A stretch of 64,000 bases of DNA, taken from contig OZ242180.1 in NCBI GenBank assembly GCA_965205485.1, forward strand, positions 736,001-800,000, written 5' to 3'. The position numbers and the translations under genes are program-made. Positions 1 to 64,000 of this stretch are shown one piece after another; within the stretch, counting starts at the first letter, position 1; each line of letters starts with the position of its first letter. The notes beneath the pieces were generated by a model. That model was not told the DNA's origin and made no database searches. It saw only the letters and a program-made list of their open reading frames with translations. Origin of the DNA: Candidatus Latescibacterota bacterium (GTDB lineage: Bacteria > Latescibacterota > UBA2968 > GCA-2709665).

Positions 1-241
1 TCAATTTAAACATATCGCCGACAAGGAATAACGGCCTGAGGGCCGCGCTGTCTTTCCACTTTTAGGCGTCGGCCAGGGCGAGAGGATGTCGTGTTTTACT
101 GTGCCGGTAGATCGTCAATCCAGTTGGCAAGACGCTAGAGGTGGGGAGAGGGAAAGGGGAAGAAGGAAGAAGGAAAACGGACCACGGTGGGGGAAGGAAC
201 CAGCACAGCGGAGATAGTGATCCATGCTCAACCGGGTTACT

Positions 242-541
242 CTAGGCCGTGTGAACACGCACCTCTTGATCGAGCCTGCCAGACAGGGTGTCGCGGGCGG
301 CTTCAAGGTCGTAACGGGTTTGCAGATTCATCCAGAACTGAGCTTCCATTGAAAAAAAGCGCCCCAATCTCAAGGCTGTATCTGCAGTAATGCGCCGCTT
401 CCCGTGTATGATTTCATTGATGCGGCGCGGCGGCACATTGATTGCCTTCGCCAGGCGATACTGACTCATCTGCATCGGCTTGAGGAAATCTTCCAGCAGG
501 ATCTCGCCCGGATGGATCGGTGAAAAGTCGCGGGTCGTCAT
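242..541 (-). CDS. higA: HigA-family antitoxin (XRE HTH addiction module antidote)
   Basis: IHPGEILLEDFL...LAKAINVPPRRINEIIHGKRRITADTALRLGRFF...FWMNLQTRYDL is the HigA signature; lies directly downstream of higB. Confidence 0.95.
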   Translation of the reverse strand: MTTRDFSPIHPGEILLEDFLKPMQMSQYRLAKAINVPPRRINEIIHGKRRITADTALRLGRFFSMEAQFWMNLQTRYDLEAARDTLSGRLDQEVRVHTA

Positions 542-550
542 CGTTGCTCC

Positions 551-832
551 TCAATGATAATCGACGATCTCGACGTCGTAGGCATTTTCGTCTCGCCACA
601 CGAAACAAACACGCCACTGATCGTTGATGCGAATGCTATGCTGCCCTTTACGATCATGGCTTAACGCTTCAAGTCGGTTGCCACGAGGTACGCGGAGCGT
701 TTCAAGGATCGTCGCGGCGTTAAGTTGCTCGAGCTTGCGTGCGGCCGTTCTTTGAATATTCTGCGGCAATTTCAGGGAATACCGGCCGCGAAATATCTTT
801 TCGGCTTCCCTGTCCCTGAAGGATCTGATCAC
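551..832 (-). CDS. higB: HigB-family (RelE-like) toxin
   Basis: MIRSFRD...PRGNRLEALSHDRKGQHSIRINDQWRVCFVW...VEIVDYH; toxin-first gene order; GTG start. Confidence 0.95.
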   Translation of the reverse strand: MIRSFRDREAEKIFRGRYSLKLPQNIQRTAARKLEQLNAATILETLRVPRGNRLEALSHDRKGQHSIRINDQWRVCFVWRDENAYDVEIVDYH

Positions 833-838
833 CCATTA

Positions 839-875
839 AGCATAACAACTAAGAGTAATAACGTCAAGCGTTATT
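839..875 (-). promoter_or_regulatory. higBA sigma70 promoter with overlapping operator palindrome
   Basis: Minus strand TTGACG (867-862), 17 nt, TATGCT (844-839); palindrome AATAACG-N5-CGTTATT (857-875) covers the -35; start codon at 832 implies a near-leaderless mRNA. Confidence 0.75.
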
Positions 876-1019
876 GAATGAAAAAACAAGGATGAACTCG
901 CAATCGCGACAGGAGGGCAGTTTAACATGTGGAATAGCAGAGAAGCCAACCGGCGCATCAGAAACCCGATTGCTGTCTGAAGCTGCCTGACGGTGCGACT
1001 GCCCGCGAACTCAAAAGGT

Positions 1020-1187
1020 TCATATGTAGCAGCCAACGCCAACAATGACCAACCTTTAATGGGAGACCCGGTAGTCCAACCCGTGCAGGCTGATTCGCTG
1101 ACCGAATACGACGGCCGCGTCGTCGGGTTCTGCAATCCGGGCTGCCGCGACGAATTCCTGAGCGCGGTCCCTATTTCGACGAAGTGA
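1020..1187 (+). pseudogene. Remnant of a small YHS-like domain protein
   Basis: PVQADSLTEYDGRVVGFCNPGCRDEF matches the YHS-type FCxxxC motif; the N-terminal CP motif is missing and the C-terminus (YFDE) is out of frame. Confidence 0.55.
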
Positions 1188-1493
1188 CGGTCGCGCGAAC
1201 CTCACCATAGATCGTTTCCCGGCCGTGCCAGGCCGCCTGCGAGTCACCTCCCGCCCGCGATCGGCATCCCCACTCATTCCTCAATTTCATCCTTCCTTAT
1301 TGCCAACACAATACCCTCCTATACCGATTTCCTATCGTTTACGCCGCATCCATCGATCCGAATCCCGCCGATCAAAAGATCCGAATGTGGGCAGTGCACC
1401 CCGGATGGCGTACGACCGCATCAAATGCCGTATGGGGACAACGGACGTCATAATTTAGCCACTTCGCCGGATCTCCGACCCAAAATGCAACGA

Positions 1494-1560
1494 AATTCAT
1501 CATTAAATCATCAATATAGCGCTATAAATCAACGTTATTTCAACAAGATTTGGTTATATT
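1494..1560 (+). promoter_or_regulatory. Conserved four-half-site promoter, copy A
   Basis: AATTCA-N5-AAATCA-N15-AAATCA-N5-ATTTCA-N12-TATATT. Confidence 0.75.
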
Positions 1561-2246
1561 AACATAATCCTGATCGTAAGATTCTCGCTCGTCACTTCGG
1601 TCGAGCTGATCAGGCTGTGATGCACGATGCAAAACCCGGTCGCCAATAAGGACATCCCGTCGTTCAGTTCACGGCGGTTCAGTGGTGGACCATACACATC
1701 AGGAGCGAGATTGTTGCCGCGAATGCTAAGAATCCGAGTGCCTGAATCGTCGAACGCAAGACCAGGGAGATTCTGGATCTTCGAGAGACTGGTATTGCGA
1801 CTAATTAGGAAAGTCGAGGGATAAATTATCTCACAAACTGCACTGTGGATTGATCTTGTCGTTCTCCTTTGTTTGCCGGCGGTCTCGAGAATTGCCATTT
1901 GCCTGCTTCATCTGGCGCATCGGTTAGCGGGTGCGGTTGAGAGTATCGCCGATAGATGTGAGTATATCGAGGGATGCAAGATACAGACCGCATCGCGTTG
2001 ACATGACGTGTGAGAAATGAGGATTGCAGGAGCCGTCGGCGGAAGAACGGTATTCCGAAGACGGTTACGATCGACTATTGAGCCCGGGGCATCTTTCGAT
2101 CCGGAGGGAAGGCGAACAAGCACGTAGCCATTGATCCCGTTTGCGATGTCGGGGCCTCACGTGGTGTTTACGCGGAAATATCGGTGGCCGGCATTGATGA
2201 AGAAACAAAATTCGTAACTCCCCAATCGGATTTGGGAAATCCTCGG

Positions 2247-2453
2247 ATGAATTCTCGAACTTATCGCGGCAGAGATTACGTTGCCCATGACAGTCGCAAG
2301 ATGCGGAAGTGCCTGAAATGCGCGAGGATGTTTAACAGCGCCGGACCCGAAAACCGGATATGTGGAAGGCACGGAACAAAACGATCAAAATACGAAGAAT
2401 GGGCGGAGGGGCCTGGGGAGGGTCTCTTGAATCCCGGTGATGACGACGTTTGA
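2247..2453 (+). CDS. Small putative zinc-ribbon protein
   Basis: RKCLKCARMFNSAGPENRICGRH gives a CxxC...CxxH metal motif; start uncertain (2184 or 2247). Confidence 0.55.
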   Translation: MNSRTYRGRDYVAHDSRKMRKCLKCARMFNSAGPENRICGRHGTKRSKYEEWAEGPGEGLLNPGDDDV

Positions 2454-2783
2454 GTGAATCACAGGTCCGGATGGTCCATACGGGACTGAAGACGCCGACA
2501 TTGTCCAGCTAAGCAAACAAGCCTCTGTATCGACCCCCTTCTGCGCCATCGGCAAGCTTCAGACTTCCTTTCCATGCGATGTCCACTCCGCCGCGATGCG
2601 CCCGGCCGATCGCACATACACGCCTCCTCTTTTCCACAGTCTTTGACGATCGGTTCCTGGCCCCTCACTCCGTGTCCCGGCCTTCCCGCCTGGTCTGTCT
2701 GTAATCACGATATTATAGATCAAGTGCTGTCATTTGTATCTGCATCTCGCGGATTTCGGACCTTCGCATGTAAGATAAGCCAA

Positions 2784-2850
2784 AATTCATCATAAAATCA
2801 TTAGAAATGTCGAATAATTCAACATTAGTTCAACAAAAAATCGTTAAGTT
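2784..2850 (+). promoter_or_regulatory. Conserved four-half-site promoter, copy B (upstream of kinase 1)
   Basis: AATTCA-N5-AAATCA-N15-AATTCA-N5-AGTTCA-N12-TAAGTT. Confidence 0.8.
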
Positions 2851-3045
2851 ATCACCTTACAAAGAAACGACTCGTGGAAGTCTCCATCTCAGATGGCTTG
2901 AAATCTGCTGGTGCCGGATAGAACGGATATACGGGTTGAACCAAATGTGGTGTTCTGTCCCGGTTAAAGGTTGGCCAAATACGGCGGGAGACTCAGGGAA
3001 CAGGACAATGGTCCCGTTCAAACCGGACCGCGGAGGAAGCTGAAT

Positions 3046-6000
3046 ATGGATTCCAGGAACGCGCAAGCCCGTCACAGGAAACAGGTCTTCGTTGTCGCCT
3101 GCACGGTCGGATTGATGGTCCTTGTCGGCTATACAATTCGCAACTATCTGAGCGGCGAGGTACTGGCGATGTCGACCCACAGTGTCATGACGTTGCTCGT
3201 GGCTGGCGGTCTGGCCGGACTCCTGCTGGGCGCGGAAGCTCGAAAATCCTATCGCGTCGTCTTGTTGGGAGTCGGGATCGGGCTGCTTTGGCTTTCCGCG
3301 TTTACACATAACTTCCTTTATTTTCACCTCCTGATGCCCTTGCTGTTTTTCTTTTTTCTTGGCAGACGCGAGGGCGGAATTCTGACAGGTTTCTTCTCTC
3401 TTGTAGCGGCCGTGTTGTTGCTGGCGCCGGGGCTGGCCGGCACGTTCGTCTACGAAACCGAGCAAGTTATCAGGTTCCTCGTCGGGTTTGTCTTCGTTAC
3501 AATCATCGCGTGGGGCCACGAATCTTCCAGCCAACGCCTTTATGACCACCTTCTGGCAAACAACGAACAGCTCGAAAACGAGCGGAGACAACTGGAGCGG
3601 GCCCTGGAACAGATCACTGAAACCGAAGCCCGACTGGAACAGACGGTCTCCGAACTGCACGACCGAAGCCAACTCATGAAGACTGTCTTCGACAATATGG
3701 ATGAGGGCGTGGCGGTCGCCGATGCGGACGGCAAATTGCTCCTGTTCAACCCCAGCGCGGAGCGCATTCTGGGCATGGGCCTGATGGATGCGACGCCCGA
3801 TGAATGGTCGGACACGTACGGCGCCTTCTATCTGGATAAGGAAACCCGCGTTCCAACCGAACAACTTCCCCTCGTGCGCGCTCTGCAGGGAGAAAACACG
3901 AACAATCTGGAATATTTCGTGCGCAATGAGAAAAAGCCGGGCGGTACCTACGTCAGCGCGAAGGGCCGATTCATACGAGGCACCAACGGTACTGGCGAAA
4001 AAGTCAAAGCCGCTGTGGTTGTGTTTAGCGATATCACCAAGCATAAGGAGCAGGAAGCAGCACTTTTGGAAAACATCGGCCAGCTGAAGAAACAGGCCCT
4101 GCTTATGGAAACGGTATTCAGAAGCGTCAGCGACGGCGTGGTCGTGACCGGTACGGATGGTGAATTCCTGTTCGTCAATCCCAAAGCCCAAGACATTGTC
4201 GGCATGGGACCGACGGAATCACCGGCTGATGAATGGGCCGAGACGTACGGAACGTTTTATCCGGACAAAGTGACCCCCGTTCCATCGGAAGAACTCCCGC
4301 TCATGCGCGCCATGCACGGCGAGACAACCGACGACGTCGAGTTGTTCATCCGCAATCAGGAAAGACCGGACGGGGTCTACATCAGCGTGAGCGGAAGACC
4401 GCTTCAGGACGATTCCGGCGAGATCGAGGGTGGGGTCATCGTACTCCGCGACGTCACCGTACAGAAGGCGACCGAATCGAAGTTAAAGAAAACCGTCCGC
4501 GGCCTTCAGGAGCAGACCCATCTGATGGAAACAGTCTTCGACAGCATCAGCGATGGTGTGATCGTTATCGATAAGAATAAGAAAACTCTGATTTTCAATC
4601 CCAGCGCGAAACGCATTCTCGGCTTGCACGTTCCGGATACGAGCTTTTCAAATTGGTCGGATACATACGGCATTCACACCATAGATGGAGAAACGGTCCT
4701 GCCGCAGGACGAGCTTCCGCTGGTGCGCGCCGTCCGCGGGGAGCCGTCGGATGGTGTCGAGCTGCTCGTACGCAACCGGGAAAAGCCGGAGGGTGTCTAC
4801 ATCAGCGTCAGCGGCAGACCCTTGCGGGGCGAGACGGATGTCATTACGGGCGCGTGTCCACTTTCCGGGACGTGACTGAGATCAAGGAAGCAGAGAGAGA
4901 TCTGAAACGAACGGCCGACAACCTGCGAATGCAGACTCACGCCATGGAGACCATATTCAACAGCATCAGCGACGGCGTGGTCGTTGCCGACGAAGACGGG
5001 AACTTCACGATCTTCAATCCCAGTGCGGAACGGATGGTCGGAATCGGGATGACGGAGACCGGCCCCGATCAATGGACGGACCAATACGGTATTTTCTTTC
5101 CCGATCGGGAAACGCCCTATCCAATGGACGAACTTCCGCTGGTTCGCGCCATTCAGGGCGAACCCTCCGATGAAGTGGAAATGTTCATTCGAAATCCGAA
5201 CGTACCGGAAGGCGTCTACATAAGCGTCAGCGGCAGACCCCTCCGGGAGTCGGGTATCGCCAAAGGCGGCGTGATCGTATTCAGGGACGTCACCGAGCGC
5301 AGACTCGCGGAAGAAGCGCTTTCTCAGGCGTTCGCGCAGGGAAGGCTGGAGATTGTGGACACGATCCTCCACAACATCGGAAACGCGATCAACAGTGTCG
5401 CCACTGGCCTGGGGACGATTCACGAGGAGTTGTCGAGAAACGAACTGTTACGTCGCCTGTCCGCGCTTGCAGCGGCTATTGAGGCGCATCGGGACGATTG
5501 GATAACCTATCTGAAAACGGACCCGCAGGGCCAGAAAGTGATGCCGTTCATTCTTGGCCTCGCCCATGACTTTGCCGAGCAAAACGCGCAGCTGACTCAG
5601 ACGGTGGGACGCGTGGAGAGCCGGGTTGCGCACATCGTCGATATCATCCGAACCCAGCGAACGATCGACACGGGAGCCCTTGCGCGAAAGGACATCAGCA
5701 TTGGAAAGGCCATATCCGACGCCACCAAGCTGCTCCAGGATTCGCTCGGCAAGAGAGGAGTCCGGGTTGAGGTCGACTGCCGGAATGCGCCGGAAGAGAT
5801 TCGAATCCAGGAGAGCAAGTTTCATCAGATGCTGGTCAATCTCATCAAGAATGCCATCGAAGCCATCGACGATCTGGAGAAAACCGTCGGAGTCCGGGAG
5901 AAGCCCCGCATTCAGATCCGGTCCTACGTTCAGGAGGACTACCTTGTCATCGACGTCATCGACAACGGCATCGGTATCGAAGAAAAGCGCCTGAAGATCA

Positions 6001-6200
6001 TCTTCGCAGCCGGATATACGACGAAAGAGGTGGGGAGCGGGCTGGGTCTTCACTCAATCGCGAATTTTATAATCGGTTCAGGCGGGCAAATTTACCCGAT
6101 AAGCGCAGGCTACGGCAAGGGAACCACTATGCGCGTCAAGCTGCGGCTTTCTTCGGTGGTGCCGGGGTCCGAGGCTGAGGACGGAGATTCGCTTTCCTGA
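3046..6200 (+). CDS. Membrane-bound multi-PAS sensor histidine kinase (NtrB-like), split by a frameshift near 4850
   Basis: Hydrophobic N-terminal helices; 4 PAS repeats (METVFxSxSDGVVV...RDVT); H-box ILHNIGNAIN; N-box NLIKNAIEA; DNGIG and GSGLGL; ORFs 2971-4875 and 4653-6200 join if one G is restored (ITGGVSTFRDV); GGAGG before ATG 3046. Confidence 0.9.
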
Positions 6201-6322
6201 ATCGCCGTCGACAGTCATGTGTAATGGGACACAGCGACAGATTGTGCGCCATCGTCGAATCCTGGAACTGATGGTGCAGTTCTAACGATATGAAACGCAG
6301 GACAACAACGCAGAGGTATTCG

Positions 6323-8218
6323 ATGGATTTCAGTAATCTTAAAACCCGTCGCGTGTTGATCGTCGATGACCAGAAAGAAATCCACGACGACTTTGCGGAA
6401 ATGTTGCGGCCTCGATTCATGGAAACCGTCACGGATGAGCTCGCGTCAGCCTTCACGCAGCAGACGGTCGGATCGTTTCTTCCGGAATTCGAGCTCCTGC
6501 ACGCGAACAGTGGCGAGGATGCCTGCGAGGTTATCAAGTCGGAGAAGGCAGCCGGACGGCCCATATGCGTCGCATTCGTTGACATTAGAATGCCGCCGGG
6601 GATCGACGGCATCGAAACGATCCGTCGGGTGCGGACCATCGATCGTGACATCGAGGTCGTCATCATGACCGCTTACACGGACAAGTCACTGGCCGAAATC
6701 ATCCACGATATGGAGTTACTCCACAAAGTGCTCTATATCCGAAAGCCTTTCGCACGGGAGGAAATCCAGCAGATCGCGCTTTCACTGGTTGGGAAATGGA
6801 ACGTGGAACAGGAGTTGGCGGCAAGGCGAAGCCAGCTGAATGACAGTCATCAAAGGCTTGAAGCCGTACTCGATGCCACTGGAGACGCGCTGGCCATGTA
6901 TGACGTCACCGGCAACCTGGTGTTTGCCAATCGCAGGTACGAAAGGGTACTCGACCTGCCGAAGAGCGAATTGCAAATGATGTCTCCGAAGGCCTTCAAG
7001 GAGCGGTTTGATGAGAGATTTCGAGAACCTGATCTGACTGACATGGAGGGAAGGTTCATTTTCGGGAGCAAGGGTAAAGTCGTAGAAAGGGCCGAGGCAG
7101 ACAATTTGCCCGGCAATCGTCTGTTCTATCGATCCGTAGCCCCGGTGAGCGATATCCAGGGAGAAATCATCGGCGATCTGTACGTGTACCGCGACGTGTC
7201 CAGAGAGATTCAGGTCGAGCGTATGAAGGCCGAAGTACTTCGCCTGCGCACCGAACTCAAGACGACCTACTCCTTCTCAGGCATGGTCGGCTCCAGCGCC
7301 CCGATGAAGCAGGTGTACGCGCTGGTGAAGCAGGCTGCCGAGAGCGACATTACCGTGTTGATCCAGGGCGAGAGCGGCACCGGCAAGGAACTTGTTGCGA
7401 AGTCCTTTCATTTCAACAGCCACCGCAAAGAGGGTCCGTACCTCACCATCAATTGCGCTGCCATTCCGGAGGCGCTGATCGAGAGTGAACTGTTCGGACA
7501 CGAAGAGGGCGCCTTTACGGGGGCGACGAAGCGGAGGATAGGCGTCTTTGAACGAGCCACGGGGGGAACGGTCTTCCTGGACGAGATCGGAGACATGGAC
7601 CTGGCCCTTCAGGCCAAATTGCTGCGCGTCCTGCAGGAGCGAGAGATCCAGCGCGTTGGTACAACGACCCCGATCCCGGTAGACATCCGGCTGGTCGCCG
7701 CCACCAACAAGGACCTGGAGGATGCGGTAAAGACCGGCAGATTCCGCGAAGACCTGTTCTATCGAATCTCCGTTTTCCCGATCGCGATTCCGCCGCTCCG
7801 CGAACGCCGCGAAGACATTCCGTTGCTGGCGAAACACTTCCTCGAAAAGCACACGAAACGCAACGGCAAAACCATCAGTGGCATTTCCACGGCCACGCTG
7901 CGTCTGTTGTTGCAGTACGATTGGCCGGGCAACGTTCGCGAACTCGAGAACGCCATCGAACGCGCCGTATTGCTCGAGACAACCGACGTTCTGCAGGTGA
8001 ATAACCTGCCGCCGCAACTCTCGCCGATCGTAGATTCCGGAACGGGCGGCGCGGCGCCAATGTCTGTGCTCCCACTGGCGGAAGTCGAACGGCAGGCGCT
8101 GGTCAACGCCCTTGAAGTATCCGACAACAACGTAACCGAAGCAGCACGTGCCCTCGGTGTCGGACGCGCGACACTGTACCGGAAATTGAAGAAATACAAC
8201 CTGATTGCCGGTCACTGA
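6323..8218 (+). CDS. Sigma54-dependent enhancer-binding response regulator 1 (REC-PAS-AAA+-Fis HTH)
   Basis: VLIVDD...FVDIRMPPG receiver; GESGTGKE Walker [24 protein letters not shown]-terminal [16 protein letters not shown]. Confidence 0.95.
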
Positions 8219-8294
8219 ACCTCGGCAGTTGCTGGTACGTCCCTATACTCGGGTTCTGCCAAAGACAGTTGAAATCCTACAGGGACTGTGAGTC

Positions 8295-8555
8295 ATGGAA
8301 AAACAACCGATACGCGCTATTTGTTTCCTGGCGGTCTCTGTCTTGTTGGCTTCCATTGTCATCGTTGTTGGCGGCTTCCTGATTGCCGAGCGGGTCTATC
8401 GTTACGAGAGAATCTCGATATATCCGGCCGGCTCGGATCAACCAACGGAGTATGTGTTGAATCGGGATGAAGGTTCTATCTGGATATTAAAGGGGGACGT
8501 CCTGCATCCAACGCGAAAGACCCCCACGGTGATGGCGGATCGAGGGGTACGGTAG
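8295..8555 (+). CDS. Small hypothetical protein with one N-terminal transmembrane helix
   Basis: 86-aa ORF with hydrophobic segment AICFLAVSVLLASIVIVVGGFLIA, co-oriented after bEBP1. Confidence 0.6.
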   Translation: MEKQPIRAICFLAVSVLLASIVIVVGGFLIAERVYRYERISIYPAGSDQPTEYVLNRDEGSIWILKGDVLHPTRKTPTVMADRGVR

Positions 8556-8565
8556 GAACATCCAG

Positions 8566-8736
8566 ATGCCAAAAACCGGACAAATCTGTCAGACCGCCGG
8601 AATCTACCGGGCCTTCGGCTTATGCCCCTGCAAGGATCGAATCGAGGTCCGAAAGGGACAACGATTTCCTTCCTGCAGGGAACATGGATGGAGAGTCCTG
8701 TGGGTCTTTCTTCAGGCAAACGGACAGCGAACATAA
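8566..8736 (+). CDS. 56-aa YjzC-like / zinc-ribbon small protein (not in ORF track)
   Basis: MPKTGQICQTAGIYRAFGLCPCKDRIEVRKGQRFPSCREHGWRVLWVF shows the TGxxCxxxGIY...KGxxFPxC...W pattern; AGGA upstream; starts 10 nt after the previous stop. Confidence 0.65.
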   Translation: MPKTGQICQTAGIYRAFGLCPCKDRIEVRKGQRFPSCREHGWRVLWVFLQANGQRT

Positions 8737-8796
8737 CCTGATCCGGCTTAACATCCATTGTGGGATGATTTAAGCGTCGTCCGGCCGAACCCTTCA

Positions 8797-8839
8797 ATAC
8801 AAAGCCCGGTGCAATCAGAGATTGCACCGGGCTTTGTAT
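8797..8839. terminator. Perfect 20-bp hairpin, probable intrinsic (possibly bidirectional) terminator
   Basis: ATACAAAGCCCGGTGCAATC-AGA-GATTGCACCGGGCTTTGTAT downstream of the kinase1-bEBP1-small ORF run. Confidence 0.7.
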
Positions 8840-9235
8840 GTGGAGAATCATGGGTTGCCAGTCTTGTGTGCCGGCGAATGATGGCCGATTTCGTATACAT
8901 ACTATAAAAAATATGCCATTTTGGCCCTTCGTACACGTTATTTAAATATACATATTATATTTAATATATACTTCCGGGGACCGGCGCCGGGTCGATGGAC
9001 CAGGCACTGGCGAATCCCGTCTCGGCGGGCCTGAGCTGACAAGACAGCAATGTGTACTCGTCTATATGAAAATAGCCAGGCTTCAAGACATGAAACTCCG
9101 CGCCGTCCGGATCGCAACTTGCGAGAACCAGGTGGCGATATCATGTTCACATTTCCGGGCCCGTCCGGGCATGAAGGCGAATGACCGGTCAGATTATCTT
9201 GCTTTACGTCAGGGTTCATCCGCCCGGTTGTTGTT

Positions 9236-9271
9236 TGTCTCAAATTGAGACTTGCGTTTCGATTCGTGACA
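9236..9271. promoter_or_regulatory. Tandem bEBP upstream activating sequences
   Basis: TGTCTCAAATTGAGACT (9236) and CGTTTCGATTCGTGACA (9255), 19 nt apart, ~200 nt upstream of a -24/-12 promoter. Confidence 0.65.
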
Positions 9272-9443
9272 CATCAAATGGGATTGGGTATAACTTATTG
9301 TATTCATTTGTCTTGTATGGATCACGGTCGGTCGGATCGCAACGCCGGCGTTCCATTTCGAAACAAATGCGAATAATGTCCTCTCTGCGAGAAATAGTTC
9401 ATAAGTTCTTTGTTTAAAAGGATTTAAAGATATCCTGCGGCTT

Positions 9444-9458
9444 TGGCACGGCTTCTGC
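9444..9458 (+). promoter_or_regulatory. Sigma54 (-24/-12) promoter of the giant adhesin
   Basis: TGGCACGGCTTCTGC matches TGGCACG-N4-YTGC; AAGGAG RBS and ATG at 9531 follow. Confidence 0.8.
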
Positions 9459-9530
9459 TTGCAATGGCGGAGCGAACATTCCGCGCGCCCTTTACGGGCT
9501 GCAATCATCCATTTCAAGAAGGAGCCGGCA

Positions 9531-12500
9531 ATGCACGTTGGATGCTTAGAGATTCTCTTCAAATTTCACGGTCTGTTACCTTATTTCAATCTCTCCAGAC
9601 GGCGCCCCAGTCTTGCGAGGTCAACAGCGCTGACGGCGAAGACCTTCCTTTTCGGAGCCGCCATCCTGTTGATGCTTCCTACGAACGCGATCGCCAACGA
9701 CCCCACGGTCAGCCTCAGCGGTCCGACGTACACGTTGGGGGGCCATCCATTTGTTGTGGACATCACCTTTTCGGTGTCGGTGACCGGGTTCGAGCAGAGC
9801 GACGTGGCGGTGGGCAACGCTTCGGTTATGGCCTTCTCCGGTTCAGGGAGCAGTTATGAGATCACGCTCCATCCGTCGGCCAGCGGCGAGGTGACCGTGG
9901 ACGTGGCCGCGAACGTGGCTAACGATATCGCCGGCAATGGCAACAGCGCGGCGACACGGTGGACGGGGACCGCGGACCTGGATCCTCCATCAGTCGATAT
10001 CACGGGTCCGTCGGTCGCTCAGACCGGTTCGTTCACCGTGAACATCGCGTTTTCGGAGCCGGTGGGTGTGCACGGGCATCCCTTTGAGCAGGGGGACGTG
10101 ACGGTGGGTAACGGGTCGGTGACGGGATTCTCCGGTTCGGGGGCCAGCTATTCGATCACGATCACGCCGTCGGCCAGCGGGACGGTGACCGTGAACGTGG
10201 CGGCGGGCGGGCGTGGCCAGGGACGCAGGTGGCAATGCCAATACCGCGGCGAGCCAGTTTTCGGTACAGGCCACATTGAATTCTCCGCCGCAGATCTCGC
10301 TGCCGGGCGACCAGACGTACGAGCAGGGCCAGACGATCTCGGGAATCGATTTCAAGGTGACCGATGAAGACGGTGACGAGGTGACCCTCACGGTATCGGG
10401 GCTGCCCTCCGGATTGTCCTACACGAACTCGCTCCTGCAGGGCACGGTCTCCACCAGCGCAACGGCCCAGGACTACACCGTCACCGTCTCCGCCAACGAC
10501 GTCGTGAACCCGGCCGTGACCGGGACCTTCACCATCACCGTGACCGCGCCCGCGCCGCCGGCGAACAGACCCCCGGAGATTTCGGTGCCGGGCGACCAGA
10601 CTTACGAGCAGGGGCAGACGATCACAGGAATCGATTTCAAGGTGACCGATGAAGACGGAGACGAGGTGACCCTCACCGTATCGGGCCAGCCTTCCGGGTT
10701 GTCCTACACCAACTCCCTCCTGCAAGGCACGGTGTCCGCCGACGCGGCGACGCAGGATTACACGGTCACCGTCTCCGCCGATGACGGCGTGAACGCCGCC
10801 GTGACGGGGTCCTTCACCATCACCGTGACCGCGCCCGCGCCGCCGGCGAACCGTCCGCCGCAGATCACGGTGCCGGGCGACCAGACGTACGAGCAGGGGC
10901 AGACGATCACGGGAATCGATTTCAAGGTGACCGATGAAGACGGAGACGAGGTGACCCTCACCGTATCGGGTCAGCCTTCCGGGTTGTCCTACACCAACTC
11001 CCTCCTGCAAGGCACGGTGTCCGCCGACGCGGCGACGCAGGATTACACGGTCACCGTCTCCGCCGATGACGGCGTGAACGCCGCCGTGACGGGGTCCTTC
11101 ACCATCACCGTGACCACACCCGCGCCGCCGGCGAACCGTCCGCCGCAGATCACGGTGCCGGGCGACCAGACGTACGAGCAGGGGCAGACGATCACGGGAA
11201 TCGATTTCAAGGTGACCGACGTCGACGGAGACGAGGTGACCACAACCGTATCGGGCCAGCCTTCCGGGTTGTCCTACACCAACTCCCTCCTGCAAGGCAC
11301 GGTGTCCTCCAGTGCAACCGCCCAGGACTACACGGTCACCGTCTCCGCCGACGACGGCGTGAACCCGGCCGTGACCGGGACCTTCACCATCACCGTTACC
11401 GAGCACGCGACCACGCCCCCGGCGAATAGCCCTCCGCAGATCACGGTGCCTGGCGACCAGACTTACGAGCAGGGGCAGACGATCACAGGAATCGATTTCA
11501 AGGTGACCGATGAAGACGGCGACGAGGTGACCACAACCGTATCGGGCGCGCCTTCCGGGTTGTCCTACACCAACTCCCTCCTGCAGGGTACGGTGTCCTC
11601 CAGTGCAACCGCCCAGGACTACACGGTCACCGTCTCCGCCGACGACGGCGTGAACGCCGCCGTGACGGGGTCCTTCACCATCACCGTGACCACACCCGCG
11701 ACCACGCCCCCGGCGAACAGCCCTCCGGAGATCACGGTGCCGGGCAACAAAACGTTCGAGCAGGGCGAGACGATCACGGCTTTCTGGCCTACGGTAAGCG
11801 ATGCGGACGGCGACGCGGTAAGGCTGACACTGTCGGGTCTGCCGTCAGGGCTGTCCTACAGGAACGGCATGGTGCAGGGCACGGTGTCCGCAACCGCGGC
11901 GACGCAGGATTACACGGTCACCGTCTCCGCCGACGACGGGGTGAACCCTGCGGTCACAGCGACCTTCACAATCACCGTGACCGAGCCGGGGGGCACTCGA
12001 CCTGCGAACAGGCTGCCGGAGATCACGGTTCCTGGCGACCAGACGTACGAGCAGGGACAGACGATCACGGGAATCGATTTCAAGGTGACCGATGAAGACG
12101 GTGACGAGGTGACCCTCACGGTATCGGGCCTGCCCTCCGGGTTGTCCTACACGAACTCGCTCCTGCAAGGCACGGTGTCCGCAACCGCGGCGACGCAGGA
12201 TTACACGGTCACCGTCTCCGCCGATGACGGGGTGAACCCTGCGGTCACGGCGACCTTCACAATCACCGTGACCGAGCCGGGGAGCGCGCGACCTGCCAAC
12301 AGGCTGCCGGACATCACGATGCCGGGCGACCAGACGTACGAGCAGGGACAGACGATCACGGGAATCGATTTCAAGGTGACCGATGAAGACGGAGACGAGG
12401 TAACCCTCACTGTATCGGGCCTGCCCTCCGGGTTGTCCTACACAAACTCGCTCCTGCAAGGCACGGTGTCCGCAACCGCGGCGACGCAGGATTACACGGT

Positions 12501-15500
12501 CACCGTTTCCGCCGACGACGGGGTGAACCCTGCGGTCACAGCGACCTTCACAATCACCGTGACCGAGCCGGGGGGCACTCGACCTGCGAACAGGCTGCCG
12601 GACATCACGATGCCGGGCGACCGGACGTACCAGCAGGGAGAGACCATCACGGCCATCGATTTCAAGGTGACCGATGAAGACGGAGACGAGGTGACCCTCA
12701 CTGTATCGGGCCTGCCCTCCGGGTTGTCCTACACGAACTCGCTCCTGCAAGGCACGGTGTCCGCAACCGCGGCGACGCAGGATTACACGGTCACCGTCTC
12801 CGCCGACGACGGTGTGAACGCGGCCGTCACCGGGACCTTCACGATTACGATAACAGAGGCAGTGACGGTCACCCTTTCAGGGCCGACGAATGTTCAAAAC
12901 GGTGCATTTGACGTAACCGTCACCTTCTCTGAAAACGTCACCGGGTTCCAGCAGGGAGACGTGACGGTCGGCAACGGGACCGTGACGGCCTTCTCCGGTT
13001 CCGGAGACAACTACACCGCCACGATCACGCCTGCAGCCTCTGGAACGGTGACGGTGGACGTGGCGGCAGACGTCGCCATTGGCGCCGCGGGCAAAGGCAA
13101 CGAGGCAGCCGACCGGTTTTCAGTAATGGCGGACCTGGATGCGCCAACGGTCGGCATTACAGGGCCTGCGGATGCGCAGAACGGTCCGTTCGACGCAACG
13201 ATCACCTTCTCGGAGGACGTTACCGGTTTCGAGCAGGGTGACGTGACAGTCGGCAACGGGGCAGTGACGGCTATCTCCGGTTCGGGTGACAGCTACACCG
13301 CCACCGTCACACCGGCCGCCACCGGAACGGTCACGGTGGACGTCGCGGCCCGCGTGGCCAGGGATTCGGCGGGCAACGGAAACACGGCAGCAACCCGATT
13401 GTCGGTTCAGGTGGACGTGGATCGCCCGTCCGTCAGCATCACGGGCCCGGCGACCACGCAGACCGGCGCGTTTGATGTGAGCATCACATTTTCGGAGGAG
13501 GTCACCGGATTTCAGCAGAGCGATATAATAGTCGGCAACGGGACGGTGACGGCTTTCTCCGGTTCGGGTGACAGCTCTACCGCAACGATCACGCCAACGG
13601 CAACCGGACTGGTGACGGTTGACGTGGCGGCGAACGCGGCTGTTGATGCGGCGGGCAACGGCAACACCGCGGCGGGCCGGCTTTCGGTAACGGCGAGCCT
13701 GGACGTTTCGAATCCGGTGCTGGAGATCATAGCGCCCGAAGATAAGACGTATGCTCAGGGCGAGACGATCGCCTCGTTCGGAATCCCGGTGATAAACACG
13801 GGCGTCGGCGTGTCGCCGGGCGGCGCAAAAAGGGCATTTGCCAACGCGGATCCTCTGACGGCGATAGAAGGTGATCTGGCAAAGGTGACGGTGGGGGGTC
13901 TGCCTTCCGGGTTGTCGTTCACGTCCAGGAAAGTCGGGGGCACCGTTTCGGCGGACGCGGAAGTGAAGACCTACACGGTTGATATTAAAGCAGCCAATGT
14001 CAACGGACAGCTTGACGACGCTACGTTCAAAATCACGGTGACAGCGTCGACCGAAATGACGGTGTCCGACGCGACGGCTATCGAGGGCGATGTGCTTTCG
14101 TTCACGGTCAGCCTGGCCGACTCCATACCTGGCGGTTTGACGGTAGCGCCAGTCTTCGGAATCGGCACGGCCAGCGCGGATGTGGACTACACGCCGAACA
14201 CGGCCCCGCTCAGCTTCAAAGGCACTGCGGGCGAAGAACAGACGTTCTCGGTGGCTACAATTGAGGACGAGGTCGTGGAAGCGGCAGAGACATTTTCAGT
14301 AAGCCTGGCCGTCTCGGGCACGACGGCGAAGGTAACGGGTACCGTTACGGCAACGGGGACGATCGTTGACGACGATGCGGGAGGCGGTGCGACCGTGACG
14401 GTGGCCGACGCGTCCGCGGTGGAGGGCGAGGCGCTTTCGTTCACGGTGAGGCTGGCCAGGGCGGTTCAGGGGGGTCTTACGGTGACGCCGGCCTTCCACA
14501 ACGTTACGGCGACGTCAGGTACCGACTACTCAGAGAATACTTCACCGCTCAGTTTCATCGGTGCCGCGGGCGAGGAGCGCACCTTCACGGTATCGACCGT
14601 CGAGGACGAGCTGGAGGAGGAGGACGAGACGTTCACGTTGAGTCTCGTCGTGTCCGATGCTCCCTCCGGTGTCAGAGCCGGCGGCGCCACGGGCACGATC
14701 ATCGACGATGATGGCGCCCGCGTCTACGTATCGATCCATGACCCGGAAAGCCCGGTCGCCGAGGGTACCAGCGTGGAACTGCCGGTCAGAATGACCTCCA
14801 CCGTCGAGGGAAATGTCCAGGTGCCGTGGACCACCGACGGCGACGCGGGTCCGGCATTGGCGTCAAAGATCGCCATCGCGTCGGACGAGTCCGGCAGTGA
14901 CATACGACCGGCGCACGAACACGTACCCAGTTCCGGAACCGCCACCCTTGCGGCCGGCCAGTTGGAGACAACCATCGAGATTACCATACTCGACGACGAA
15001 GAACACGAGGACCTGGAGAGCTTCGGGATAACCCTGGGCGAGCCAACCGTCGCGAGCAGTGTCTCCCGGAGGGTATCGGTGGATCGGCGGACCGCAACGG
15101 TGACCGTCCTGGACAACGATGCGCCGCCGGTATTCGACGAAGGCGATGCGGCCATCCGCTTCGTGGTTGAGAACACCCCGCCGGGCACTGCCATCGGCGG
15201 GCCCTTTCTTGCGACGGACGCGGAAAACGACCCGCTTTCGTTCGCGCTTGGCGGGGCGGACGCAGCCGCCTTCGCCCTGGATCCGGACTCCGGCCAGTTG
15301 AGGACCAGAGAACCGCTGGACTTCGAGACAAGAAACTCGTACGACGGACTCACAGTCACCGTGGACGACGGGCACGGACACACGGACGTTTTATCCCTTA
15401 CGGTCAATGTGACCGACGCGTCGCCGCCCGACGCGCTTGACGCACCGGCGGTCGTCCGCTCATCGAGCGATCCCGAAAGTTCGCTGGACGTCAACTGGAG

Positions 15501-18500
15501 TGCGCCTGCCGACAACGGCTCGCCCATCAGCGACTACGACGTGCGGTACAGAGAAGCGGGCACAGCTACATGGAGAGACCATGCGTTTGACGGCGCGGGC
15601 GTTCGCGCTACCCTCACCGGCCTGAAGGCGGCTTCCACCTACGAGGTGCAGGTGCTGGCGAAGAACGTCGAAGGCGCCGGCGAGTGGTCGGTCAGCGGTC
15701 GCGGCTCCACCCTCGACCCTTCCGCACCCAGGGAGACGGTGACGACTGCAGGCGCAGGCGCTACGGAGGGTGCGACGTTGACGTTTGCGGTGACACTGAA
15801 CCGGACTGTACAGGGCGGTCTGACGGTCACGCCCCGATTCAGCGACGGGACGGCCGCTCGGGGCTCGGAATACGCCGCGAAGTTCACGCGCCGGTTCAGC
15901 GACCGGAGGGCTACCATAGGCACGGACTACAACACGAGCGCAACGGGCATGCGTTTCGAAGGGACGAAGGGTGAGAGGCACACGTTCACGGTGACGACGA
16001 TCCAGGACGAGGTTGTCGAATACAACGAGACGTTCACGGTGCGCCTGGACATCTCCGGCACATCGGCATCCGGTTTGACAGGGGGCTCCGCGACCGGCAC
16101 CATCACAGACGACGACAGCGGCACCGTTACAACCGGGAACAGGAAAGCATCTGAAGGCGATGGGCTAACCTTCAGGGTGACGCTGAACCGGGCGGTTCAG
16201 GGCGGTCTGACCGTCACGCCTGTTTTCAAGGACGGTACCGCGACGGCGGGAATCGACTACACGGCCAGCGCGTCACCGCTCACCTTCGCCGGCGCGGCGG
16301 GGGAAGCGCACACGTTCACCGTGGCGACGACGGAGGACGAGGCCGTTGAAGCAAACGAGACATTCACCGTCAGCCTGAGGGTGTCCAACGCGCCGCCGGG
16401 GGTGACGACGGGCGACCCCGTAACGGCCACGATCATCGACGACGACGGCCGGAACGAACCGCCGGACTTCGACGACGCCGGCCACGCGACCACGCGCGCG
16501 GTGGCTGAGAATACGCCTGCAGGCGGCCCGGTCGGCGCCCCGGTCGAGGCAACGGATCCGAACGGTGACGTGCTGAGCTATTCGCTGTCGGGGTCGGATG
16601 CCTTTGGCATCGATTCGGAAACCGGTCAGATTGCCGTTTCCGAAGGCGTCAATCTTGACTACGAAGCGGGGCCCCTGTCCTACGCGGTTACGGTGACCGT
16701 CAATGACGGAAGAGAAGGCAGCGACGTCATCGAGGTCGCCATCAGCGTCACCGACGCGGCCGAACCCCCGTCCGCCCCGGCGGCGCCGAGGGTTACCGCC
16801 GCCTCGCTGGCAAGCGTCCGGTTGGACTGGCGGGCCCCCGCCAACACCGGCCCGGCGGTGAGCGTCTACGACGTTCAGTACCGGATGCAGGGTGCAGACG
16901 ACTGGACGTCCCATGCATTCACGGGCACGAAAACGACCGCTGAGATTCGGGAGCTGGAATCCGCCGCGACCTACGAGGCGAGGGTGCGGGCAAAGAACGC
17001 GGAAGGTACCGGCGCCTGGTCGGCGCCGGGCTCCGGTCGAACCCGGGTCAACAACGCGCCGGTGGCAGTAGACGACGCCGTTACCGTGTTTCGGGGTCGC
17101 AGGACGACGTCGCTGTGGACCGGCGACCCCCGGAACGGTACACGAAGTCCGTCTGTCCAGCCACCCGAAGATTTCGACGTACCGGAACCGGAGGCGGGCG
17201 CGAAGATTGCGCCGTTGGCGAACAGCGTTTCGGCAACCGATGACGGGCACATCAGCGTATTGGCCAACGACGTCGACGCTGAAGACGACTGGAGTCTGTT
17301 GACGGCGATACTGGTCGACCCCCCGGCATACGGCCACCTGACGCTGAACGGGAACGGGACCTTCATCTACACGCACGACGGAAGCAGGGCGCCCGAAGAC
17401 CGCTTCACCTATCGGGTTGAAGACAGCGGGGGCGTCAGCAGCGATGAGGCCACGGTGACTATTTTAATAACGGGAGTGAACCTGGGGCCCGCGGTGACGG
17501 GAACCATCCCGGACCAGGTGCTGACAATGGGCACGAACGGAAGGGTCGACCTGACGGGGCTGTTCGTCGATCCGGATGGAGACCCGCTCAGTTACGAAGT
17601 CTTGTCGGACAACGGCACCGTGAACGCAAGTCTTGTGGGCAAGGTGATCGCCCTCACGCCTGTGGCAGTCTCGACCGACCGCGTTACGGTTACGGCTCGC
17701 GACCCCTATGGCCTGAGCGCGAAGCTGTCTTTCGCCGTCACGGTGGAGAACATCCAGACCAACCGCGCCCGCGCGCTGGAGCTGTCCCTGGCGGCATTCG
17801 GCCGGACGGTGCTGAGCCAGGCCGTGGATGCGGTCGCAGGCCGCTTCGAAGCCACGTCCAGGGCGCTTCGCGCCACCCTGGACGGAGGCAGGCTTGTCCT
17901 CGGACAGGCATTCAACGCCATGGAGTGGGTACACGTTGCCGCACGTCTGTTTGGCATCCCCCTGGACGCCCCGGCTTCCAGGTCCTCCATCGCAACAGCG
18001 GAGGCGTCCGGTCCGAACGCCGTTCCACCGGCCCTGAGGGCGCCCTCCGGTCGGAGTATACTGACCCGCAGTTCCTTCCAGATGGCATTGGACCGGTCCG
18101 GATCCGTAGAAAACGGATGGACGCTCTGGGGACGGGGCGCCGGCAGCAGGTATTCCGGAGATCCCACTTCGGATAATCGCCTGGACGCCAGGGTTACGGC
18201 AGCGTACATCGGCGCGGACTACCACTGGAATTCGAAGCTCGTGGTGGGTCTGGCCGCCTCGTACAGCAACGGCGTACAGGACCTGGACAATGCAGGAAAC
18301 AGTATGGGCACGTGGAAGACCCGGCTGACCAGCCTGCGTCCCTACGTTCACTGGTCCCCTACCGGGAAGCTGGGCCTGTGGGGTATGCTGGGCTTCGGGA
18401 GGGGCGACGCCATACTGAACAGCGGCTACGGCGGCCCGCTGGCAGGCACGGGCAGCAGTACGATCCAGACGGACATCAACAGCCGCTCCGCGGCGCTCGG

Positions 18501-19314
18501 CGGGCGGATGGACCTGACGCGGGTGGGCGACGTCGACCTGGCATTGACGGCGGACGCCTTCGCCGTGAGCACCGTCTCCGAAGCCGGGGCGGGGCTGAGG
18601 GCCGCCACGGGCGACGCCCAACGCATTCGCATGATGGTCAACGGCGCCACGGGCTGGTCCGTAACGCCTGATTCGCGGATGGACCTGAGCCTGGCGCTCG
18701 GCGCCCGCGTCGACGGCGGCGACGTCGAATCAGGGCTGGGCGCCGAACTGGCCGGCGTGCTCTCGTTTTCGAATTGCCGCATCGGCCTGGACGTGGAGGT
18801 GCGCTCGCACTGGCTCGCGGCGCACCAGGATCGGGACTTCAGGGAAGGGGGCCTTAGCCTGGCGCTGCGCCTGGATCCCGGCTCTGACAAGAAGGGATTG
18901 GCGCTGTCGCTAGCGCCGGAGTGGGGAGAGAATGCCTCCAGAGGAGTCGATTCGATCTGGAAAGGCGGGCGGATGCCGGCTTATCAAATCGGCAGCGACG
19001 GTTTGGACTGGCGCCCCAGTCGGACACGCGTGGCCCTGGGTTACGCACTGGAGACCTGGGAAGGCCGCGGCCGGATGGAGCCCTTCGTGGAGATGGACGT
19101 TGCGGACCGGGGACTACACCGCCTTGGCGGCGGTCTGCGCCTCAATCTACCGGGCGCCTCCGTTGGATCGGCGGGCGCTGGCAACAGCAATCTGAGGATG
19201 GAGTTGCTCGGCGAATATCGACTCACCGGGCTGAACGCCGCGACCGGAGAGTCCGCCACACGCGGCGGGAGTCGAGACTATCGTCTCGGATTGTCCCTCT
19301 TCCGGGATTTCTGA
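9531..19314 (+). CDS. Giant autotransporter-type adhesin (~3,260 aa; Ig-like, He_PIG/cadherin-like, Calx-beta, cadherin, FN3, C-terminal beta-barrel), frameshift near 10205
   Basis: Extended signal peptide ending TNAIA; Thr/Val-rich Ig repeats; Calx-beta (DEVVEAAETF, GTIVDDD); cadherin (ENTPPGTAIG, LDFETR); FN3 (WSAPADNGSPISDYDVRYR); barrel region WTLWGRG...YIGADY, ending LSLFRDF; removing a duplicated GGGC at 10205-10212 joins the two ORFs. Confidence 0.88.
10279..12860 (+). repeat. Nine near-identical tandem 285/291-nt coding repeats
   Basis: Units start at 10279, 10564, 10849, 11134, 11425, 11716, 12007, 12298, 12589 (NxPPxIxxPGDQTYEQGQTITGIDFKVTDEDGD...). Confidence 0.95.
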
Positions 19315-19347
19315 ACCGCCGCGACCGATAGCCGAATGCAGGCGTCG

Positions 19348-21735
19348 CTACTGTGTCCTACCCAGTCGATAGCCGACGCGCGGCTCGTTGAATATCCATT
19401 TGGGGTCCTTTGCGTCATCGCCCAGTTTTCGCCGGACGTTTTTGACCGCAGCGTGGAGCGGCCGCCTGTCGGTGTTGCCTCTCTTGGCCCAGATACGTCT
19501 TAGCATGTCTTCGTAGAAGACGGTCTGGCCCGCGTTGAGGGAAAGTTCCTGGAGTACGAAGTACTCGATTCTCGTCAGATCCACGAGCTGTCCGGCAATC
19601 ATGACTCTGCGGCGGGTGTAGTCGATCTTCAGATCCGCCAGTACGAACGGTTCTTTGGGTATGGCCTTGAATCGTGGGGCCCTGGCGCGCAATACCGCCC
19701 TGATCCTGGCCACCAACTCCGTGGGCGAAAAGGGTTTGGTCAGGTAATCGACAGCACCTTCGTCCAGAGCCCGGGTAACGGCGTCTTCGTGCCCGTATGC
19801 GGAAAGGAAAACAACCGGTATGTCCACGCGCTCGAAGATTTCCTTCATCAATTCGATTCCGTCGCTGCCCGGGAGCACCAGGTCCAGCAGGGCCAGTCCC
19901 GGACCATGTTCTTTCAGAAGGTCCAGAGCCTCATTCGGATTGCCCGTCACGACGGGAACGTAGCCGGCACCAGAAAGGGCATGGCGAACGCTTCGCAGCG
20001 TCTGGGGATCATCGTCCACAACGAGTATCCTGGTCCGGTCCGCACCCACCAATCTCGCGCCCGCGACGGCGTAACGGGAATCCGCACTGACAATCGCACC
20101 GGCTTCTTCGGCAACCGGTATGGTAAACGTAAACCGTGTACCCTTGTCCGGTCCATCGCTATCCGCCCAGATCCGGCCCCCATGCGCCTCAACAATGCCC
20201 TTGCATATCGACAGGCCCCAGCCACCTCCGCCGTCGTTTTCGAGGCTTGCGTCTTGCCTGCTTTGGGAGGACCTGCGGAAGAGTTGCGACATCTGCTCAG
20301 GAGACACTCCCCGCCCCCTGTCGGTTACACTGATCGCAACCTTGTCCCCATCCTGGGCGGCTTCGACACGTATGGGCGATGCTCCCGGCGAATTCTTCGC
20401 TGCGTTCGTAAGCAAGTTGACCAGAACCTGTACGATTCGGCCAGGGTCCGCCATAACGGGCGGAAGGCCGGGAGCCATTTCCATGTGGATATTGTCCCGG
20501 TCCCATCCACTCAGAACGGTATTCCGCGCCTGATCGAGCATCGCCATGACCATGGTAGGCATGGGATTGACAACGAGAGTGCCGGTCTCGATACGCGCCA
20601 CGTCCAGCAGGTCATTGATCAGGCCGGTCATCCGGTCGGCCTGTTCGCTGATTATTCTGAGGAACTGGACCATCTCGGCCTGACGGAACGGGAACGTGTC
20701 GCTCAATGCCGTCGTAGCGGAACCCTTGATTGCCGCCAGCGGCGCCCGCAATTCGTGACTGACCTTGGCAAGAAACTCAGCCCTCATATGTTCGAGTTCA
20801 TCCATAGGCGCGGTGTCCTGCAGGGTCACGACAGAGGACGACACGCGCCCGTCGTCCGAACGAATGGGCGTGGCGTTCAGGAGCGCCTTGACGCTGCGTC
20901 CGTCAGATATCTCAAAAACGACTTCCTCGGCACGTACCGTCTCGCCCTCGCTCAGCGCCTGGGCGATAGACAGTTCTTTCAGGGAAACCTGCCGCCCGTC
21001 GGCCCGGCGGATGGTCACATCTTCCAGGAAGTCTTCCAGCCGCGGTTCGCCAGTCAGCAGGCCCCCCAGGATCCTCACCGTCTCCCGGTTGTACGACACC
21101 GGCTCTCCGCTGACGGCGTCGAAGACAACCACGCCCACCGGGGCTGTGTTGACCACGGCTTCCCGGTCGGCCATTGCCCGCTGCTGGTCCCTGTAGCGCC
21201 GGGCGTTGGCGATTACCAGCGCCGCCTGGGAGGCGAACATGACCAGTGTCTCTTCGTCTTCATCGGTAAACTCCGGACCGCTCACCTTTCCGGCCAGGAA
21301 GAAGTTCCCGACGCTCTCGCCGCGGTGACGGATCGGCGCGGCCAGGAAGGACATGGTCTCGGCCGTCGATCCGGGAGCCCTCACTACCGGGAGTCCGAGC
21401 GCGCCGACGTGGCTGTATAAGTCTCGCAGACGCAGGGGTTCCTCAAATCCGCCGAGGTACTCGTGTAGCGGCGCCGCCTCCGGGAAGTTTCGCATTTGTC
21501 CGACCCAGTGAGGCGGTATGCCGGAGACAATGAATTCCTGTACTTGTCCTTCGTCGTCAGGCAGTGTGACAACGCAGTACCTCGCGTCAGTCACGGACCT
21601 GGCGCTGTCCACGACTCCCTGAAGCACTGTTTCGAAGTCAAGGCTTTCGTTGATGCGCTGGCTGGCCTGGCTCAACCGCGACAGACGCTCCCGAAGCTTT
21701 CCGTTCTCCGCCTGAAGTTTCTCTGTGAGTTCCAT
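19348..21735 (-). CDS. Fused cytoplasmic sensor-regulator: GAF-PAS-HisKA-HATPase-REC-OmpR/PhoB winged helix
   Basis: GAF (FLAAPIRHRG...FTDEDEETL); H-box SHELRAPL; NLLTNAAK; GWGLSICKGIVEAHGG; receiver ILVVDDD/LLDLVLPG/KPF; wHTH ending NVRRKLGDD...IFNEPRVGYRL; AGGAGG before ATG 21735. Confidence 0.92.
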   Translation of the reverse strand: MELTEKLQAENGKLRERLSRLSQASQRINESLDFETVLQGVVDSARSVTDARYCVVTLPDDEGQVQEFIVSGIPPHWVGQMRNFPEAAPLHEYLGGFEEPLRLRDLYSHVGALGLPVVRAPGSTAETMSFLAAPIRHRGESVGNFFLAGKVSGPEFTDEDEETLVMFASQAALVIANARRYRDQQRAMADREAVVNTAPVGVVVFDAVSGEPVSYNRETVRILGGLLTGEPRLEDFLEDVTIRRADGRQVSLKELSIAQALSEGETVRAEEVVFEISDGRSVKALLNATPIRSDDGRVSSSVVTLQDTAPMDELEHMRAEFLAKVSHELRAPLAAIKGSATTALSDTFPFRQAEMVQFLRIISEQADRMTGLINDLLDVARIETGTLVVNPMPTMVMAMLDQARNTVLSGWDRDNIHMEMAPGLPPVMADPGRIVQVLVNLLTNAAKNSPGASPIRVEAAQDGDKVAISVTDRGRGVSPEQMSQLFRRSSQSRQDASLENDGGGGWGLSICKGIVEAHGGRIWADSDGPDKGTRFTFTIPVAEEAGAIVSADSRYAVAGARLVGADRTRILVVDDDPQTLRSVRHALSGAGYVPVVTGNPNEALDLLKEHGPGLALLDLVLPGSDGIELMKEIFERVDIPVVFLSAYGHEDAVTRALDEGAVDYLTKPFSPTELVARIRAVLRARAPRFKAIPKEPFVLADLKIDYTRRRVMIAGQLVDLTRIEYFVLQELSLNAGQTVFYEDMLRRIWAKRGNTDRRPLHAAVKNVRRKLGDDAKDPKWIFNEPRVGYRLGRTQ

Positions 21736-21867
21736 GCTTTTTTCCTCCTGCGACTCCCGTCGCCTCCCGATTATCCGGCTGGACGCCGTCTGATTGGACG
21801 GCCGTGAAATCCAATCAACCTCGCACCGCTGGCACCGACACGGCAACCAAGGTACAATTTGCGCCAA

Positions 21868-21933
21868 AATTCACCAAAAATCAACAAAAAATACGGAAAC
21901 TTCAGCGCAAATTCAAACAAATTTTCCTATTGT
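21868..21933 (+). promoter_or_regulatory. Conserved four-half-site promoter, copy C (divergent from the fused regulator)
   Basis: AATTCA-N4-AAATCA-N15-ACTTCA-N5-AATTCA-N12-TATTGT. Confidence 0.75.
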
Positions 21934-22039
21934 ATTATAGCCATCTTGCTTGAACGATACCAGGAACACGGCAGCCACGCACTTTGCGTAGATTTCGGGC
22001 AGCATGATTCAAAACCCCACAACGGTCAGGAGGTGCAGA

Positions 22040-22960
22040 ATGTATCGGACAGACGTGCGGAGGATTGATATTCTGGAACATAGATTGCGTTGGCAAAAGC
22101 GCGCGATCATCGGTTTGCTTCTTTTGTTTCTCTTCACGGCTTCACCGGCCTTGAGTACGGCGACGAAATGGTTTGCGCAGCTACAGACCGGGAACGTGCC
22201 GGTTCCGGGATTATCTGCGGACCGGTCTTCGGCAGGCGTCATTTCGAAATGGGTGCCGTCACCTGAGTCTGAGGCCGGCGGGTTGAGCAAGACTGCACTG
22301 GCTGCTGACGAAGTCCTGAAGATCGGCAGGTTACAGATCGTGAATGAAGAGGGTAACGTTGTCGCGTTCCTGGGTTACGACGAGGCAGGGGACGGGGTGC
22401 TGGCCATCCGCAACAGTAAGGGAAAGTACCGTATAATGGCCGGCTTGGACGAATCCGGAGGAGGCTTGTTGAACGTTTTCAACTCAACTGATCGGCCCGT
22501 TGCGGTCATGGGCGCTGACGATACGGACCAGGGCAATGGATTTATGAATGTCAGCGGCGGATCGGGGACTGTTGCCGGTGTGTTTTTTGGCGAGTCGGGA
22601 GATGCGTCTATGACGTTTTTCAACAGCAATGGAAACCCCGCTTCCGCCTTTGGATCGGATGCAAACGGCAACGGTTTTCTGGTTACCCTCAGTGAGTCGG
22701 GACTGCCGATCGGCACGCTTGCAGCCGATCCCGGCGGCATGGGTACTCTGGCGATTTCGGGGGGTAAGTTCAGGGCTTACGTAGACGAAGACGGGAATGG
22801 CGCAGCGGAGACGCTGGGAGACGACGGAAGCGTCCGGTGGACTTCTGAAATGAAAACGGGTGGTACTGGTGTTTTGTTGGGAGATCTCGACGGTGACGGC
22901 GACGTGGATTTCGAAGACTTTCTCACGTTTGCCGCAAATTTCGGGAAAACCAGCGGGTAG
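22040..22960 (+). CDS. Exported or membrane-anchored Gly-rich beta-repeat protein with C-terminal dockerin-like EF-hand
   Basis: AGGAGG RBS; hydrophobic AIIGLLLLFLFTA; ~22-aa repeats (GxLxIxNxxGxxxxxxGxDxxG); C-terminal GDLDGDGDVDFEDFLTFAANFG. Confidence 0.8.
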   Translation: MYRTDVRRIDILEHRLRWQKRAIIGLLLLFLFTASPALSTATKWFAQLQTGNVPVPGLSADRSSAGVISKWVPSPESEAGGLSKTALAADEVLKIGRLQIVNEEGNVVAFLGYDEAGDGVLAIRNSKGKYRIMAGLDESGGGLLNVFNSTDRPVAVMGADDTDQGNGFMNVSGGSGTVAGVFFGESGDASMTFFNSNGNPASAFGSDANGNGFLVTLSESGLPIGTLAADPGGMGTLAISGGKFRAYVDEDGNGAAETLGDDGSVRWTSEMKTGGTGVLLGDLDGDGDVDFEDFLTFAANFGKTSG

Positions 22961-23009
22961 AACGTACGCACTCGAGCCTGAGGACAGCCCGAGGGATCGA
23001 AGCGTAGAA

Positions 23010-23315
23010 GTAGGGCCTACCTGCCGGGCCTCTCTGCGTACTTACCCGCGCAGGCAGGCGTTTACGGTTTGAGGGTGGGGCGGACATTCCTGTCTGCCCG
23101 CATCGATGCCGACGAAGCGTCCGCGCAGATGCGTTCTGTGCGCACTTCCGCTCCACGTCCTATCGAGAAGACGGGAGATTCTTCGCTCCGCTCTGAATGA
23201 CATGCTTAGCCATATCAGTGATCGACAGGCATCCTTTACACGTTAGCCCGAACTGTCATCCTGAGGACTTGCCCTGAGCTTGTCGAAGGGTGCCCCCTTG
23301 GCCGACGAAGGATCT
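23010..23315. repeat. Cluster of REP-like palindromes of several families
   Basis: GTGGGGCGGACATTCCTGTCTGCCC (23075); AGATTCTTCGCTCCGCTCTGAATGACA (23176); TGTCATCCTGAG...CGAAGGATCT (23254-23315) containing CCCTGAGCTTGTCGAAGGG (23272). Confidence 0.7.
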
Positions 23316-23498
23316 ACTGCAGCATGAGATGATCCCTGTACGCCATGCACGTGACGATATCCAAGAGGCAGCACGTCCGCCTTTCCATCCTGCGATGTCG
23401 GTTCCCCTAAAATTCCTCGATCGCTGTTGCAGAAAACGTGGCCTGCTTCAAGTCTCCGTTGATGTGAATCCGTGTCTCCTTGGACGAAAAAACACCGG

Positions 23499-23565
23499 AA
23501 TTCACCAACAAATCATCACAAATGGCTAATTTATCAGTGATAGTTCAAAAATAAAGTGTTATCTT
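23499..23565 (+). promoter_or_regulatory. Conserved four-half-site promoter, copy D (upstream of the LRR protease)
   Basis: AATTCA-N5-AAATCA-N15-TTATCA-N5-AGTTCA-N12-TATCTT with extended TG. Confidence 0.75.
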
Positions 23566-24160
23566 ATGCCCTGCGCACTGACGCAATTTGCGACACATTT
23601 GCTGACGATAGCGTCGCGAGGTCATTCTCGAACGGGGTATCGTCTGAACAATCGAGCCGGAATGTCGTCCCGGGATTCCACCGCCCTGAGCAGCACCGTG
23701 CCACTGTTGTGGTTCAGGATACCTCAATCTGAGACGGCCGTCAGCCTGGCATCCCCGTCAGGTCAACCTGAATTGCCGGCTTGTTCGGTTGGTTTCTTCC
23801 CGTCGACAAACCTCCTTCCTCTCTTTATTCCTTCTTCGCATTTTCCATCGATCCGCACCGCTGCGACCTGCGCCGGTTTGCACGGCAGACACGCCGCCCG
23901 CGGTCGGATCGATCCATATACAGCACCCGGGAGTGTCCCTTCGACGGGCATCCGCCCGCGGCGACGCTGTCCTCGAAACGCTTTCATCTTCGAATTCAAC
24001 CTGGGCCGGTCCCTGAGCCTGTCGAAGGGCCGGCGAAATAGATCTCAACTCTTTACTGTACACGGCAATACATCCGGCGGCTACTCATTTGGTAGCGGTC
24101 ACACACCCGGCAGTACCCCTTCGTGTCGCCGCTCGGGTGACGAGTAAATGGGAGGTAGCT

Positions 24161-27100
24161 ATGCAGAGGGGCCTGGTGGTTTCGGTATGCGCGGCACTGA
24201 CTCTGGTCGCAGCGACGTGGACAGGTGATATCGGCGTAATAGAGCCGCAATCCGTGTCTGCGCAGTCCGCGACATGCCCCGGCGACTTCAACGGCGACGG
24301 GAAGGTGAATCTGGCTGATTTTCTGGCTTTCGCCGGTGGCTTCGGCATGCGTTCCGGAGATGCCAATTTCAACGCGCGTTTGGATATGGACGGTAGCGGC
24401 TCGGTCGATCTGTCCGATTTTCTGGCATTCGCCGGGGTGTTCGGGACCAACTGCGAAGACCGGCCTCGCGGTTCGGTCAGCGGGGACCGGGCGGCGCTGG
24501 TTGCGCTGTACAATGCGACCGACGGGCCGAACTGGGTCGACAACACCAACTGGCTGACCGACGCGCCGCTCGGAGAATGGTATGGGGTAGAGACGGATGC
24601 TTCCGGGCGAGTCGTGGAGCTGAATCTCGGCGGAATCCTTGACGAAAGTGGATGGCCCGTGCCCCATGGCCTCCAGGGACGGATTCCGCCTGAAATCGGT
24701 GATCTCGCGAATCTGCAGCGTCTTATCCTGTATCGAAACAACCTATCCGGCTCGATTCCCTCAGAAATCGGCCAGTTGGCGGCATTGCGCGATCTGTATC
24801 TCCACTCCAACGAACTGAGCGGTACAGTTCCGCCGGAACTGGGGAGACTGGGTCAGTTGAGGATTCTAGATTTGAGTATTAACTACCTGGAGGGAGGCAT
24901 TCCACCGGATCTGGGAAGGCTGGTTCAGTTGACTAGCCTTGAACTTAACTCCAACCCGATGGGCGGACGAATTCCGTCGGCATTGGGCAACCTGAGAAAA
25001 CTGGACGTATTAAGGTTAGAATTTTGCCTGCTCAGGGGCCCGATCCCGCCGGAGTTGGGCAATCTGAGAAATCTGCGCTATCTGAGTCTAACTGAAAACG
25101 AACTCACGGGCGTCATTCCGCAGGCGCTGGGAAACCTAGGGGAGTTGGAATCCCTACATTTATTTCGTAACAAGCTTACGGGCCCGATCCCGCCGGAGTT
25201 GGGCAATCTCAGCAAGCTGCGCTCTCTGAGTCTATATGAAAACGAACTCACAGGCGTCATTCCGCAGGCGCTGGGAAACCTCGAGGCGTTGAAATACCTA
25301 TATTTATTTCGTAACAAGCTTACGGGCCCGATCCCGCCGGAGTTGGGCAATTTGAGAAATCTGGTTGACTTAAGTATCAGGAACAATGAGCTTTCCGGAC
25401 CTATGCCGGCTGAAATTGCGAAACTCGACAGACTACGTAGTTTGAACATTTCAGGCAATCGATTGACGGGTTCGATTCCACCGGAACTGGGAAGTCTCGC
25501 GGCGTTGGAAGACTTGAGTCTTGCAGAAAACCGTTTAAGCGGGCCGATTCCTCCCGATCTCGGCAACCTCGGCAATTTGCAGTACCTTACTTTAGGGGAC
25601 AATCTGCTGGAAGGCTCCATTCCACATAGTTTTTTACGCTTGAACCGGCTGATAGATATGGGCTGTCGAAATACCCGCGGCGTATGCATACCTGCGACGG
25701 AAGCGTTCAGGGAATGGGAGCGAGAGGTTGTAGCGCGTGGAAATGTGCACAGACCCTTACTTATCCCGCATTGCGACGAAATCGACAGACGCGGCCTGGA
25801 GGCCCTGTACGAGGCCACGAACGGCGACGGATGGACGCGGTCCAACGGCTGGCTCGAAGACAAGAATCTGAGTCGTTGGCACGGGGTGAGGACCGATGCC
25901 GTCGGCCGGGTCTCCGGTCTCGATCTGAGCGGCAACGGGTTGTCGGGATATCTTCCGGTCGAGTTGGGGCTGCTTGCCAACCTGAATGAACTGCGGCTCC
26001 GAAACAATGCGCTATCCGGCCGACTTCCGTTGTCGCTGACAGGTGCGCCACTGAAAGCAATTGACTACGGAGGCACGTCTCTGTGCGTGGTCGATAATGC
26101 CGATTTCCAGGAATGGCTAGACGGCATCCCGCGCCACGTCGGAACAGGGATCCAGTGCCTACCGCTTACAGACCGCGAAATCCTCGAATTGTTGTACCGT
26201 AACACCGATGGCACGAACTGGGACGAGAGCGCGGGTTGGCTGACCGACGCCCCACTGTCCGCGTGGCACGGCGTGGGCACAGACGAGGACGGCCGCGTCA
26301 TTAAACTCCAATTGCCAAACAACATCTGTCCGGCTTGATTCCCGTGGAAATCGGGCAAATGGGCAAACTGCGGATACTTGACCTTAACCGAAACAGGCTT
26401 TCAGGCTCGATTCCTCAGGAACTGGGTACACTGGCCCGTCTGAAGCGGCTCGAACTCTACGGGAATCAACTCAACGGCAAGATCCCGCGAGAACTCGGGC
26501 AACTGCGGGAATTGCAAGTGCTTCGTATTGGCTGGAACCAGCTTTCGGGTTCCGTCCCGTCAGAGTTGGGTCATCTGGACAGTCTGGAGCGACTCGATCT
26601 TTACAGGAATCAACTCAACGGCGAGATCCCGCGGGAACTCGGCAAGCTCGCTAACGTGACCGACCTGAACATCGGTAGGAATTTCCTCTCGGGCACGATT
26701 CCACCGGAACTGGGTGACCTGGGCCGTCTGGTGTGGCTCAATCTTGAACGTAATCAGCTCGTGGGTGGCATCCCCCCGGAACTTGGCAAGCCGAAAACGA
26801 TCGAGTCCATCAATCTTGCCGACAACCGGTTGACCGGGCGGGTTCCGCCCCAGCTTGGCGCCCTGGTCCGCCTGTCGGCTTTGAACCTGTCGGCCAACCA
26901 ATTAAGCGGTCCGATTCCCCCGGAACTCGGCAGGCTCGGCGATCTTCAGGAGCTTACGTTATTCGGCAACAATCTCTCGGGGCCGATCCCTGAGGAACTG
27001 GGTGAGCTCGCGAACCTGACTTCGCTGAATCTGGGCGACAATGGGTTCTCCGGACCACTGCCTGGCGAACTTGCGCAGGCCTTGAACCTCGAGAGTCTTG

Positions 27101-28818
27101 ACCTTCGGAACAACGCGCTTTCCGGTCGGGTTCCGGCCGAGTTGGGCAACCTCACACAGTTGACGTCGCTGATTCTCGCCGATAATCCCGCTCTTGCCGG
27201 TCCATTGCCTCTCGTATTCACGGCATTGGAGAAGCTCGAACGGTTCATGGCGGGTGGGACTGGACTGTGCCGACCGGCGAACACCAGCTTCGATACGTGG
27301 TTTGGCGCAATACCTGATCGACGTATTGTGCGCTGCGCGGGTGGGGCAGCCGTGTATCTCACCCAGACGATACAGTCGTGGGACGATCCGGTGCCGCTGC
27401 TGGCGGGCGAACCCGCGCTGCTGCGTGTGTTCGTGACTGCGCCAGGTGGGGGCGCGGCCACAATGCCTAGTGTGCGTGCCACATTCTTTGGGAATGATAC
27501 TCAACGCCACACAGTCCGTATTGTCGGGGGTATGCAGTCGATACCCACGGAAGTTTTCGAGGGCGATCTTGACATGTCCGCCAACGCCGAGATTCCGGGA
27601 TGGGTCATTACGCCCGGCCTCGAGATGGTGATCGAAGTCGACCCCGAGGGTACCCTGGCTACGGCGACAGGTGTGACGAAGCGAATTCCGGATTCCGGCC
27701 GCATGGTCGTCGATGTTCGATCCGTTCCCCCGTTTAGATTGACCCTGGTCCCGCTTCTCTCGACGAGTGACTCTGACGCATCTGTTGTCAAGACCGTGAC
27801 CGAAATGGCGTCGGATCCGCATAATCACGAGTTGCTCCGTGACCTGCGGACGCTTCTGCCAATAGCGACGTTCACCGTCAAGGAGCACGAGGCCATAGTC
27901 ATGTCGACACCGGACCCCAGAGAGAAGCTGAACCAACTTCAGGCTACGCGACTAATGGAAGGCGGTACGGGATATTGGCTGGGAATCTTTGTTGAGAGAA
28001 AAACAGGTGATCATATCTGGAACTCGGGAATTGCCATACTTGGAGGCTCAGTGAGTGTCTCACTCCCCGTTGCGAGTACGATAGCACATGAACTGGGGCA
28101 CAACCTTTCGCTCGATCACGCGCCTTGCGGCCAACCCGGAGCTATTGACCCCTGGTTCCCCCACGAAGGCGGTCTAATTGGCGCCTGGGGTTACGACTTT
28201 GGAAAACGTGCAACGGTCAACCCCAATACGCCCGACGTGATGTCCTATTGTGGTGGACGCAACTGGATCAGCGATTACTTCTACAGAAAGGCGTTCCGAC
28301 ACCGTCATTCCAACGAGGTTGCTGTGAAGTCAGCGCTGGCCGTCGCGAATCACGATCGCACACTTCTGCTGTGGGGCGGACGAGACAAGGTTGGGGTCCC
28401 GTACCTGGATCCCGCTTTCGTCGTTGACGCAGTGCCCTCCCTTCCTCCCGCGGGCGAAGATTACACGATCGAGGGAGCGACCGCTGACGGAATGCCTGTC
28501 TTCTCATACACGTTCGACATGCCGGTCACAGCAGACGCTGAGGGCGAAGAGACGAACTTTGTATTCGCCCTGCCTCTTCAGCCCGAATGGACCGGCAACC
28601 TGGCGAGTATCACGCTGTCCGGCCCCGGCGGCTCGGCCACGCTGGACGGGAGTACGGACCGTCCGATGGCCATCCTGCGCGATCTGCAGACGGGCCAGGT
28701 AAGCGGATTCCTGTCTGATCTTACGGCAGAGGAAGCGGCGCAGGCAGCGGAAGGCGCGTTCGCGGCCAAGCCCGGAACGGAAGCGATCTTCAGCAGGGGA
28801 ATTCCGGATCTTCGGTAG
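24161..28818 (+). CDS. Secreted dockerin-like / leucine-rich-repeat / metzincin (M66-like) zinc metalloprotease (~1,550 aa), frameshift near 26324
   Basis: GGAGGT RBS; signal peptide; paired GDFNGDGKVNLADFLAFAGGFG / DMDGSGSVDLSDFLAFAGVFG; 24-aa LRRs (LxxLxLxxNxLsGxIPxELGxL) with DRAALVALY...W caps; HELGHNLSLDH and DVMSYC Met-turn; restoring one A (PNNNLSGLIP) joins the ORFs. Confidence 0.88.
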
Positions 28819-29257
28819 ATGGTGAGCAGGATTCCAACAGCTGGCGGACTGGTGCGTCAACGCGGCCGGCCGTGCGCTCGTTCGGAACGCCGCCGCCTCC
28901 CATCGTGTGTCATCCGGATCATTAGCCGATTTATGAGCATTGCCTGGTCTTCGCAACTGGCAAAAAGCCGCTCCGACTCGTAATTGCGTTCCGATCGGCC
29001 GACTTCGGTCTGCTTGCCGCGGCGGTCCCGACAGGGAGCAATTCCGCTCCCCTCTCCGTGCCGGGGAGGGGCCGGGCGAGGGGTCGCCTTTCCCGACGTG
29101 AGGGTGGGGCCTGCCGGCTCCCCGCATGACCCGTTTTCTTCCCTTCCAGATCCGACGAACCCAATCCGTTTGACTTTCAGACCGACGCATCACTTCCACG
29201 GCGAGAAAACCAGTCGTTGTTGGATCGGTACGTTCCGGGCGGAGCGAAGTGACCCGA

Positions 29258-29324
29258 AATTCATCATAAAATCAGCAAAAAGGACCAAAAATTCAAAGCT
29301 AATTCGAAATAATTTCCGTATCTT
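29258..29324 (+). promoter_or_regulatory. Conserved four-half-site promoter, copy E
   Basis: AATTCA-N5-AAATCA-N15-AATTCA-N5-AATTCG-N12-TATCTT. Confidence 0.8.
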
Positions 29325-29539
29325 ATTAGTTTGTTTGGAAAATAAGGTGTATACCCGAACAGTGATCGCGTCGGCCGCCGCGGTCGGTTCTGGTTCTTTT
29401 AGACAGCCTCGCCAGCCTGGTCCGTACCTCTCATGTGGTTGGCTGGGAATACAGGTACGTCAAATGAGATTTTCGTTTCCAAACGCCGCCTCGTTTCTGC
29501 CCGTAGATTGAAGCCCAAAGCCGCCAGACAGGAGATCGC

Positions 29540-29704
29540 ATGCTCATGTTTGTTCTGGTCGTTTCGATGATTTGTCTCCTTGCCACATTGGTCGCATTGA
29601 GCTATGTGGTATCCCTCTCAGTCAAAATGGATCATCTGCTCAAGCGCGTTGCTGAGATCGAAGGCTATCTGGCCGTCAGCTCCGGACCGCACAAGGAAAT
29701 CTGA
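29540..29704 (+). CDS. 54-aa single-pass membrane protein (not in ORF track)
   Basis: AGGAG RBS; MLMFVLVVSMICLLATLVALSYVVSLSVKMDHLLKRVAEIEGYL: TM helix then amphipathic helix. Confidence 0.6.
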   Translation: MLMFVLVVSMICLLATLVALSYVVSLSVKMDHLLKRVAEIEGYLAVSSGPHKEI

Positions 29705-30065
29705 CGAAGTCCGGTCCGGAATACCGCAGATCCAATACGCGCGGATAGCTGGCAGAACGCACAATTCCGGATCCCTGCCGGAGGTTTAACCTCAATTCCG
29801 CAAAAGCCGCAACGCGGCACCACGACGAGACCCTTCGAAACAGGCCGAAATGGTCGTCATGAAGGACATTATTTCAGTTCACGTACAGTGTCCTGGTGTA
29901 TCCTGGTAATCAGCAGTCTAATCGCCTTTTTTACTGACACATATTCAAATTAACGTCCTCGAAAAATGAGGAATCAAGGTTAATCGGGGCGCGCGGCGGC
30001 TTTTGTGGAACAATCCAGGTCCTGATTCAGGAAACGGTTTCCAGTAGATTTCCAAGGAGTGGACA

Positions 30066-30230
30066 ATGGAACTGACGAAACTGGAGTTTTTCGCCGGGAT
30101 GGCGCTTTGCGGGGCCGCCAGGTCTGACAACACCTGGCACGAACAGGCAACCGTAGATACCGCAATTGAGATCGCGCGGCGAATGATCAAGACGCTCGAA
30201 GAGGAAAAGACCACCGGCGAAGCGTCATAG
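30066..30230 (+). CDS. 54-aa protein with a phage-like LTKxEyFAxMAL motif (not in ORF track)
   Basis: AAGGAG RBS; MELTKLEFFAGMALCG...TAIEIARRMIKTLEEE. Confidence 0.65.
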   Translation: MELTKLEFFAGMALCGAARSDNTWHEQATVDTAIEIARRMIKTLEEEKTTGEAS

Positions 30231-30768
30231 TCGCGGCATTATCGGTGTTGTTTCGTAATGAAAGGCGCCTGATCCCGATTCGTACACACGTAATCGGAGG
30301 CGCGAAACGACCGGTTAATGTGAAAGTGATTTCCCGAAACAGAACTGATCATTTCGGACTGGTCGGCTCTTTCTATTTCGATGGGGCGGTTAAACCGGGG
30401 ACGCTACTCATTCCCGCAAGGGCAGCCAAAGCCGGAAATTCTTCCAGGATACCTCCGTTGACACCCGGCGTTGTCCTGCCGCCCCATCGGTATGGACCGG
30501 AAGTGTACGTGAATTGTGCCGGGCAGTGGTCAAACCGGGCGTGAATGCCTGCAAGGGCGGCCACACGCCGGGCGCCCTTCCCTCATGACGGTTCTGGCGT
30601 CTGGCGCCGTCCTGCCGCTGCCCGGCAGCAGGTTGATTGTCACTTCCGTCGCCGGAAAGCGTCACGCCCAGTGAGTATTCCCTGCCCCGAAGTCCTCGAT
30701 TCACCCCGCCATTCAACTGACGTACTACCTCTCCAACCCGCCGAAAAAACAGATTGAAGGCGAGAAAT

Positions 30769-32892
30769 ATGGCGAATTCACGCATGGAAATCATCATCGT
30801 CGCACAAGAACGGGCAGTCGCAATGCAATTGGAAGCGGTTCTGGCAGAATTGGGTTACACGGTAGCCGCGGTCGCCTCGCGCGGGCGCGACGGCGTTAAA
30901 CTCGCGTCAGATGTACGACCCGACCTCGCCGTCGTCGACCTCGGCCTACAAGGAGACCTGAATGGCCCCGAAGTCGGCGACCAACTACGCGGCGGGTCCG
31001 ACGTACCGGTCGTTTACCTGACCGACGTGGCGGAGGGAGACCTATTCGATCGGGCGCGAGCAACGAATCCGTACGGCTTCGTGCTCAAGCCATTCGATGC
31101 CCGCCAACTCGAACTAAACATCCAAACCGCCCTGTGCCTGCACGAAAGGGAAAGAAGGCATCGAGAAACGCGAGTCCGTCTGGAAGAATCCATCGAAGAA
31201 TCGAAATGTCATTCTGAATTGATGGAGACCGTCTTTAACAGCATGGGCGAGGGTGTGGTTGCCGTTGGTGAAGACGGGACGATTCTGTTTCACAATTCAA
31301 GCGGTCCGCGCATCGGGGGCAGGCATCACCTGGTGAAGGACATCGCAAGATGGCCCGAAGAATATGGTGTTTTTGAGCCCGATGGCGAGACCGTCCTCAG
31401 CGAGGACCTGAACCCGCTGTTGCTTGCCCTCAGAGGTCAGTCGACGGAAGAAACCGAGTTTCTGATCCGCAACCCTCAGAAGCCCGCGGGTGTCCAGGTG
31501 AGCGTCAACGCCAGACCTTTGCGTGACAGGGCCGGGTCTCCGATGGGTGGCGTAGCAGTCATACGTGACGTCACGAAATTGAAGCAAGCGGAAGCTGAGT
31601 TGGAGCGGACGGTCGCCAAACTGCAGGAACAAGCCAATTTGATGGAGACCATCTTCAATAGTATCAGTGATGGAATCATCGTTGCAGATAACGCGGGAAA
31701 GTTCCTTTACGCAAACCCCGGGGCCCGTCAGATTGTCGGCGTGGATATATTGGACGGTTTTCCGGACAATTGTGCGGAGAAACTCGGTTTGTACTTTCCG
31801 GACCGGGAAACGCCCACGAAGACGGAGGACCTGCCGCTGATGCGAGCCATACGCTTCGGCGAGTCCACGGATGAGGAAGACGTGTTCTTGCGGAACGAGA
31901 AAAAGCCGGACGGCGTTTACATCAGGATGAGCGGACGGCCCTTGCTCGATAAATCTGGCGGAATCAAGGGCGGCGTCGTGATTTTTCGTGATGTTACAGA
32001 GCGGGTTCTCGCAGAGGATGCACTGGCGCGGGCATTCGACCAGGGGCGGTTGGAGATGGTCGATACCATCCTTCACAATATTGGCAATGCAATGAATAGT
32101 GTCACGACGGGAATTGAGACCCTCCGTCGCAATCTGACGAACGACCGTGCGGGACGCCGTCTGTTCGCATTGGCTGCCGCAATCGGCGAACACAGCAACG
32201 ATTGGATCGACTATATCGCACACGACCCCCAGGGCAGGAAAGTGTTCCCCTTCATCATCAAGTTGGCGGACGACTTTGGCAGAAGGAATGACGAACTGAT
32301 TAAGACAGTATCCCGAGTCAGGGATCGGGCGAATCGTATCGCGGACATTATTCGCACCCAGAGGGCATTGGACGGATCCGGAATGGACCGCAAGGACATA
32401 GAACTCTACAGTGCGCTGTCTGCAGCGTTCAGAGTATTGCGAGACTCCCTCAAAAAGAGGGGTATCCGAACGGATGTCGACTGTGGAAACGCGCCACAGC
32501 ACATTCGCGTCCGTGAAAGCCAATTTCACCAGATGTTGGTCAATCTGGTCAAGAATTCCATTGAGGCGATCGACGAACTTGCCACGCTTCAGGGACTCCT
32601 TGAAACGCCCCGTATATGGATCAGGGCGAGTTCCGCGAACGGGCATCTCGTCCTGGAAGTTATCGATAATGGCTTTGGCATTCGGGAGAATGACCTCCGG
32701 GCGCTGTTTACTCCCGGCTTCACGACGAAAAAATTCGGCAGTGGACTCGGCCTCCATTCGGCGGCCAATTTCGTGATCGCTTCCGGCGGAAGAATTGAAC
32801 CGATTAGTGAAGGAGCAGGAAAGGGAACGACAATGAGGGTTACCTGGCCGATTTCCTCGGTGGCCGTACGAATAGGGGCGGAGAATCTATGA
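30769..32892 (+). CDS. Cytoplasmic REC-PAS-PAS histidine kinase 2 (paralog of kinase 1)
   Basis: N-terminal receiver (PDLAVVD...KPF); two PAS; ILHNIGNAMN; NLVKNSIEA; DNGFG; GSGLGLHSAANF. Confidence 0.92.
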   Translation: MANSRMEIIIVAQERAVAMQLEAVLAELGYTVAAVASRGRDGVKLASDVRPDLAVVDLGLQGDLNGPEVGDQLRGGSDVPVVYLTDVAEGDLFDRARATNPYGFVLKPFDARQLELNIQTALCLHERERRHRETRVRLEESIEESKCHSELMETVFNSMGEGVVAVGEDGTILFHNSSGPRIGGRHHLVKDIARWPEEYGVFEPDGETVLSEDLNPLLLALRGQSTEETEFLIRNPQKPAGVQVSVNARPLRDRAGSPMGGVAVIRDVTKLKQAEAELERTVAKLQEQANLMETIFNSISDGIIVADNAGKFLYANPGARQIVGVDILDGFPDNCAEKLGLYFPDRETPTKTEDLPLMRAIRFGESTDEEDVFLRNEKKPDGVYIRMSGRPLLDKSGGIKGGVVIFRDVTERVLAEDALARAFDQGRLEMVDTILHNIGNAMNSVTTGIETLRRNLTNDRAGRRLFALAAAIGEHSNDWIDYIAHDPQGRKVFPFIIKLADDFGRRNDELIKTVSRVRDRANRIADIIRTQRALDGSGMDRKDIELYSALSAAFRVLRDSLKKRGIRTDVDCGNAPQHIRVRESQFHQMLVNLVKNSIEAIDELATLQGLLETPRIWIRASSANGHLVLEVIDNGFGIRENDLRALFTPGFTTKKFGSGLGLHSAANFVIASGGRIEPISEGAGKGTTMRVTWPISSVAVRIGAENL

Positions 32893-32928
32893 AGTAAAAA
32901 ACACAGAAAAACACCCACCGGGCCGATG

Positions 32929-32964
32929 CGTTGCAAAAGGCAACATCTGTCGCATTTTGCGACA
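32929..32964. promoter_or_regulatory. Tandem bEBP upstream activating sequences
   Basis: CGTTGCAAAAGGCAACA (32929) and the perfect palindrome TGTCGCATTTTGCGACA (32948), 19 nt apart as at 9236/9255. Confidence 0.7.
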
Positions 32965-33128
32965 CTCATTGAATAGTTTCAGAGGTATGTTCTCAAAGAT
33001 AACTTATAAACAGACATTTATGAGTGCTTCGTCGAGTGTTCACCCAGTTGCGCAGGAGGTCTTCAGTGGCGCGTTTTGCTACGAACACAGATTCCAGTGC
33101 CATTCAGAATCCGTTCTAACAACCTAAT

Positions 33129-33141
33129 TATCAATGAATTG
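33129..33141 (+). promoter_or_regulatory. IHF-like binding site
   Basis: TATCAATGAATTG matches WATCAANNNNTTR, between the UAS and the sigma54 promoter. Confidence 0.55.
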
Positions 33142-33159
33142 ATTTCGTTGAACAACAAT

Positions 33160-33174
33160 TGGCACGAATTGTGC
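33160..33174 (+). promoter_or_regulatory. Sigma54 (-24/-12) promoter of bEBP2
   Basis: TGGCACGAATTGTGC. Confidence 0.8.
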
Positions 33175-33255
33175 ATTAAGCCGCAAAGGGCGGGATGAGA
33201 CGTGAATGCGCCGTGTTCAAAGAGTCCGTCAGTCGGGCGATGGCGAAGGTGGTCG

Positions 33256-35145
<1,890 letters not shown>

Positions 35146-35160
35146 AACACATACGGCATT

Positions 35161-35241
35161 CGGGCTGAGAATCCGTGAGAACAGCGATCGAGGGGACGTC
35201 CGGCCTCGACCCAAAATGCGGTCCTCTCCCCTCTCAGCCCG
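35161..35241. mobile_element. Candidate 81-bp MITE
   Basis: 10-bp terminal inverted repeats CGGGCTGAGA/TCTCAGCCCG, flanked on both sides by GCATT (35156-35160, 35242-35246). Confidence 0.35.
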
Positions 35242-35291
35242 GCATTCGGAATAACCCGCTTCCGCCCACGAGCCTTATCCATAGCTCGGCC

Positions 35292-36032
35292 CTACGCCTT
35301 TCTCGCCACGAAAAACATCCTGCCCCTGCAATCAGGCGCGCCTTCCATAATCGGATCCTGTTCATCATAGGTCCGAATCCTCTCGAATCCGGCGCTCCTG
35401 AGGCGTTCCGTGATGTCCATCTCGGAGTACCACCGCTGAATGAGAGAAACGTCCGTCCGATTCCAGCCCGTCCCCTCCGACTCGAACACGGTCAGGTCCA
35501 TCCTGCCGATCCGCTCGTTCTCATTCCTCGAAGATCGCGCCACGCATACGAGATCATCCTCCACAATTCCGAAGCTGCCTCGCCAGCGCTGTACGTAGGC
35601 CTCTTCCATGTTGAGGTCGAATTCGAAATGACCGCCGTCGTCCAGGACTGTGTGGACGTTTCGAAACACCCGCGCCAGGTCGTCCAGGCTCATCACGTGG
35701 TTGAGGCTGTCGAAGGTCGAAAACACCGCTGCGAAACGTCGTTCGAGAGAAAGCTGCCGGGCGTCCTGAACGAGGAATTCTACGCCCGGCGCTTTTTTCC
35801 GCGCGATCTTGATCATCCTCGCTGACCCATCCACGCCCGTAACGGCGTATCCCTTTTCAGATAGTACGGCTGCAAGCTGTCCGGTACCGCAGCAGAGATC
35901 CAGAACGGCGCTTCCTGGCTGCAGGTCACGCATCACGAGACGATCCAGAACCGGATAAATCCGGTCTGCAAAATAACCCCAATGCCGGTTGTAGACCCCG
36001 GCAATGGGGTCATACGCGTCGTAGCGTTCCAT
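35292..36032 (-). CDS. Class I SAM-dependent methyltransferase
   Basis: VLDLCCGTG motif I; VTGVDGS; FDSLNH. Confidence 0.9.
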   Translation of the reverse strand: MERYDAYDPIAGVYNRHWGYFADRIYPVLDRLVMRDLQPGSAVLDLCCGTGQLAAVLSEKGYAVTGVDGSARMIKIARKKAPGVEFLVQDARQLSLERRFAAVFSTFDSLNHVMSLDDLARVFRNVHTVLDDGGHFEFDLNMEEAYVQRWRGSFGIVEDDLVCVARSSRNENERIGRMDLTVFESEGTGWNRTDVSLIQRWYSEMDITERLRSAGFERIRTYDEQDPIMEGAPDCRGRMFFVARKA

Positions 36033-36153
36033 CGTGGAATTCCCTTCCGGCGATGCAGGTTATGCCTATATGAAGACCGCGGGTGAAACGCCGAATCGGT
36101 CGGACAGCGCTCGAATCTGCCGGACGATTGCTTTTGGCGATGTCGGGTCGGTT

Positions 36154-36378
36154 TCACGCCTCAATTGGCGTCAGGCGAAACACCCGGGCGACTTGTGACG
36201 CGCGCTCCAGATCGCCACTCTCCAGAGCCTCGCGAACATCATTCAGTTTATCCGCGTCGCTCCTCGAGAGGTATGGAGTCCATCCCGCGTCGCCATCGAT
36301 CAACTCCACCTCGACCTCGGCGGCATATTCTCCGACGCGTACCAGTTTTTGGGTCGTCATCGCGGTGATGTTCTCCAT
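36154..36378 (-). CDS. Small conserved hypothetical protein, possible orphan antitoxin
   Basis: KLVRVGEYAAEVEVELI...WTPYLSRSDADKLNDVREAL resembles, from recall, small proteins found beside DUF4258-type toxins; no partner gene upstream. Confidence 0.6.
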   Translation of the reverse strand: MENITAMTTQKLVRVGEYAAEVEVELIDGDAGWTPYLSRSDADKLNDVREALESGDLERASQVARVFRLTPIEA

Positions 36379-36481
36379 TCAACGAAACGCTTATCCGGAT
36401 AATGTAGACTCGCTGCTCCCACGTACCAAGTATTGTGGGTCCGCTTGCAGACTGTCCATTGTGCTTTTATTTTGGTAATTA

Positions 36482-37279
36482 TCAGTGGGAGTCAATATAT
36501 CTTTTTCGCTCTTGAAACCCACCCCATTTCCGATGCGCTTTCTGCAGTTCCACGTCGATCGCGTGAAAGGTACTTTCTCCGACCTTCTTCGACGCTTTGA
36601 TCAATTCATCGCCGCTGGAGTCGTACGTGAGACAGGCGAAGACAAAGGTATCTTCATCTGAAGGTCCTGCTGTGGAATTAAACGCTGCAATCAGCGGCGC
36701 CTGTAACCAGAACGACGCGGATTGACCTGCTTTACGCAGGACGGACCGATTGTGCGGCGTCCAGAAATACTGATCCGTCGGGGCCAATATCAGGTCGGGC
36801 TCATGCTGTCCGGCCGCCAGCGCCGTTTCCGGCAACATCCAGTCCGCACAGGCCAGGATTACCACCTTGTGGCAGCGAAAAGGAATCGGATGGATCTCCT
36901 TCCCGGACGAGAATATGTGCGGACGGGTCGGGTTTCCCGCGAAAACCTTGCGTTGAACGCCACAAAGTTCGCCTTCGTACGACAGGAAATGCGTGAGGTA
37001 TAGTCTTTTGCCTTGCCGCTCGATGAATCCGACGCATACCGCTGTGGAAAAGTTCTTCGTCAGTCTGTTTACCATCCGCAGTACTTCCGGTGTATTCGCG
37101 TCGCCATCGGGCTGGGAGTTTCCGTCGTCCAATCCTGTCAAGACCGCTTCGCCGAACACGAACAGGTCTATATTCTCGTCAGCTTTCTCTTCAAGCACGC
37201 GCTCGACCGTCTCTAAATTTCGTGAAAGCGCATTTGCTTCGACCGGGACGGACGCCAGGCCGACCCTTAATGCGGACAT
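36482..37279 (-). CDS. Carbon-nitrogen hydrolase (nitrilase) family protein
   Basis: Triad motifs FVFGEA, QRKVF, LACAD. Confidence 0.85.
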   Translation of the reverse strand: MSALRVGLASVPVEANALSRNLETVERVLEEKADENIDLFVFGEAVLTGLDDGNSQPDGDANTPEVLRMVNRLTKNFSTAVCVGFIERQGKRLYLTHFLSYEGELCGVQRKVFAGNPTRPHIFSSGKEIHPIPFRCHKVVILACADWMLPETALAAGQHEPDLILAPTDQYFWTPHNRSVLRKAGQSASFWLQAPLIAAFNSTAGPSDEDTFVFACLTYDSSGDELIKASKKVGESTFHAIDVELQKAHRKWGGFQERKRYIDSH

Positions 37280-37407
37280 GCTTGGCTTCTCTCCAATCGG
37301 CGCACCGTTGTGGTGAGCCCTGTCATAAGCGTTCTCAAACAAAGCCGATTCAGTTGCAGGTAACGATCAGAATCTTCCGTTCGGGAGCCACTAAGGCCGC
37401 GAGGCCT

Positions 37408-38445
37408 TTATATCGTTGTATCTGCGTCGTGGAGACTCTCCAGACCGGATACCGCGGCGCCGAGGAAGTCAGGCGTCCTCGGGTGGAGAAGGCGGCCGCA
37501 GTCCCAGAAAAACCGAATCCCACGGATATTCTCTACAGCTGCAAACAGTCTTTTCTCTTTTGCCGACAGCGAGGCGACCGGTTTTTCGATGCCCGCCTGG
37601 TAGGAAGATCGGAATGCCTCCAGATATCCAGGTTCATGGGAATCCGAACCGGGCCTTGCAACGGCTTCGCCTTCGACCTGCTGCAAGTCGCGAAGCGGGG
37701 GTCCCCATCCGGCAGACTGGAAGTCGTGAACGTTGGCGATACGCAAAGAACCGCCGTTCTCCACGAGCACGTTGTGAAGTCCGGGCTCTCCCCACAGAAA
37801 TACGCTACCACCGCGTAACCTGACCTGGGGCGCGGGGTGCAGGGCGGCCAGAAACCTGTCCCACAATTCGGGCAGCGCCGCCTCAATTGACGAAGCCAGT
37901 GCCGCGTCCCCGAATAACGCATCCCCGACGGTGGCCTCCCACGACGCCAGGTCTCTCGTATTCTCCGACCGAAGCGCTTGCGGACAGGTCTGACTGTGTA
38001 CGCGCGCCAGGGTCTCGCCAAGGAGGGCGCCCAGCCTCAGTCGCGTCGATCGGGACGCACCCCGGTAGAAGCCGATGCCCGGCTCACCCGGTTCGTAGGG
38101 AATCAGGAGGCATTCGAAAGGAAGCGGTTCCCCGTCGCCGTCGAACAACAGGTACCCGGACAAGGGAACGCCATCGACGGCCTGCAGCGCCCGCGTGGCG
38201 ATGTATTCGGTCTTCAGACTGAAGCCACGGGAATGCCGGAACTGGATCTTCAGGAAAATCCGTCCATGGGACCGGGTCTCTACGTCGAGCGTCAGATTTG
38301 TGAAATTACCTTCCCGTCGCTGAATGGAACCGGACGCACTGAAACCATGTTTCTGCAGAAATGCGTCGATCTGAGCGCGGGAGACGTCAGGTTTATCGTC
38401 GGATAGGGCCCGGATATCCTCCATGCTGGCCAGTCGTGTTACCAT
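37408..38445 (-). CDS. Aminoglycoside phosphotransferase-like fold protein
   Basis: FLKI, EYIA, LARVH, WGEPGLHNVLV and HDFQSAGWG correspond to APH motifs, with an altered catalytic loop. Confidence 0.7.
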   Translation of the reverse strand: MVTRLASMEDIRALSDDKPDVSRAQIDAFLQKHGFSASGSIQRREGNFTNLTLDVETRSHGRIFLKIQFRHSRGFSLKTEYIATRALQAVDGVPLSGYLLFDGDGEPLPFECLLIPYEPGEPGIGFYRGASRSTRLRLGALLGETLARVHSQTCPQALRSENTRDLASWEATVGDALFGDAALASSIEAALPELWDRFLAALHPAPQVRLRGGSVFLWGEPGLHNVLVENGGSLRIANVHDFQSAGWGPPLRDLQQVEGEAVARPGSDSHEPGYLEAFRSSYQAGIEKPVASLSAKEKRLFAAVENIRGIRFFWDCGRLLHPRTPDFLGAAVSGLESLHDADTTI

Positions 38446-38503
38446 TCGTTGCAATCTCTGTGTATCGTTCCGCCCGATTCAGCCGCGATGAATCCCATCC
38501 CAC

Positions 38504-39232
38504 TCATGTATCCCGCCGCATCAGGGAATAGCTCTGCGCGGTGGGGCCGCCGTGGGGTTGGGTCGCCAGAAAGAGCGCCATCGGCACCACGTCTTCAGGC
38601 GATTTGAACCACTCGCCTTCGAAGTGGAGTTTCGAGACGATATCCGTTCGTACCGGCCCGGGGATGAGTTCGTTTACGCTGATGTTGTGCTGCCGGAGTT
38701 CCTGTGCGAGAACGCGCGTCAACATCCAGAGACCGGCTTTCGAACAGCAGTAGGCCGAACTCTCAGCTAATCCGTTGTGGCCCATGCCGGATCCGATGGT
38801 GATGATCTTCCCGCCGCCCCGCCGCTTCATGGCCGGAATCGCCGCCCTGGCGCAATAGTACCCACCAAGCAGATTCGTGCGAATCGTCTCCTCCCAGGCA
38901 GCGGGATCGCCCTCCTCAACGGATCCATGATCTAGGTTCACACCCGCATTCAGCACGACGACGTCGATTCCGCACAGTTCCGCTTCCGCGAACTCGAAAA
39001 GCGCGTGTACCGCATCCTGTTGCCTCACGTCCGCCAGGAACGAGACCGCGGTCCCGCCCTCTCCGCGAATTTCCCGCACGGTTTCCTGAATCTCGGATTC
39101 GGACCTCGCCGAGCAGCAGACCGATGCGCCCGCCCGCGCGTAGCCCAATGCAATCGCACGGCCGATGCCGCGACCCGCGCCGGTTATGACAGCGACCTTA
39201 CCTGCGAGTGAATTGCTTACCTGTTCGCCCAT
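38504..39232 (-). CDS. SDR family NAD(P)-dependent oxidoreductase
   Basis: TGAGRGIG; NAG; YCCSK. Confidence 0.93.
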   Translation of the reverse strand: MGEQVSNSLAGKVAVITGAGRGIGRAIALGYARAGASVCCSARSESEIQETVREIRGEGGTAVSFLADVRQQDAVHALFEFAEAELCGIDVVVLNAGVNLDHGSVEEGDPAAWEETIRTNLLGGYYCARAAIPAMKRRGGGKIITIGSGMGHNGLAESSAYCCSKAGLWMLTRVLAQELRQHNISVNELIPGPVRTDIVSKLHFEGEWFKSPEDVVPMALFLATQPHGGPTAQSYSLMRRDT

Positions 39233-39328
39233 TAAGTTTACTCCCTTCGCGCAACACATTCGGGCGTGCTGTTCGTCGATTGCGTTGCCCGCACTTAATT
39301 TATCAAATCCAGCCTTGTGACGCGTCAT

Positions 39329-39507
39329 TGAGCTTGTCGAAATGCCCGCCTGTGGAGCTTGACCCCTTCGAAATGCCCGCCTGTGGCTAGCTCAGGGCAT
39401 TCGACAAGCTCAGGGCAGCCTTCCCTTCGACAAGCTCAGGGCGCCTTCGACAAGCTCAGGGCAGCGCCTTCGACAAGCTCAGGGCAGCGCCTTCGACAAG
39501 CTCAAGG
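39329..39507. repeat. Tandem cluster of TTCGACAAGCTCAGGG REP-like repeats
   Basis: Five direct copies at 39400, 39426, 39446, 39469, 39492 (last variant) plus an inverted copy at 39329; same family at 23272 and 24011. Confidence 0.9.
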
Positions 39508-39535
39508 AGCGGCTCGGGATGCGCAGCGCATCTGG

Positions 39536-39814
39536 TCACTGACCCACGGAAAAGTGCAACTTTCTCCCGATCGCTTCGGCATACTTGCGCAGTGTTGACA
39601 GCCGGATGTCCTGGGCATGGTTTTCCATTCTCGAAATAGCGGATCTCCTGGTATTCAGCTTTTTCGCTACCTCCTCCTGTGTAAAGCCGGCCTCCTTTCG
39701 GGCTTCCCGGAGCAGGACACCGATCTTGAATCCGAGATAACCACTTTCGTAATTCTCAGCGAATTCAGGGTCTCTTGCTTTGCGTTTCCCTACATACACC
39801 TTAAGGTCGCTCAT
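39536..39814 (-). CDS. XRE-family HTH regulator, HigA-like antitoxin without adjacent toxin
   Basis: RKARDPEFAENYE...LREARKEAGFTQEEVAKKLNTRRSAISRMEN...LSTLRKYAEAIG. Confidence 0.85.
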   Translation of the reverse strand: MSDLKVYVGKRKARDPEFAENYESGYLGFKIGVLLREARKEAGFTQEEVAKKLNTRRSAISRMENHAQDIRLSTLRKYAEAIGRKLHFSVGQ

Positions 39815-40310
39815 TGGTCCTACCTCCTTCAGTCGATTTTTCGTAAGATACGATGGTCATTTTGGAATTAACAGCGCGAGGGATTCCGGTTCTCCGATAG
39901 CCGTTTTTCTCGTAAAAATAACAGTTGCCTTTCTCCTGCAGGATGGTTTCGAGTTCCCAGTGCTCGGCCTGAACGGCACCTTCAACAAGCTCAATAGCTT
40001 CTTGGCCATAGCCCTTTCCCTGATGTCTTGGGACAATAAACATCGGGCTGATTCTCGCACTCTTGACCCTGTCATCGATTATTACTCTGATCGCACCGAT
40101 CGGCACGACATCGAGCACGACGATAAAGAAACTCGTTTGGGGTTGTTTCAATCTGGCGATGATACGCTCAACACTGTCGTTAGCCGGGTTCGTTTCGAAA
40201 TCTTGGTATTTGCGGAGGAGCGGCAAAAAAGACTCGACTTGAAGCTTGTGAATTGTCTCCGCATCTGCAATAGACGCTCTTCTAAGGCTGATTCCCACAA
40301 TCTCCCTCAC
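39801..40310 (-). CDS. GNAT N-acetyltransferase
   Basis: FIVPRHQGKGYG acetyl-CoA motif; FYEKNGY. Confidence 0.9.
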   Translation of the reverse strand: MREIVGISLRRASIADAETIHKLQVESFLPLLRKYQDFETNPANDSVERIIARLKQPQTSFFIVVLDVVPIGAIRVIIDDRVKSARISPMFIVPRHQGKGYGQEAIELVEGAVQAEHWELETILQEKGNCYFYEKNGYRRTGIPRAVNSKMTIVSYEKSTEGGRTNERP

Positions 40311-40855
40311 TTATGCTTGAGTGCAACCCATTCGCATCGCAAGAGTCCGCACCTGACCGTGTTTCTGAATTCCCCTCTCACGTATTGGTCCTGGCGCGAC
40401 ACGCCCTCGCGGATCATGCCAAGCTTTTCCAGGACCCGGAGGGAACCGGCGTTCCGCTCATCGGTCGTCGCCTGGATACGATTCAGATCGGGCCAAGCGG
40501 CAAACGATGCGTCGATCACGGCGCCGGCCGCCTCGGTGACCAATCCTCGCCCCCAGAGGCGTCGGGCGATACTATAGCCGATTGTGCCGACACGATTCTT
40601 GAGGTCGAATCCAATATTGACGCCACCGACCGCAGATCCGGCGTATTCGATCGCCCAGGACGCGCGTTTCGTGCGGTCCTGCGACACCTGGGTTGCCAGG
40701 AATCCCTCCGCGTCGGCTCTCGTATAGGGTTGGGGAACCGGGCCAAGATAACGTGCCCACTCCGGATCGGACGCGTACGACAGGACGTCTTCAACGTCGT
40801 CTAGACTGTATGGTCTGAGTATCAACCGGTCTGTTTCGATCACTTCCGGGAGCAT
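40307..40855 (-). CDS. RimJ/RimL-type GNAT N-acetyltransferase
   Basis: IETDRLILRP; IGYSIARRLWGRGLVTEA; NAGSLRVLEKLGM. Confidence 0.92.
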   Translation of the reverse strand: MLPEVIETDRLILRPYSLDDVEDVLSYASDPEWARYLGPVPQPYTRADAEGFLATQVSQDRTKRASWAIEYAGSAVGGVNIGFDLKNRVGTIGYSIARRLWGRGLVTEAAGAVIDASFAAWPDLNRIQATTDERNAGSLRVLEKLGMIREGVSRQDQYVRGEFRNTVRCGLLRCEWVALKHK

Positions 40856-40891
40856 TCCCAAACCCTTCCTTTTTTAACAAGAGTGTGAATT

Positions 40892-40979
40892 GTAGGGGCG
40901 TCCCTTGTGGACGCCCGCCTATTCGACGATCGCCAGGAACATCCACAAAACCCACGGTAACCACAAGGGTTGCCTCTAC
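40892..40979. repeat. GTAG-family REP doublet
   Basis: GTAGGGGCGTCCCTTGTGGACGCCC and inverted GGTAACCACAAGGGTTGCCTCTAC. Confidence 0.8.
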
Positions 40980-41013
40980 GCTGGATTCGGAAACACCCCA
41001 AGTGACAGATCGA

Positions 41014-41859
41014 TCACTCCGCGAACTGGGACTCGATGGCACCGACAATGCCAGGCACGTGCTCGTCGTAGCCGTGATTCAGGGCGAAGAAGAGGACGAA
41101 GAAGAGCTTTCGCTTCGACTGGTAATCCACCCGCATCCAGAAATCATCCCCCAGCGGCAACCGGTAGGCCTCGGCCATATCCACGGCGAACGGTTTCCCG
41201 AACCTGCGGTAGAAGGTAGCGAAATCCGTCGCCGGATCGTTCAGGCTGATGTCGCCGAAGTCAATTATCCCGGTAAGCCGGGATCCCTCTGCGTCGATCA
41301 GGACGTTGCCGGTTCCGAAATCCGAATGGGTAACGACGTTCGGGTACGCCGCGGACGCAATTTTCGACAGCACCCGACGGAAGTAGCCTTCGGCCTTGTT
41401 CCGGGTAGAGGGCTGCAGACGCGGCGCCGCGGCCGGCCACAACTCCTCCCAGAAATCGCCGCCACTGAACGGCGCGGTCTTTAGGTAGCGATGCTCGAAC
41501 GTTACGGCATGGAGACACGACAGGAAGTCGCCCAGGGCCGCCGCCAGTTTCGTTCGCTCGTTCCTGTCGTGACGCTTGAATATCGCCTCCGAAAACTTGA
41601 AACCCTCGATCTTTTCGTAGGCGATAAAGTTGGTGTCCGAGTACCGTATTTCGGGGATCGGTAGGGGCGCAAGTCCCTTGAAAAGAGGCAAAAACGCCTG
41701 CTCAACGGCAAGCTGCGTATTCGAAGGGTCCCGAACGAAACGAAATATCCACTTCCCGTTTACCTCCAGGACGATATGCGTCCAGCCCTCATCGATCCGA
41801 ACGATAGATTCGACGGAGTCGTCCAGACAGTCCCGCACGGTCGATTCATATGCATCCAT
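41014..41859 (-). CDS. Aminoglycoside phosphotransferase family protein
   Basis: EGW...WIFRF; HSDFGTGNVL; GIIDFGD; DPATDFA. Confidence 0.9.
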   Translation of the reverse strand: MDAYESTVRDCLDDSVESIVRIDEGWTHIVLEVNGKWIFRFVRDPSNTQLAVEQAFLPLFKGLAPLPIPEIRYSDTNFIAYEKIEGFKFSEAIFKRHDRNERTKLAAALGDFLSCLHAVTFEHRYLKTAPFSGGDFWEELWPAAAPRLQPSTRNKAEGYFRRVLSKIASAAYPNVVTHSDFGTGNVLIDAEGSRLTGIIDFGDISLNDPATDFATFYRRFGKPFAVDMAEAYRLPLGDDFWMRVDYQSKRKLFFVLFFALNHGYDEHVPGIVGAIESQFAE

Positions 41860-41913
41860 TCAGCTCGTCACCATGAATCTCGTCCGCTCGTCTCACACGT
41901 GGTAATTTTCGGC

Positions 41914-42000
41914 GTAGGGGCGCCCCTTGTGGGCGCCCGCTCTTTCAACGAACGCCGGGAACCACGTGAAACCCAAGGCAACCACACGGGTTGCCCCTAC
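41914..42000. repeat. GTAG-family REP doublet
   Basis: GTAGGGGCGCCCCTTGTGGGCGCCC and inverted GGCAACCACACGGGTTGCCCCTAC; single copies also at 42756-42780 and 46182-46205. Confidence 0.8.
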
Positions 42001-42039
42001 ACGGTGTGTAGGCGTACGGCGCCTGGCTGATCTGCAATC

Positions 42040-42705
42040 CTAAGGACTTGCCTTTCGTTTCCAAATCTCAACCGCATGCCGAAAGCCTATTTCCGGACTG
42101 CTGAGGATCGGAATGGGGATTTCCGGACACAGATTCGCCGCTCCTGCCATAGAGGCCTGCGCCAATACGATGACGTCTCCTTCGGACGCGCGCTCCTTCA
42201 ATTTGCGGGCGATTTCACTGAAATATCCTTCGTTGTCGCCCTCCTCGAGCCTGCTCCACGCATTGTCACATAGAACCTCGATCACATCAATGCGTTTCTT
42301 GCGCGTCCTCGCGACTTCAAGAATCAGGTTTCGAGTTGGCGCGAGTGTACTTTCGAGAGCCGCGGCAATGATGATTCGCGATCCGATTTCGACGGCTTTT
42401 TCGGCCATCGGACGGTCGACACGAACGACGACGCCTTCCGCCATGTCATTTGCGCTTTCCGCACTCGCTCCGATTGTAGAACAGGTGCAGAGTACCACGC
42501 GCGCCCCTTCTTCGATCACGGCGCCGATACGGCCCTGAATACGTCCATCCAGGTCCTGACTGATCCCCTTCTCGCGGGCTTCGGTCAGAAATCCCTCTTC
42601 CACAATGTGCCTGACAGGCAATTCCGTATCGGCTTCGGCTACAAGCCGATCGAATGTATCGATCAGCACCGGTGTTGTGTGAAGAAACGCCAGATGGGAT
42701 TGCAT
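42040..42705 (-). CDS. Asp/Glu/hydantoin racemase family protein
   Basis: FLHT; LCTCSTIG; RVDRPMA; VIVLAQASM; ILSSP. Confidence 0.85.
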   Translation of the reverse strand: MQSHLAFLHTTPVLIDTFDRLVAEADTELPVRHIVEEGFLTEAREKGISQDLDGRIQGRIGAVIEEGARVVLCTCSTIGASAESANDMAEGVVVRVDRPMAEKAVEIGSRIIIAAALESTLAPTRNLILEVARTRKKRIDVIEVLCDNAWSRLEEGDNEGYFSEIARKLKERASEGDVIVLAQASMAGAANLCPEIPIPILSSPEIGFRHAVEIWKRKASP

Positions 42706-42830
42706 TCGATGAATTCCTTTCATTGATTGATAACCTCTTGATGCGGAGAAACCCAGGGCAACCACAAGGGTTGCCCCTACACAAACGAGGTATCCGTCGC
42801 TGGTAGGTGGACGTTCCGGACTCCTATTTT

Positions 42831-43625
42831 TTACGGCGCCGATGCGGCGACGGTCAACCAGGCAGGCAGACCGGCACGCGGATTCGCGCGCCAATCCAGC
42901 ATCGAATCGTCCCTGTCGACCTCACCATTGCCTCCCCGCCAATATCCGGAATCGCGAGCCGGGCTTTCGATGACTTTCTTCAACACCAATCCGGCTTGCG
43001 CAAGCGGATTGAGCAAGTCAGCGAGGGTCCAATGGTGCTCATACGACTCCTCTTCGGACCCGTCGAAAGGACCGGTATCCCAATAGGGTTTCACGATTTC
43101 AACAGGTGCGACCTGCTCCTTCCACGGGCGTGTGAAGGGATGAACGTCGTAGAAGACGTACGCGCCTCCCGACTTCAGGATGCGGGCGACCTCCGAGAAT
43201 ACGCCAAAGAGATCGGCAATCCATACAAAAAAGCCGTTCGTCGAACAGACCAGATCAAAGCTCGAATCGGACAGCGAATCCAGACTGGCTGCATCGGAAC
43301 GCACGAATTCCATCGACAGACCCAGCGAGTCCGCCCGGTCCGACGCCAGGCTCAATCGCTCCTCGGAGATGTCCGTTGAAGTAACCCTGGCGCCCAGGCC
43401 CGCAAGCGCATAGGCCGCCAGATTGTCCCCGCTGCCGATCACACAGACTCGCCTTCCGTCAACCGTTCCCACCATTTCCCGGAGGGTCCCAAGCGCCCCG
43501 CCTTCGAATGCCAACTCGGGTTCCCGGTGACACCGGCGCCAGAGGCTATCGCGATTCAGACGTTCCTCCCAGTCCCCGGCCATATCGTTCCATCGCCGGC
43601 GGTTGGCTTCGTGTATTTCGTTCAT
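42831..43625 (-). CDS. Class I SAM-dependent methyltransferase
   Basis: VCVIGSG; VTSTDIS; SFDLV; RILKSGG. Confidence 0.88.
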   Translation of the reverse strand: MNEIHEANRRRWNDMAGDWEERLNRDSLWRRCHREPELAFEGGALGTLREMVGTVDGRRVCVIGSGDNLAAYALAGLGARVTSTDISEERLSLASDRADSLGLSMEFVRSDAASLDSLSDSSFDLVCSTNGFFVWIADLFGVFSEVARILKSGGAYVFYDVHPFTRPWKEQVAPVEIVKPYWDTGPFDGSEEESYEHHWTLADLLNPLAQAGLVLKKVIESPARDSGYWRGGNGEVDRDDSMLDWRANPRAGLPAWLTVAASAP

Positions 43626-43715
43626 GGACTTTTCCCGCGAAAACACCTTCTGTGTGTCGTTTCGAATCGTACAAAACGTAAAATACCTTGAAACAGTAGA
43701 TCGGGTGGTCTCGTA

Positions 43716-44324
43716 TCAGGACCTGGGCAGAATCTGCTTCAGCAACGCAGGATGTCGTCGACGCAATTCCAGAAGTCTTGCGGCCGTCCCGACGGGCCTG
43801 AGCCGAGCGGAACGCGGTAATCGCACCCGTTCCTCGATGATCCCTCCCTGCGCCTCGAGGCGCTCGATTGTGAAAGATTCCACTGCGAGGTCATAGAATA
43901 GTCCGGGTTTCAACGTCGCGATGGCCGAAAGATCGCCCGGTTCCGCCCGACCGATCGCTCGGCCGGCGTACACCGCGACCTTTGCGCCCGGGACATAACC
44001 CGGATCGTTTCCTTCCCACAAGAATTGAACGCCATCCGGAACCTTGCCCGGCGGAAGCGGCGACACGTTTCCGGCCGGGTCCATCGAAAAGGGTTTCACA
44101 GAACCGTCGAGCGCGACCCTGCAGCCGATTTCTTCCATCGCCTCCCTGCGCAAGGCGCCCTCCAGGGACTCGCCTTCCTCAATCGTGCCGCCGATGCAGC
44201 TCATGCCGATCTCGATAATCCCATCCTGTCCGCGCTGCCATTTCTCTTCTCTCTGGAGTTCGAAGAGAAAACCGTCCCTCTCCGTTAGGATAATCGCAAC
44301 GCCTATGATCAGAAAGTCTGACAT
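43716..44324 (-). CDS. NUDIX hydrolase
   Basis: Nudix box GGTIEEGESLEGALRREAMEEIG. Confidence 0.88.
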   Translation of the reverse strand: MSDFLIIGVAIILTERDGFLFELQREEKWQRGQDGIIEIGMSCIGGTIEEGESLEGALRREAMEEIGCRVALDGSVKPFSMDPAGNVSPLPPGKVPDGVQFLWEGNDPGYVPGAKVAVYAGRAIGRAEPGDLSAIATLKPGLFYDLAVESFTIERLEAQGGIIEERVRLPRSARLRPVGTAARLLELRRRHPALLKQILPRS

Positions 44325-44376
44325 CTCATTGTCGACCGACTATGCCCGCCGCGATGGTGCGGGAAAGGTGTTCTGT

Positions 44377-44814
44377 TCACAACATTCCTTTTCTGATCAA
44401 TTCTCTTGCGCCCGGACCGCTCTGGACCCTGTAATGCGTTTCCTTTCTGTCCGAAAAGAAGTCCTCGATACGTTCCACCTGTTTCGGTACTGTGTTGTTG
44501 GGGATACGATCCAATGGAAAGTACTCGATCCGGTCCGCCTCGTCCGTGAGTCGGGCCGCGCCTCCGGTCACCCGGCAGAAGAACGAAAAAACAATCTCGT
44601 TGCTTTCCGGTTTGCTGTAAACGCCGCTGAGATGGACGGGCGCCGCTTCCAGGCCCGTTTCTTCTTTGATCTCCCGCACAAGGGCATCCCACGGGCTCTC
44701 TCCAGTCTCGACGCCGCCGCCGGGCAGGTTCCACAGGTCGAAATCGCGCCGGTGGCAGAGAAGAACGCGATCTTTATCATCGGTTATGATGCCGAAAACG
44801 CCCACCCTGAACAC
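44377..44814 (-). CDS. NUDIX hydrolase
   Basis: Nudix box PGGGVETGESPWDALVREIKEETG. Confidence 0.92.
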   Translation of the reverse strand: MFRVGVFGIITDDKDRVLLCHRRDFDLWNLPGGGVETGESPWDALVREIKEETGLEAAPVHLSGVYSKPESNEIVFSFFCRVTGGAARLTDEADRIEYFPLDRIPNNTVPKQVERIEDFFSDRKETHYRVQSGPGARELIRKGML

Positions 44815-44816
44815 GA

Positions 44817-45380
44817 TCAGGTTCCTTCGATGAAAAATCGCAAATATCCTAATTCGGCGTCGGATATTCCGAGACTGTCAAGTTCACCGACCGGGACAAA
44901 TGCCGCCGACTCCTCATAGTCGTCATCGCGTATTGAATCCGGCACATGCTCGGAAGCGCGGGCAGCGTAGACGAACTGAAAAAAGTGAGGGTGGGGAAAC
45001 CGGTATCCCGTCGGTTTCGGCCCGAGATGTTCCAGATGGATGAATCCCAGTCGCGAGACCGTTTCAATCGTCCAGCCCGTCTCCTCCGCGACTTCTCGAC
45101 GAAGCGTCTGCTGGAAACTTTCCCCAGCTTCGCATCGGCCTCCCGGCAAAATGTGACAGCCCTCTCGATTGTGGACAACGAGAACGGAATCGCCCGTCAG
45201 GACGAGACATCGAACAGACGTCACCAAATGTTGCGGCGGGTTTTCATGGGAAAGGTAATAGCGCACGCGCAGAGGGAGAGCGCCCTCGGCCCACCGGGTT
45301 TCCGTTTCGCAAAAAGGTGTCTCACCGTCAAGAACTGCGCGTATTTCGTTGTCAGGATTCAATCGACGACCCATCGGCAT
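44817..45380 (-). CDS. NUDIX hydrolase
   Basis: Nudix box PGGRCEAGESFQQTLRREVAEETG. Confidence 0.9.
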   Translation of the reverse strand: MPMGRRLNPDNEIRAVLDGETPFCETETRWAEGALPLRVRYYLSHENPPQHLVTSVRCLVLTGDSVLVVHNREGCHILPGGRCEAGESFQQTLRREVAEETGWTIETVSRLGFIHLEHLGPKPTGYRFPHPHFFQFVYAARASEHVPDSIRDDDYEESAAFVPVGELDSLGISDAELGYLRFFIEGT

Positions 45381-45460
45381 ATTGAATCAGGGTGACAGGA
45401 ATGGCAACTGTCCGCCCGGTCTACGGACCCATATCCCAATGCTCCAACCCGAGGAATTCG

Positions 45461-45979
45461 TCAGACAAAGTCCAGATACATGCGACTGGACTGAATGCCT
45501 CTGTTATTCTGATATTTCGCGCTCTTGTAGGTTTCGAAATCGCCGTCCAGGGTATGATAGTAGATCTGGCAGATTTCCACGTTCGGATAGATCCGTACGG
45601 GCTGAATGCAGAACATCTCCAGCGTCCAGTACCCGGCGAAACCCACGTCGCCGAAACCCGCGGTAACGTGCACGAACAGCCCAAGTCGACCCACCGACGA
45701 GCGCCCCTCGAGCATGGGGACGAGATTATCCGTTCTGGTGAATTCCGCCGTTCGTCCGAGATAGAGCTTCCGGGGTTGCAACTCGTAACCGTCGTTGGGA
45801 ATCCGAATGGACCGCGTGGGATTTTCCTTTTTCATATCCAGAAGCCCGTCCTCGTACACGACGAGTTCATCGGCCAGAGAGAGATTGTAGCTGTTCGGAT
45901 TGAGCCTGGCCGGATCGAACGGCTCTATGGCGATGTCTTTTCCAATTCGCTCGTGGATCATTTTACCCGATAGGATCAT
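45461..45979 (-). CDS. dcd: dCTP deaminase (trimeric dUTPase fold)
   Basis: LNPNSYNL; EGRSSVGRLGLFVHVTAGFGDVGFAGYWTLE; ICQI; KYQNN. Confidence 0.93.
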   Translation of the reverse strand: MILSGKMIHERIGKDIAIEPFDPARLNPNSYNLSLADELVVYEDGLLDMKKENPTRSIRIPNDGYELQPRKLYLGRTAEFTRTDNLVPMLEGRSSVGRLGLFVHVTAGFGDVGFAGYWTLEMFCIQPVRIYPNVEICQIYYHTLDGDFETYKSAKYQNNRGIQSSRMYLDFV

Positions 45980-46541
45980 TTATCAGTTCCTTGCTGTGTC
46001 TGAGAATGCGATATGCGTCAGACGTATCCGAAGGGATGGGGCATTTCAACCAAATCGAATGTATCTGTATATGCCATTTTCACTAACCTCGACAAGAGCA
46101 ATCTGGAGTTCTTACTCTTTACGGCCACCGCTGTCCGAGAGAGAAACCGATTTGAGACCGGTGTGGTTGGCGTTCCCAGGAGCGAGGGCAGGATGCCCTC
46201 GCTACGGTACTACTTTTCAAGGTTACCCGGAAAAGACAATCCTGGAGAGGTATGGTTTTCGTCACGTGTTAATTTACGGACGTGAGCTACCGTGTTCAAT
46301 AGTGTTGTTCCGCCAGGCGGTCCGACAACACGCGCGTAAGTCAATTCAATTCTTTTTGTTGGTCTGTACCTTGCAGAAAGCGGCGGAATTCATTATGTAT
46401 AAGGTGGAACGACGGCGAGGCGTCCAAACCCCATTGTAACGGTCAAGAAACATAACGTTCAACGAGCCAACGACAAGAAAACGGTTCCCGGCGGGACCCA
46501 TCGGGGACCCAACCGTCAACCCAAATATGGGAGATCATCGG

Positions 46542-47345
46542 ATGAACAGGCTTTTCTCCGTTCTTTCCCTCGCACTCCTTCTCTGTATCGGCCTGACCGC
46601 CTGCGGGGAAAGCGAAGTGGAGAGACAGCAACGTGTAATTGCGCAGAAGGAAGCCAGCATCGACTCGCTCGAAACCGAGATGGGAAGCGCGCAGGCCGAA
46701 CTCGTCACCCTGAAGACGCAACTGGATAGCCTCACCAAGTTCGAGATGCTCTTGCAGGAGAAAAACCAGCAACTTCAGAAGGAAGTGAAGAAATATCGTG
46801 CTATTGCCGCGCAGCGCAAACGCAAGAACGAGGAACTGCAGCAGGCAATCGCCCAGCTACAGGATGAGAAGAAGGCCGACGAAGCGAAAATCGACCGCCT
46901 GCTCACCGAGTCCGACAGCCTCAGCGCGGCGCTGCGCGTACAGAGAGACGTCACCGTGAAGTTGACGCAGGACCTGGCTGCGGCGAACGAGGATATTGAA
47001 AGAACTCAAAAGAAACTCGACGAGGCCAAGCACGCGGTACGCGTGGTGGTGGGCACGGAAGACCGTCTCAAGGCGGACGGATTCCTGGAAACGGGCCGGC
47101 GCTTCTTCCGCAAAGGATACAAGTTGGTGCAGAAACCCGGTCACGACGACCTGAAAGTCACGCTCTTCTCCATCGGCGAAGGCCCAACCCTGGATCGGGG
47201 GCAGAAACTGAAGGAGTTGATCGGCCGTACGGGCAAGCTGAAGAAAGACAAGGACTATACGGTCAGCCTGAGCGCGGACGGTACGCACATCACGCTGGTC
47301 AGCGAACTCCTTAAAGGCGAGGCCGTCCTGGTGGTCGTCGAATAA
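46542..47345 (+). CDS. Coiled-coil lipoprotein of unknown function
   Basis: Signal peptide with LTAC lipobox, long heptad-rich Q/E/K/L region, globular C-terminus. Confidence 0.8.
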   Translation: MNRLFSVLSLALLLCIGLTACGESEVERQQRVIAQKEASIDSLETEMGSAQAELVTLKTQLDSLTKFEMLLQEKNQQLQKEVKKYRAIAAQRKRKNEELQQAIAQLQDEKKADEAKIDRLLTESDSLSAALRVQRDVTVKLTQDLAAANEDIERTQKKLDEAKHAVRVVVGTEDRLKADGFLETGRRFFRKGYKLVQKPGHDDLKVTLFSIGEGPTLDRGQKLKELIGRTGKLKKDKDYTVSLSADGTHITLVSELLKGEAVLVVVE

Positions 47346-47358
47346 CGATCTGCTTCAT

Positions 47359-49083
47359 TCACACCCCCTGCGCCAGCCGGTTATCGCTTAAACAATTCAT
47401 CCATCGACTCGCCAGATACACCCGGGCAACCCTCAACGCATCAATCTGCGGGGGTTGCCCGTGCTTGTATGCAGGTTGCAGTTGTAATCGCTGTCCCGTT
47501 ATCGCCTCCAGCGCATCCCTTCGGGCGGCGAAATTCGCGATGCGTCCCATCCGCGCGTCCTCCTCGAGGCGTGAGGCAATCCTCTCCACGAAATCCGGAA
47601 ACGCCATCTTCCTGGCGAGATGAAGAGACTCGATTCGGACATCCAGGCTCAAATCGTCGAAGCAATCCGCAAGAGACTCCCGGCATTCAGACCAAAGATC
47701 CAAGCGGTGCATCAACAGGTACACGCCGGCCATGCGGACGACAGGCGAGCCATCGCGAAACGCGCCTGATATAAAGTCTGAATCCACCTGGGACGATTCG
47801 CCGCCCGCAAGCGCGCACAGGGACGCGGCGCGAATGGCGGCTTCAGGATGACTGGTGCGCTTGTATATTGCACGTACTGCACGTTGCGGGAGATCGACGC
47901 CGACAAGCGAGAGGATTGCATCCCTCACTCTGTCGTGACTGGCCATCTCCAGAATTGCCAGCCTGTCTTCCACTGACTCCCTACGCAAAGACGACCACGT
48001 CCTGAAAGGACTCTCGGCAGGTCCTGGTCCAGCCATTGGCGTGCCTCCGGCCACGGCGTCGCTGACCGAAACCAGGCCTGCGCGGAGATCCGTCCACTCC
48101 CTGTTCTTCAGCGCTGACGCAGCAAGGGCCGATTTCATTTCCCGCGCGGACCAGTTCGGATGCGCCTGCCAGACACAGGCCGCCGCCCCGAGGAGCGCCG
48201 GGCCCGAGAATGAAGTTCCGTTGGTTCGTGCGTAGCGGACCGGCAGGTCGTCCATCTTTCCAAAGTAGTGGGTCTCGATCTCTTCGGCGTTTCTGTGGGG
48301 AAGCACGACGTTCTGCGCCGGCGCCAGTATTTCCGGGACCCATTTCCCCTCGAACGTCGTTCCCCGGCACCCCGGATAGACCCTTGCGCGGTCAGGATCT
48401 CCATCCGGAGGAATCGCGACGCCTCCCACGGACATCACCGACGGCGCAGCGGCTTCCGCTATGGCGGTCGTCTCGTCCGGTCGATTCCCGGAACCGGACA
48501 CCACGAACAGGCCCTGGTCGACCAGCTCTTCACACAGCACCCGCCGCCGGTCGGTCTGCCACGGAAGAACGCCCGATCCAATCTGACTCTTCCGCGAGGA
48601 CAATACGCCGCGTATTTCGTATTTCCGCCAATTGGCGCGGACCCATTCCAGCGCTTTGATGTGCGCTCTTTCACCATCCCATCCCGGTTCCCGTGAGTAC
48701 ATCGCAACAAGAAACAGATCCGCTTCCGGCGCCAATCCCGTGTAGATGCCTCTTGATTCCGCGCCCGATCCCCCCGCGGCCGCCGCGGCGCAGAGCGCAT
48801 GCCACCCGCCCTTCCATGGTCCCGGCTCCGCCTCGAACACTTCGGGTTGCGCGTCAGGATCCGACATGCCCGGCACCAGATAGGTCGTTCGCCGCTCATC
48901 CGTGCTGATATCCGGATGGTGTGGGAATTCTCCGTCTATGACGGCAATGCGGATGTCCTTGCCGGTAAGTTCACGGGGGACCCGGAGAAACTGCCGCATC
49001 GAAGGCCACATATTTAGGGACTCAACAACGTGATACACAACATCAAGTGCCCGTTCCGGATTCCGATGACTCCGATTTGCCAT
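47359..49083 (-). CDS. S8 (subtilisin-like) serine peptidase with C-terminal HEAT-like repeats
   Basis: IAVIDG (Asp), WHALCAA (His), GSGN (oxyanion), NGTSFSGP (Ser); IRAASLCAL / VVRMAGV / DVRIESL repeats. Confidence 0.85.
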   Translation of the reverse strand: MANRSHRNPERALDVVYHVVESLNMWPSMRQFLRVPRELTGKDIRIAVIDGEFPHHPDISTDERRTTYLVPGMSDPDAQPEVFEAEPGPWKGGWHALCAAAAAGGSGAESRGIYTGLAPEADLFLVAMYSREPGWDGERAHIKALEWVRANWRKYEIRGVLSSRKSQIGSGVLPWQTDRRRVLCEELVDQGLFVVSGSGNRPDETTAIAEAAAPSVMSVGGVAIPPDGDPDRARVYPGCRGTTFEGKWVPEILAPAQNVVLPHRNAEEIETHYFGKMDDLPVRYARTNGTSFSGPALLGAAACVWQAHPNWSAREMKSALAASALKNREWTDLRAGLVSVSDAVAGGTPMAGPGPAESPFRTWSSLRRESVEDRLAILEMASHDRVRDAILSLVGVDLPQRAVRAIYKRTSHPEAAIRAASLCALAGGESSQVDSDFISGAFRDGSPVVRMAGVYLLMHRLDLWSECRESLADCFDDLSLDVRIESLHLARKMAFPDFVERIASRLEEDARMGRIANFAARRDALEAITGQRLQLQPAYKHGQPPQIDALRVARVYLASRWMNCLSDNRLAQGV

Positions 49084-49214
49084 AGTTACGTAAACCGGCT
49101 TCCTTTCTGATCCGGTTGACACCCGGCAAATTGATCACCCGGCCATCACAGTGCCCCGCCTGAGTTCCCGGAGCCCTTGCAGGATCTCGCGGCCCACGTC
49201 TCGTTTGAACTCAT

Positions 49215-50042
49215 TCATTTCTTTCTGTTCTCCTCGAGCCAGGCGACTGCGAAATCCACAACGTTGCGTTGCGGCATGAGCTGACAGTTCGCGATGCCGA
49301 CCTTTCCCCTGCGCACCCCCTTCCCCTCATCCGACTTCAGGAATTCCTCGCCGATACGATCGAAATCCGAACTGTCCGGTTCGACTTCCTCGAAGGTTAC
49401 CCATCGCCGTGATCCCGATGCATAGATTGGAGCGCCCTCCCGCACAACCCTTCGGGTCGGAAAGTTCGCCCGGTTTTCCGCCAGATGCATGGACGTATTG
49501 GATCCGTGGCTCGCGCCGAGAAGAAGGACAGAACCGTTCAGGTCGTAGATTCTCGCGAGCGGCGAACCCTCGCCCAGGCCGAAAGCCAGTGAATGATCGT
49601 CCACGATTCGGGATGCCTGAGGTCCGCACGCACAGAACGAGACCTGTGGGTGTGAACTGCGGAGAACACCTCTCTGCTTCCGGAAGGTCTCGGCGATTTC
49701 GCCCATAGCATGAGTGGGCGTCAGTTCAGGATCGTATGCCGGCATATGCTCGCGTATGACCGGCCACCAGGACCCGGGGACCGGAGGGTTTTCCCACTTG
49801 CCGGGTTCGGACAGTCCGGGCGAGTGGGCCGGCATCACAAGTGTTCCGGAAGATCCCAGAACCCCCTGAAGCGCGGCTATAACCGCGACGGCGCCACCGC
49901 ACACCCATCCCATCGCGCTCAAGGATGAATGTGCCAGGACAACCATGCCGGGTCTAATGCCAAGCGCGCGGAGATCCCTCTGTAAGGATTCAACCGTGGC
50001 GGGCGTTTTCGTCTTGTCTACGACGCTGTCTTCACCCATCAT
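49215..50042 (-). CDS. AAC(3) / YokD-family aminoglycoside N3-acetyltransferase-like protein
   Basis: VLAHSSLSAMGWVCGG; GTLVMPAH; MGEIAETFR; RSSHPQVSF; GEGSPL; NTSMHLAE. Confidence 0.92.
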   Translation of the reverse strand: MMGEDSVVDKTKTPATVESLQRDLRALGIRPGMVVLAHSSLSAMGWVCGGAVAVIAALQGVLGSSGTLVMPAHSPGLSEPGKWENPPVPGSWWPVIREHMPAYDPELTPTHAMGEIAETFRKQRGVLRSSHPQVSFCACGPQASRIVDDHSLAFGLGEGSPLARIYDLNGSVLLLGASHGSNTSMHLAENRANFPTRRVVREGAPIYASGSRRWVTFEEVEPDSSDFDRIGEEFLKSDEGKGVRRGKVGIANCQLMPQRNVVDFAVAWLEENRKK

Positions 50043-50406
50043 CCGGTTCCCGGGTTTCCTCCTGTTTTGCGGCGATGGCCACGATCTCAACAAGGGTATC
50101 TCCCTCCAGCCCGACCTCCACGCATGCGCGCTGGGGCCAGTGATCGGGCCCGATCCAGTCATCCCAGACCTCGTTGAGGATGGGCTTTCTGGACATGTCC
50201 GTAATGTAGACCGTGGCGGACAGCAGCCGTGTTCTGTCAGTTCCGGCCTCCCTCAGGTTTGCATCCAGCTGTTCGAGCGCCTGCCTCGTCTGGTCCCTGA
50301 AGTCCGCCGACAGGTCCGGCGCAATCACGGCTGTATAGACGAGGCCGTTATGCTCAACGGATTCGCTCCGGCCTTCCGCCTTTCCCGGGTATCTTGTGAT
50401 GGACAT
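50032..50406 (-). CDS. RidA family protein (YoaB-like)
   Basis: QTRQALEQLDANLREAGTD; NEVWDDWI...PQRACV; LVEIVAIA. Confidence 0.9.
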   Translation of the reverse strand: MSITRYPGKAEGRSESVEHNGLVYTAVIAPDLSADFRDQTRQALEQLDANLREAGTDRTRLLSATVYITDMSRKPILNEVWDDWIGPDHWPQRACVEVGLEGDTLVEIVAIAAKQEETREPDDG

Positions 50407-50587
50407 CGAGACTCCTTTGCTGTCGCGCGAAATGTGAAAAGAGTTGGTCTCCGTGAAGTAAAAATCCTATATTGCGAGGAAATCGAAGCGGACTCTTATC
50501 CGAAGCACGAGATGCCGCGTGGCATCATTCCTTCCAGTCCGGTGTCGCCGGACGTTTGACGTGAGGCGCTGGAGAGAGAATTGATTC

Positions 50588-51445
50588 ATGTCGCTATTGA
50601 CGTTTAAACTGCTCGCCGCTGTCGCAATACTGGCCGTTGCCGTGATCGGCGGGGTCATCCCCCTGCTGGCAGCACGTCACGATTATAGCCGGCGGTTCTT
50701 TTCATTGGGCAACGCCTTTGCAGGCGGTCTGTTCCTCGGGGTCGGATTCATTCACCTGCTGCCTGAAGGGATGGAGAAGCTGGAAGGGGTGGTGGAGTTC
50801 CCGCTGGCGGCTCTGCTGGCGGCATTGGGCCTGGGCGCCCTCTTGCTGATCGACCGCGTGATCTATGGCGATCATCATGCCGATCATTCGCCGGGTAGCG
50901 CGCAGTTGCAGCAATCCGTATACCCGTACGTCCTCCTGGCGCTCCTGTCGATCCACTCCATCATCGCCGGTATCACACTCGGACTCGAATCGAACGTGAT
51001 CGGCTCGTTCGTCATCCTGCTCGGGATTCTGTGCCACAAGGGGTCCGCGGCTTTTGCGCTCATGGTGTGCATCTACGAGGCGGGTATCCGGGCGGGAAAA
51101 CAGAAATCCATGCTTGCGATCTTCGCGATAATGACGCCATTGGGCGTGATCATCGGCCTGTTGATGGCGGCGGTCCTGGGCGAGCATGAAAACGTTGCGG
51201 CCCTGATCGAGGGGAGCTTCAACGCGATCGCCGCCGGGACCTTCATCTATGTGGCGGCCGTTGAAATCATCGACGCGGAGATGTCAACGCGGGAAATGCG
51301 CCTGGCGAAGTACGTATTGAGCGCGCTGGCCGGGGACGACGACGTGCCCATGCCCGTGAGAGATTCCGACAGGGTGGTAAAATTCGTACTCATCATAATT
51401 GGGATTTCCCTGATGGCGCTGCTGTCTGAATGGCACGTGCATTGA
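50588..51445 (+). CDS. ZIP family metal transporter
   Basis: FAGGLFLGVGFIHLLPE; His-rich loop; LSIHSIIAG; HKGSAAF; AGTFIYV. Confidence 0.92.
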   Translation: MSLLTFKLLAAVAILAVAVIGGVIPLLAARHDYSRRFFSLGNAFAGGLFLGVGFIHLLPEGMEKLEGVVEFPLAALLAALGLGALLLIDRVIYGDHHADHSPGSAQLQQSVYPYVLLALLSIHSIIAGITLGLESNVIGSFVILLGILCHKGSAAFALMVCIYEAGIRAGKQKSMLAIFAIMTPLGVIIGLLMAAVLGEHENVAALIEGSFNAIAAGTFIYVAAVEIIDAEMSTREMRLAKYVLSALAGDDDVPMPVRDSDRVVKFVLIIIGISLMALLSEWHVH

Positions 51446-51467
51446 GAGCAGACCGCCGGCGCGGCGT

Positions 51468-52202
51468 TTACTTTCTACAGATGATGAAGTGTTCCATCCA
51501 GAAGTGCCAGATTTGATCCACCGATCCGAAACCCGCCTCTTTCAGCCATTCAATCTGGGCAGCTAAGGGAGATATTCTGTCTCTCTCAGGGCTGTCCTCT
51601 TCAGTCTCGCCGACGATCCCGTCCACCCGATTGGCTTCCTCGAATTCTATCCCCGCACTTTCGAATCTCTCTTTCTGCCGCTTCCCGTGCCGCTTTCGAC
51701 CCAGTTGAAAAACGTCGTCGTCAAAGTGCGCGGACATCGCATCGATGAAGAAAAACCATCCAGCCGGATCCAGCACGTCGTGAATCTGCCTGAATACGCG
51801 GGCCTTGTTCTCGTCTGTCAGGTGATGTATTGTTGAAAACGAACTGACCAGTTGAAAGGACCCCAGACCCTCGGGCACGCCTTCGCTGAGATCATACTGC
51901 TGGAATTCCACCCTGTCGGAATGCGCGTTCAGCTTCCGGGCTGCAATCTCGATCATCCCGTCTGAAAGTTCGACAGCGATACAGGTTGCGTTCGCATATC
52001 TCTCCAGAATTCGCTCGATGAAGGCGCCCGTCCCACAACCGAGATCGAGCATTCGGAATTCAGTCCCGGTATCGAACGGAACGAAGTCCAGGGCCAGGCT
52101 GTGGTAGAATTCATACATCTCGATGCGAACCGGCTGAAGGCGGTCGTAATCCGCGGCGCGCGCCGAAAACTGCACACTTCGAGATTTCTGATTCACGGTC
52201 AT
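51468..52202 (-). CDS. Class I SAM-dependent methyltransferase (CmoA-like)
   Basis: MLDLGCGTG; SFSTIHHL; WLKEAGF. Confidence 0.88.
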   Translation of the reverse strand: MTVNQKSRSVQFSARAADYDRLQPVRIEMYEFYHSLALDFVPFDTGTEFRMLDLGCGTGAFIERILERYANATCIAVELSDGMIEIAARKLNAHSDRVEFQQYDLSEGVPEGLGSFQLVSSFSTIHHLTDENKARVFRQIHDVLDPAGWFFFIDAMSAHFDDDVFQLGRKRHGKRQKERFESAGIEFEEANRVDGIVGETEEDSPERDRISPLAAQIEWLKEAGFGSVDQIWHFWMEHFIICRK

Positions 52203-52235
52203 GACCTCGAGTCGCAATATCGGTGGGCGGTTCGA

Positions 52236-54170
52236 CTACACGTACTGCTCCAGCCACGACACCATCCTGTCCAGGTATTCCACGTGCAGCGCCGGGTGGC
52301 CGCTCCTCCTGAAGCCATGAGACGACTTTGGAAAGCGCACAAACTCCGCGGTCTTCCCCTGCCGCTTCAGCGCGACGAAGAACTGCTCGGCCTGCTCAAT
52401 CGGACATCGGTAGTCTTCCTCGCCGTGCATCAGCAACACCGGAGTACGCACCTCCGGCGCATAGGTCAGCGGCGACCGTCTCACCAGCGCTTCCACGTTC
52501 TCCAACACCGAACCACGCCACTGATTCTCGCCGAACGAAACCCCGACATCCGACGTTCCGTACATACTGTGCAAATTGATGCACGGCGCGCCGATCACCG
52601 CCGCCTTGAAACGGTGGTCGTGACCGACAATCCAGCTGCTCATAAAGCCGCCGTAGCTGTATCCGTGGACCCCCAGACGATCCGAATCCACGTAGGGCCG
52701 TTCGCAAAGCAGGTCGACGCCCGCCATCAGATCCAGGAAATCTTCCCCGCCCCAGTCCGCCAGCACCGCCTTCAGAAATCCCGGTCCGTATGACGAGGAT
52801 CCCCTTGGATTCACAGCGAGAACGATATACCCCGCGCCTGCCAGAATCTGATGGGTGACGTCGTAAGAGTCCGAAAATCGCCCGTGAGGCCCACCGTGGA
52901 TATCCAGCACCAGCGGATAGGACCTCGCCTCAGTGAAATCGCAGGGAAACAGCACCCGCGCCTCAATCGCCTCGCCTTTTCGCTTGAACACGAGCTTCTC
53001 CATGCGTCCAGCCGGATGGGCCTCCAAAAACCCGGCGTTCACGGCCGTTACCGCCCGCTGCCGCTTCGCAGCCACTTCCAGCACCGCCACGTCGCACGGA
53101 CAGTCCGGTGACGACATCACCACAGCCGCCTTCGCGGCGCCGCGGTCAACCGACAGGCCGGTGAACTCCCGCCCGCCGCCGTCCAGAACCTGCGTCCGCC
53201 CGGCGGACCCACTGCAATTCACCTCGCACAGGAACGACTCGCCATTCCTGTCACCGATGAACAATATCCCGCCGCCCGTCGTCCAGCACCGTGACGCAAG
53301 AGGTTGTACAACGGTATATTCATCACCCGCCACGCACACCGGCTTCCCGGTCTCATCCAGTACGTACAGCCACGACTGCCTCGAATCCCACACGTCCGGG
53401 TCGTGAGAGCCTGCAACTGCCAGGCGTTTGCCATCCGGTGACCAACCTACGGATTCCGCACGACTCAGTCCCGCCGACCAGCAACACGACGTCCGGGTGG
53501 CCAACTCCAATACATGCACCTCGAAACCCAGAACAAAGTCACGCGCCTCTATGCAGTCGGTCACGAACGCAATTCGGCTTCCATCCGGAGACCACACCGG
53601 CGCCCCGTGATTTCCCTCCCCGTCCGTTATCTGTTCCGCGGTGCCGGTCGCGGCATCCACCAGGAACAACTGCGTAAAGGCATCACCCCTCCAGCCGTCG
53701 CCGTCATCACGGTATCGCACGCGACGAGCGACCCGTGTCCTCGGCATCGTGTCTTCATCGTGATCGTCGGGAGCGCGATCCGGGTCCACCCGTGAGACAA
53801 CGACGAATTCCATTCCATCGGGCGACCACGCCAGGTCCTTCACCCCGTCCGGAAGCGTCGTCAACTGGCTCGCGCCGTTGCCACCGACCTGCGTCATCCA
53901 GACCTGCCTCCTGTCGTCCTCTCCTGAACGTAAAAAGGCCAGCGTCTTCCCGTCTGCCGATAGCCTTGGCGCCCCGTCCCGCGGACCCTCCGTCACATCG
54001 ACGGCTGTACCGCCCGCAAGCGATTGCATCACGATTCGGGACTCCCGCTTTATCGTCTTCCTGTTGATCTCCTGACGCACGAAAACAACGGCGGAACCGT
54101 CCCCCGCAATCTCCACGTCCGATACGTCAACAAGGTCGTAAGTGTGCTCAGGTTTAATTGGTGACGACAT
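52236..54170 (-). CDS. S9 family peptidase (acylaminoacyl / prolyl oligopeptidase)
   Basis: WSPDG propeller repeats; IHGGP; GYSYGG nucleophile; HGEEDYRC; SSHG. Confidence 0.95.
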   Translation of the reverse strand: MSSPIKPEHTYDLVDVSDVEIAGDGSAVVFVRQEINRKTIKRESRIVMQSLAGGTAVDVTEGPRDGAPRLSADGKTLAFLRSGEDDRRQVWMTQVGGNGASQLTTLPDGVKDLAWSPDGMEFVVVSRVDPDRAPDDHDEDTMPRTRVARRVRYRDDGDGWRGDAFTQLFLVDAATGTAEQITDGEGNHGAPVWSPDGSRIAFVTDCIEARDFVLGFEVHVLELATRTSCCWSAGLSRAESVGWSPDGKRLAVAGSHDPDVWDSRQSWLYVLDETGKPVCVAGDEYTVVQPLASRCWTTGGGILFIGDRNGESFLCEVNCSGSAGRTQVLDGGGREFTGLSVDRGAAKAAVVMSSPDCPCDVAVLEVAAKRQRAVTAVNAGFLEAHPAGRMEKLVFKRKGEAIEARVLFPCDFTEARSYPLVLDIHGGPHGRFSDSYDVTHQILAGAGYIVLAVNPRGSSSYGPGFLKAVLADWGGEDFLDLMAGVDLLCERPYVDSDRLGVHGYSYGGFMSSWIVGHDHRFKAAVIGAPCINLHSMYGTSDVGVSFGENQWRGSVLENVEALVRRSPLTYAPEVRTPVLLMHGEEDYRCPIEQAEQFFVALKRQGKTAEFVRFPKSSHGFRRSGHPALHVEYLDRMVSWLEQYV

Positions 54171-54190
54171 AAGCCTCCCGCAATATCGCG

Positions 54191-55345
54191 TCATTCTTCT
54201 TCCGTGTGACGTCGTGTATACACCCGACCGCCCTTGACGACGGTCACTGGCGCCAGATTCCGCTTACCCGTCCGGACCTCCCCCGTCGAGTCTTCGAGAC
54301 GAAAGTCCCCTTCCCGCAGCTCGAACACCACGGCGTCACCGAACGCTCCCTTCGCCAACGTCCCCACCTCCCCCTCCATCCCGATTATCTTCGAAGGTAC
54401 GGACGTCACGCGCGCAATCGAATCCTCAATCGACAGGCCCAGGTGCAGGAACTTGGTGACCACCGAAGCCAGGTCGTAAACGGGTCCGTTGACATTGTAG
54501 ATGTGCAGGTCCGATGAAATCGTTGTGGGAAGCACATCCTGCGACAGCGCCTTCTCGACGATTTCCCACGAAAAAGACCCGGCGCCGTGGCCCACGTCGA
54601 ACACGACGCCCCGTTCGATCGCTTCCAGGACCGATTCGCGGACACGACCGTCATCGTCGAGAATCCCGCACGGGTAGTCGTGAAAACAATGCGTCAGAAT
54701 GTCTCCACTTTTCATCACTCCGAGTATATCGTCAATCGAACTGCACCAGGCGTCCTGCGGATGTACCATTATGGGCAGTCCTGCCGCGTCCGCCGCCTCC
54801 CTTGCCCGGTGGAGCGGAATCATACCCGACCGTTCACTGACGATGGTATTCCTCGTCAGCCGGACTTTCACCCCCAGAACGACGTCACGGTGTCGCTCGA
54901 TCATTCGGCATGCCTTGTCCACGTCCGCGTATTCGGGAATCTCGAACTCGCCGATCTCCGCGGTGAGCATACCCTGCGACGAGATATTCATCTGCGCCAG
55001 GATCCGCGTCTCGCTCACGTCGATCACGTATTTGCGGAAACCCGGAAAAATATCGGCGCCCGCGGATCCCGCGTCGACCACCGTCGTCGCGCCTCGAGCC
55101 AGACACGTGGGATCGGGTTCGATGCCATAGTGACTGACGCCGGCGAATACGTGGACGTGAAGATCGATCAGCCCCGGCGTCACCACGCAACCCGAAGCGT
55201 CGATCACCTCGCGGGCGTCGTCCTTATCAAGACACTCGCCGGCGGCGGCAACACGCCCGGCCGCGAACCCCACGTCCCGTACGCCGCTGAGGTTCTCCGC
55301 CGGATCGACCAGCATCCCTCCCTTGATGAGCAGATCGTACTTCAT
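54191..55345 (-). CDS. Amidohydrolase/deacetylase family metallohydrolase (dihydroorotase-like)
   Basis: PGLIDLHVH; DAGSAG; GVKVR; MVH; LTHCF; DVGHG; ISSDLH. Confidence 0.92.
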   Translation of the reverse strand: MKYDLLIKGGMLVDPAENLSGVRDVGFAAGRVAAAGECLDKDDAREVIDASGCVVTPGLIDLHVHVFAGVSHYGIEPDPTCLARGATTVVDAGSAGADIFPGFRKYVIDVSETRILAQMNISSQGMLTAEIGEFEIPEYADVDKACRMIERHRDVVLGVKVRLTRNTIVSERSGMIPLHRAREAADAAGLPIMVHPQDAWCSSIDDILGVMKSGDILTHCFHDYPCGILDDDGRVRESVLEAIERGVVFDVGHGAGSFSWEIVEKALSQDVLPTTISSDLHIYNVNGPVYDLASVVTKFLHLGLSIEDSIARVTSVPSKIIGMEGEVGTLAKGAFGDAVVFELREGDFRLEDSTGEVRTGKRNLAPVTVVKGGRVYTRRHTEEE

Positions 55346-55417
55346 GGCAGGCTCGAATTCCGTGTGAATTTTCCTGCGGTGGGCCGACGCCAGGTGCGTA
55401 CTTGTGGCGTCAACCGG

Positions 55418-56305
55418 TCAAGCGGATACTTCGGGTTCACCCCGATCGGAATAAACGAAATCATAGGTCAACGCATCCCCCACCGGCCAGTAGCCGATAT
55501 TTTGATAGATGCTGTTGGACGTGGGATTCAGCTGATCTGTAAACAGGCTGCAGAACCCATATCCGTCCGAGAGGAGCTTCTTCGTCAGCGACCAGACGCA
55601 CGACGTTGCATATCCCTTATTGCGATGCTCAGCAGGCGTATACACGCCATTGATGGTAATGCCGTTCCTGGTTGCACGTGAGGTCTTCGCCATGGAAACC
55701 GGACCACTGCGGTCCCAGATGTACAGCTGTTCAGTCTGAATGTACCGTTTGGCGGCGCCGGCGGCTGCCTCGGGATCGGTCGGCTCACCGATCTGCTCCG
55801 AGAACTCCGCAGTCCACCTCGCCATCAGTGTGTGATCATCCATGGACGCCAGGCGCATTGTACCCGCGGAAAGGGGCACGTCGGCGACCTCTCTGATTTC
55901 GAAGGCACGCATTCGCATGGCCAGACTGGCTGAACTGCCTGGCACAGCCCCGGTCCACCGATCGGAAAAAACGCGGGCTTCGTCCTCCGGACCGACGACG
56001 CCGGGTACGGAGACCTCGTTCATTTGCAAATGGCGAACCAGTGGAATCACCGCATCCTCAGTCTTCGCCTCGAATCTGCTGAGGATGAGTTTTCTTCCCT
56101 GCGTCAGGATTGCCATCCCGACGGCCCGGCTCCGATCCATGACACTCAGCATCACGGGTGGCTCGACGCCGTAGCGCTTCGGATTTCCGACAAGCCCGTA
56201 CATGAGGCCGAGCGGCAGGTTGTGTTCGCTCTCCCGCAATTCCAGGTACTCGGCGGTTTTGGATATCAGGTCCTCGGCACGGTTATGGGATAAGATCTCG
56301 ATCAT
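55418..56305 (-). CDS. GNAT N-acetyltransferase (FR47-like C-terminus)
   Basis: INGVYTPAEHRNKGYA; LFTDQLNPTSNSIYQNIGY. Confidence 0.9.
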   Translation of the reverse strand: MIEILSHNRAEDLISKTAEYLELRESEHNLPLGLMYGLVGNPKRYGVEPPVMLSVMDRSRAVGMAILTQGRKLILSRFEAKTEDAVIPLVRHLQMNEVSVPGVVGPEDEARVFSDRWTGAVPGSSASLAMRMRAFEIREVADVPLSAGTMRLASMDDHTLMARWTAEFSEQIGEPTDPEAAAGAAKRYIQTEQLYIWDRSGPVSMAKTSRATRNGITINGVYTPAEHRNKGYATSCVWSLTKKLLSDGYGFCSLFTDQLNPTSNSIYQNIGYWPVGDALTYDFVYSDRGEPEVSA

Positions 56306-56396
56306 CGCGCTGTCCTTGCGAATTCACAGGCGAATATATGTGGGATTGCGGGCATCTTGAAAGGCGGCGGATATGGCCGAATCGCGTTGCGCGACG

Positions 56397-57011
56397 TTAT
56401 GACAGGATCCGTCGTCTTCTCAGGTGGGTCCTCAACTGCCCTGAATTGCGAAAGTGTATGGACGGCAGGCCAATCGACACTGCACTCCTCACGTTCTGGA
56501 TCCGATCGTCGATAAACAGACACTCGTGAGGACCGTACCCCAGGGAATCGAGAATCTCCGGAAAGACCGACGGGTCGGACTTGGTCTTGCCCAGTTCATA
56601 GGAGTAAAACCGGTCGTTGAACAGGTTCAGGAATGGATGAATCGACCTGATGTATGGAACCCATTCCCGAACGTGGTCCGACAACAGGGCAACATGATAT
56701 GTTTTCACGACCTCGTGAAGAATAACGAGAGAACCCTCGATCCGGACGTGGAAGTTGTCCCTGATCATCCGTTTGAGCGACGCCAGGCCAAGGTCCCAGC
56801 CCGTTCGCTCCAGAATCCCGCCCAGATAGGAATCCTCTGATATTTCCCCTCTCAGGACCTGCATCACCGGTTCTCCCCCAAAGCACTCCAGGAGACCATC
56901 TTCGGAAATGGAGAGCGCTGCCGAGATTCGCTTCTCGATCCCGGGAAGCCCTGCGATGAAAACTTCCGACAGATCGAAGATGATACAACGAGGAGTGTTT
57001 TCGTTTTTCAT
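56397..57011 (-). CDS. HAD family phosphatase
   Basis: IIFDLSEV; LLSD; KSDP; LFIDDRIQNV. Confidence 0.88.
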   Translation of the reverse strand: MKNENTPRCIIFDLSEVFIAGLPGIEKRISAALSISEDGLLECFGGEPVMQVLRGEISEDSYLGGILERTGWDLGLASLKRMIRDNFHVRIEGSLVILHEVVKTYHVALLSDHVREWVPYIRSIHPFLNLFNDRFYSYELGKTKSDPSVFPEILDSLGYGPHECLFIDDRIQNVRSAVSIGLPSIHFRNSGQLRTHLRRRRILS

Positions 57012-57012
57012 T

Positions 57013-57813
57013 CTAATCGGCCTCGCCATGCAGCCATCGAAGCCCTCCCGGCCAGCCCTTGTTCGCCATGGTCAGGATCGCGCGATAGTAGTCATTCAAG
57101 CCTGTTACGGTATAGTCATAGGAATCCGAATGCTGCACGCTGTAGTTGGCGATTCCGGCTGATGCAAACTGGGAAGGTCGCATATGCCGGCCTTCAGGAC
57201 CCCCGTACCGCATGACCAGTTCGGCGTCGTTCATCAGGTCCCACGTCGTTGCCGGCAGGCCGTCGGCCATTCGATAGACGATCCCCGAATTCGTGTCGAC
57301 GGCGCCCCAGGTTCCGAGTCGATGGACTTCGACGATAACGTGTCCGCTGTAGGCGGCATTGAGATTGAAGAGATTCACAATTCGGCTGGGGAAGCCGGCA
57401 ATCTGATACAGCGTGCAGCCCACGCGCGCCACGTCGGTACACCAGTCCGTGCCCCTCGCGATGATCTCCTCTTCCGTTCCTCCGAATTCCAGATCGGCCA
57501 ACTCGTCAGGGGCATCCTCGTGATCCAGGCCCAGAGTGAGTTCAGCGATCCGGGCAACCTGCCGTTCCTGATCACCAGTGGGTAATTCAGCCTGCGCGAG
57601 CAACGCTTCCAGTACCGGTCGGGAACCTTCAACATAACCTGTCGTCAGGTCCGTGAAATCCTGGTAAAGGTACGCCTCGGTTTCGCTGCAAAGCCTGATC
57701 ATGCCCGACGCGATCTCGCGATCAACGCTTCCATCCGCGTGAGGGTCGTTGTCGAGCATCACCCAGTATGCCTTGCCGAAGGCCTTCGGGCCTGTAAACG
57801 TATGAAGTTCCAT
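57013..57813 (-). CDS. Transglutaminase-like domain protein
   Basis: Cys-His-Asp motifs WCTDVAR, SGHVIVEV, WGAVDT. Confidence 0.8.
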   Translation of the reverse strand: MELHTFTGPKAFGKAYWVMLDNDPHADGSVDREIASGMIRLCSETEAYLYQDFTDLTTGYVEGSRPVLEALLAQAELPTGDQERQVARIAELTLGLDHEDAPDELADLEFGGTEEEIIARGTDWCTDVARVGCTLYQIAGFPSRIVNLFNLNAAYSGHVIVEVHRLGTWGAVDTNSGIVYRMADGLPATTWDLMNDAELVMRYGGPEGRHMRPSQFASAGIANYSVQHSDSYDYTVTGLNDYYRAILTMANKGWPGGLRWLHGEAD

Positions 57814-57967
57814 TATTGGCAATCAGAAATGCCTGAAGTACCGTTGTAAAACTCCGCCGGGATCGTTATATTCCGCGAGACCGGGCTTCAAGTCGTTTCT
57901 TTGTTTCCGAACACGGATCGCTGTTTTTTCCTTTGTGCCTTCGTGTCTCCGTGTGAGCCGTATTCCA

Positions 57968-58231
57968 ATGACCGATACCCAGCTATTGCAGGAATTCGAA
58001 GCCCTCGCCGAGCGCCTGGACATTCCCGTCACCTACGCGAATCTCGGAGACGGCAACGGCGGCCTGTGCGTCGTGAAAGGCGAGCGACGCTTTATCCTGA
58101 ACCGGAGCGCCGAGGCAAGAACACGAAATGAGATCTTCGCGCGGGAATTCGCGCGGCTGTCCCTTGACGAAGTGTTCATCCGGCCCGTCGTTCGTGAACG
58201 CATCGACGCCCTCAGATCCGCCCGCGAATAA
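57968..58231 (+). CDS. Conserved hypothetical protein
   Basis: LAERLDIPVTY...GGLCVVKGERRFILN...LDEVFIRPVVRE, a well-formed small ORF. Confidence 0.75.
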   Translation: MTDTQLLQEFEALAERLDIPVTYANLGDGNGGLCVVKGERRFILNRSAEARTRNEIFAREFARLSLDEVFIRPVVRERIDALRSARE

Positions 58232-58257
58232 TTACCCCCCAACACCACGACTTCCGT

Positions 58258-59229
58258 TTACACGTACCGAATATTCTTCCCGAGCATCGCCACCGCTTCG
58301 CCGGTTGCGACCATCGGCCGTAACGACCGCGCCCAGAAAATGGAATCCTGGGGGGCATAAACCGTTTCGAGTACGCTGCCGAACGGGTCGGTCACGTCCG
58401 CAACGGGATCTCCCTTTTGTAGATGATCGTACAGGGCGGCCCGGTACTCCAGAAAACCGCCCCGGGCGGCGAGGAGCGAAAGAAAGCCGTCCACGACGAT
58501 CTGTCGACGGGGGGTCTGGGCCCGGCCGTCGACAAAACCGTAGTGCTTCAGTATATTTTCCACGCCCGCCACGCCCTTCTCTATGCTGCCCTCATCCCAA
58601 CCGAGACAGCCCCCCAGTTCCGGATCGATCGTCGGAATCCCTTCGTCGGGGGCCGCCCGCGCCAGCTGACCTTCCGGACCCCTGCAGTCCAGAATGTACC
58701 CGATATCAAACACGCGGGCCATTTCCATACACGCCCGATGGATGCGCTTGCGCCGGTCCACTCTCACGCGGACTTCGTCGATCATGGGCCGGACGCCGCC
58801 CTGGTGCAGGTCGATACAGTAGTCCGCCTGTTTCACCGCACGATGGAAGAGCCGATACGCCACCCGCTCGCTCGACGTTCCCTCCTTGCGGCCGGGAAAG
58901 CATCGGTTCATCTTCTTTCCGTCTACGGGATTCAGCGACTCCCCCGCGTGAAAGGCGTGGAAGTTAACGATCAGGGTCGCAATCAACCTGCCCTTCAGAA
59001 CCGCAGGGTCCAGCCGCTTCAGCACGCGCCGGATCACCGCGATTCCGTTCAGTTCGTCGCCGTCACTTGCGGCCTGCATGTACAGCGTCGGCCCCGGCTT
59101 CGCACCGTTCACCAGCACCATAGGGAGGCGCGCCGGGGAGTTATCCTGCATCTCTCCGACCGTCAGGTAGCCATCCCGCCGATGCCCCGGCTCCGCTTCG
59201 ATATGCTCTACCTTGAGAATGTCGCTCAT
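58258..59229 (-). CDS. Succinylglutamate desuccinylase / aspartoacylase (M14) family protein
   Basis: DGDELNG; MNRCFPG; IDLHQG; PELGG; C-terminal biotinyl-like domain. Confidence 0.9.
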   Translation of the reverse strand: MSDILKVEHIEAEPGHRRDGYLTVGEMQDNSPARLPMVLVNGAKPGPTLYMQAASDGDELNGIAVIRRVLKRLDPAVLKGRLIATLIVNFHAFHAGESLNPVDGKKMNRCFPGRKEGTSSERVAYRLFHRAVKQADYCIDLHQGGVRPMIDEVRVRVDRRKRIHRACMEMARVFDIGYILDCRGPEGQLARAAPDEGIPTIDPELGGCLGWDEGSIEKGVAGVENILKHYGFVDGRAQTPRRQIVVDGFLSLLAARGGFLEYRAALYDHLQKGDPVADVTDPFGSVLETVYAPQDSIFWARSLRPMVATGEAVAMLGKNIRYV

Positions 59230-59478
59230 ATCGACCTCAGCGTCGAACTTCGTATGTCCGGATTCAACAATAAACATGCACGGTACCATCGTCTTTTGTC
59301 AACAGAAAAGGGGCCGAAAAGAAGCCGCCGGGTGGACCTACCCCCTAACCCCCTTCCTGAAGGAAGGGGGACGGTGATGGGTCGCCGAAATACGGTGAGA
59401 CGGGGTGTGGTCTTCTACCCTCTCCCGTCTCGCCGAATTATTGTTTTTATATTATCTTTAGCCTATATATTATTTAAT

Positions 59479-59739
59479 ATGTGGACTATCGTCGAACATC
59501 GCAGGATCGGCAGGCAGATCGAATCCATCCCCGCGAAGACCCTGAAACGTTACGAGACGTGGAAGGACGTCACAGCCCTTTCCGGCCCGGATGGCGTCAG
59601 TTCAATCGAGGGTTTTCATGACGAGCCACGTCCGGGAAAGAAGAAAGGACGGCGACAGTCCTGGCTGGACGCCGGTTGGCGCGTTGTCTACAGAATCAGG
59701 AAACGGGAGATCCGCGTGAGAGCCATACGCGGACAGTGA
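59479..59739 (+). CDS. RelE/HigB-like toxin, possibly degenerate
   Basis: MWTIVEHRR...KRYETWKDV..SGPDG..IEGFHDE...WRVVYRI; upstream of an XRE gene; AT-rich promoter right before the ATG. Confidence 0.75.
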   Translation: MWTIVEHRRIGRQIESIPAKTLKRYETWKDVTALSGPDGVSSIEGFHDEPRPGKKKGRRQSWLDAGWRVVYRIRKREIRVRAIRGQ

Positions 59740-59756
59740 TCACGGGAGAAAACGAG

Positions 59757-60017
59757 ATGGGAAAGAATCGCAAGGCGCCGAAGCGCGCGGTTGTCACGGT
59801 CGGGGAGTCGGTCCGCACAATCCGCGAACTTCAGAAACTCAGCCAGAATGAACTCGCCAGGCGCACCGGTATCCCTCAGCCGACAATCTCGGCCATCGAA
59901 AACGGGCGCATCAGGCTTGGCGTCGAGCGCGCAAAGATGCTGGCGCGAGCGCTTATGTGCCATCCGGCCGTCCTGGTGTTCCCGGGCTGGGAGATCGAAG
60001 AGCGTTCCGGCGCCTGA
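59757..60017 (+). CDS. XRE-family HTH antitoxin
   Basis: VGESVRTIRELQKLSQNELARRTGIPQPTISAIENGRIRLGVERAKMLARAL..HPAVLVFPGW. Confidence 0.9.
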   Translation: MGKNRKAPKRAVVTVGESVRTIRELQKLSQNELARRTGIPQPTISAIENGRIRLGVERAKMLARALMCHPAVLVFPGWEIEERSGA

Positions 60018-60098
60018 TCCGCCTACTTAACTAAGAACCCGGAAAGTGTCGCATGAGCGACCGTGCCCATTTCCGTACCCTTCCGATGGAGGTCTGCC

Positions 60099-61871
60099 AT
60101 GAAGCGGATCGCAATCAAGGTCTTTGCCATTATCGGCGGCGTGGCCACACTGTTCGTCATCGTACTCGCGGCAGTTGTCATCGCACTGATCTACGAGGAT
60201 GAAGAACAGGTCCCGCCGTTGACGGTACTCGAAGTGAACCTTGAACGGAATATTCCCGAGCACGTGCCGCGCGATCCGATTGCCGAAATCCTGTTTCCCG
60301 ACATGGTAACTGTACGGGATCTGGTCGAAGGCCTTCAACGGGCCGCGTCAGACGAGCGCGTCGTTGCGCTTCTGGCAAGGGTAGGGAACAGCGGCATGGG
60401 CCTCGCGCGGCTGCAGGAGGTGCGAGACGCCGTTCACGCCTTCGGCGAAAGCGGAAAGCCGGCGGTCGCTTACGCCGAGACCTTCGGCGAATTCGGCCCG
60501 GGCAATGGCGCCTATTATCTCGCAACGGCATTCGACGAAATCTATCTCCAGCCTTCCGGTGTGGTTGGGCTGACCGGCCTGATCGCCGAGACCCCGTTCA
60601 TTCGCGGAATGCTGGAAAAGCTGGGCATCGTCCCCCGTATGGACCATCGGGATGAGTACAAGAGCGCGAAAAATGTCTACACCGAACGCCAGTACACGCC
60701 CGCCCACAAAGAAGCGACGCAGGCGGTGATGGATTCGCAATTCGATCAACTCGTGCGGGGAATCGCGGACAGGCGCGGCTTGTCTGCGGAAGCTGTCCGC
60801 GATCTGTTCGACCAGGGACCGTTTCTGTCGAAAGATGCGCTGGAAGCCGGGCTGGTGGACGGGCTGGCATATCGGGACGAGATTTACGAACGCGTGAAGG
60901 ACCAGGTCGACGCCGGAGCGAAGTATCTGACGCTGCGAAAATACCTCAAAAGGCTGGAGGAGTCTCACGAACACGCCGAGACCGTTGCGCTGATCTACGG
61001 TGTCGGCGACGTGACGCGTGGCAAGAGCGATTTCGATCCCGGGTCGGGTGCGACCACAATGGGATCGGATACGATTACCAGGGCCTTCCGGAATGCAGTC
61101 AAAGATGACGACGTCAAAGCGATCCTCTTCCGTGTGGACAGCCCCGGCGGGTCCTATGTCGCCTCGGACGCGATATGGCGCGAAACCGTCCGTGCTCGCG
61201 AGGCCGGCAAACCAGTGGTCGTATCCATGGGAGACGTGGCAGGCTCCGGCGGGTACTTCGTGTCCATGGCCGCTGACAAAATCATTGCGCAGCCGGGGAC
61301 GATTACCGGTTCGATAGGCGTGGTGGCGGGCAAGATGCTCACGTCGGGGCTGTGGGAGAAGACCGGGATCTCCTGGGATGAAGTCCACACCAGCGCCCAT
61401 TCGACCATGTGGACGGGCACCAAAGACTACTCGGAGGAAGAATGGACGCTGTTCCAGGAGTGGCTGGACACGGTGTACGAGGATTTCACCGACAAGGTGG
61501 CCGAGGGGCGTTCGCTGCCGAAGGAGCGGGTACTCGACATTGCCAGGGGGCGGATCTGGACCGGGGAAGACGCCAGAAAGCTGGGGCTGCTGGACGAACT
61601 GGGCGGCTACGATACGGCGTTGAAACACGTTCGCGAAACCGCACAGTTGCCGCCCGACGCCGAACTCCGTCTCAAGGTCTTTCCCAGAGCGAAATCCCCC
61701 TGGGAGTATCTCCTGGAACATGGCATTATCCGAAGCAGTGAATCCGCCGTCGCTTCCGCATTCGCAAAGTCCATGCAAGAGCTGCAACCGGTGGTCGCGC
61801 TCGCGAGACGCCTGGGGCTCATCCCTTCGACCGGAGTGTTGACGATGCCGGACATTGGTCCGTTTCGGTAG
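60099..61871 (+). CDS. sppA: Signal peptide peptidase SppA (67-kDa type)
   Basis: N-terminal TM; YYLATAFDEI; YKSA; RVDSPGG; SMGDVAGSGGY; TGSIGV; GRIWTG. Confidence 0.95.
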   Translation: MKRIAIKVFAIIGGVATLFVIVLAAVVIALIYEDEEQVPPLTVLEVNLERNIPEHVPRDPIAEILFPDMVTVRDLVEGLQRAASDERVVALLARVGNSGMGLARLQEVRDAVHAFGESGKPAVAYAETFGEFGPGNGAYYLATAFDEIYLQPSGVVGLTGLIAETPFIRGMLEKLGIVPRMDHRDEYKSAKNVYTERQYTPAHKEATQAVMDSQFDQLVRGIADRRGLSAEAVRDLFDQGPFLSKDALEAGLVDGLAYRDEIYERVKDQVDAGAKYLTLRKYLKRLEESHEHAETVALIYGVGDVTRGKSDFDPGSGATTMGSDTITRAFRNAVKDDDVKAILFRVDSPGGSYVASDAIWRETVRAREAGKPVVVSMGDVAGSGGYFVSMAADKIIAQPGTITGSIGVVAGKMLTSGLWEKTGISWDEVHTSAHSTMWTGTKDYSEEEWTLFQEWLDTVYEDFTDKVAEGRSLPKERVLDIARGRIWTGEDARKLGLLDELGGYDTALKHVRETAQLPPDAELRLKVFPRAKSPWEYLLEHGIIRSSESAVASAFAKSMQELQPVVALARRLGLIPSTGVLTMPDIGPFR

Positions 61872-61881
61872 GGTCATTTCC

Positions 61882-62622
61882 ATGACGTCCGGGCAGACCT
61901 ATGACGCCATCGCCGAGCAATACCGCGACTCAAAGCTTCTCCCGTTCCGTCACGCCATCGAGCGCTATACGGTGTTCCAGCTATTGGGCGACCTGCGAGG
62001 GAAGACGGTTCTGGACCATGCCTGCGGCGAGGGGATCTATGCGCGTCAGTTCAAGCGAGCCGGCGCGTCCGAGGTAACAGGGGTTGACGTCTCGCCCGAG
62101 ATGATCGCGCTTGCGGAGGCCGACGAGCGGGCGAACCCGTTGGGCTGCCGGTACGTGTGTGAAGACGCCGCACGGTTCGTGACTGACGAGCCGGTTGACG
62201 TTGTGACCGCCATCTATTTGCTCAACTACGCCCGGACGGATGACGAACTGGCGTCCTTCTGCCGAGCCTGTTTTCGCGCCCTGCGTCCGGGCGGCCGTCT
62301 CGTGGGGTTCAACGACAACGTCCGCAACCCCCCTCTGCACGATCGATCGCTGTCGAAATACGGTCTTGAACGGGCCTGCCGCCACCCGTTGCTCGAAGGC
62401 GACATCATCCGCTATCGGATCACCAACCCCGACGGCCAGGTGTTCGAGTTCGACAACTACTACCTGGCGCCCGCCACCTATGAGCGGACGATGCGAGACA
62501 GCGGATTCGACGACTTTCGCTGGATCGACGCCGCCCTCGACCCCGCCGAGCCCGAGGCGGCTTTCTGGGAAGACTTCCTGGCGCAGAAACCGCTCGTCGC
62601 CTTCACCGCGAGCCGGCGTTAG
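61882..62622 (+). CDS. Class I SAM-dependent methyltransferase
   Basis: VLDHACGEG; VTGVDVS; YLLNYA; LRPGG. Confidence 0.9.
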   Translation: MTSGQTYDAIAEQYRDSKLLPFRHAIERYTVFQLLGDLRGKTVLDHACGEGIYARQFKRAGASEVTGVDVSPEMIALAEADERANPLGCRYVCEDAARFVTDEPVDVVTAIYLLNYARTDDELASFCRACFRALRPGGRLVGFNDNVRNPPLHDRSLSKYGLERACRHPLLEGDIIRYRITNPDGQVFEFDNYYLAPATYERTMRDSGFDDFRWIDAALDPAEPEAAFWEDFLAQKPLVAFTASRR

Positions 62623-62644
62623 CTACGCAAAGAGAGCGCATGGG

Positions 62645-64000
62645 CTAATCGGCACCGTCGATAATATCGATGTTCACTACAACGCTCTGACGCCCGCCCT
62701 TTCCGTCGATGGCGCGCACGATGACCGCGAATCCCTTCTTTTTCACAGAGTCGTACGGCCCCTTCGACAGGATCTGGGCCGTGCCCACGTCGATGGCGAA
62801 GTGTTCCGCATCGGCGCCCCACAGGCTGTAAGCCAGCGCATCGCCGTCCTCGTCGGTTGCCGGGACGGGGTCACCTATCGGCTCACCGGCCGCCGTGTTT
62901 ACGGGCACCGACCGCTTCACCGGCGACGCCACGGCGAACACCGGCACGCGGTTGACCGTATCGCCGAAGCTTCCGGCAAACGCCACGAAATCGTCAAATC
63001 CGATACCGCCGTCGCTGTCAAGGTCGAACCTTGCGTCATACGCATCATCGCCCTCTACGGATCCGAACGCGCCCGCGAACATCACGAAATCGGCGAACCC
63101 CACCTGCCCATTCCCGTCGAAATCCGCGGAAGGCGGCGCGGCTGCCTGCAGCACGATGCTCGCCTCGGACGAGGTCCGCACCGGCCAACCTGATCTCCGT
63201 TTCCGTCAGCGCGTCCGTCGTCCAGAGCCGCAACGTCCCCACCAATCCGCTGTCGACCAGGGCCATCCCGGCCAGCGAAGCCACGCTGATTTTCACGAAA
63301 TTCGAATCCTTCTCCACCAGCGCCGTCGCGTCCGGCAACGCACCGCCCGCGTCGAACCCCCCGAACACAACCTGCGTCGTGTCATAGCCCACGTGGAAGT
63401 CCAGACCTCGCGTTCCCCGGATACCCGCGCCGAATACCTGAACATGCGCCGCGCCGCCGGGGGAGACACTCAGCATCGACACGTATTGGTCCTTCTCTGA
63501 TGAGTCCGGGTCCAGTGAAAGAGAGAACAGGTCATAATGGACAAAGACCTCCGTCCGTACCGTCTCCAGCGCCGTCCATTCGCCGTCGCCAGCCTTGCTT
63601 TTCGACCGCACCTGTACCTCGTAGCCCGTGTCCGCTTCCCGTCCGTTGATGATCGCGCCGGTCTCGGTCATGCCCTGAGGCCCATCCCTCCATTCCCCCT
63701 CGCCGCCTTCCCGGTAGCGCAGGTCGTAGCCCGTGATGGGTTCCCCGCCATCGGTGGAGGGCGCGGTCCAACTGATTGTCACGCTGCCCGGCGACGTCTC
63801 CGTCACTGCGGGCCCTGCCGGCGGGGGCGGAGGCGCAAGCGTCCGCACCGGCTCCAGTGACGTCCACGCGCTGTGACGTGAGTTGCCGCTGGACCTGACC
63901 TGCACCTCGTATGCCGAGTCCGGCTCAAGACCCTCTATCGTGGTGCTGGTACTCCTCACGTCCTGCGGGCCGTCGGTCCATTCCTCATCGCTGACTCTAC
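62645..64000 (-). CDS. 3' part of a surface protein: FN3 repeats, cohesin-like domain, paired dockerin-like EF-hands, cadherin; frameshift near 63160; 5' end outside the window
   Basis: WTAPSTDGGEPITGYDLRYR / YEVQVRS FN3; ADFDGNGQVGFADFVMFAGAFG...FDLDSDGGIGFDDFVAFAGSFG; NTAAGEPIGDPVPATDEDGD cadherin; two overlapping ORFs. Confidence 0.8.

Follow-up and report, generated by a model that had tools for sequence, protein, structure and literature searches.

The window, a 64,000-nucleotide stretch of contig OZ242180.1 from a Candidatus Latescibacterota bacterium, raises the question of which protein reads a promoter signature that recurs along its forward strand, and whether that protein switches the downstream genes on. 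A preliminary description had listed five copies, each with four hexamers and a -10 box at fixed spacing, and had proposed as their binder a fused sensor-regulator encoded next to one of them. We found all five sites at the positions given, with the same hexamers and spacings, including the first spacer of site C, which is one nucleotide shorter than the others:

1494 to 1560, + strand: site A, four boxes and -10 TATATT (AATTCA-5-AAATCA-15-AAATCA-5-ATTTCA-12-TATATT)
2784 to 2850, + strand: site B, four boxes and -10 TAAGTT (AATTCA-5-AAATCA-15-AATTCA-5-AGTTCA-12-TAAGTT)
21868 to 21933, + strand: site C, divergent from the regulator gene, four boxes and -10 TATTGT (AATTCA-4-AAATCA-15-ACTTCA-5-AATTCA-12-TATTGT)
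23499 to 23565, + strand: site D, four boxes and extended -10 TG-T-TATCTT (AATTCA-5-AAATCA-15-TTATCA-5-AGTTCA-12-TATCTT)
29258 to 29324, + strand: site E, four boxes and -10 TATCTT (AATTCA-5-AAATCA-15-AATTCA-5-AATTCG-12-TATCTT)
19348 to 21735, - strand: GAF-PAS-HisKA-HATPase-REC-wHTH protein of 795 amino acids, soluble, His761 type, the proposed binder

The common geometry places the boxes at offsets 0, 11, 32 and 43 and the -10 element at offset 61. The hexamers are present as described but are better written as 8-bp boxes, WWWTCA-D-C, in which the D column is imposed by our search pattern. Five copies proved too low a count, as the genome-wide set comprises 13 sites. Their -10 elements match TATAAT at three to five of six positions, and an extended -10 TG is found at four sites and not at the other nine. 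The reported lack of a TTGACA-like -35 holds for 12 of the 13 (one to three of six matches) and fails at site D (four of six). With a -10 and putative activator boxes over a poor -35, the sites resemble class II activator-dependent sigma-70 promoters. Activation through boxes that replace the -35 is a textbook principle.

The signature is rare by chance. Scored with a matrix not trained on the source genome, sites A-E reach 24.9-36.0 bits, and in shuffled AT-rich background a single position in 24.8 million exceeded 20 bits, with a maximum of 20.8. With the fixed-spacing pattern, four of the five window sites are recovered (A, B, D and E; C escapes it solely through its shorter spacer), against no match in 100 of 100 shuffles. 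Between 29.4 and 64 kb of the window nothing exceeds 13 bits, in line with the earlier remark that the right-hand part holds no copy.

In the fused protein, a PF00072 receiver is followed by a PF00486 Trans_reg_C winged helix, both above the Pfam cut-off, which assigns it to the OmpR/PhoB family; the closest PDB sequences of its REC-wHTH portion are MtrA, BaeR and KdpE. Residues H327, N444, D472, G474, G476, D574, D575, D618, S645 and K667 are invariant among 18 aligned members. The H-box histidine, the N and G boxes, and the receiver Asp, Ser/Thr and Lys are all in place, predicting a phosphotransfer-competent hybrid histidine kinase. No transmembrane segment was found in the regulator (highest 19-residue hydropathy, 1.22). 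The full-length AlphaFold model has a pLDDT of 74.9 and a pTM of 0.41; its domains were confirmed with Foldseek, and a Foldseek search with the full-length model returned no full-length solved relative. The regulator's own minus-strand promoter was looked for and not identified.

A PhoB assignment is not supported. The protein scores 135.8 bits against the NCBIfam PhoB model TIGR02154, below the cut-off of 296.2, and no phosphate-transport family occurs among the target proteins scanned. A KdpE assignment fails likewise (NF007820, 111.6 against 325 bits; the R193 position holds His), and kdp genes did not turn up among the targets. A Bacteroides-type hybrid two-component system was rejected because the protein has no membrane sensor, carries GAF and PAS N-terminally and ends in PF00486 instead of an AraC-type output. 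Among solved structures, the family's GAF domain is matched best by mycobacterial DosS/DevS GAF-A (PDB 2W3D; E 1e-28). However, the positions of its haem ligand His149 and distal Tyr171, as given in an excerpt of PMC4082495, here hold Arg119 and Phe146, which speaks against DosS-type haem gas sensing.

We compared 41 genomes, 15 from one genus (8 with an orthologue of the regulator, 7 without) and 26 more distant. The motif count is 6-11 in all eight genomes with the orthologue, 0-1 in all seven congeners without it and 0 in all 26 distant genomes; a reversed pattern, used as a control, gave 0 in all 41. On an rpoB tree the orthologue's distribution needs five changes, and four sister contrasts agree. 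Because the signature comes and goes with one fused protein across relatives, that protein is its likely activator. Neither the Arg-type pattern of the regulator's paralogues (see below) nor a separate palindrome follows this split. A site C-type promoter precedes seven of seven orthologues, and site A lies upstream of site B in G003, G004, G005, G006 and G014. For one secreted target family, a His-type promoter (the type associated with the regulator) heads the array in 7 of the 8 orthologue genomes and at none of six loci in four orthologue-free genomes. One good site each is retained in orthologue-free G001, G007, G008 and G009, the last two being single-contig assemblies, which points to slow decay or to a paralogue that also reads such sites.

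Adjacency, by which the binder had originally been chosen, is insufficient to name it because the source genome (G000) encodes five paralogues of the fused GAF-PAS-kinase-receiver-wHTH family, besides two stand-alone OmpR-type regulators; it is the comparative tests that favour the 19348-21735 protein. The sites could instead be read jointly or mainly by the Arg-type paralogues, the window's protein being merely one contributor. Four family loci in G000 each have a divergent promoter of the same four-box layout (identified from their position rather than with the pattern), the Arg-type matrix gives 27-32 bits for D and G000:4354847 as well, and the four genomes with a single intact site have Arg-type members only. 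Yet G002 and G009, which carry several other paralogues and no orthologue, have 0-1 sites. The box sequences also differ. When the genome is scored with a matrix built only from the divergent promoters of orthologues in five other species (proteins 73-79% identical), its 13 highest-ranking positions are the 13 sites, and all five window sites favour the His-type over the Arg-type matrix. At base 7 of boxes 2-4, C occurs in 0 of 36 His-type against 47 of 63 Arg-type boxes; Arg-type promoters have C or T there in 63 of 63, whereas base 7 in the set's boxes 3 and 4 is mostly A or G. We judge a joint or leading role of the Arg-type paralogues improbable.

The preferred binder, the His761-type protein, may owe part of its specificity to its recognition helix. 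His761 aligns with KdpE R193, which an excerpt of PMC3264566 describes as needed for DNA binding; of the two KdpE arginines it is R193 whose position varies, whereas R200 is retained as R768. His761 likely removes the need for C at box position 7, helping to separate this regulon from those of the paralogues. Since the His state forms one clade, the link between helix and base arose only once in evolution and may be due to other residues. Moreover, G002 shows no motif match despite its His-type paralogue (60% identical), so the motif is not set by His alone. The four-box layout persists in distant family members, for which we used an 'A-C/T' score with controls, a TCA-weighted score being uninformative there. 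A GTDB-wide scan by full-length alignment returned mostly generic kinases and three closer matches at 47-48%, at which no four-box promoter was evident by eye. The Gammaproteobacteria match among the three lies inside a co-directional operon.

The proposed likeness to the pho box was borne out: repeats of 11-bp period lie where a -35 would be expected, and the 8-bp box stops 10 bp short of the -10, a distance that an excerpt of PMC1906773 gives for the pho box. This equality of the proximal geometry makes activation likely. Conversely, the regulator could bind the boxes and repress, blocking RNA polymerase with boxes over -41 to -23 of an extended -10 promoter. Repression would suit the TG at 4 of the 13 sites, the -35 matches of site D and a separate sigma-70-like match at 21829-21858, just upstream of C. 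It sits poorly with the nine sites that have no extended -10, the twelve with no usable -35, the nearly fixed box-to-minus-10 distance, as for activator contact and the pho box, and the retention of the same layout by distant family members. We consider it very unlikely.

Very improbable, too, is an unrelated binder, such as a stand-alone OmpR/PhoB or GlnR-like regulator, or else a nucleoid protein that recognizes phased A-tracts, which would leave the fused regulator as a target or bystander. The genome does have its two stand-alone winged-helix regulators, every box of these AT-rich sites is followed by A-tracts, and the TCA core resembles the pho box. But two or more stand-alone OmpR-type regulators are encoded by each of the five orthologue-free genomes tested, which have no motif set, and the box sequence changes with the clade to which the neighbouring fused paralogue belongs. 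Least credible of all is that duplication spread the element as a dispersed repeat or mobile promoter cassette, and that selection for a binder does not act on it at present: several sites do share flanks before paralogous genes or defence cargo (D, 4354847 and 197455 are copies of one promoter cassette), but over 62 distinct sites several pattern-free columns beside the boxes hold 1.0-1.7 bits against 0-0.7 in the middle of the long spacer, the layout recurs among promoters found by position, all 13 G000 sites have a same-strand ORF downstream, sometimes merely a small one, and an Rfam search of window positions 1-36500 gave no match.

We thus regard it as likely, from sequence comparison, that the 13 sites are sigma-70-type promoters activated by the soluble fused kinase-regulator. 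Drawing on OmpR/PhoB and kinase biochemistry, we infer that a cytoplasmic signal at the GAF/PAS domains would trigger autophosphorylation at His327, from which the phosphoryl group would pass to Asp618. A single kinase dimer would present two winged helices head-to-tail on one pair of boxes 11 bp apart. Each promoter would thus take two dimers, one on the pair at about -73 to -55 and one on the pair at about -41 to -23, which lie on the same DNA face with three helical turns between them. The proximal pair would stand in for the -35 element by recruiting sigma region 4; for the distal pair, the GlnR activation complex suggests contact with the alpha subunit.

Excerpts of the cited papers place this arrangement among known systems. 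It shares with E. coli PhoB and the pho box direct repeats of 11-bp period, a TCA core, the missing -35 and an OmpR-type winged helix (PMC1906773, PMC3264566), but here there are two pairs with one helical turn left out between them (21 bp instead of 11), the kinase is fused to the regulator and the recognition helix is KdpE-like. E. coli KdpE (PDB 4KNY/4KFC; REC-wHTH match, E 1e-27) also reads AT-rich 6-bp repeats 5 bp apart, but as one pair at -72 to -50, with another box sequence and a separate membrane kinase (PMC3264566). Actinobacterial GlnR binds as four head-to-tail winged-helix protomers on two site pairs, as proposed here; its upstream pair contacts the alpha subunit and its downstream pair sigma region 4 and the beta flap. 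By contrast, GlnR is described as a kinase-free orphan, and its two 22-bp boxes lie 6 nt apart (a 28-bp period, against 32 bp here; PMC10235972). Bacteroides hybrid systems likewise join kinase, receiver and DNA-binding domain on one chain, but they are membrane proteins with AraC-type output (PMC11253607), whereas the present protein is soluble, with GAF-PAS input, OmpR-type output and genome-dispersed sites.

The 13 sites mostly precede genes for secreted repeat proteins, sigma-54 signalling and an anti-phage system. The candidate regulon first suggested from five sites survives in a larger form, as a 13-site set that reaches well past the window. Under its direct control one would expect secreted LRR/dockerin-like and FlgD-Ig proteins, together with small ORFs, a Zorya operon and the two operons that pair a kinase with a sigma-54 activator. 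Within the window the predicted targets, with a further small ORF after E, are:

2247 to 2453, + strand: conserved 68-aa small ORF containing Cys, zinc-finger-like by eye, likely target of A
3046 to 6200, + strand: membrane multi-PAS histidine kinase (MASE6-like; Pfam), target of B
22040 to 22960, + strand: secreted protein with a C-terminal dockerin-like motif (motif regex), target of C
24161 to 28818, + strand: secreted dockerin-LRR protein with a weak M66-like C-terminal match (Pfam), target of D
29540 to 29704, + strand: 54-aa small ORF after E, predicted membrane protein from its sequence, no Pfam match
30769 to 32892, + strand: REC-PAS-PAS histidine kinase, likely target of E

Several of these pairings recur in relatives. 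The 68-aa ORF lies downstream of site A in six of seven aligned stretches, the G012 stretch having no site A, and lies about 70 nt past the -10 in G010 and G014; a longer ORF containing it has no Pfam match. The dockerin-like gene also follows site C in G005, G006, G010 and G014, and in G006 an E-type site is followed by a REC-PAS-PAS kinase at 913 nt. Frameshifts near 4853 and near 26326 are assembly errors, not gene decay: at each break the contigs of three of four runs read through and those of the remaining run do not reach it, and the G014 counterpart of the B-target kinase is one 1052-aa ORF. Only 7 of 82 dockerin-motif ORFs stand behind a site, so the regulator does not act as a general switch for proteins of this kind. 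Conserved small ORFs follow both site A and G000:73233.

The target operons lead on to a second regulatory layer:

6290 to 8218, + strand: REC-PAS-AAA+-Fis sigma-54 activator 1, in an operon with the B-target kinase
9443 to 9459, + strand: sigma-54 (-24/-12)-type promoter before the giant adhesin-like gene, a consensus match only
9531 to 19314, + strand: giant secreted Ig/Calx-beta/cadherin/Fn3 repeat protein (Pfam), probable indirect target
33253 to 35145, + strand: REC-PAS-AAA+-Fis sigma-54 activator 2

Activator 1 would likely drive the giant gene, which is in two frames in the present assembly (break near 10210), through the sigma-54 promoter at 9443.

Among the hallmarks of sponge symbionts are secreted eukaryote-like repeat proteins (LRR, WD40, ankyrin), for which our literature search turned up no publication that names a regulator or promoter motif. 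The 13 predicted sites of this genome, the several dozen of its relatives and the sister paralogues with other boxes open three questions to tests without culture: whether the regulator activates these promoters, whether a single helix residue determines specificity in the OmpR/PhoB fold, and which signal governs this subset of host-facing and anti-phage genes. More speculatively, and less probably than not, sponge-associated bacteria may have expanded a family of soluble one-protein kinase-regulators into modular switches with one fixed promoter geometry, in which a single Arg-to-His change in the recognition helix gave this paralogue a private DNA code. Its genome-wide regulon would then jointly switch on eukaryote-like secreted repeat proteins, an adhesin cascade that runs through sigma-54 and the Zorya system against phages, making it a symbiont's transcriptional switch for host-facing and defence proteins that can be read from sequence alone.

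Copies of the palindrome TGWCKCA-WWW-TGMGWCA lie near these genes:

9236 to 9252, no strand assigned: copy with one mismatch, candidate enhancer about 200 nt upstream of the sigma-54 promoter
23579 to 23595, no strand assigned: exact copy just past the predicted start site of D
32948 to 32964, no strand assigned: exact copy between the kinase and activator 2 genes

We considered it as a candidate site for sigma-54 activator 2. Close homologues of activator 2 are also present in four of nine outside genomes, which have no palindrome; within the genus, palindrome and activator are both found in 15 of 15 genomes.

Upon re-reading the window sequence, we recovered five plus-strand promoters (A-E) exactly as the preliminary description had them, each with four boxes upstream of a -10 element. 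The expectation that the motif would exceed shuffled background was borne out: a fixed-spacing pattern matched four of the five sites in the window (A, B, D and E) and had no match in any of 100 shuffles. A matrix built from the five sites and run over the 5.13-Mb genome carrying the window (G000, contig C1) returned 12 sites at 31.8-45.0 bits and one at 24.0, all others scoring at most 19.3. Five of these 13 sites lie inside the window and eight elsewhere.

Four-box promoter sites of G000, with predicted targets for those in the window; the others come from the genome scan with the five-site matrix
Window 1494, + strand: site A, upstream of a 68-aa Cys-containing conserved ORF (2247-2453)
Window 2784, + strand: site B, operon of a kinase and a sigma-54 activator
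Window 21868, + strand: site C, secreted dockerin-like protein
Window 23499, + strand: site D, secreted dockerin-LRR protein
Window 29258, + strand: site E, operon of a kinase and a sigma-54 activator
G000:C1 73233, + strand: site outside the window
G000:C1 197455, - strand: site outside the window
G000:C1 386918, + strand: site outside the window
G000:C1 391232, + strand: site outside the window
G000:C1 507977, - strand: site outside the window
G000:C1 530516, - strand: site outside the window
G000:C1 2733708, + strand: site outside the window
G000:C1 4354847, - strand: site outside the window

For a second matrix we used no promoters of G000, only those divergent from orthologues of the proposed binder in five other species (G003, G005, G010, G012 and G014). 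It ranked the same 13 sites highest in G000: 12 scored 24.9-38.0 bits, the thirteenth 20.0 and the next site 16.5. Since the training promoters are homologues of site C, only the remaining 12 sites count here. On shuffled AT-rich DNA this matrix exceeded 20 bits once in 24.8 million positions, and moving its middle gap from 21 to any other value of 11-33 left 0-3 matches versus 12. We regard the promoter set as a real feature. Across 62 distinct sites from G000 and relatives, the consensus unit is an 8-bp box, WWWTCA-D-C, at 0, 11, 32 and 43, with TAWNTT at 61; since these sites were gathered with the fixed-spacing pattern, its columns are conserved by construction. The reported lack of a TTGACA-like -35 holds for 12 of the 13 sites (1-3 of 6 matches) and fails at site D (4 of 6), and four of the 13 carry an extended -10. 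As described, the right-hand part of the window (block 36482-62622) is free of copies.

The distribution of the motif follows one protein, the fused kinase-regulator encoded at 19348-21735 (- strand). Its orthologues (at least 73% identity; next best 61%) occur in G000, G003, G004, G005, G006, G010, G012 and G014, where the pattern counts are 11, 8, 9, 6, 8, 8, 8 and 9, the G000 count being circular. In the seven remaining congeners (G001, G002, G007, G008, G009, G011 and G013), a search with the wHTH domain alone found nothing above 64% identity and the counts are 1, 0, 1, 1, 1, 0 and 0; three of these seven assemblies are in 5-100 contigs and G013 is in 3. The pattern was absent from all 26 more distant genomes, and its reverse from every genome counted. 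An rpoB tree of 24 genomes requires five gains or losses of the orthologue, and the sister contrasts agree (G012 versus G001/G009, G003 versus G011, G005 versus G002, G007 versus its sister clade). Neither the Arg-type pattern (see below) nor an unrelated palindrome tracks the orthologue, and five orthologue-free genomes each have at least two stand-alone OmpR-type regulators. In one secreted target family, a four-box promoter of the window's type heads the array in seven of eight orthologue genomes, being absent at the G004 locus examined. Six loci of this family from four orthologue-free genomes lack it, one of them having an Arg-type promoter in its place; a second array in G010 is Arg-type too. 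Against this stand the fragmentation of three of the seven orthologue-free assemblies, one intact-looking site kept in each of four orthologue-free genomes, and G002, where a His-type paralogue is present and the box differs.

The preliminary description had named the binder from its adjacency to site C. Adjacency proves insufficient, as the same divergent 11/21/11/18 layout occurs at all four family loci of G000; the choice of protein is backed instead by the independent matrix, the presence/absence pattern and box comparisons. G000 has seven wHTH genes: the fused family accounts for five, at these four loci, and the other two encode stand-alone regulators. Both start and helix were readable in 43 distinct family genes (G000 and relatives). 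In 33 of these the layout lies upstream, on the strand opposite the gene; the other ten comprise eight that come second in a tandem pair and two that fall just below threshold. Distant metagenomic members were represented by 33 of 80 loci, after removal of 43 with the weakest matches, 3 duplicates and 1 whose upstream DNA was short. Nine of the 33 scored at least 10 on the divergent strand and one did so on the same strand; among 660 shuffles the rate was 0.9%. Such matches numbered eight with the 21-bp gap and 0-3 with other gaps. Because the layout is common to the whole family, box sequence must tell the paralogues apart. A matrix of 18 promoters of paralogues with arginine at the variable position (Arg-type) placed other sites on top and gave every window site 9-23 bits less than the His-type matrix did. 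That position, His761 in the window's regulator, aligns with KdpE R193, required for DNA binding and proposed to read bases (PMC3264566). In 12 His-type promoters, base 7 of boxes 2-4 is C in 0/36 cases and A/G in 23/36; in 21 Arg-type promoters it is C in 47/63 and A/G in 0/63. Arginine reading the G opposite a base-7 C would fit. We hypothesize from these alignments that this residue sets base 7; the match counts as one event because the His proteins form a single clade, and is not statistical proof.

About ten Arg-type (TCAC) promoters with the same layout occur in G000 (C1 182877, 269580, 399935, 437972, 601052, 2384580, 2670621, 4387230, 4405753 and 4418903), several preceding large secreted proteins; they are probably regulons of the remaining paralogues. 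One variant has six near-identical copies in G006. A short PAS-REC-wHTH member lacking the kinase core (G000:C1:4405867-4407102) lies in tandem before a full-length paralogue, and seven relatives have similar pairs. The promoter at G000:C1:1224865 (-), preceding a secreted repeat protein, resembles divergent promoters of RRPVH-type paralogues in G002 and G005; G000 has no such paralogue, and the promoter is possibly a remnant of regulator loss.

The 795-aa product has GAF-PAS-HisKA-HATPase-REC-wHTH architecture, no transmembrane segment by sequence analysis, and phosphotransfer residues invariant across 18 homologues. Its best 120 database matches are 55-96% identical and 119 of them include the wHTH domain, so the family is large. 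In a sponge-metagenome-labelled run, contigs of a close relative span window 1463-9083 and 19357-23094 at ~92-94% identity. The GAF domain is nearest to DosS GAF-A (E 1e-28), but DosS-type haem sensing was rejected: haem ligand His149 and distal Tyr171 (PMC4082495) align with Arg119 and Phe146 here. We consider this protein quite likely to be the activator of the four-box promoters. It belongs to the OmpR/PhoB family and resembles PhoB, KdpE and GlnR in mode of working; comparison ruled out its being PhoB, KdpE or a Bacteroides-type hybrid system (PMC11253607). If the -10 occupies -12 to -7, the boxes would lie at about -73, -62, -41 and -30. The last 8-bp box stops 10 bp short of the -10, as described for pho boxes (PMC1906773), which upholds the likeness drawn earlier. 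A kinase dimer would supply two REC-wHTH modules, sufficient for one box pair, and two dimers would sit 32 bp apart on one DNA face, the skipped turn perhaps leaving space for the kinase bodies. In the GlnR complex, four protomers bind head-to-tail; the downstream two make contact with sigma region 4 and the upstream two with the alpha subunit (PMC10235972).

In titles and abstract openings of the open-access literature, we found nothing relevant on the fused architecture or such a regulon. The present analysis contributes a regulon of 13 dispersed sites, the loss of that regulon together with one orthologue, the correspondence between His/Arg and base, and the list of targets. Independent contigs run uninterrupted across the breaks in the kinase gene behind site B and in the LRR gene, so both breaks are assembly errors. 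Beyond the window, four sites are followed first by genes for LRR/dockerin proteins, and the rest by an array of secreted FlgD-Ig proteins, a UDG-like gene with a WYL regulator beside it, a gene for a 48-aa membrane protein and a type I Zorya operon. Dockerin-motif ORFs lie within 3 kb of 6/13 sites; for random positions, which are a lenient control, the figure is 2.2%. Only 7/82 such ORFs are behind sites. Small ORFs without family assignment behind sites comprise the conserved, Cys-rich 68-aa ORF, two of 54 aa (window 29540-29704 and 30066-30230) and the conserved 48-aa membrane protein (G000:C1 ~73600-73750). One site class carries defence cargo (G000:C1:197455, L007/L008; G012 L304; G001 L309; G009 L310; G006 L286): the G000 site heads the type I Zorya system (PADLOC), the G012 site a ZorA-like gene, and the other loci, by eye, DUF262/DUF4268-type defence-like proteins. 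It is the sole site left in G001 and G009. At G003:C60 (L291), an ORF that by eye is transposase-like follows site B at the usual kinase start.

Directly after activator 1 (sigma-54 activator, 6290-8218), a candidate -24/-12 promoter at 9443 precedes a giant Ig/Calx-beta gene, which suggests a second regulatory tier from activator 1 through this promoter to that gene. The palindrome TGWCKCA-WWW-TGMGWCA lies 200 nt upstream of the 9443 promoter; window copies are at 9236 (one mismatch), 23579 and 32948. G000 has 13 exact copies, the 15 genus genomes 4-14 each and nine outside genomes none. The palindrome overlaps or flanks four His-type promoters, directly after the predicted start in three. 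Sigma-54 activator 2 (33253-35145) is a candidate binder and could thereby close a feedback or feed-forward loop. Two short stretches, window ~23065-23400 and 29786-29933, combine very high summed contig depth with numerous loose ends; they are dispersed repeat elements between sites and genes. The window also holds a HigB-like toxin paired with an HTH antitoxin (242-832) and a small-enzyme block (36482-62622) of APH-family phosphotransferases, NUDIX proteins, methyltransferases and S8/S9/S49 peptidases, with an AAC(3)-family acetyltransferase at 49215-50162. A strong sigma-54 promoter (G000:C1:733137, L322) lies some 3 kb to the left of the window, just past another kinase/sigma-54-activator pair.
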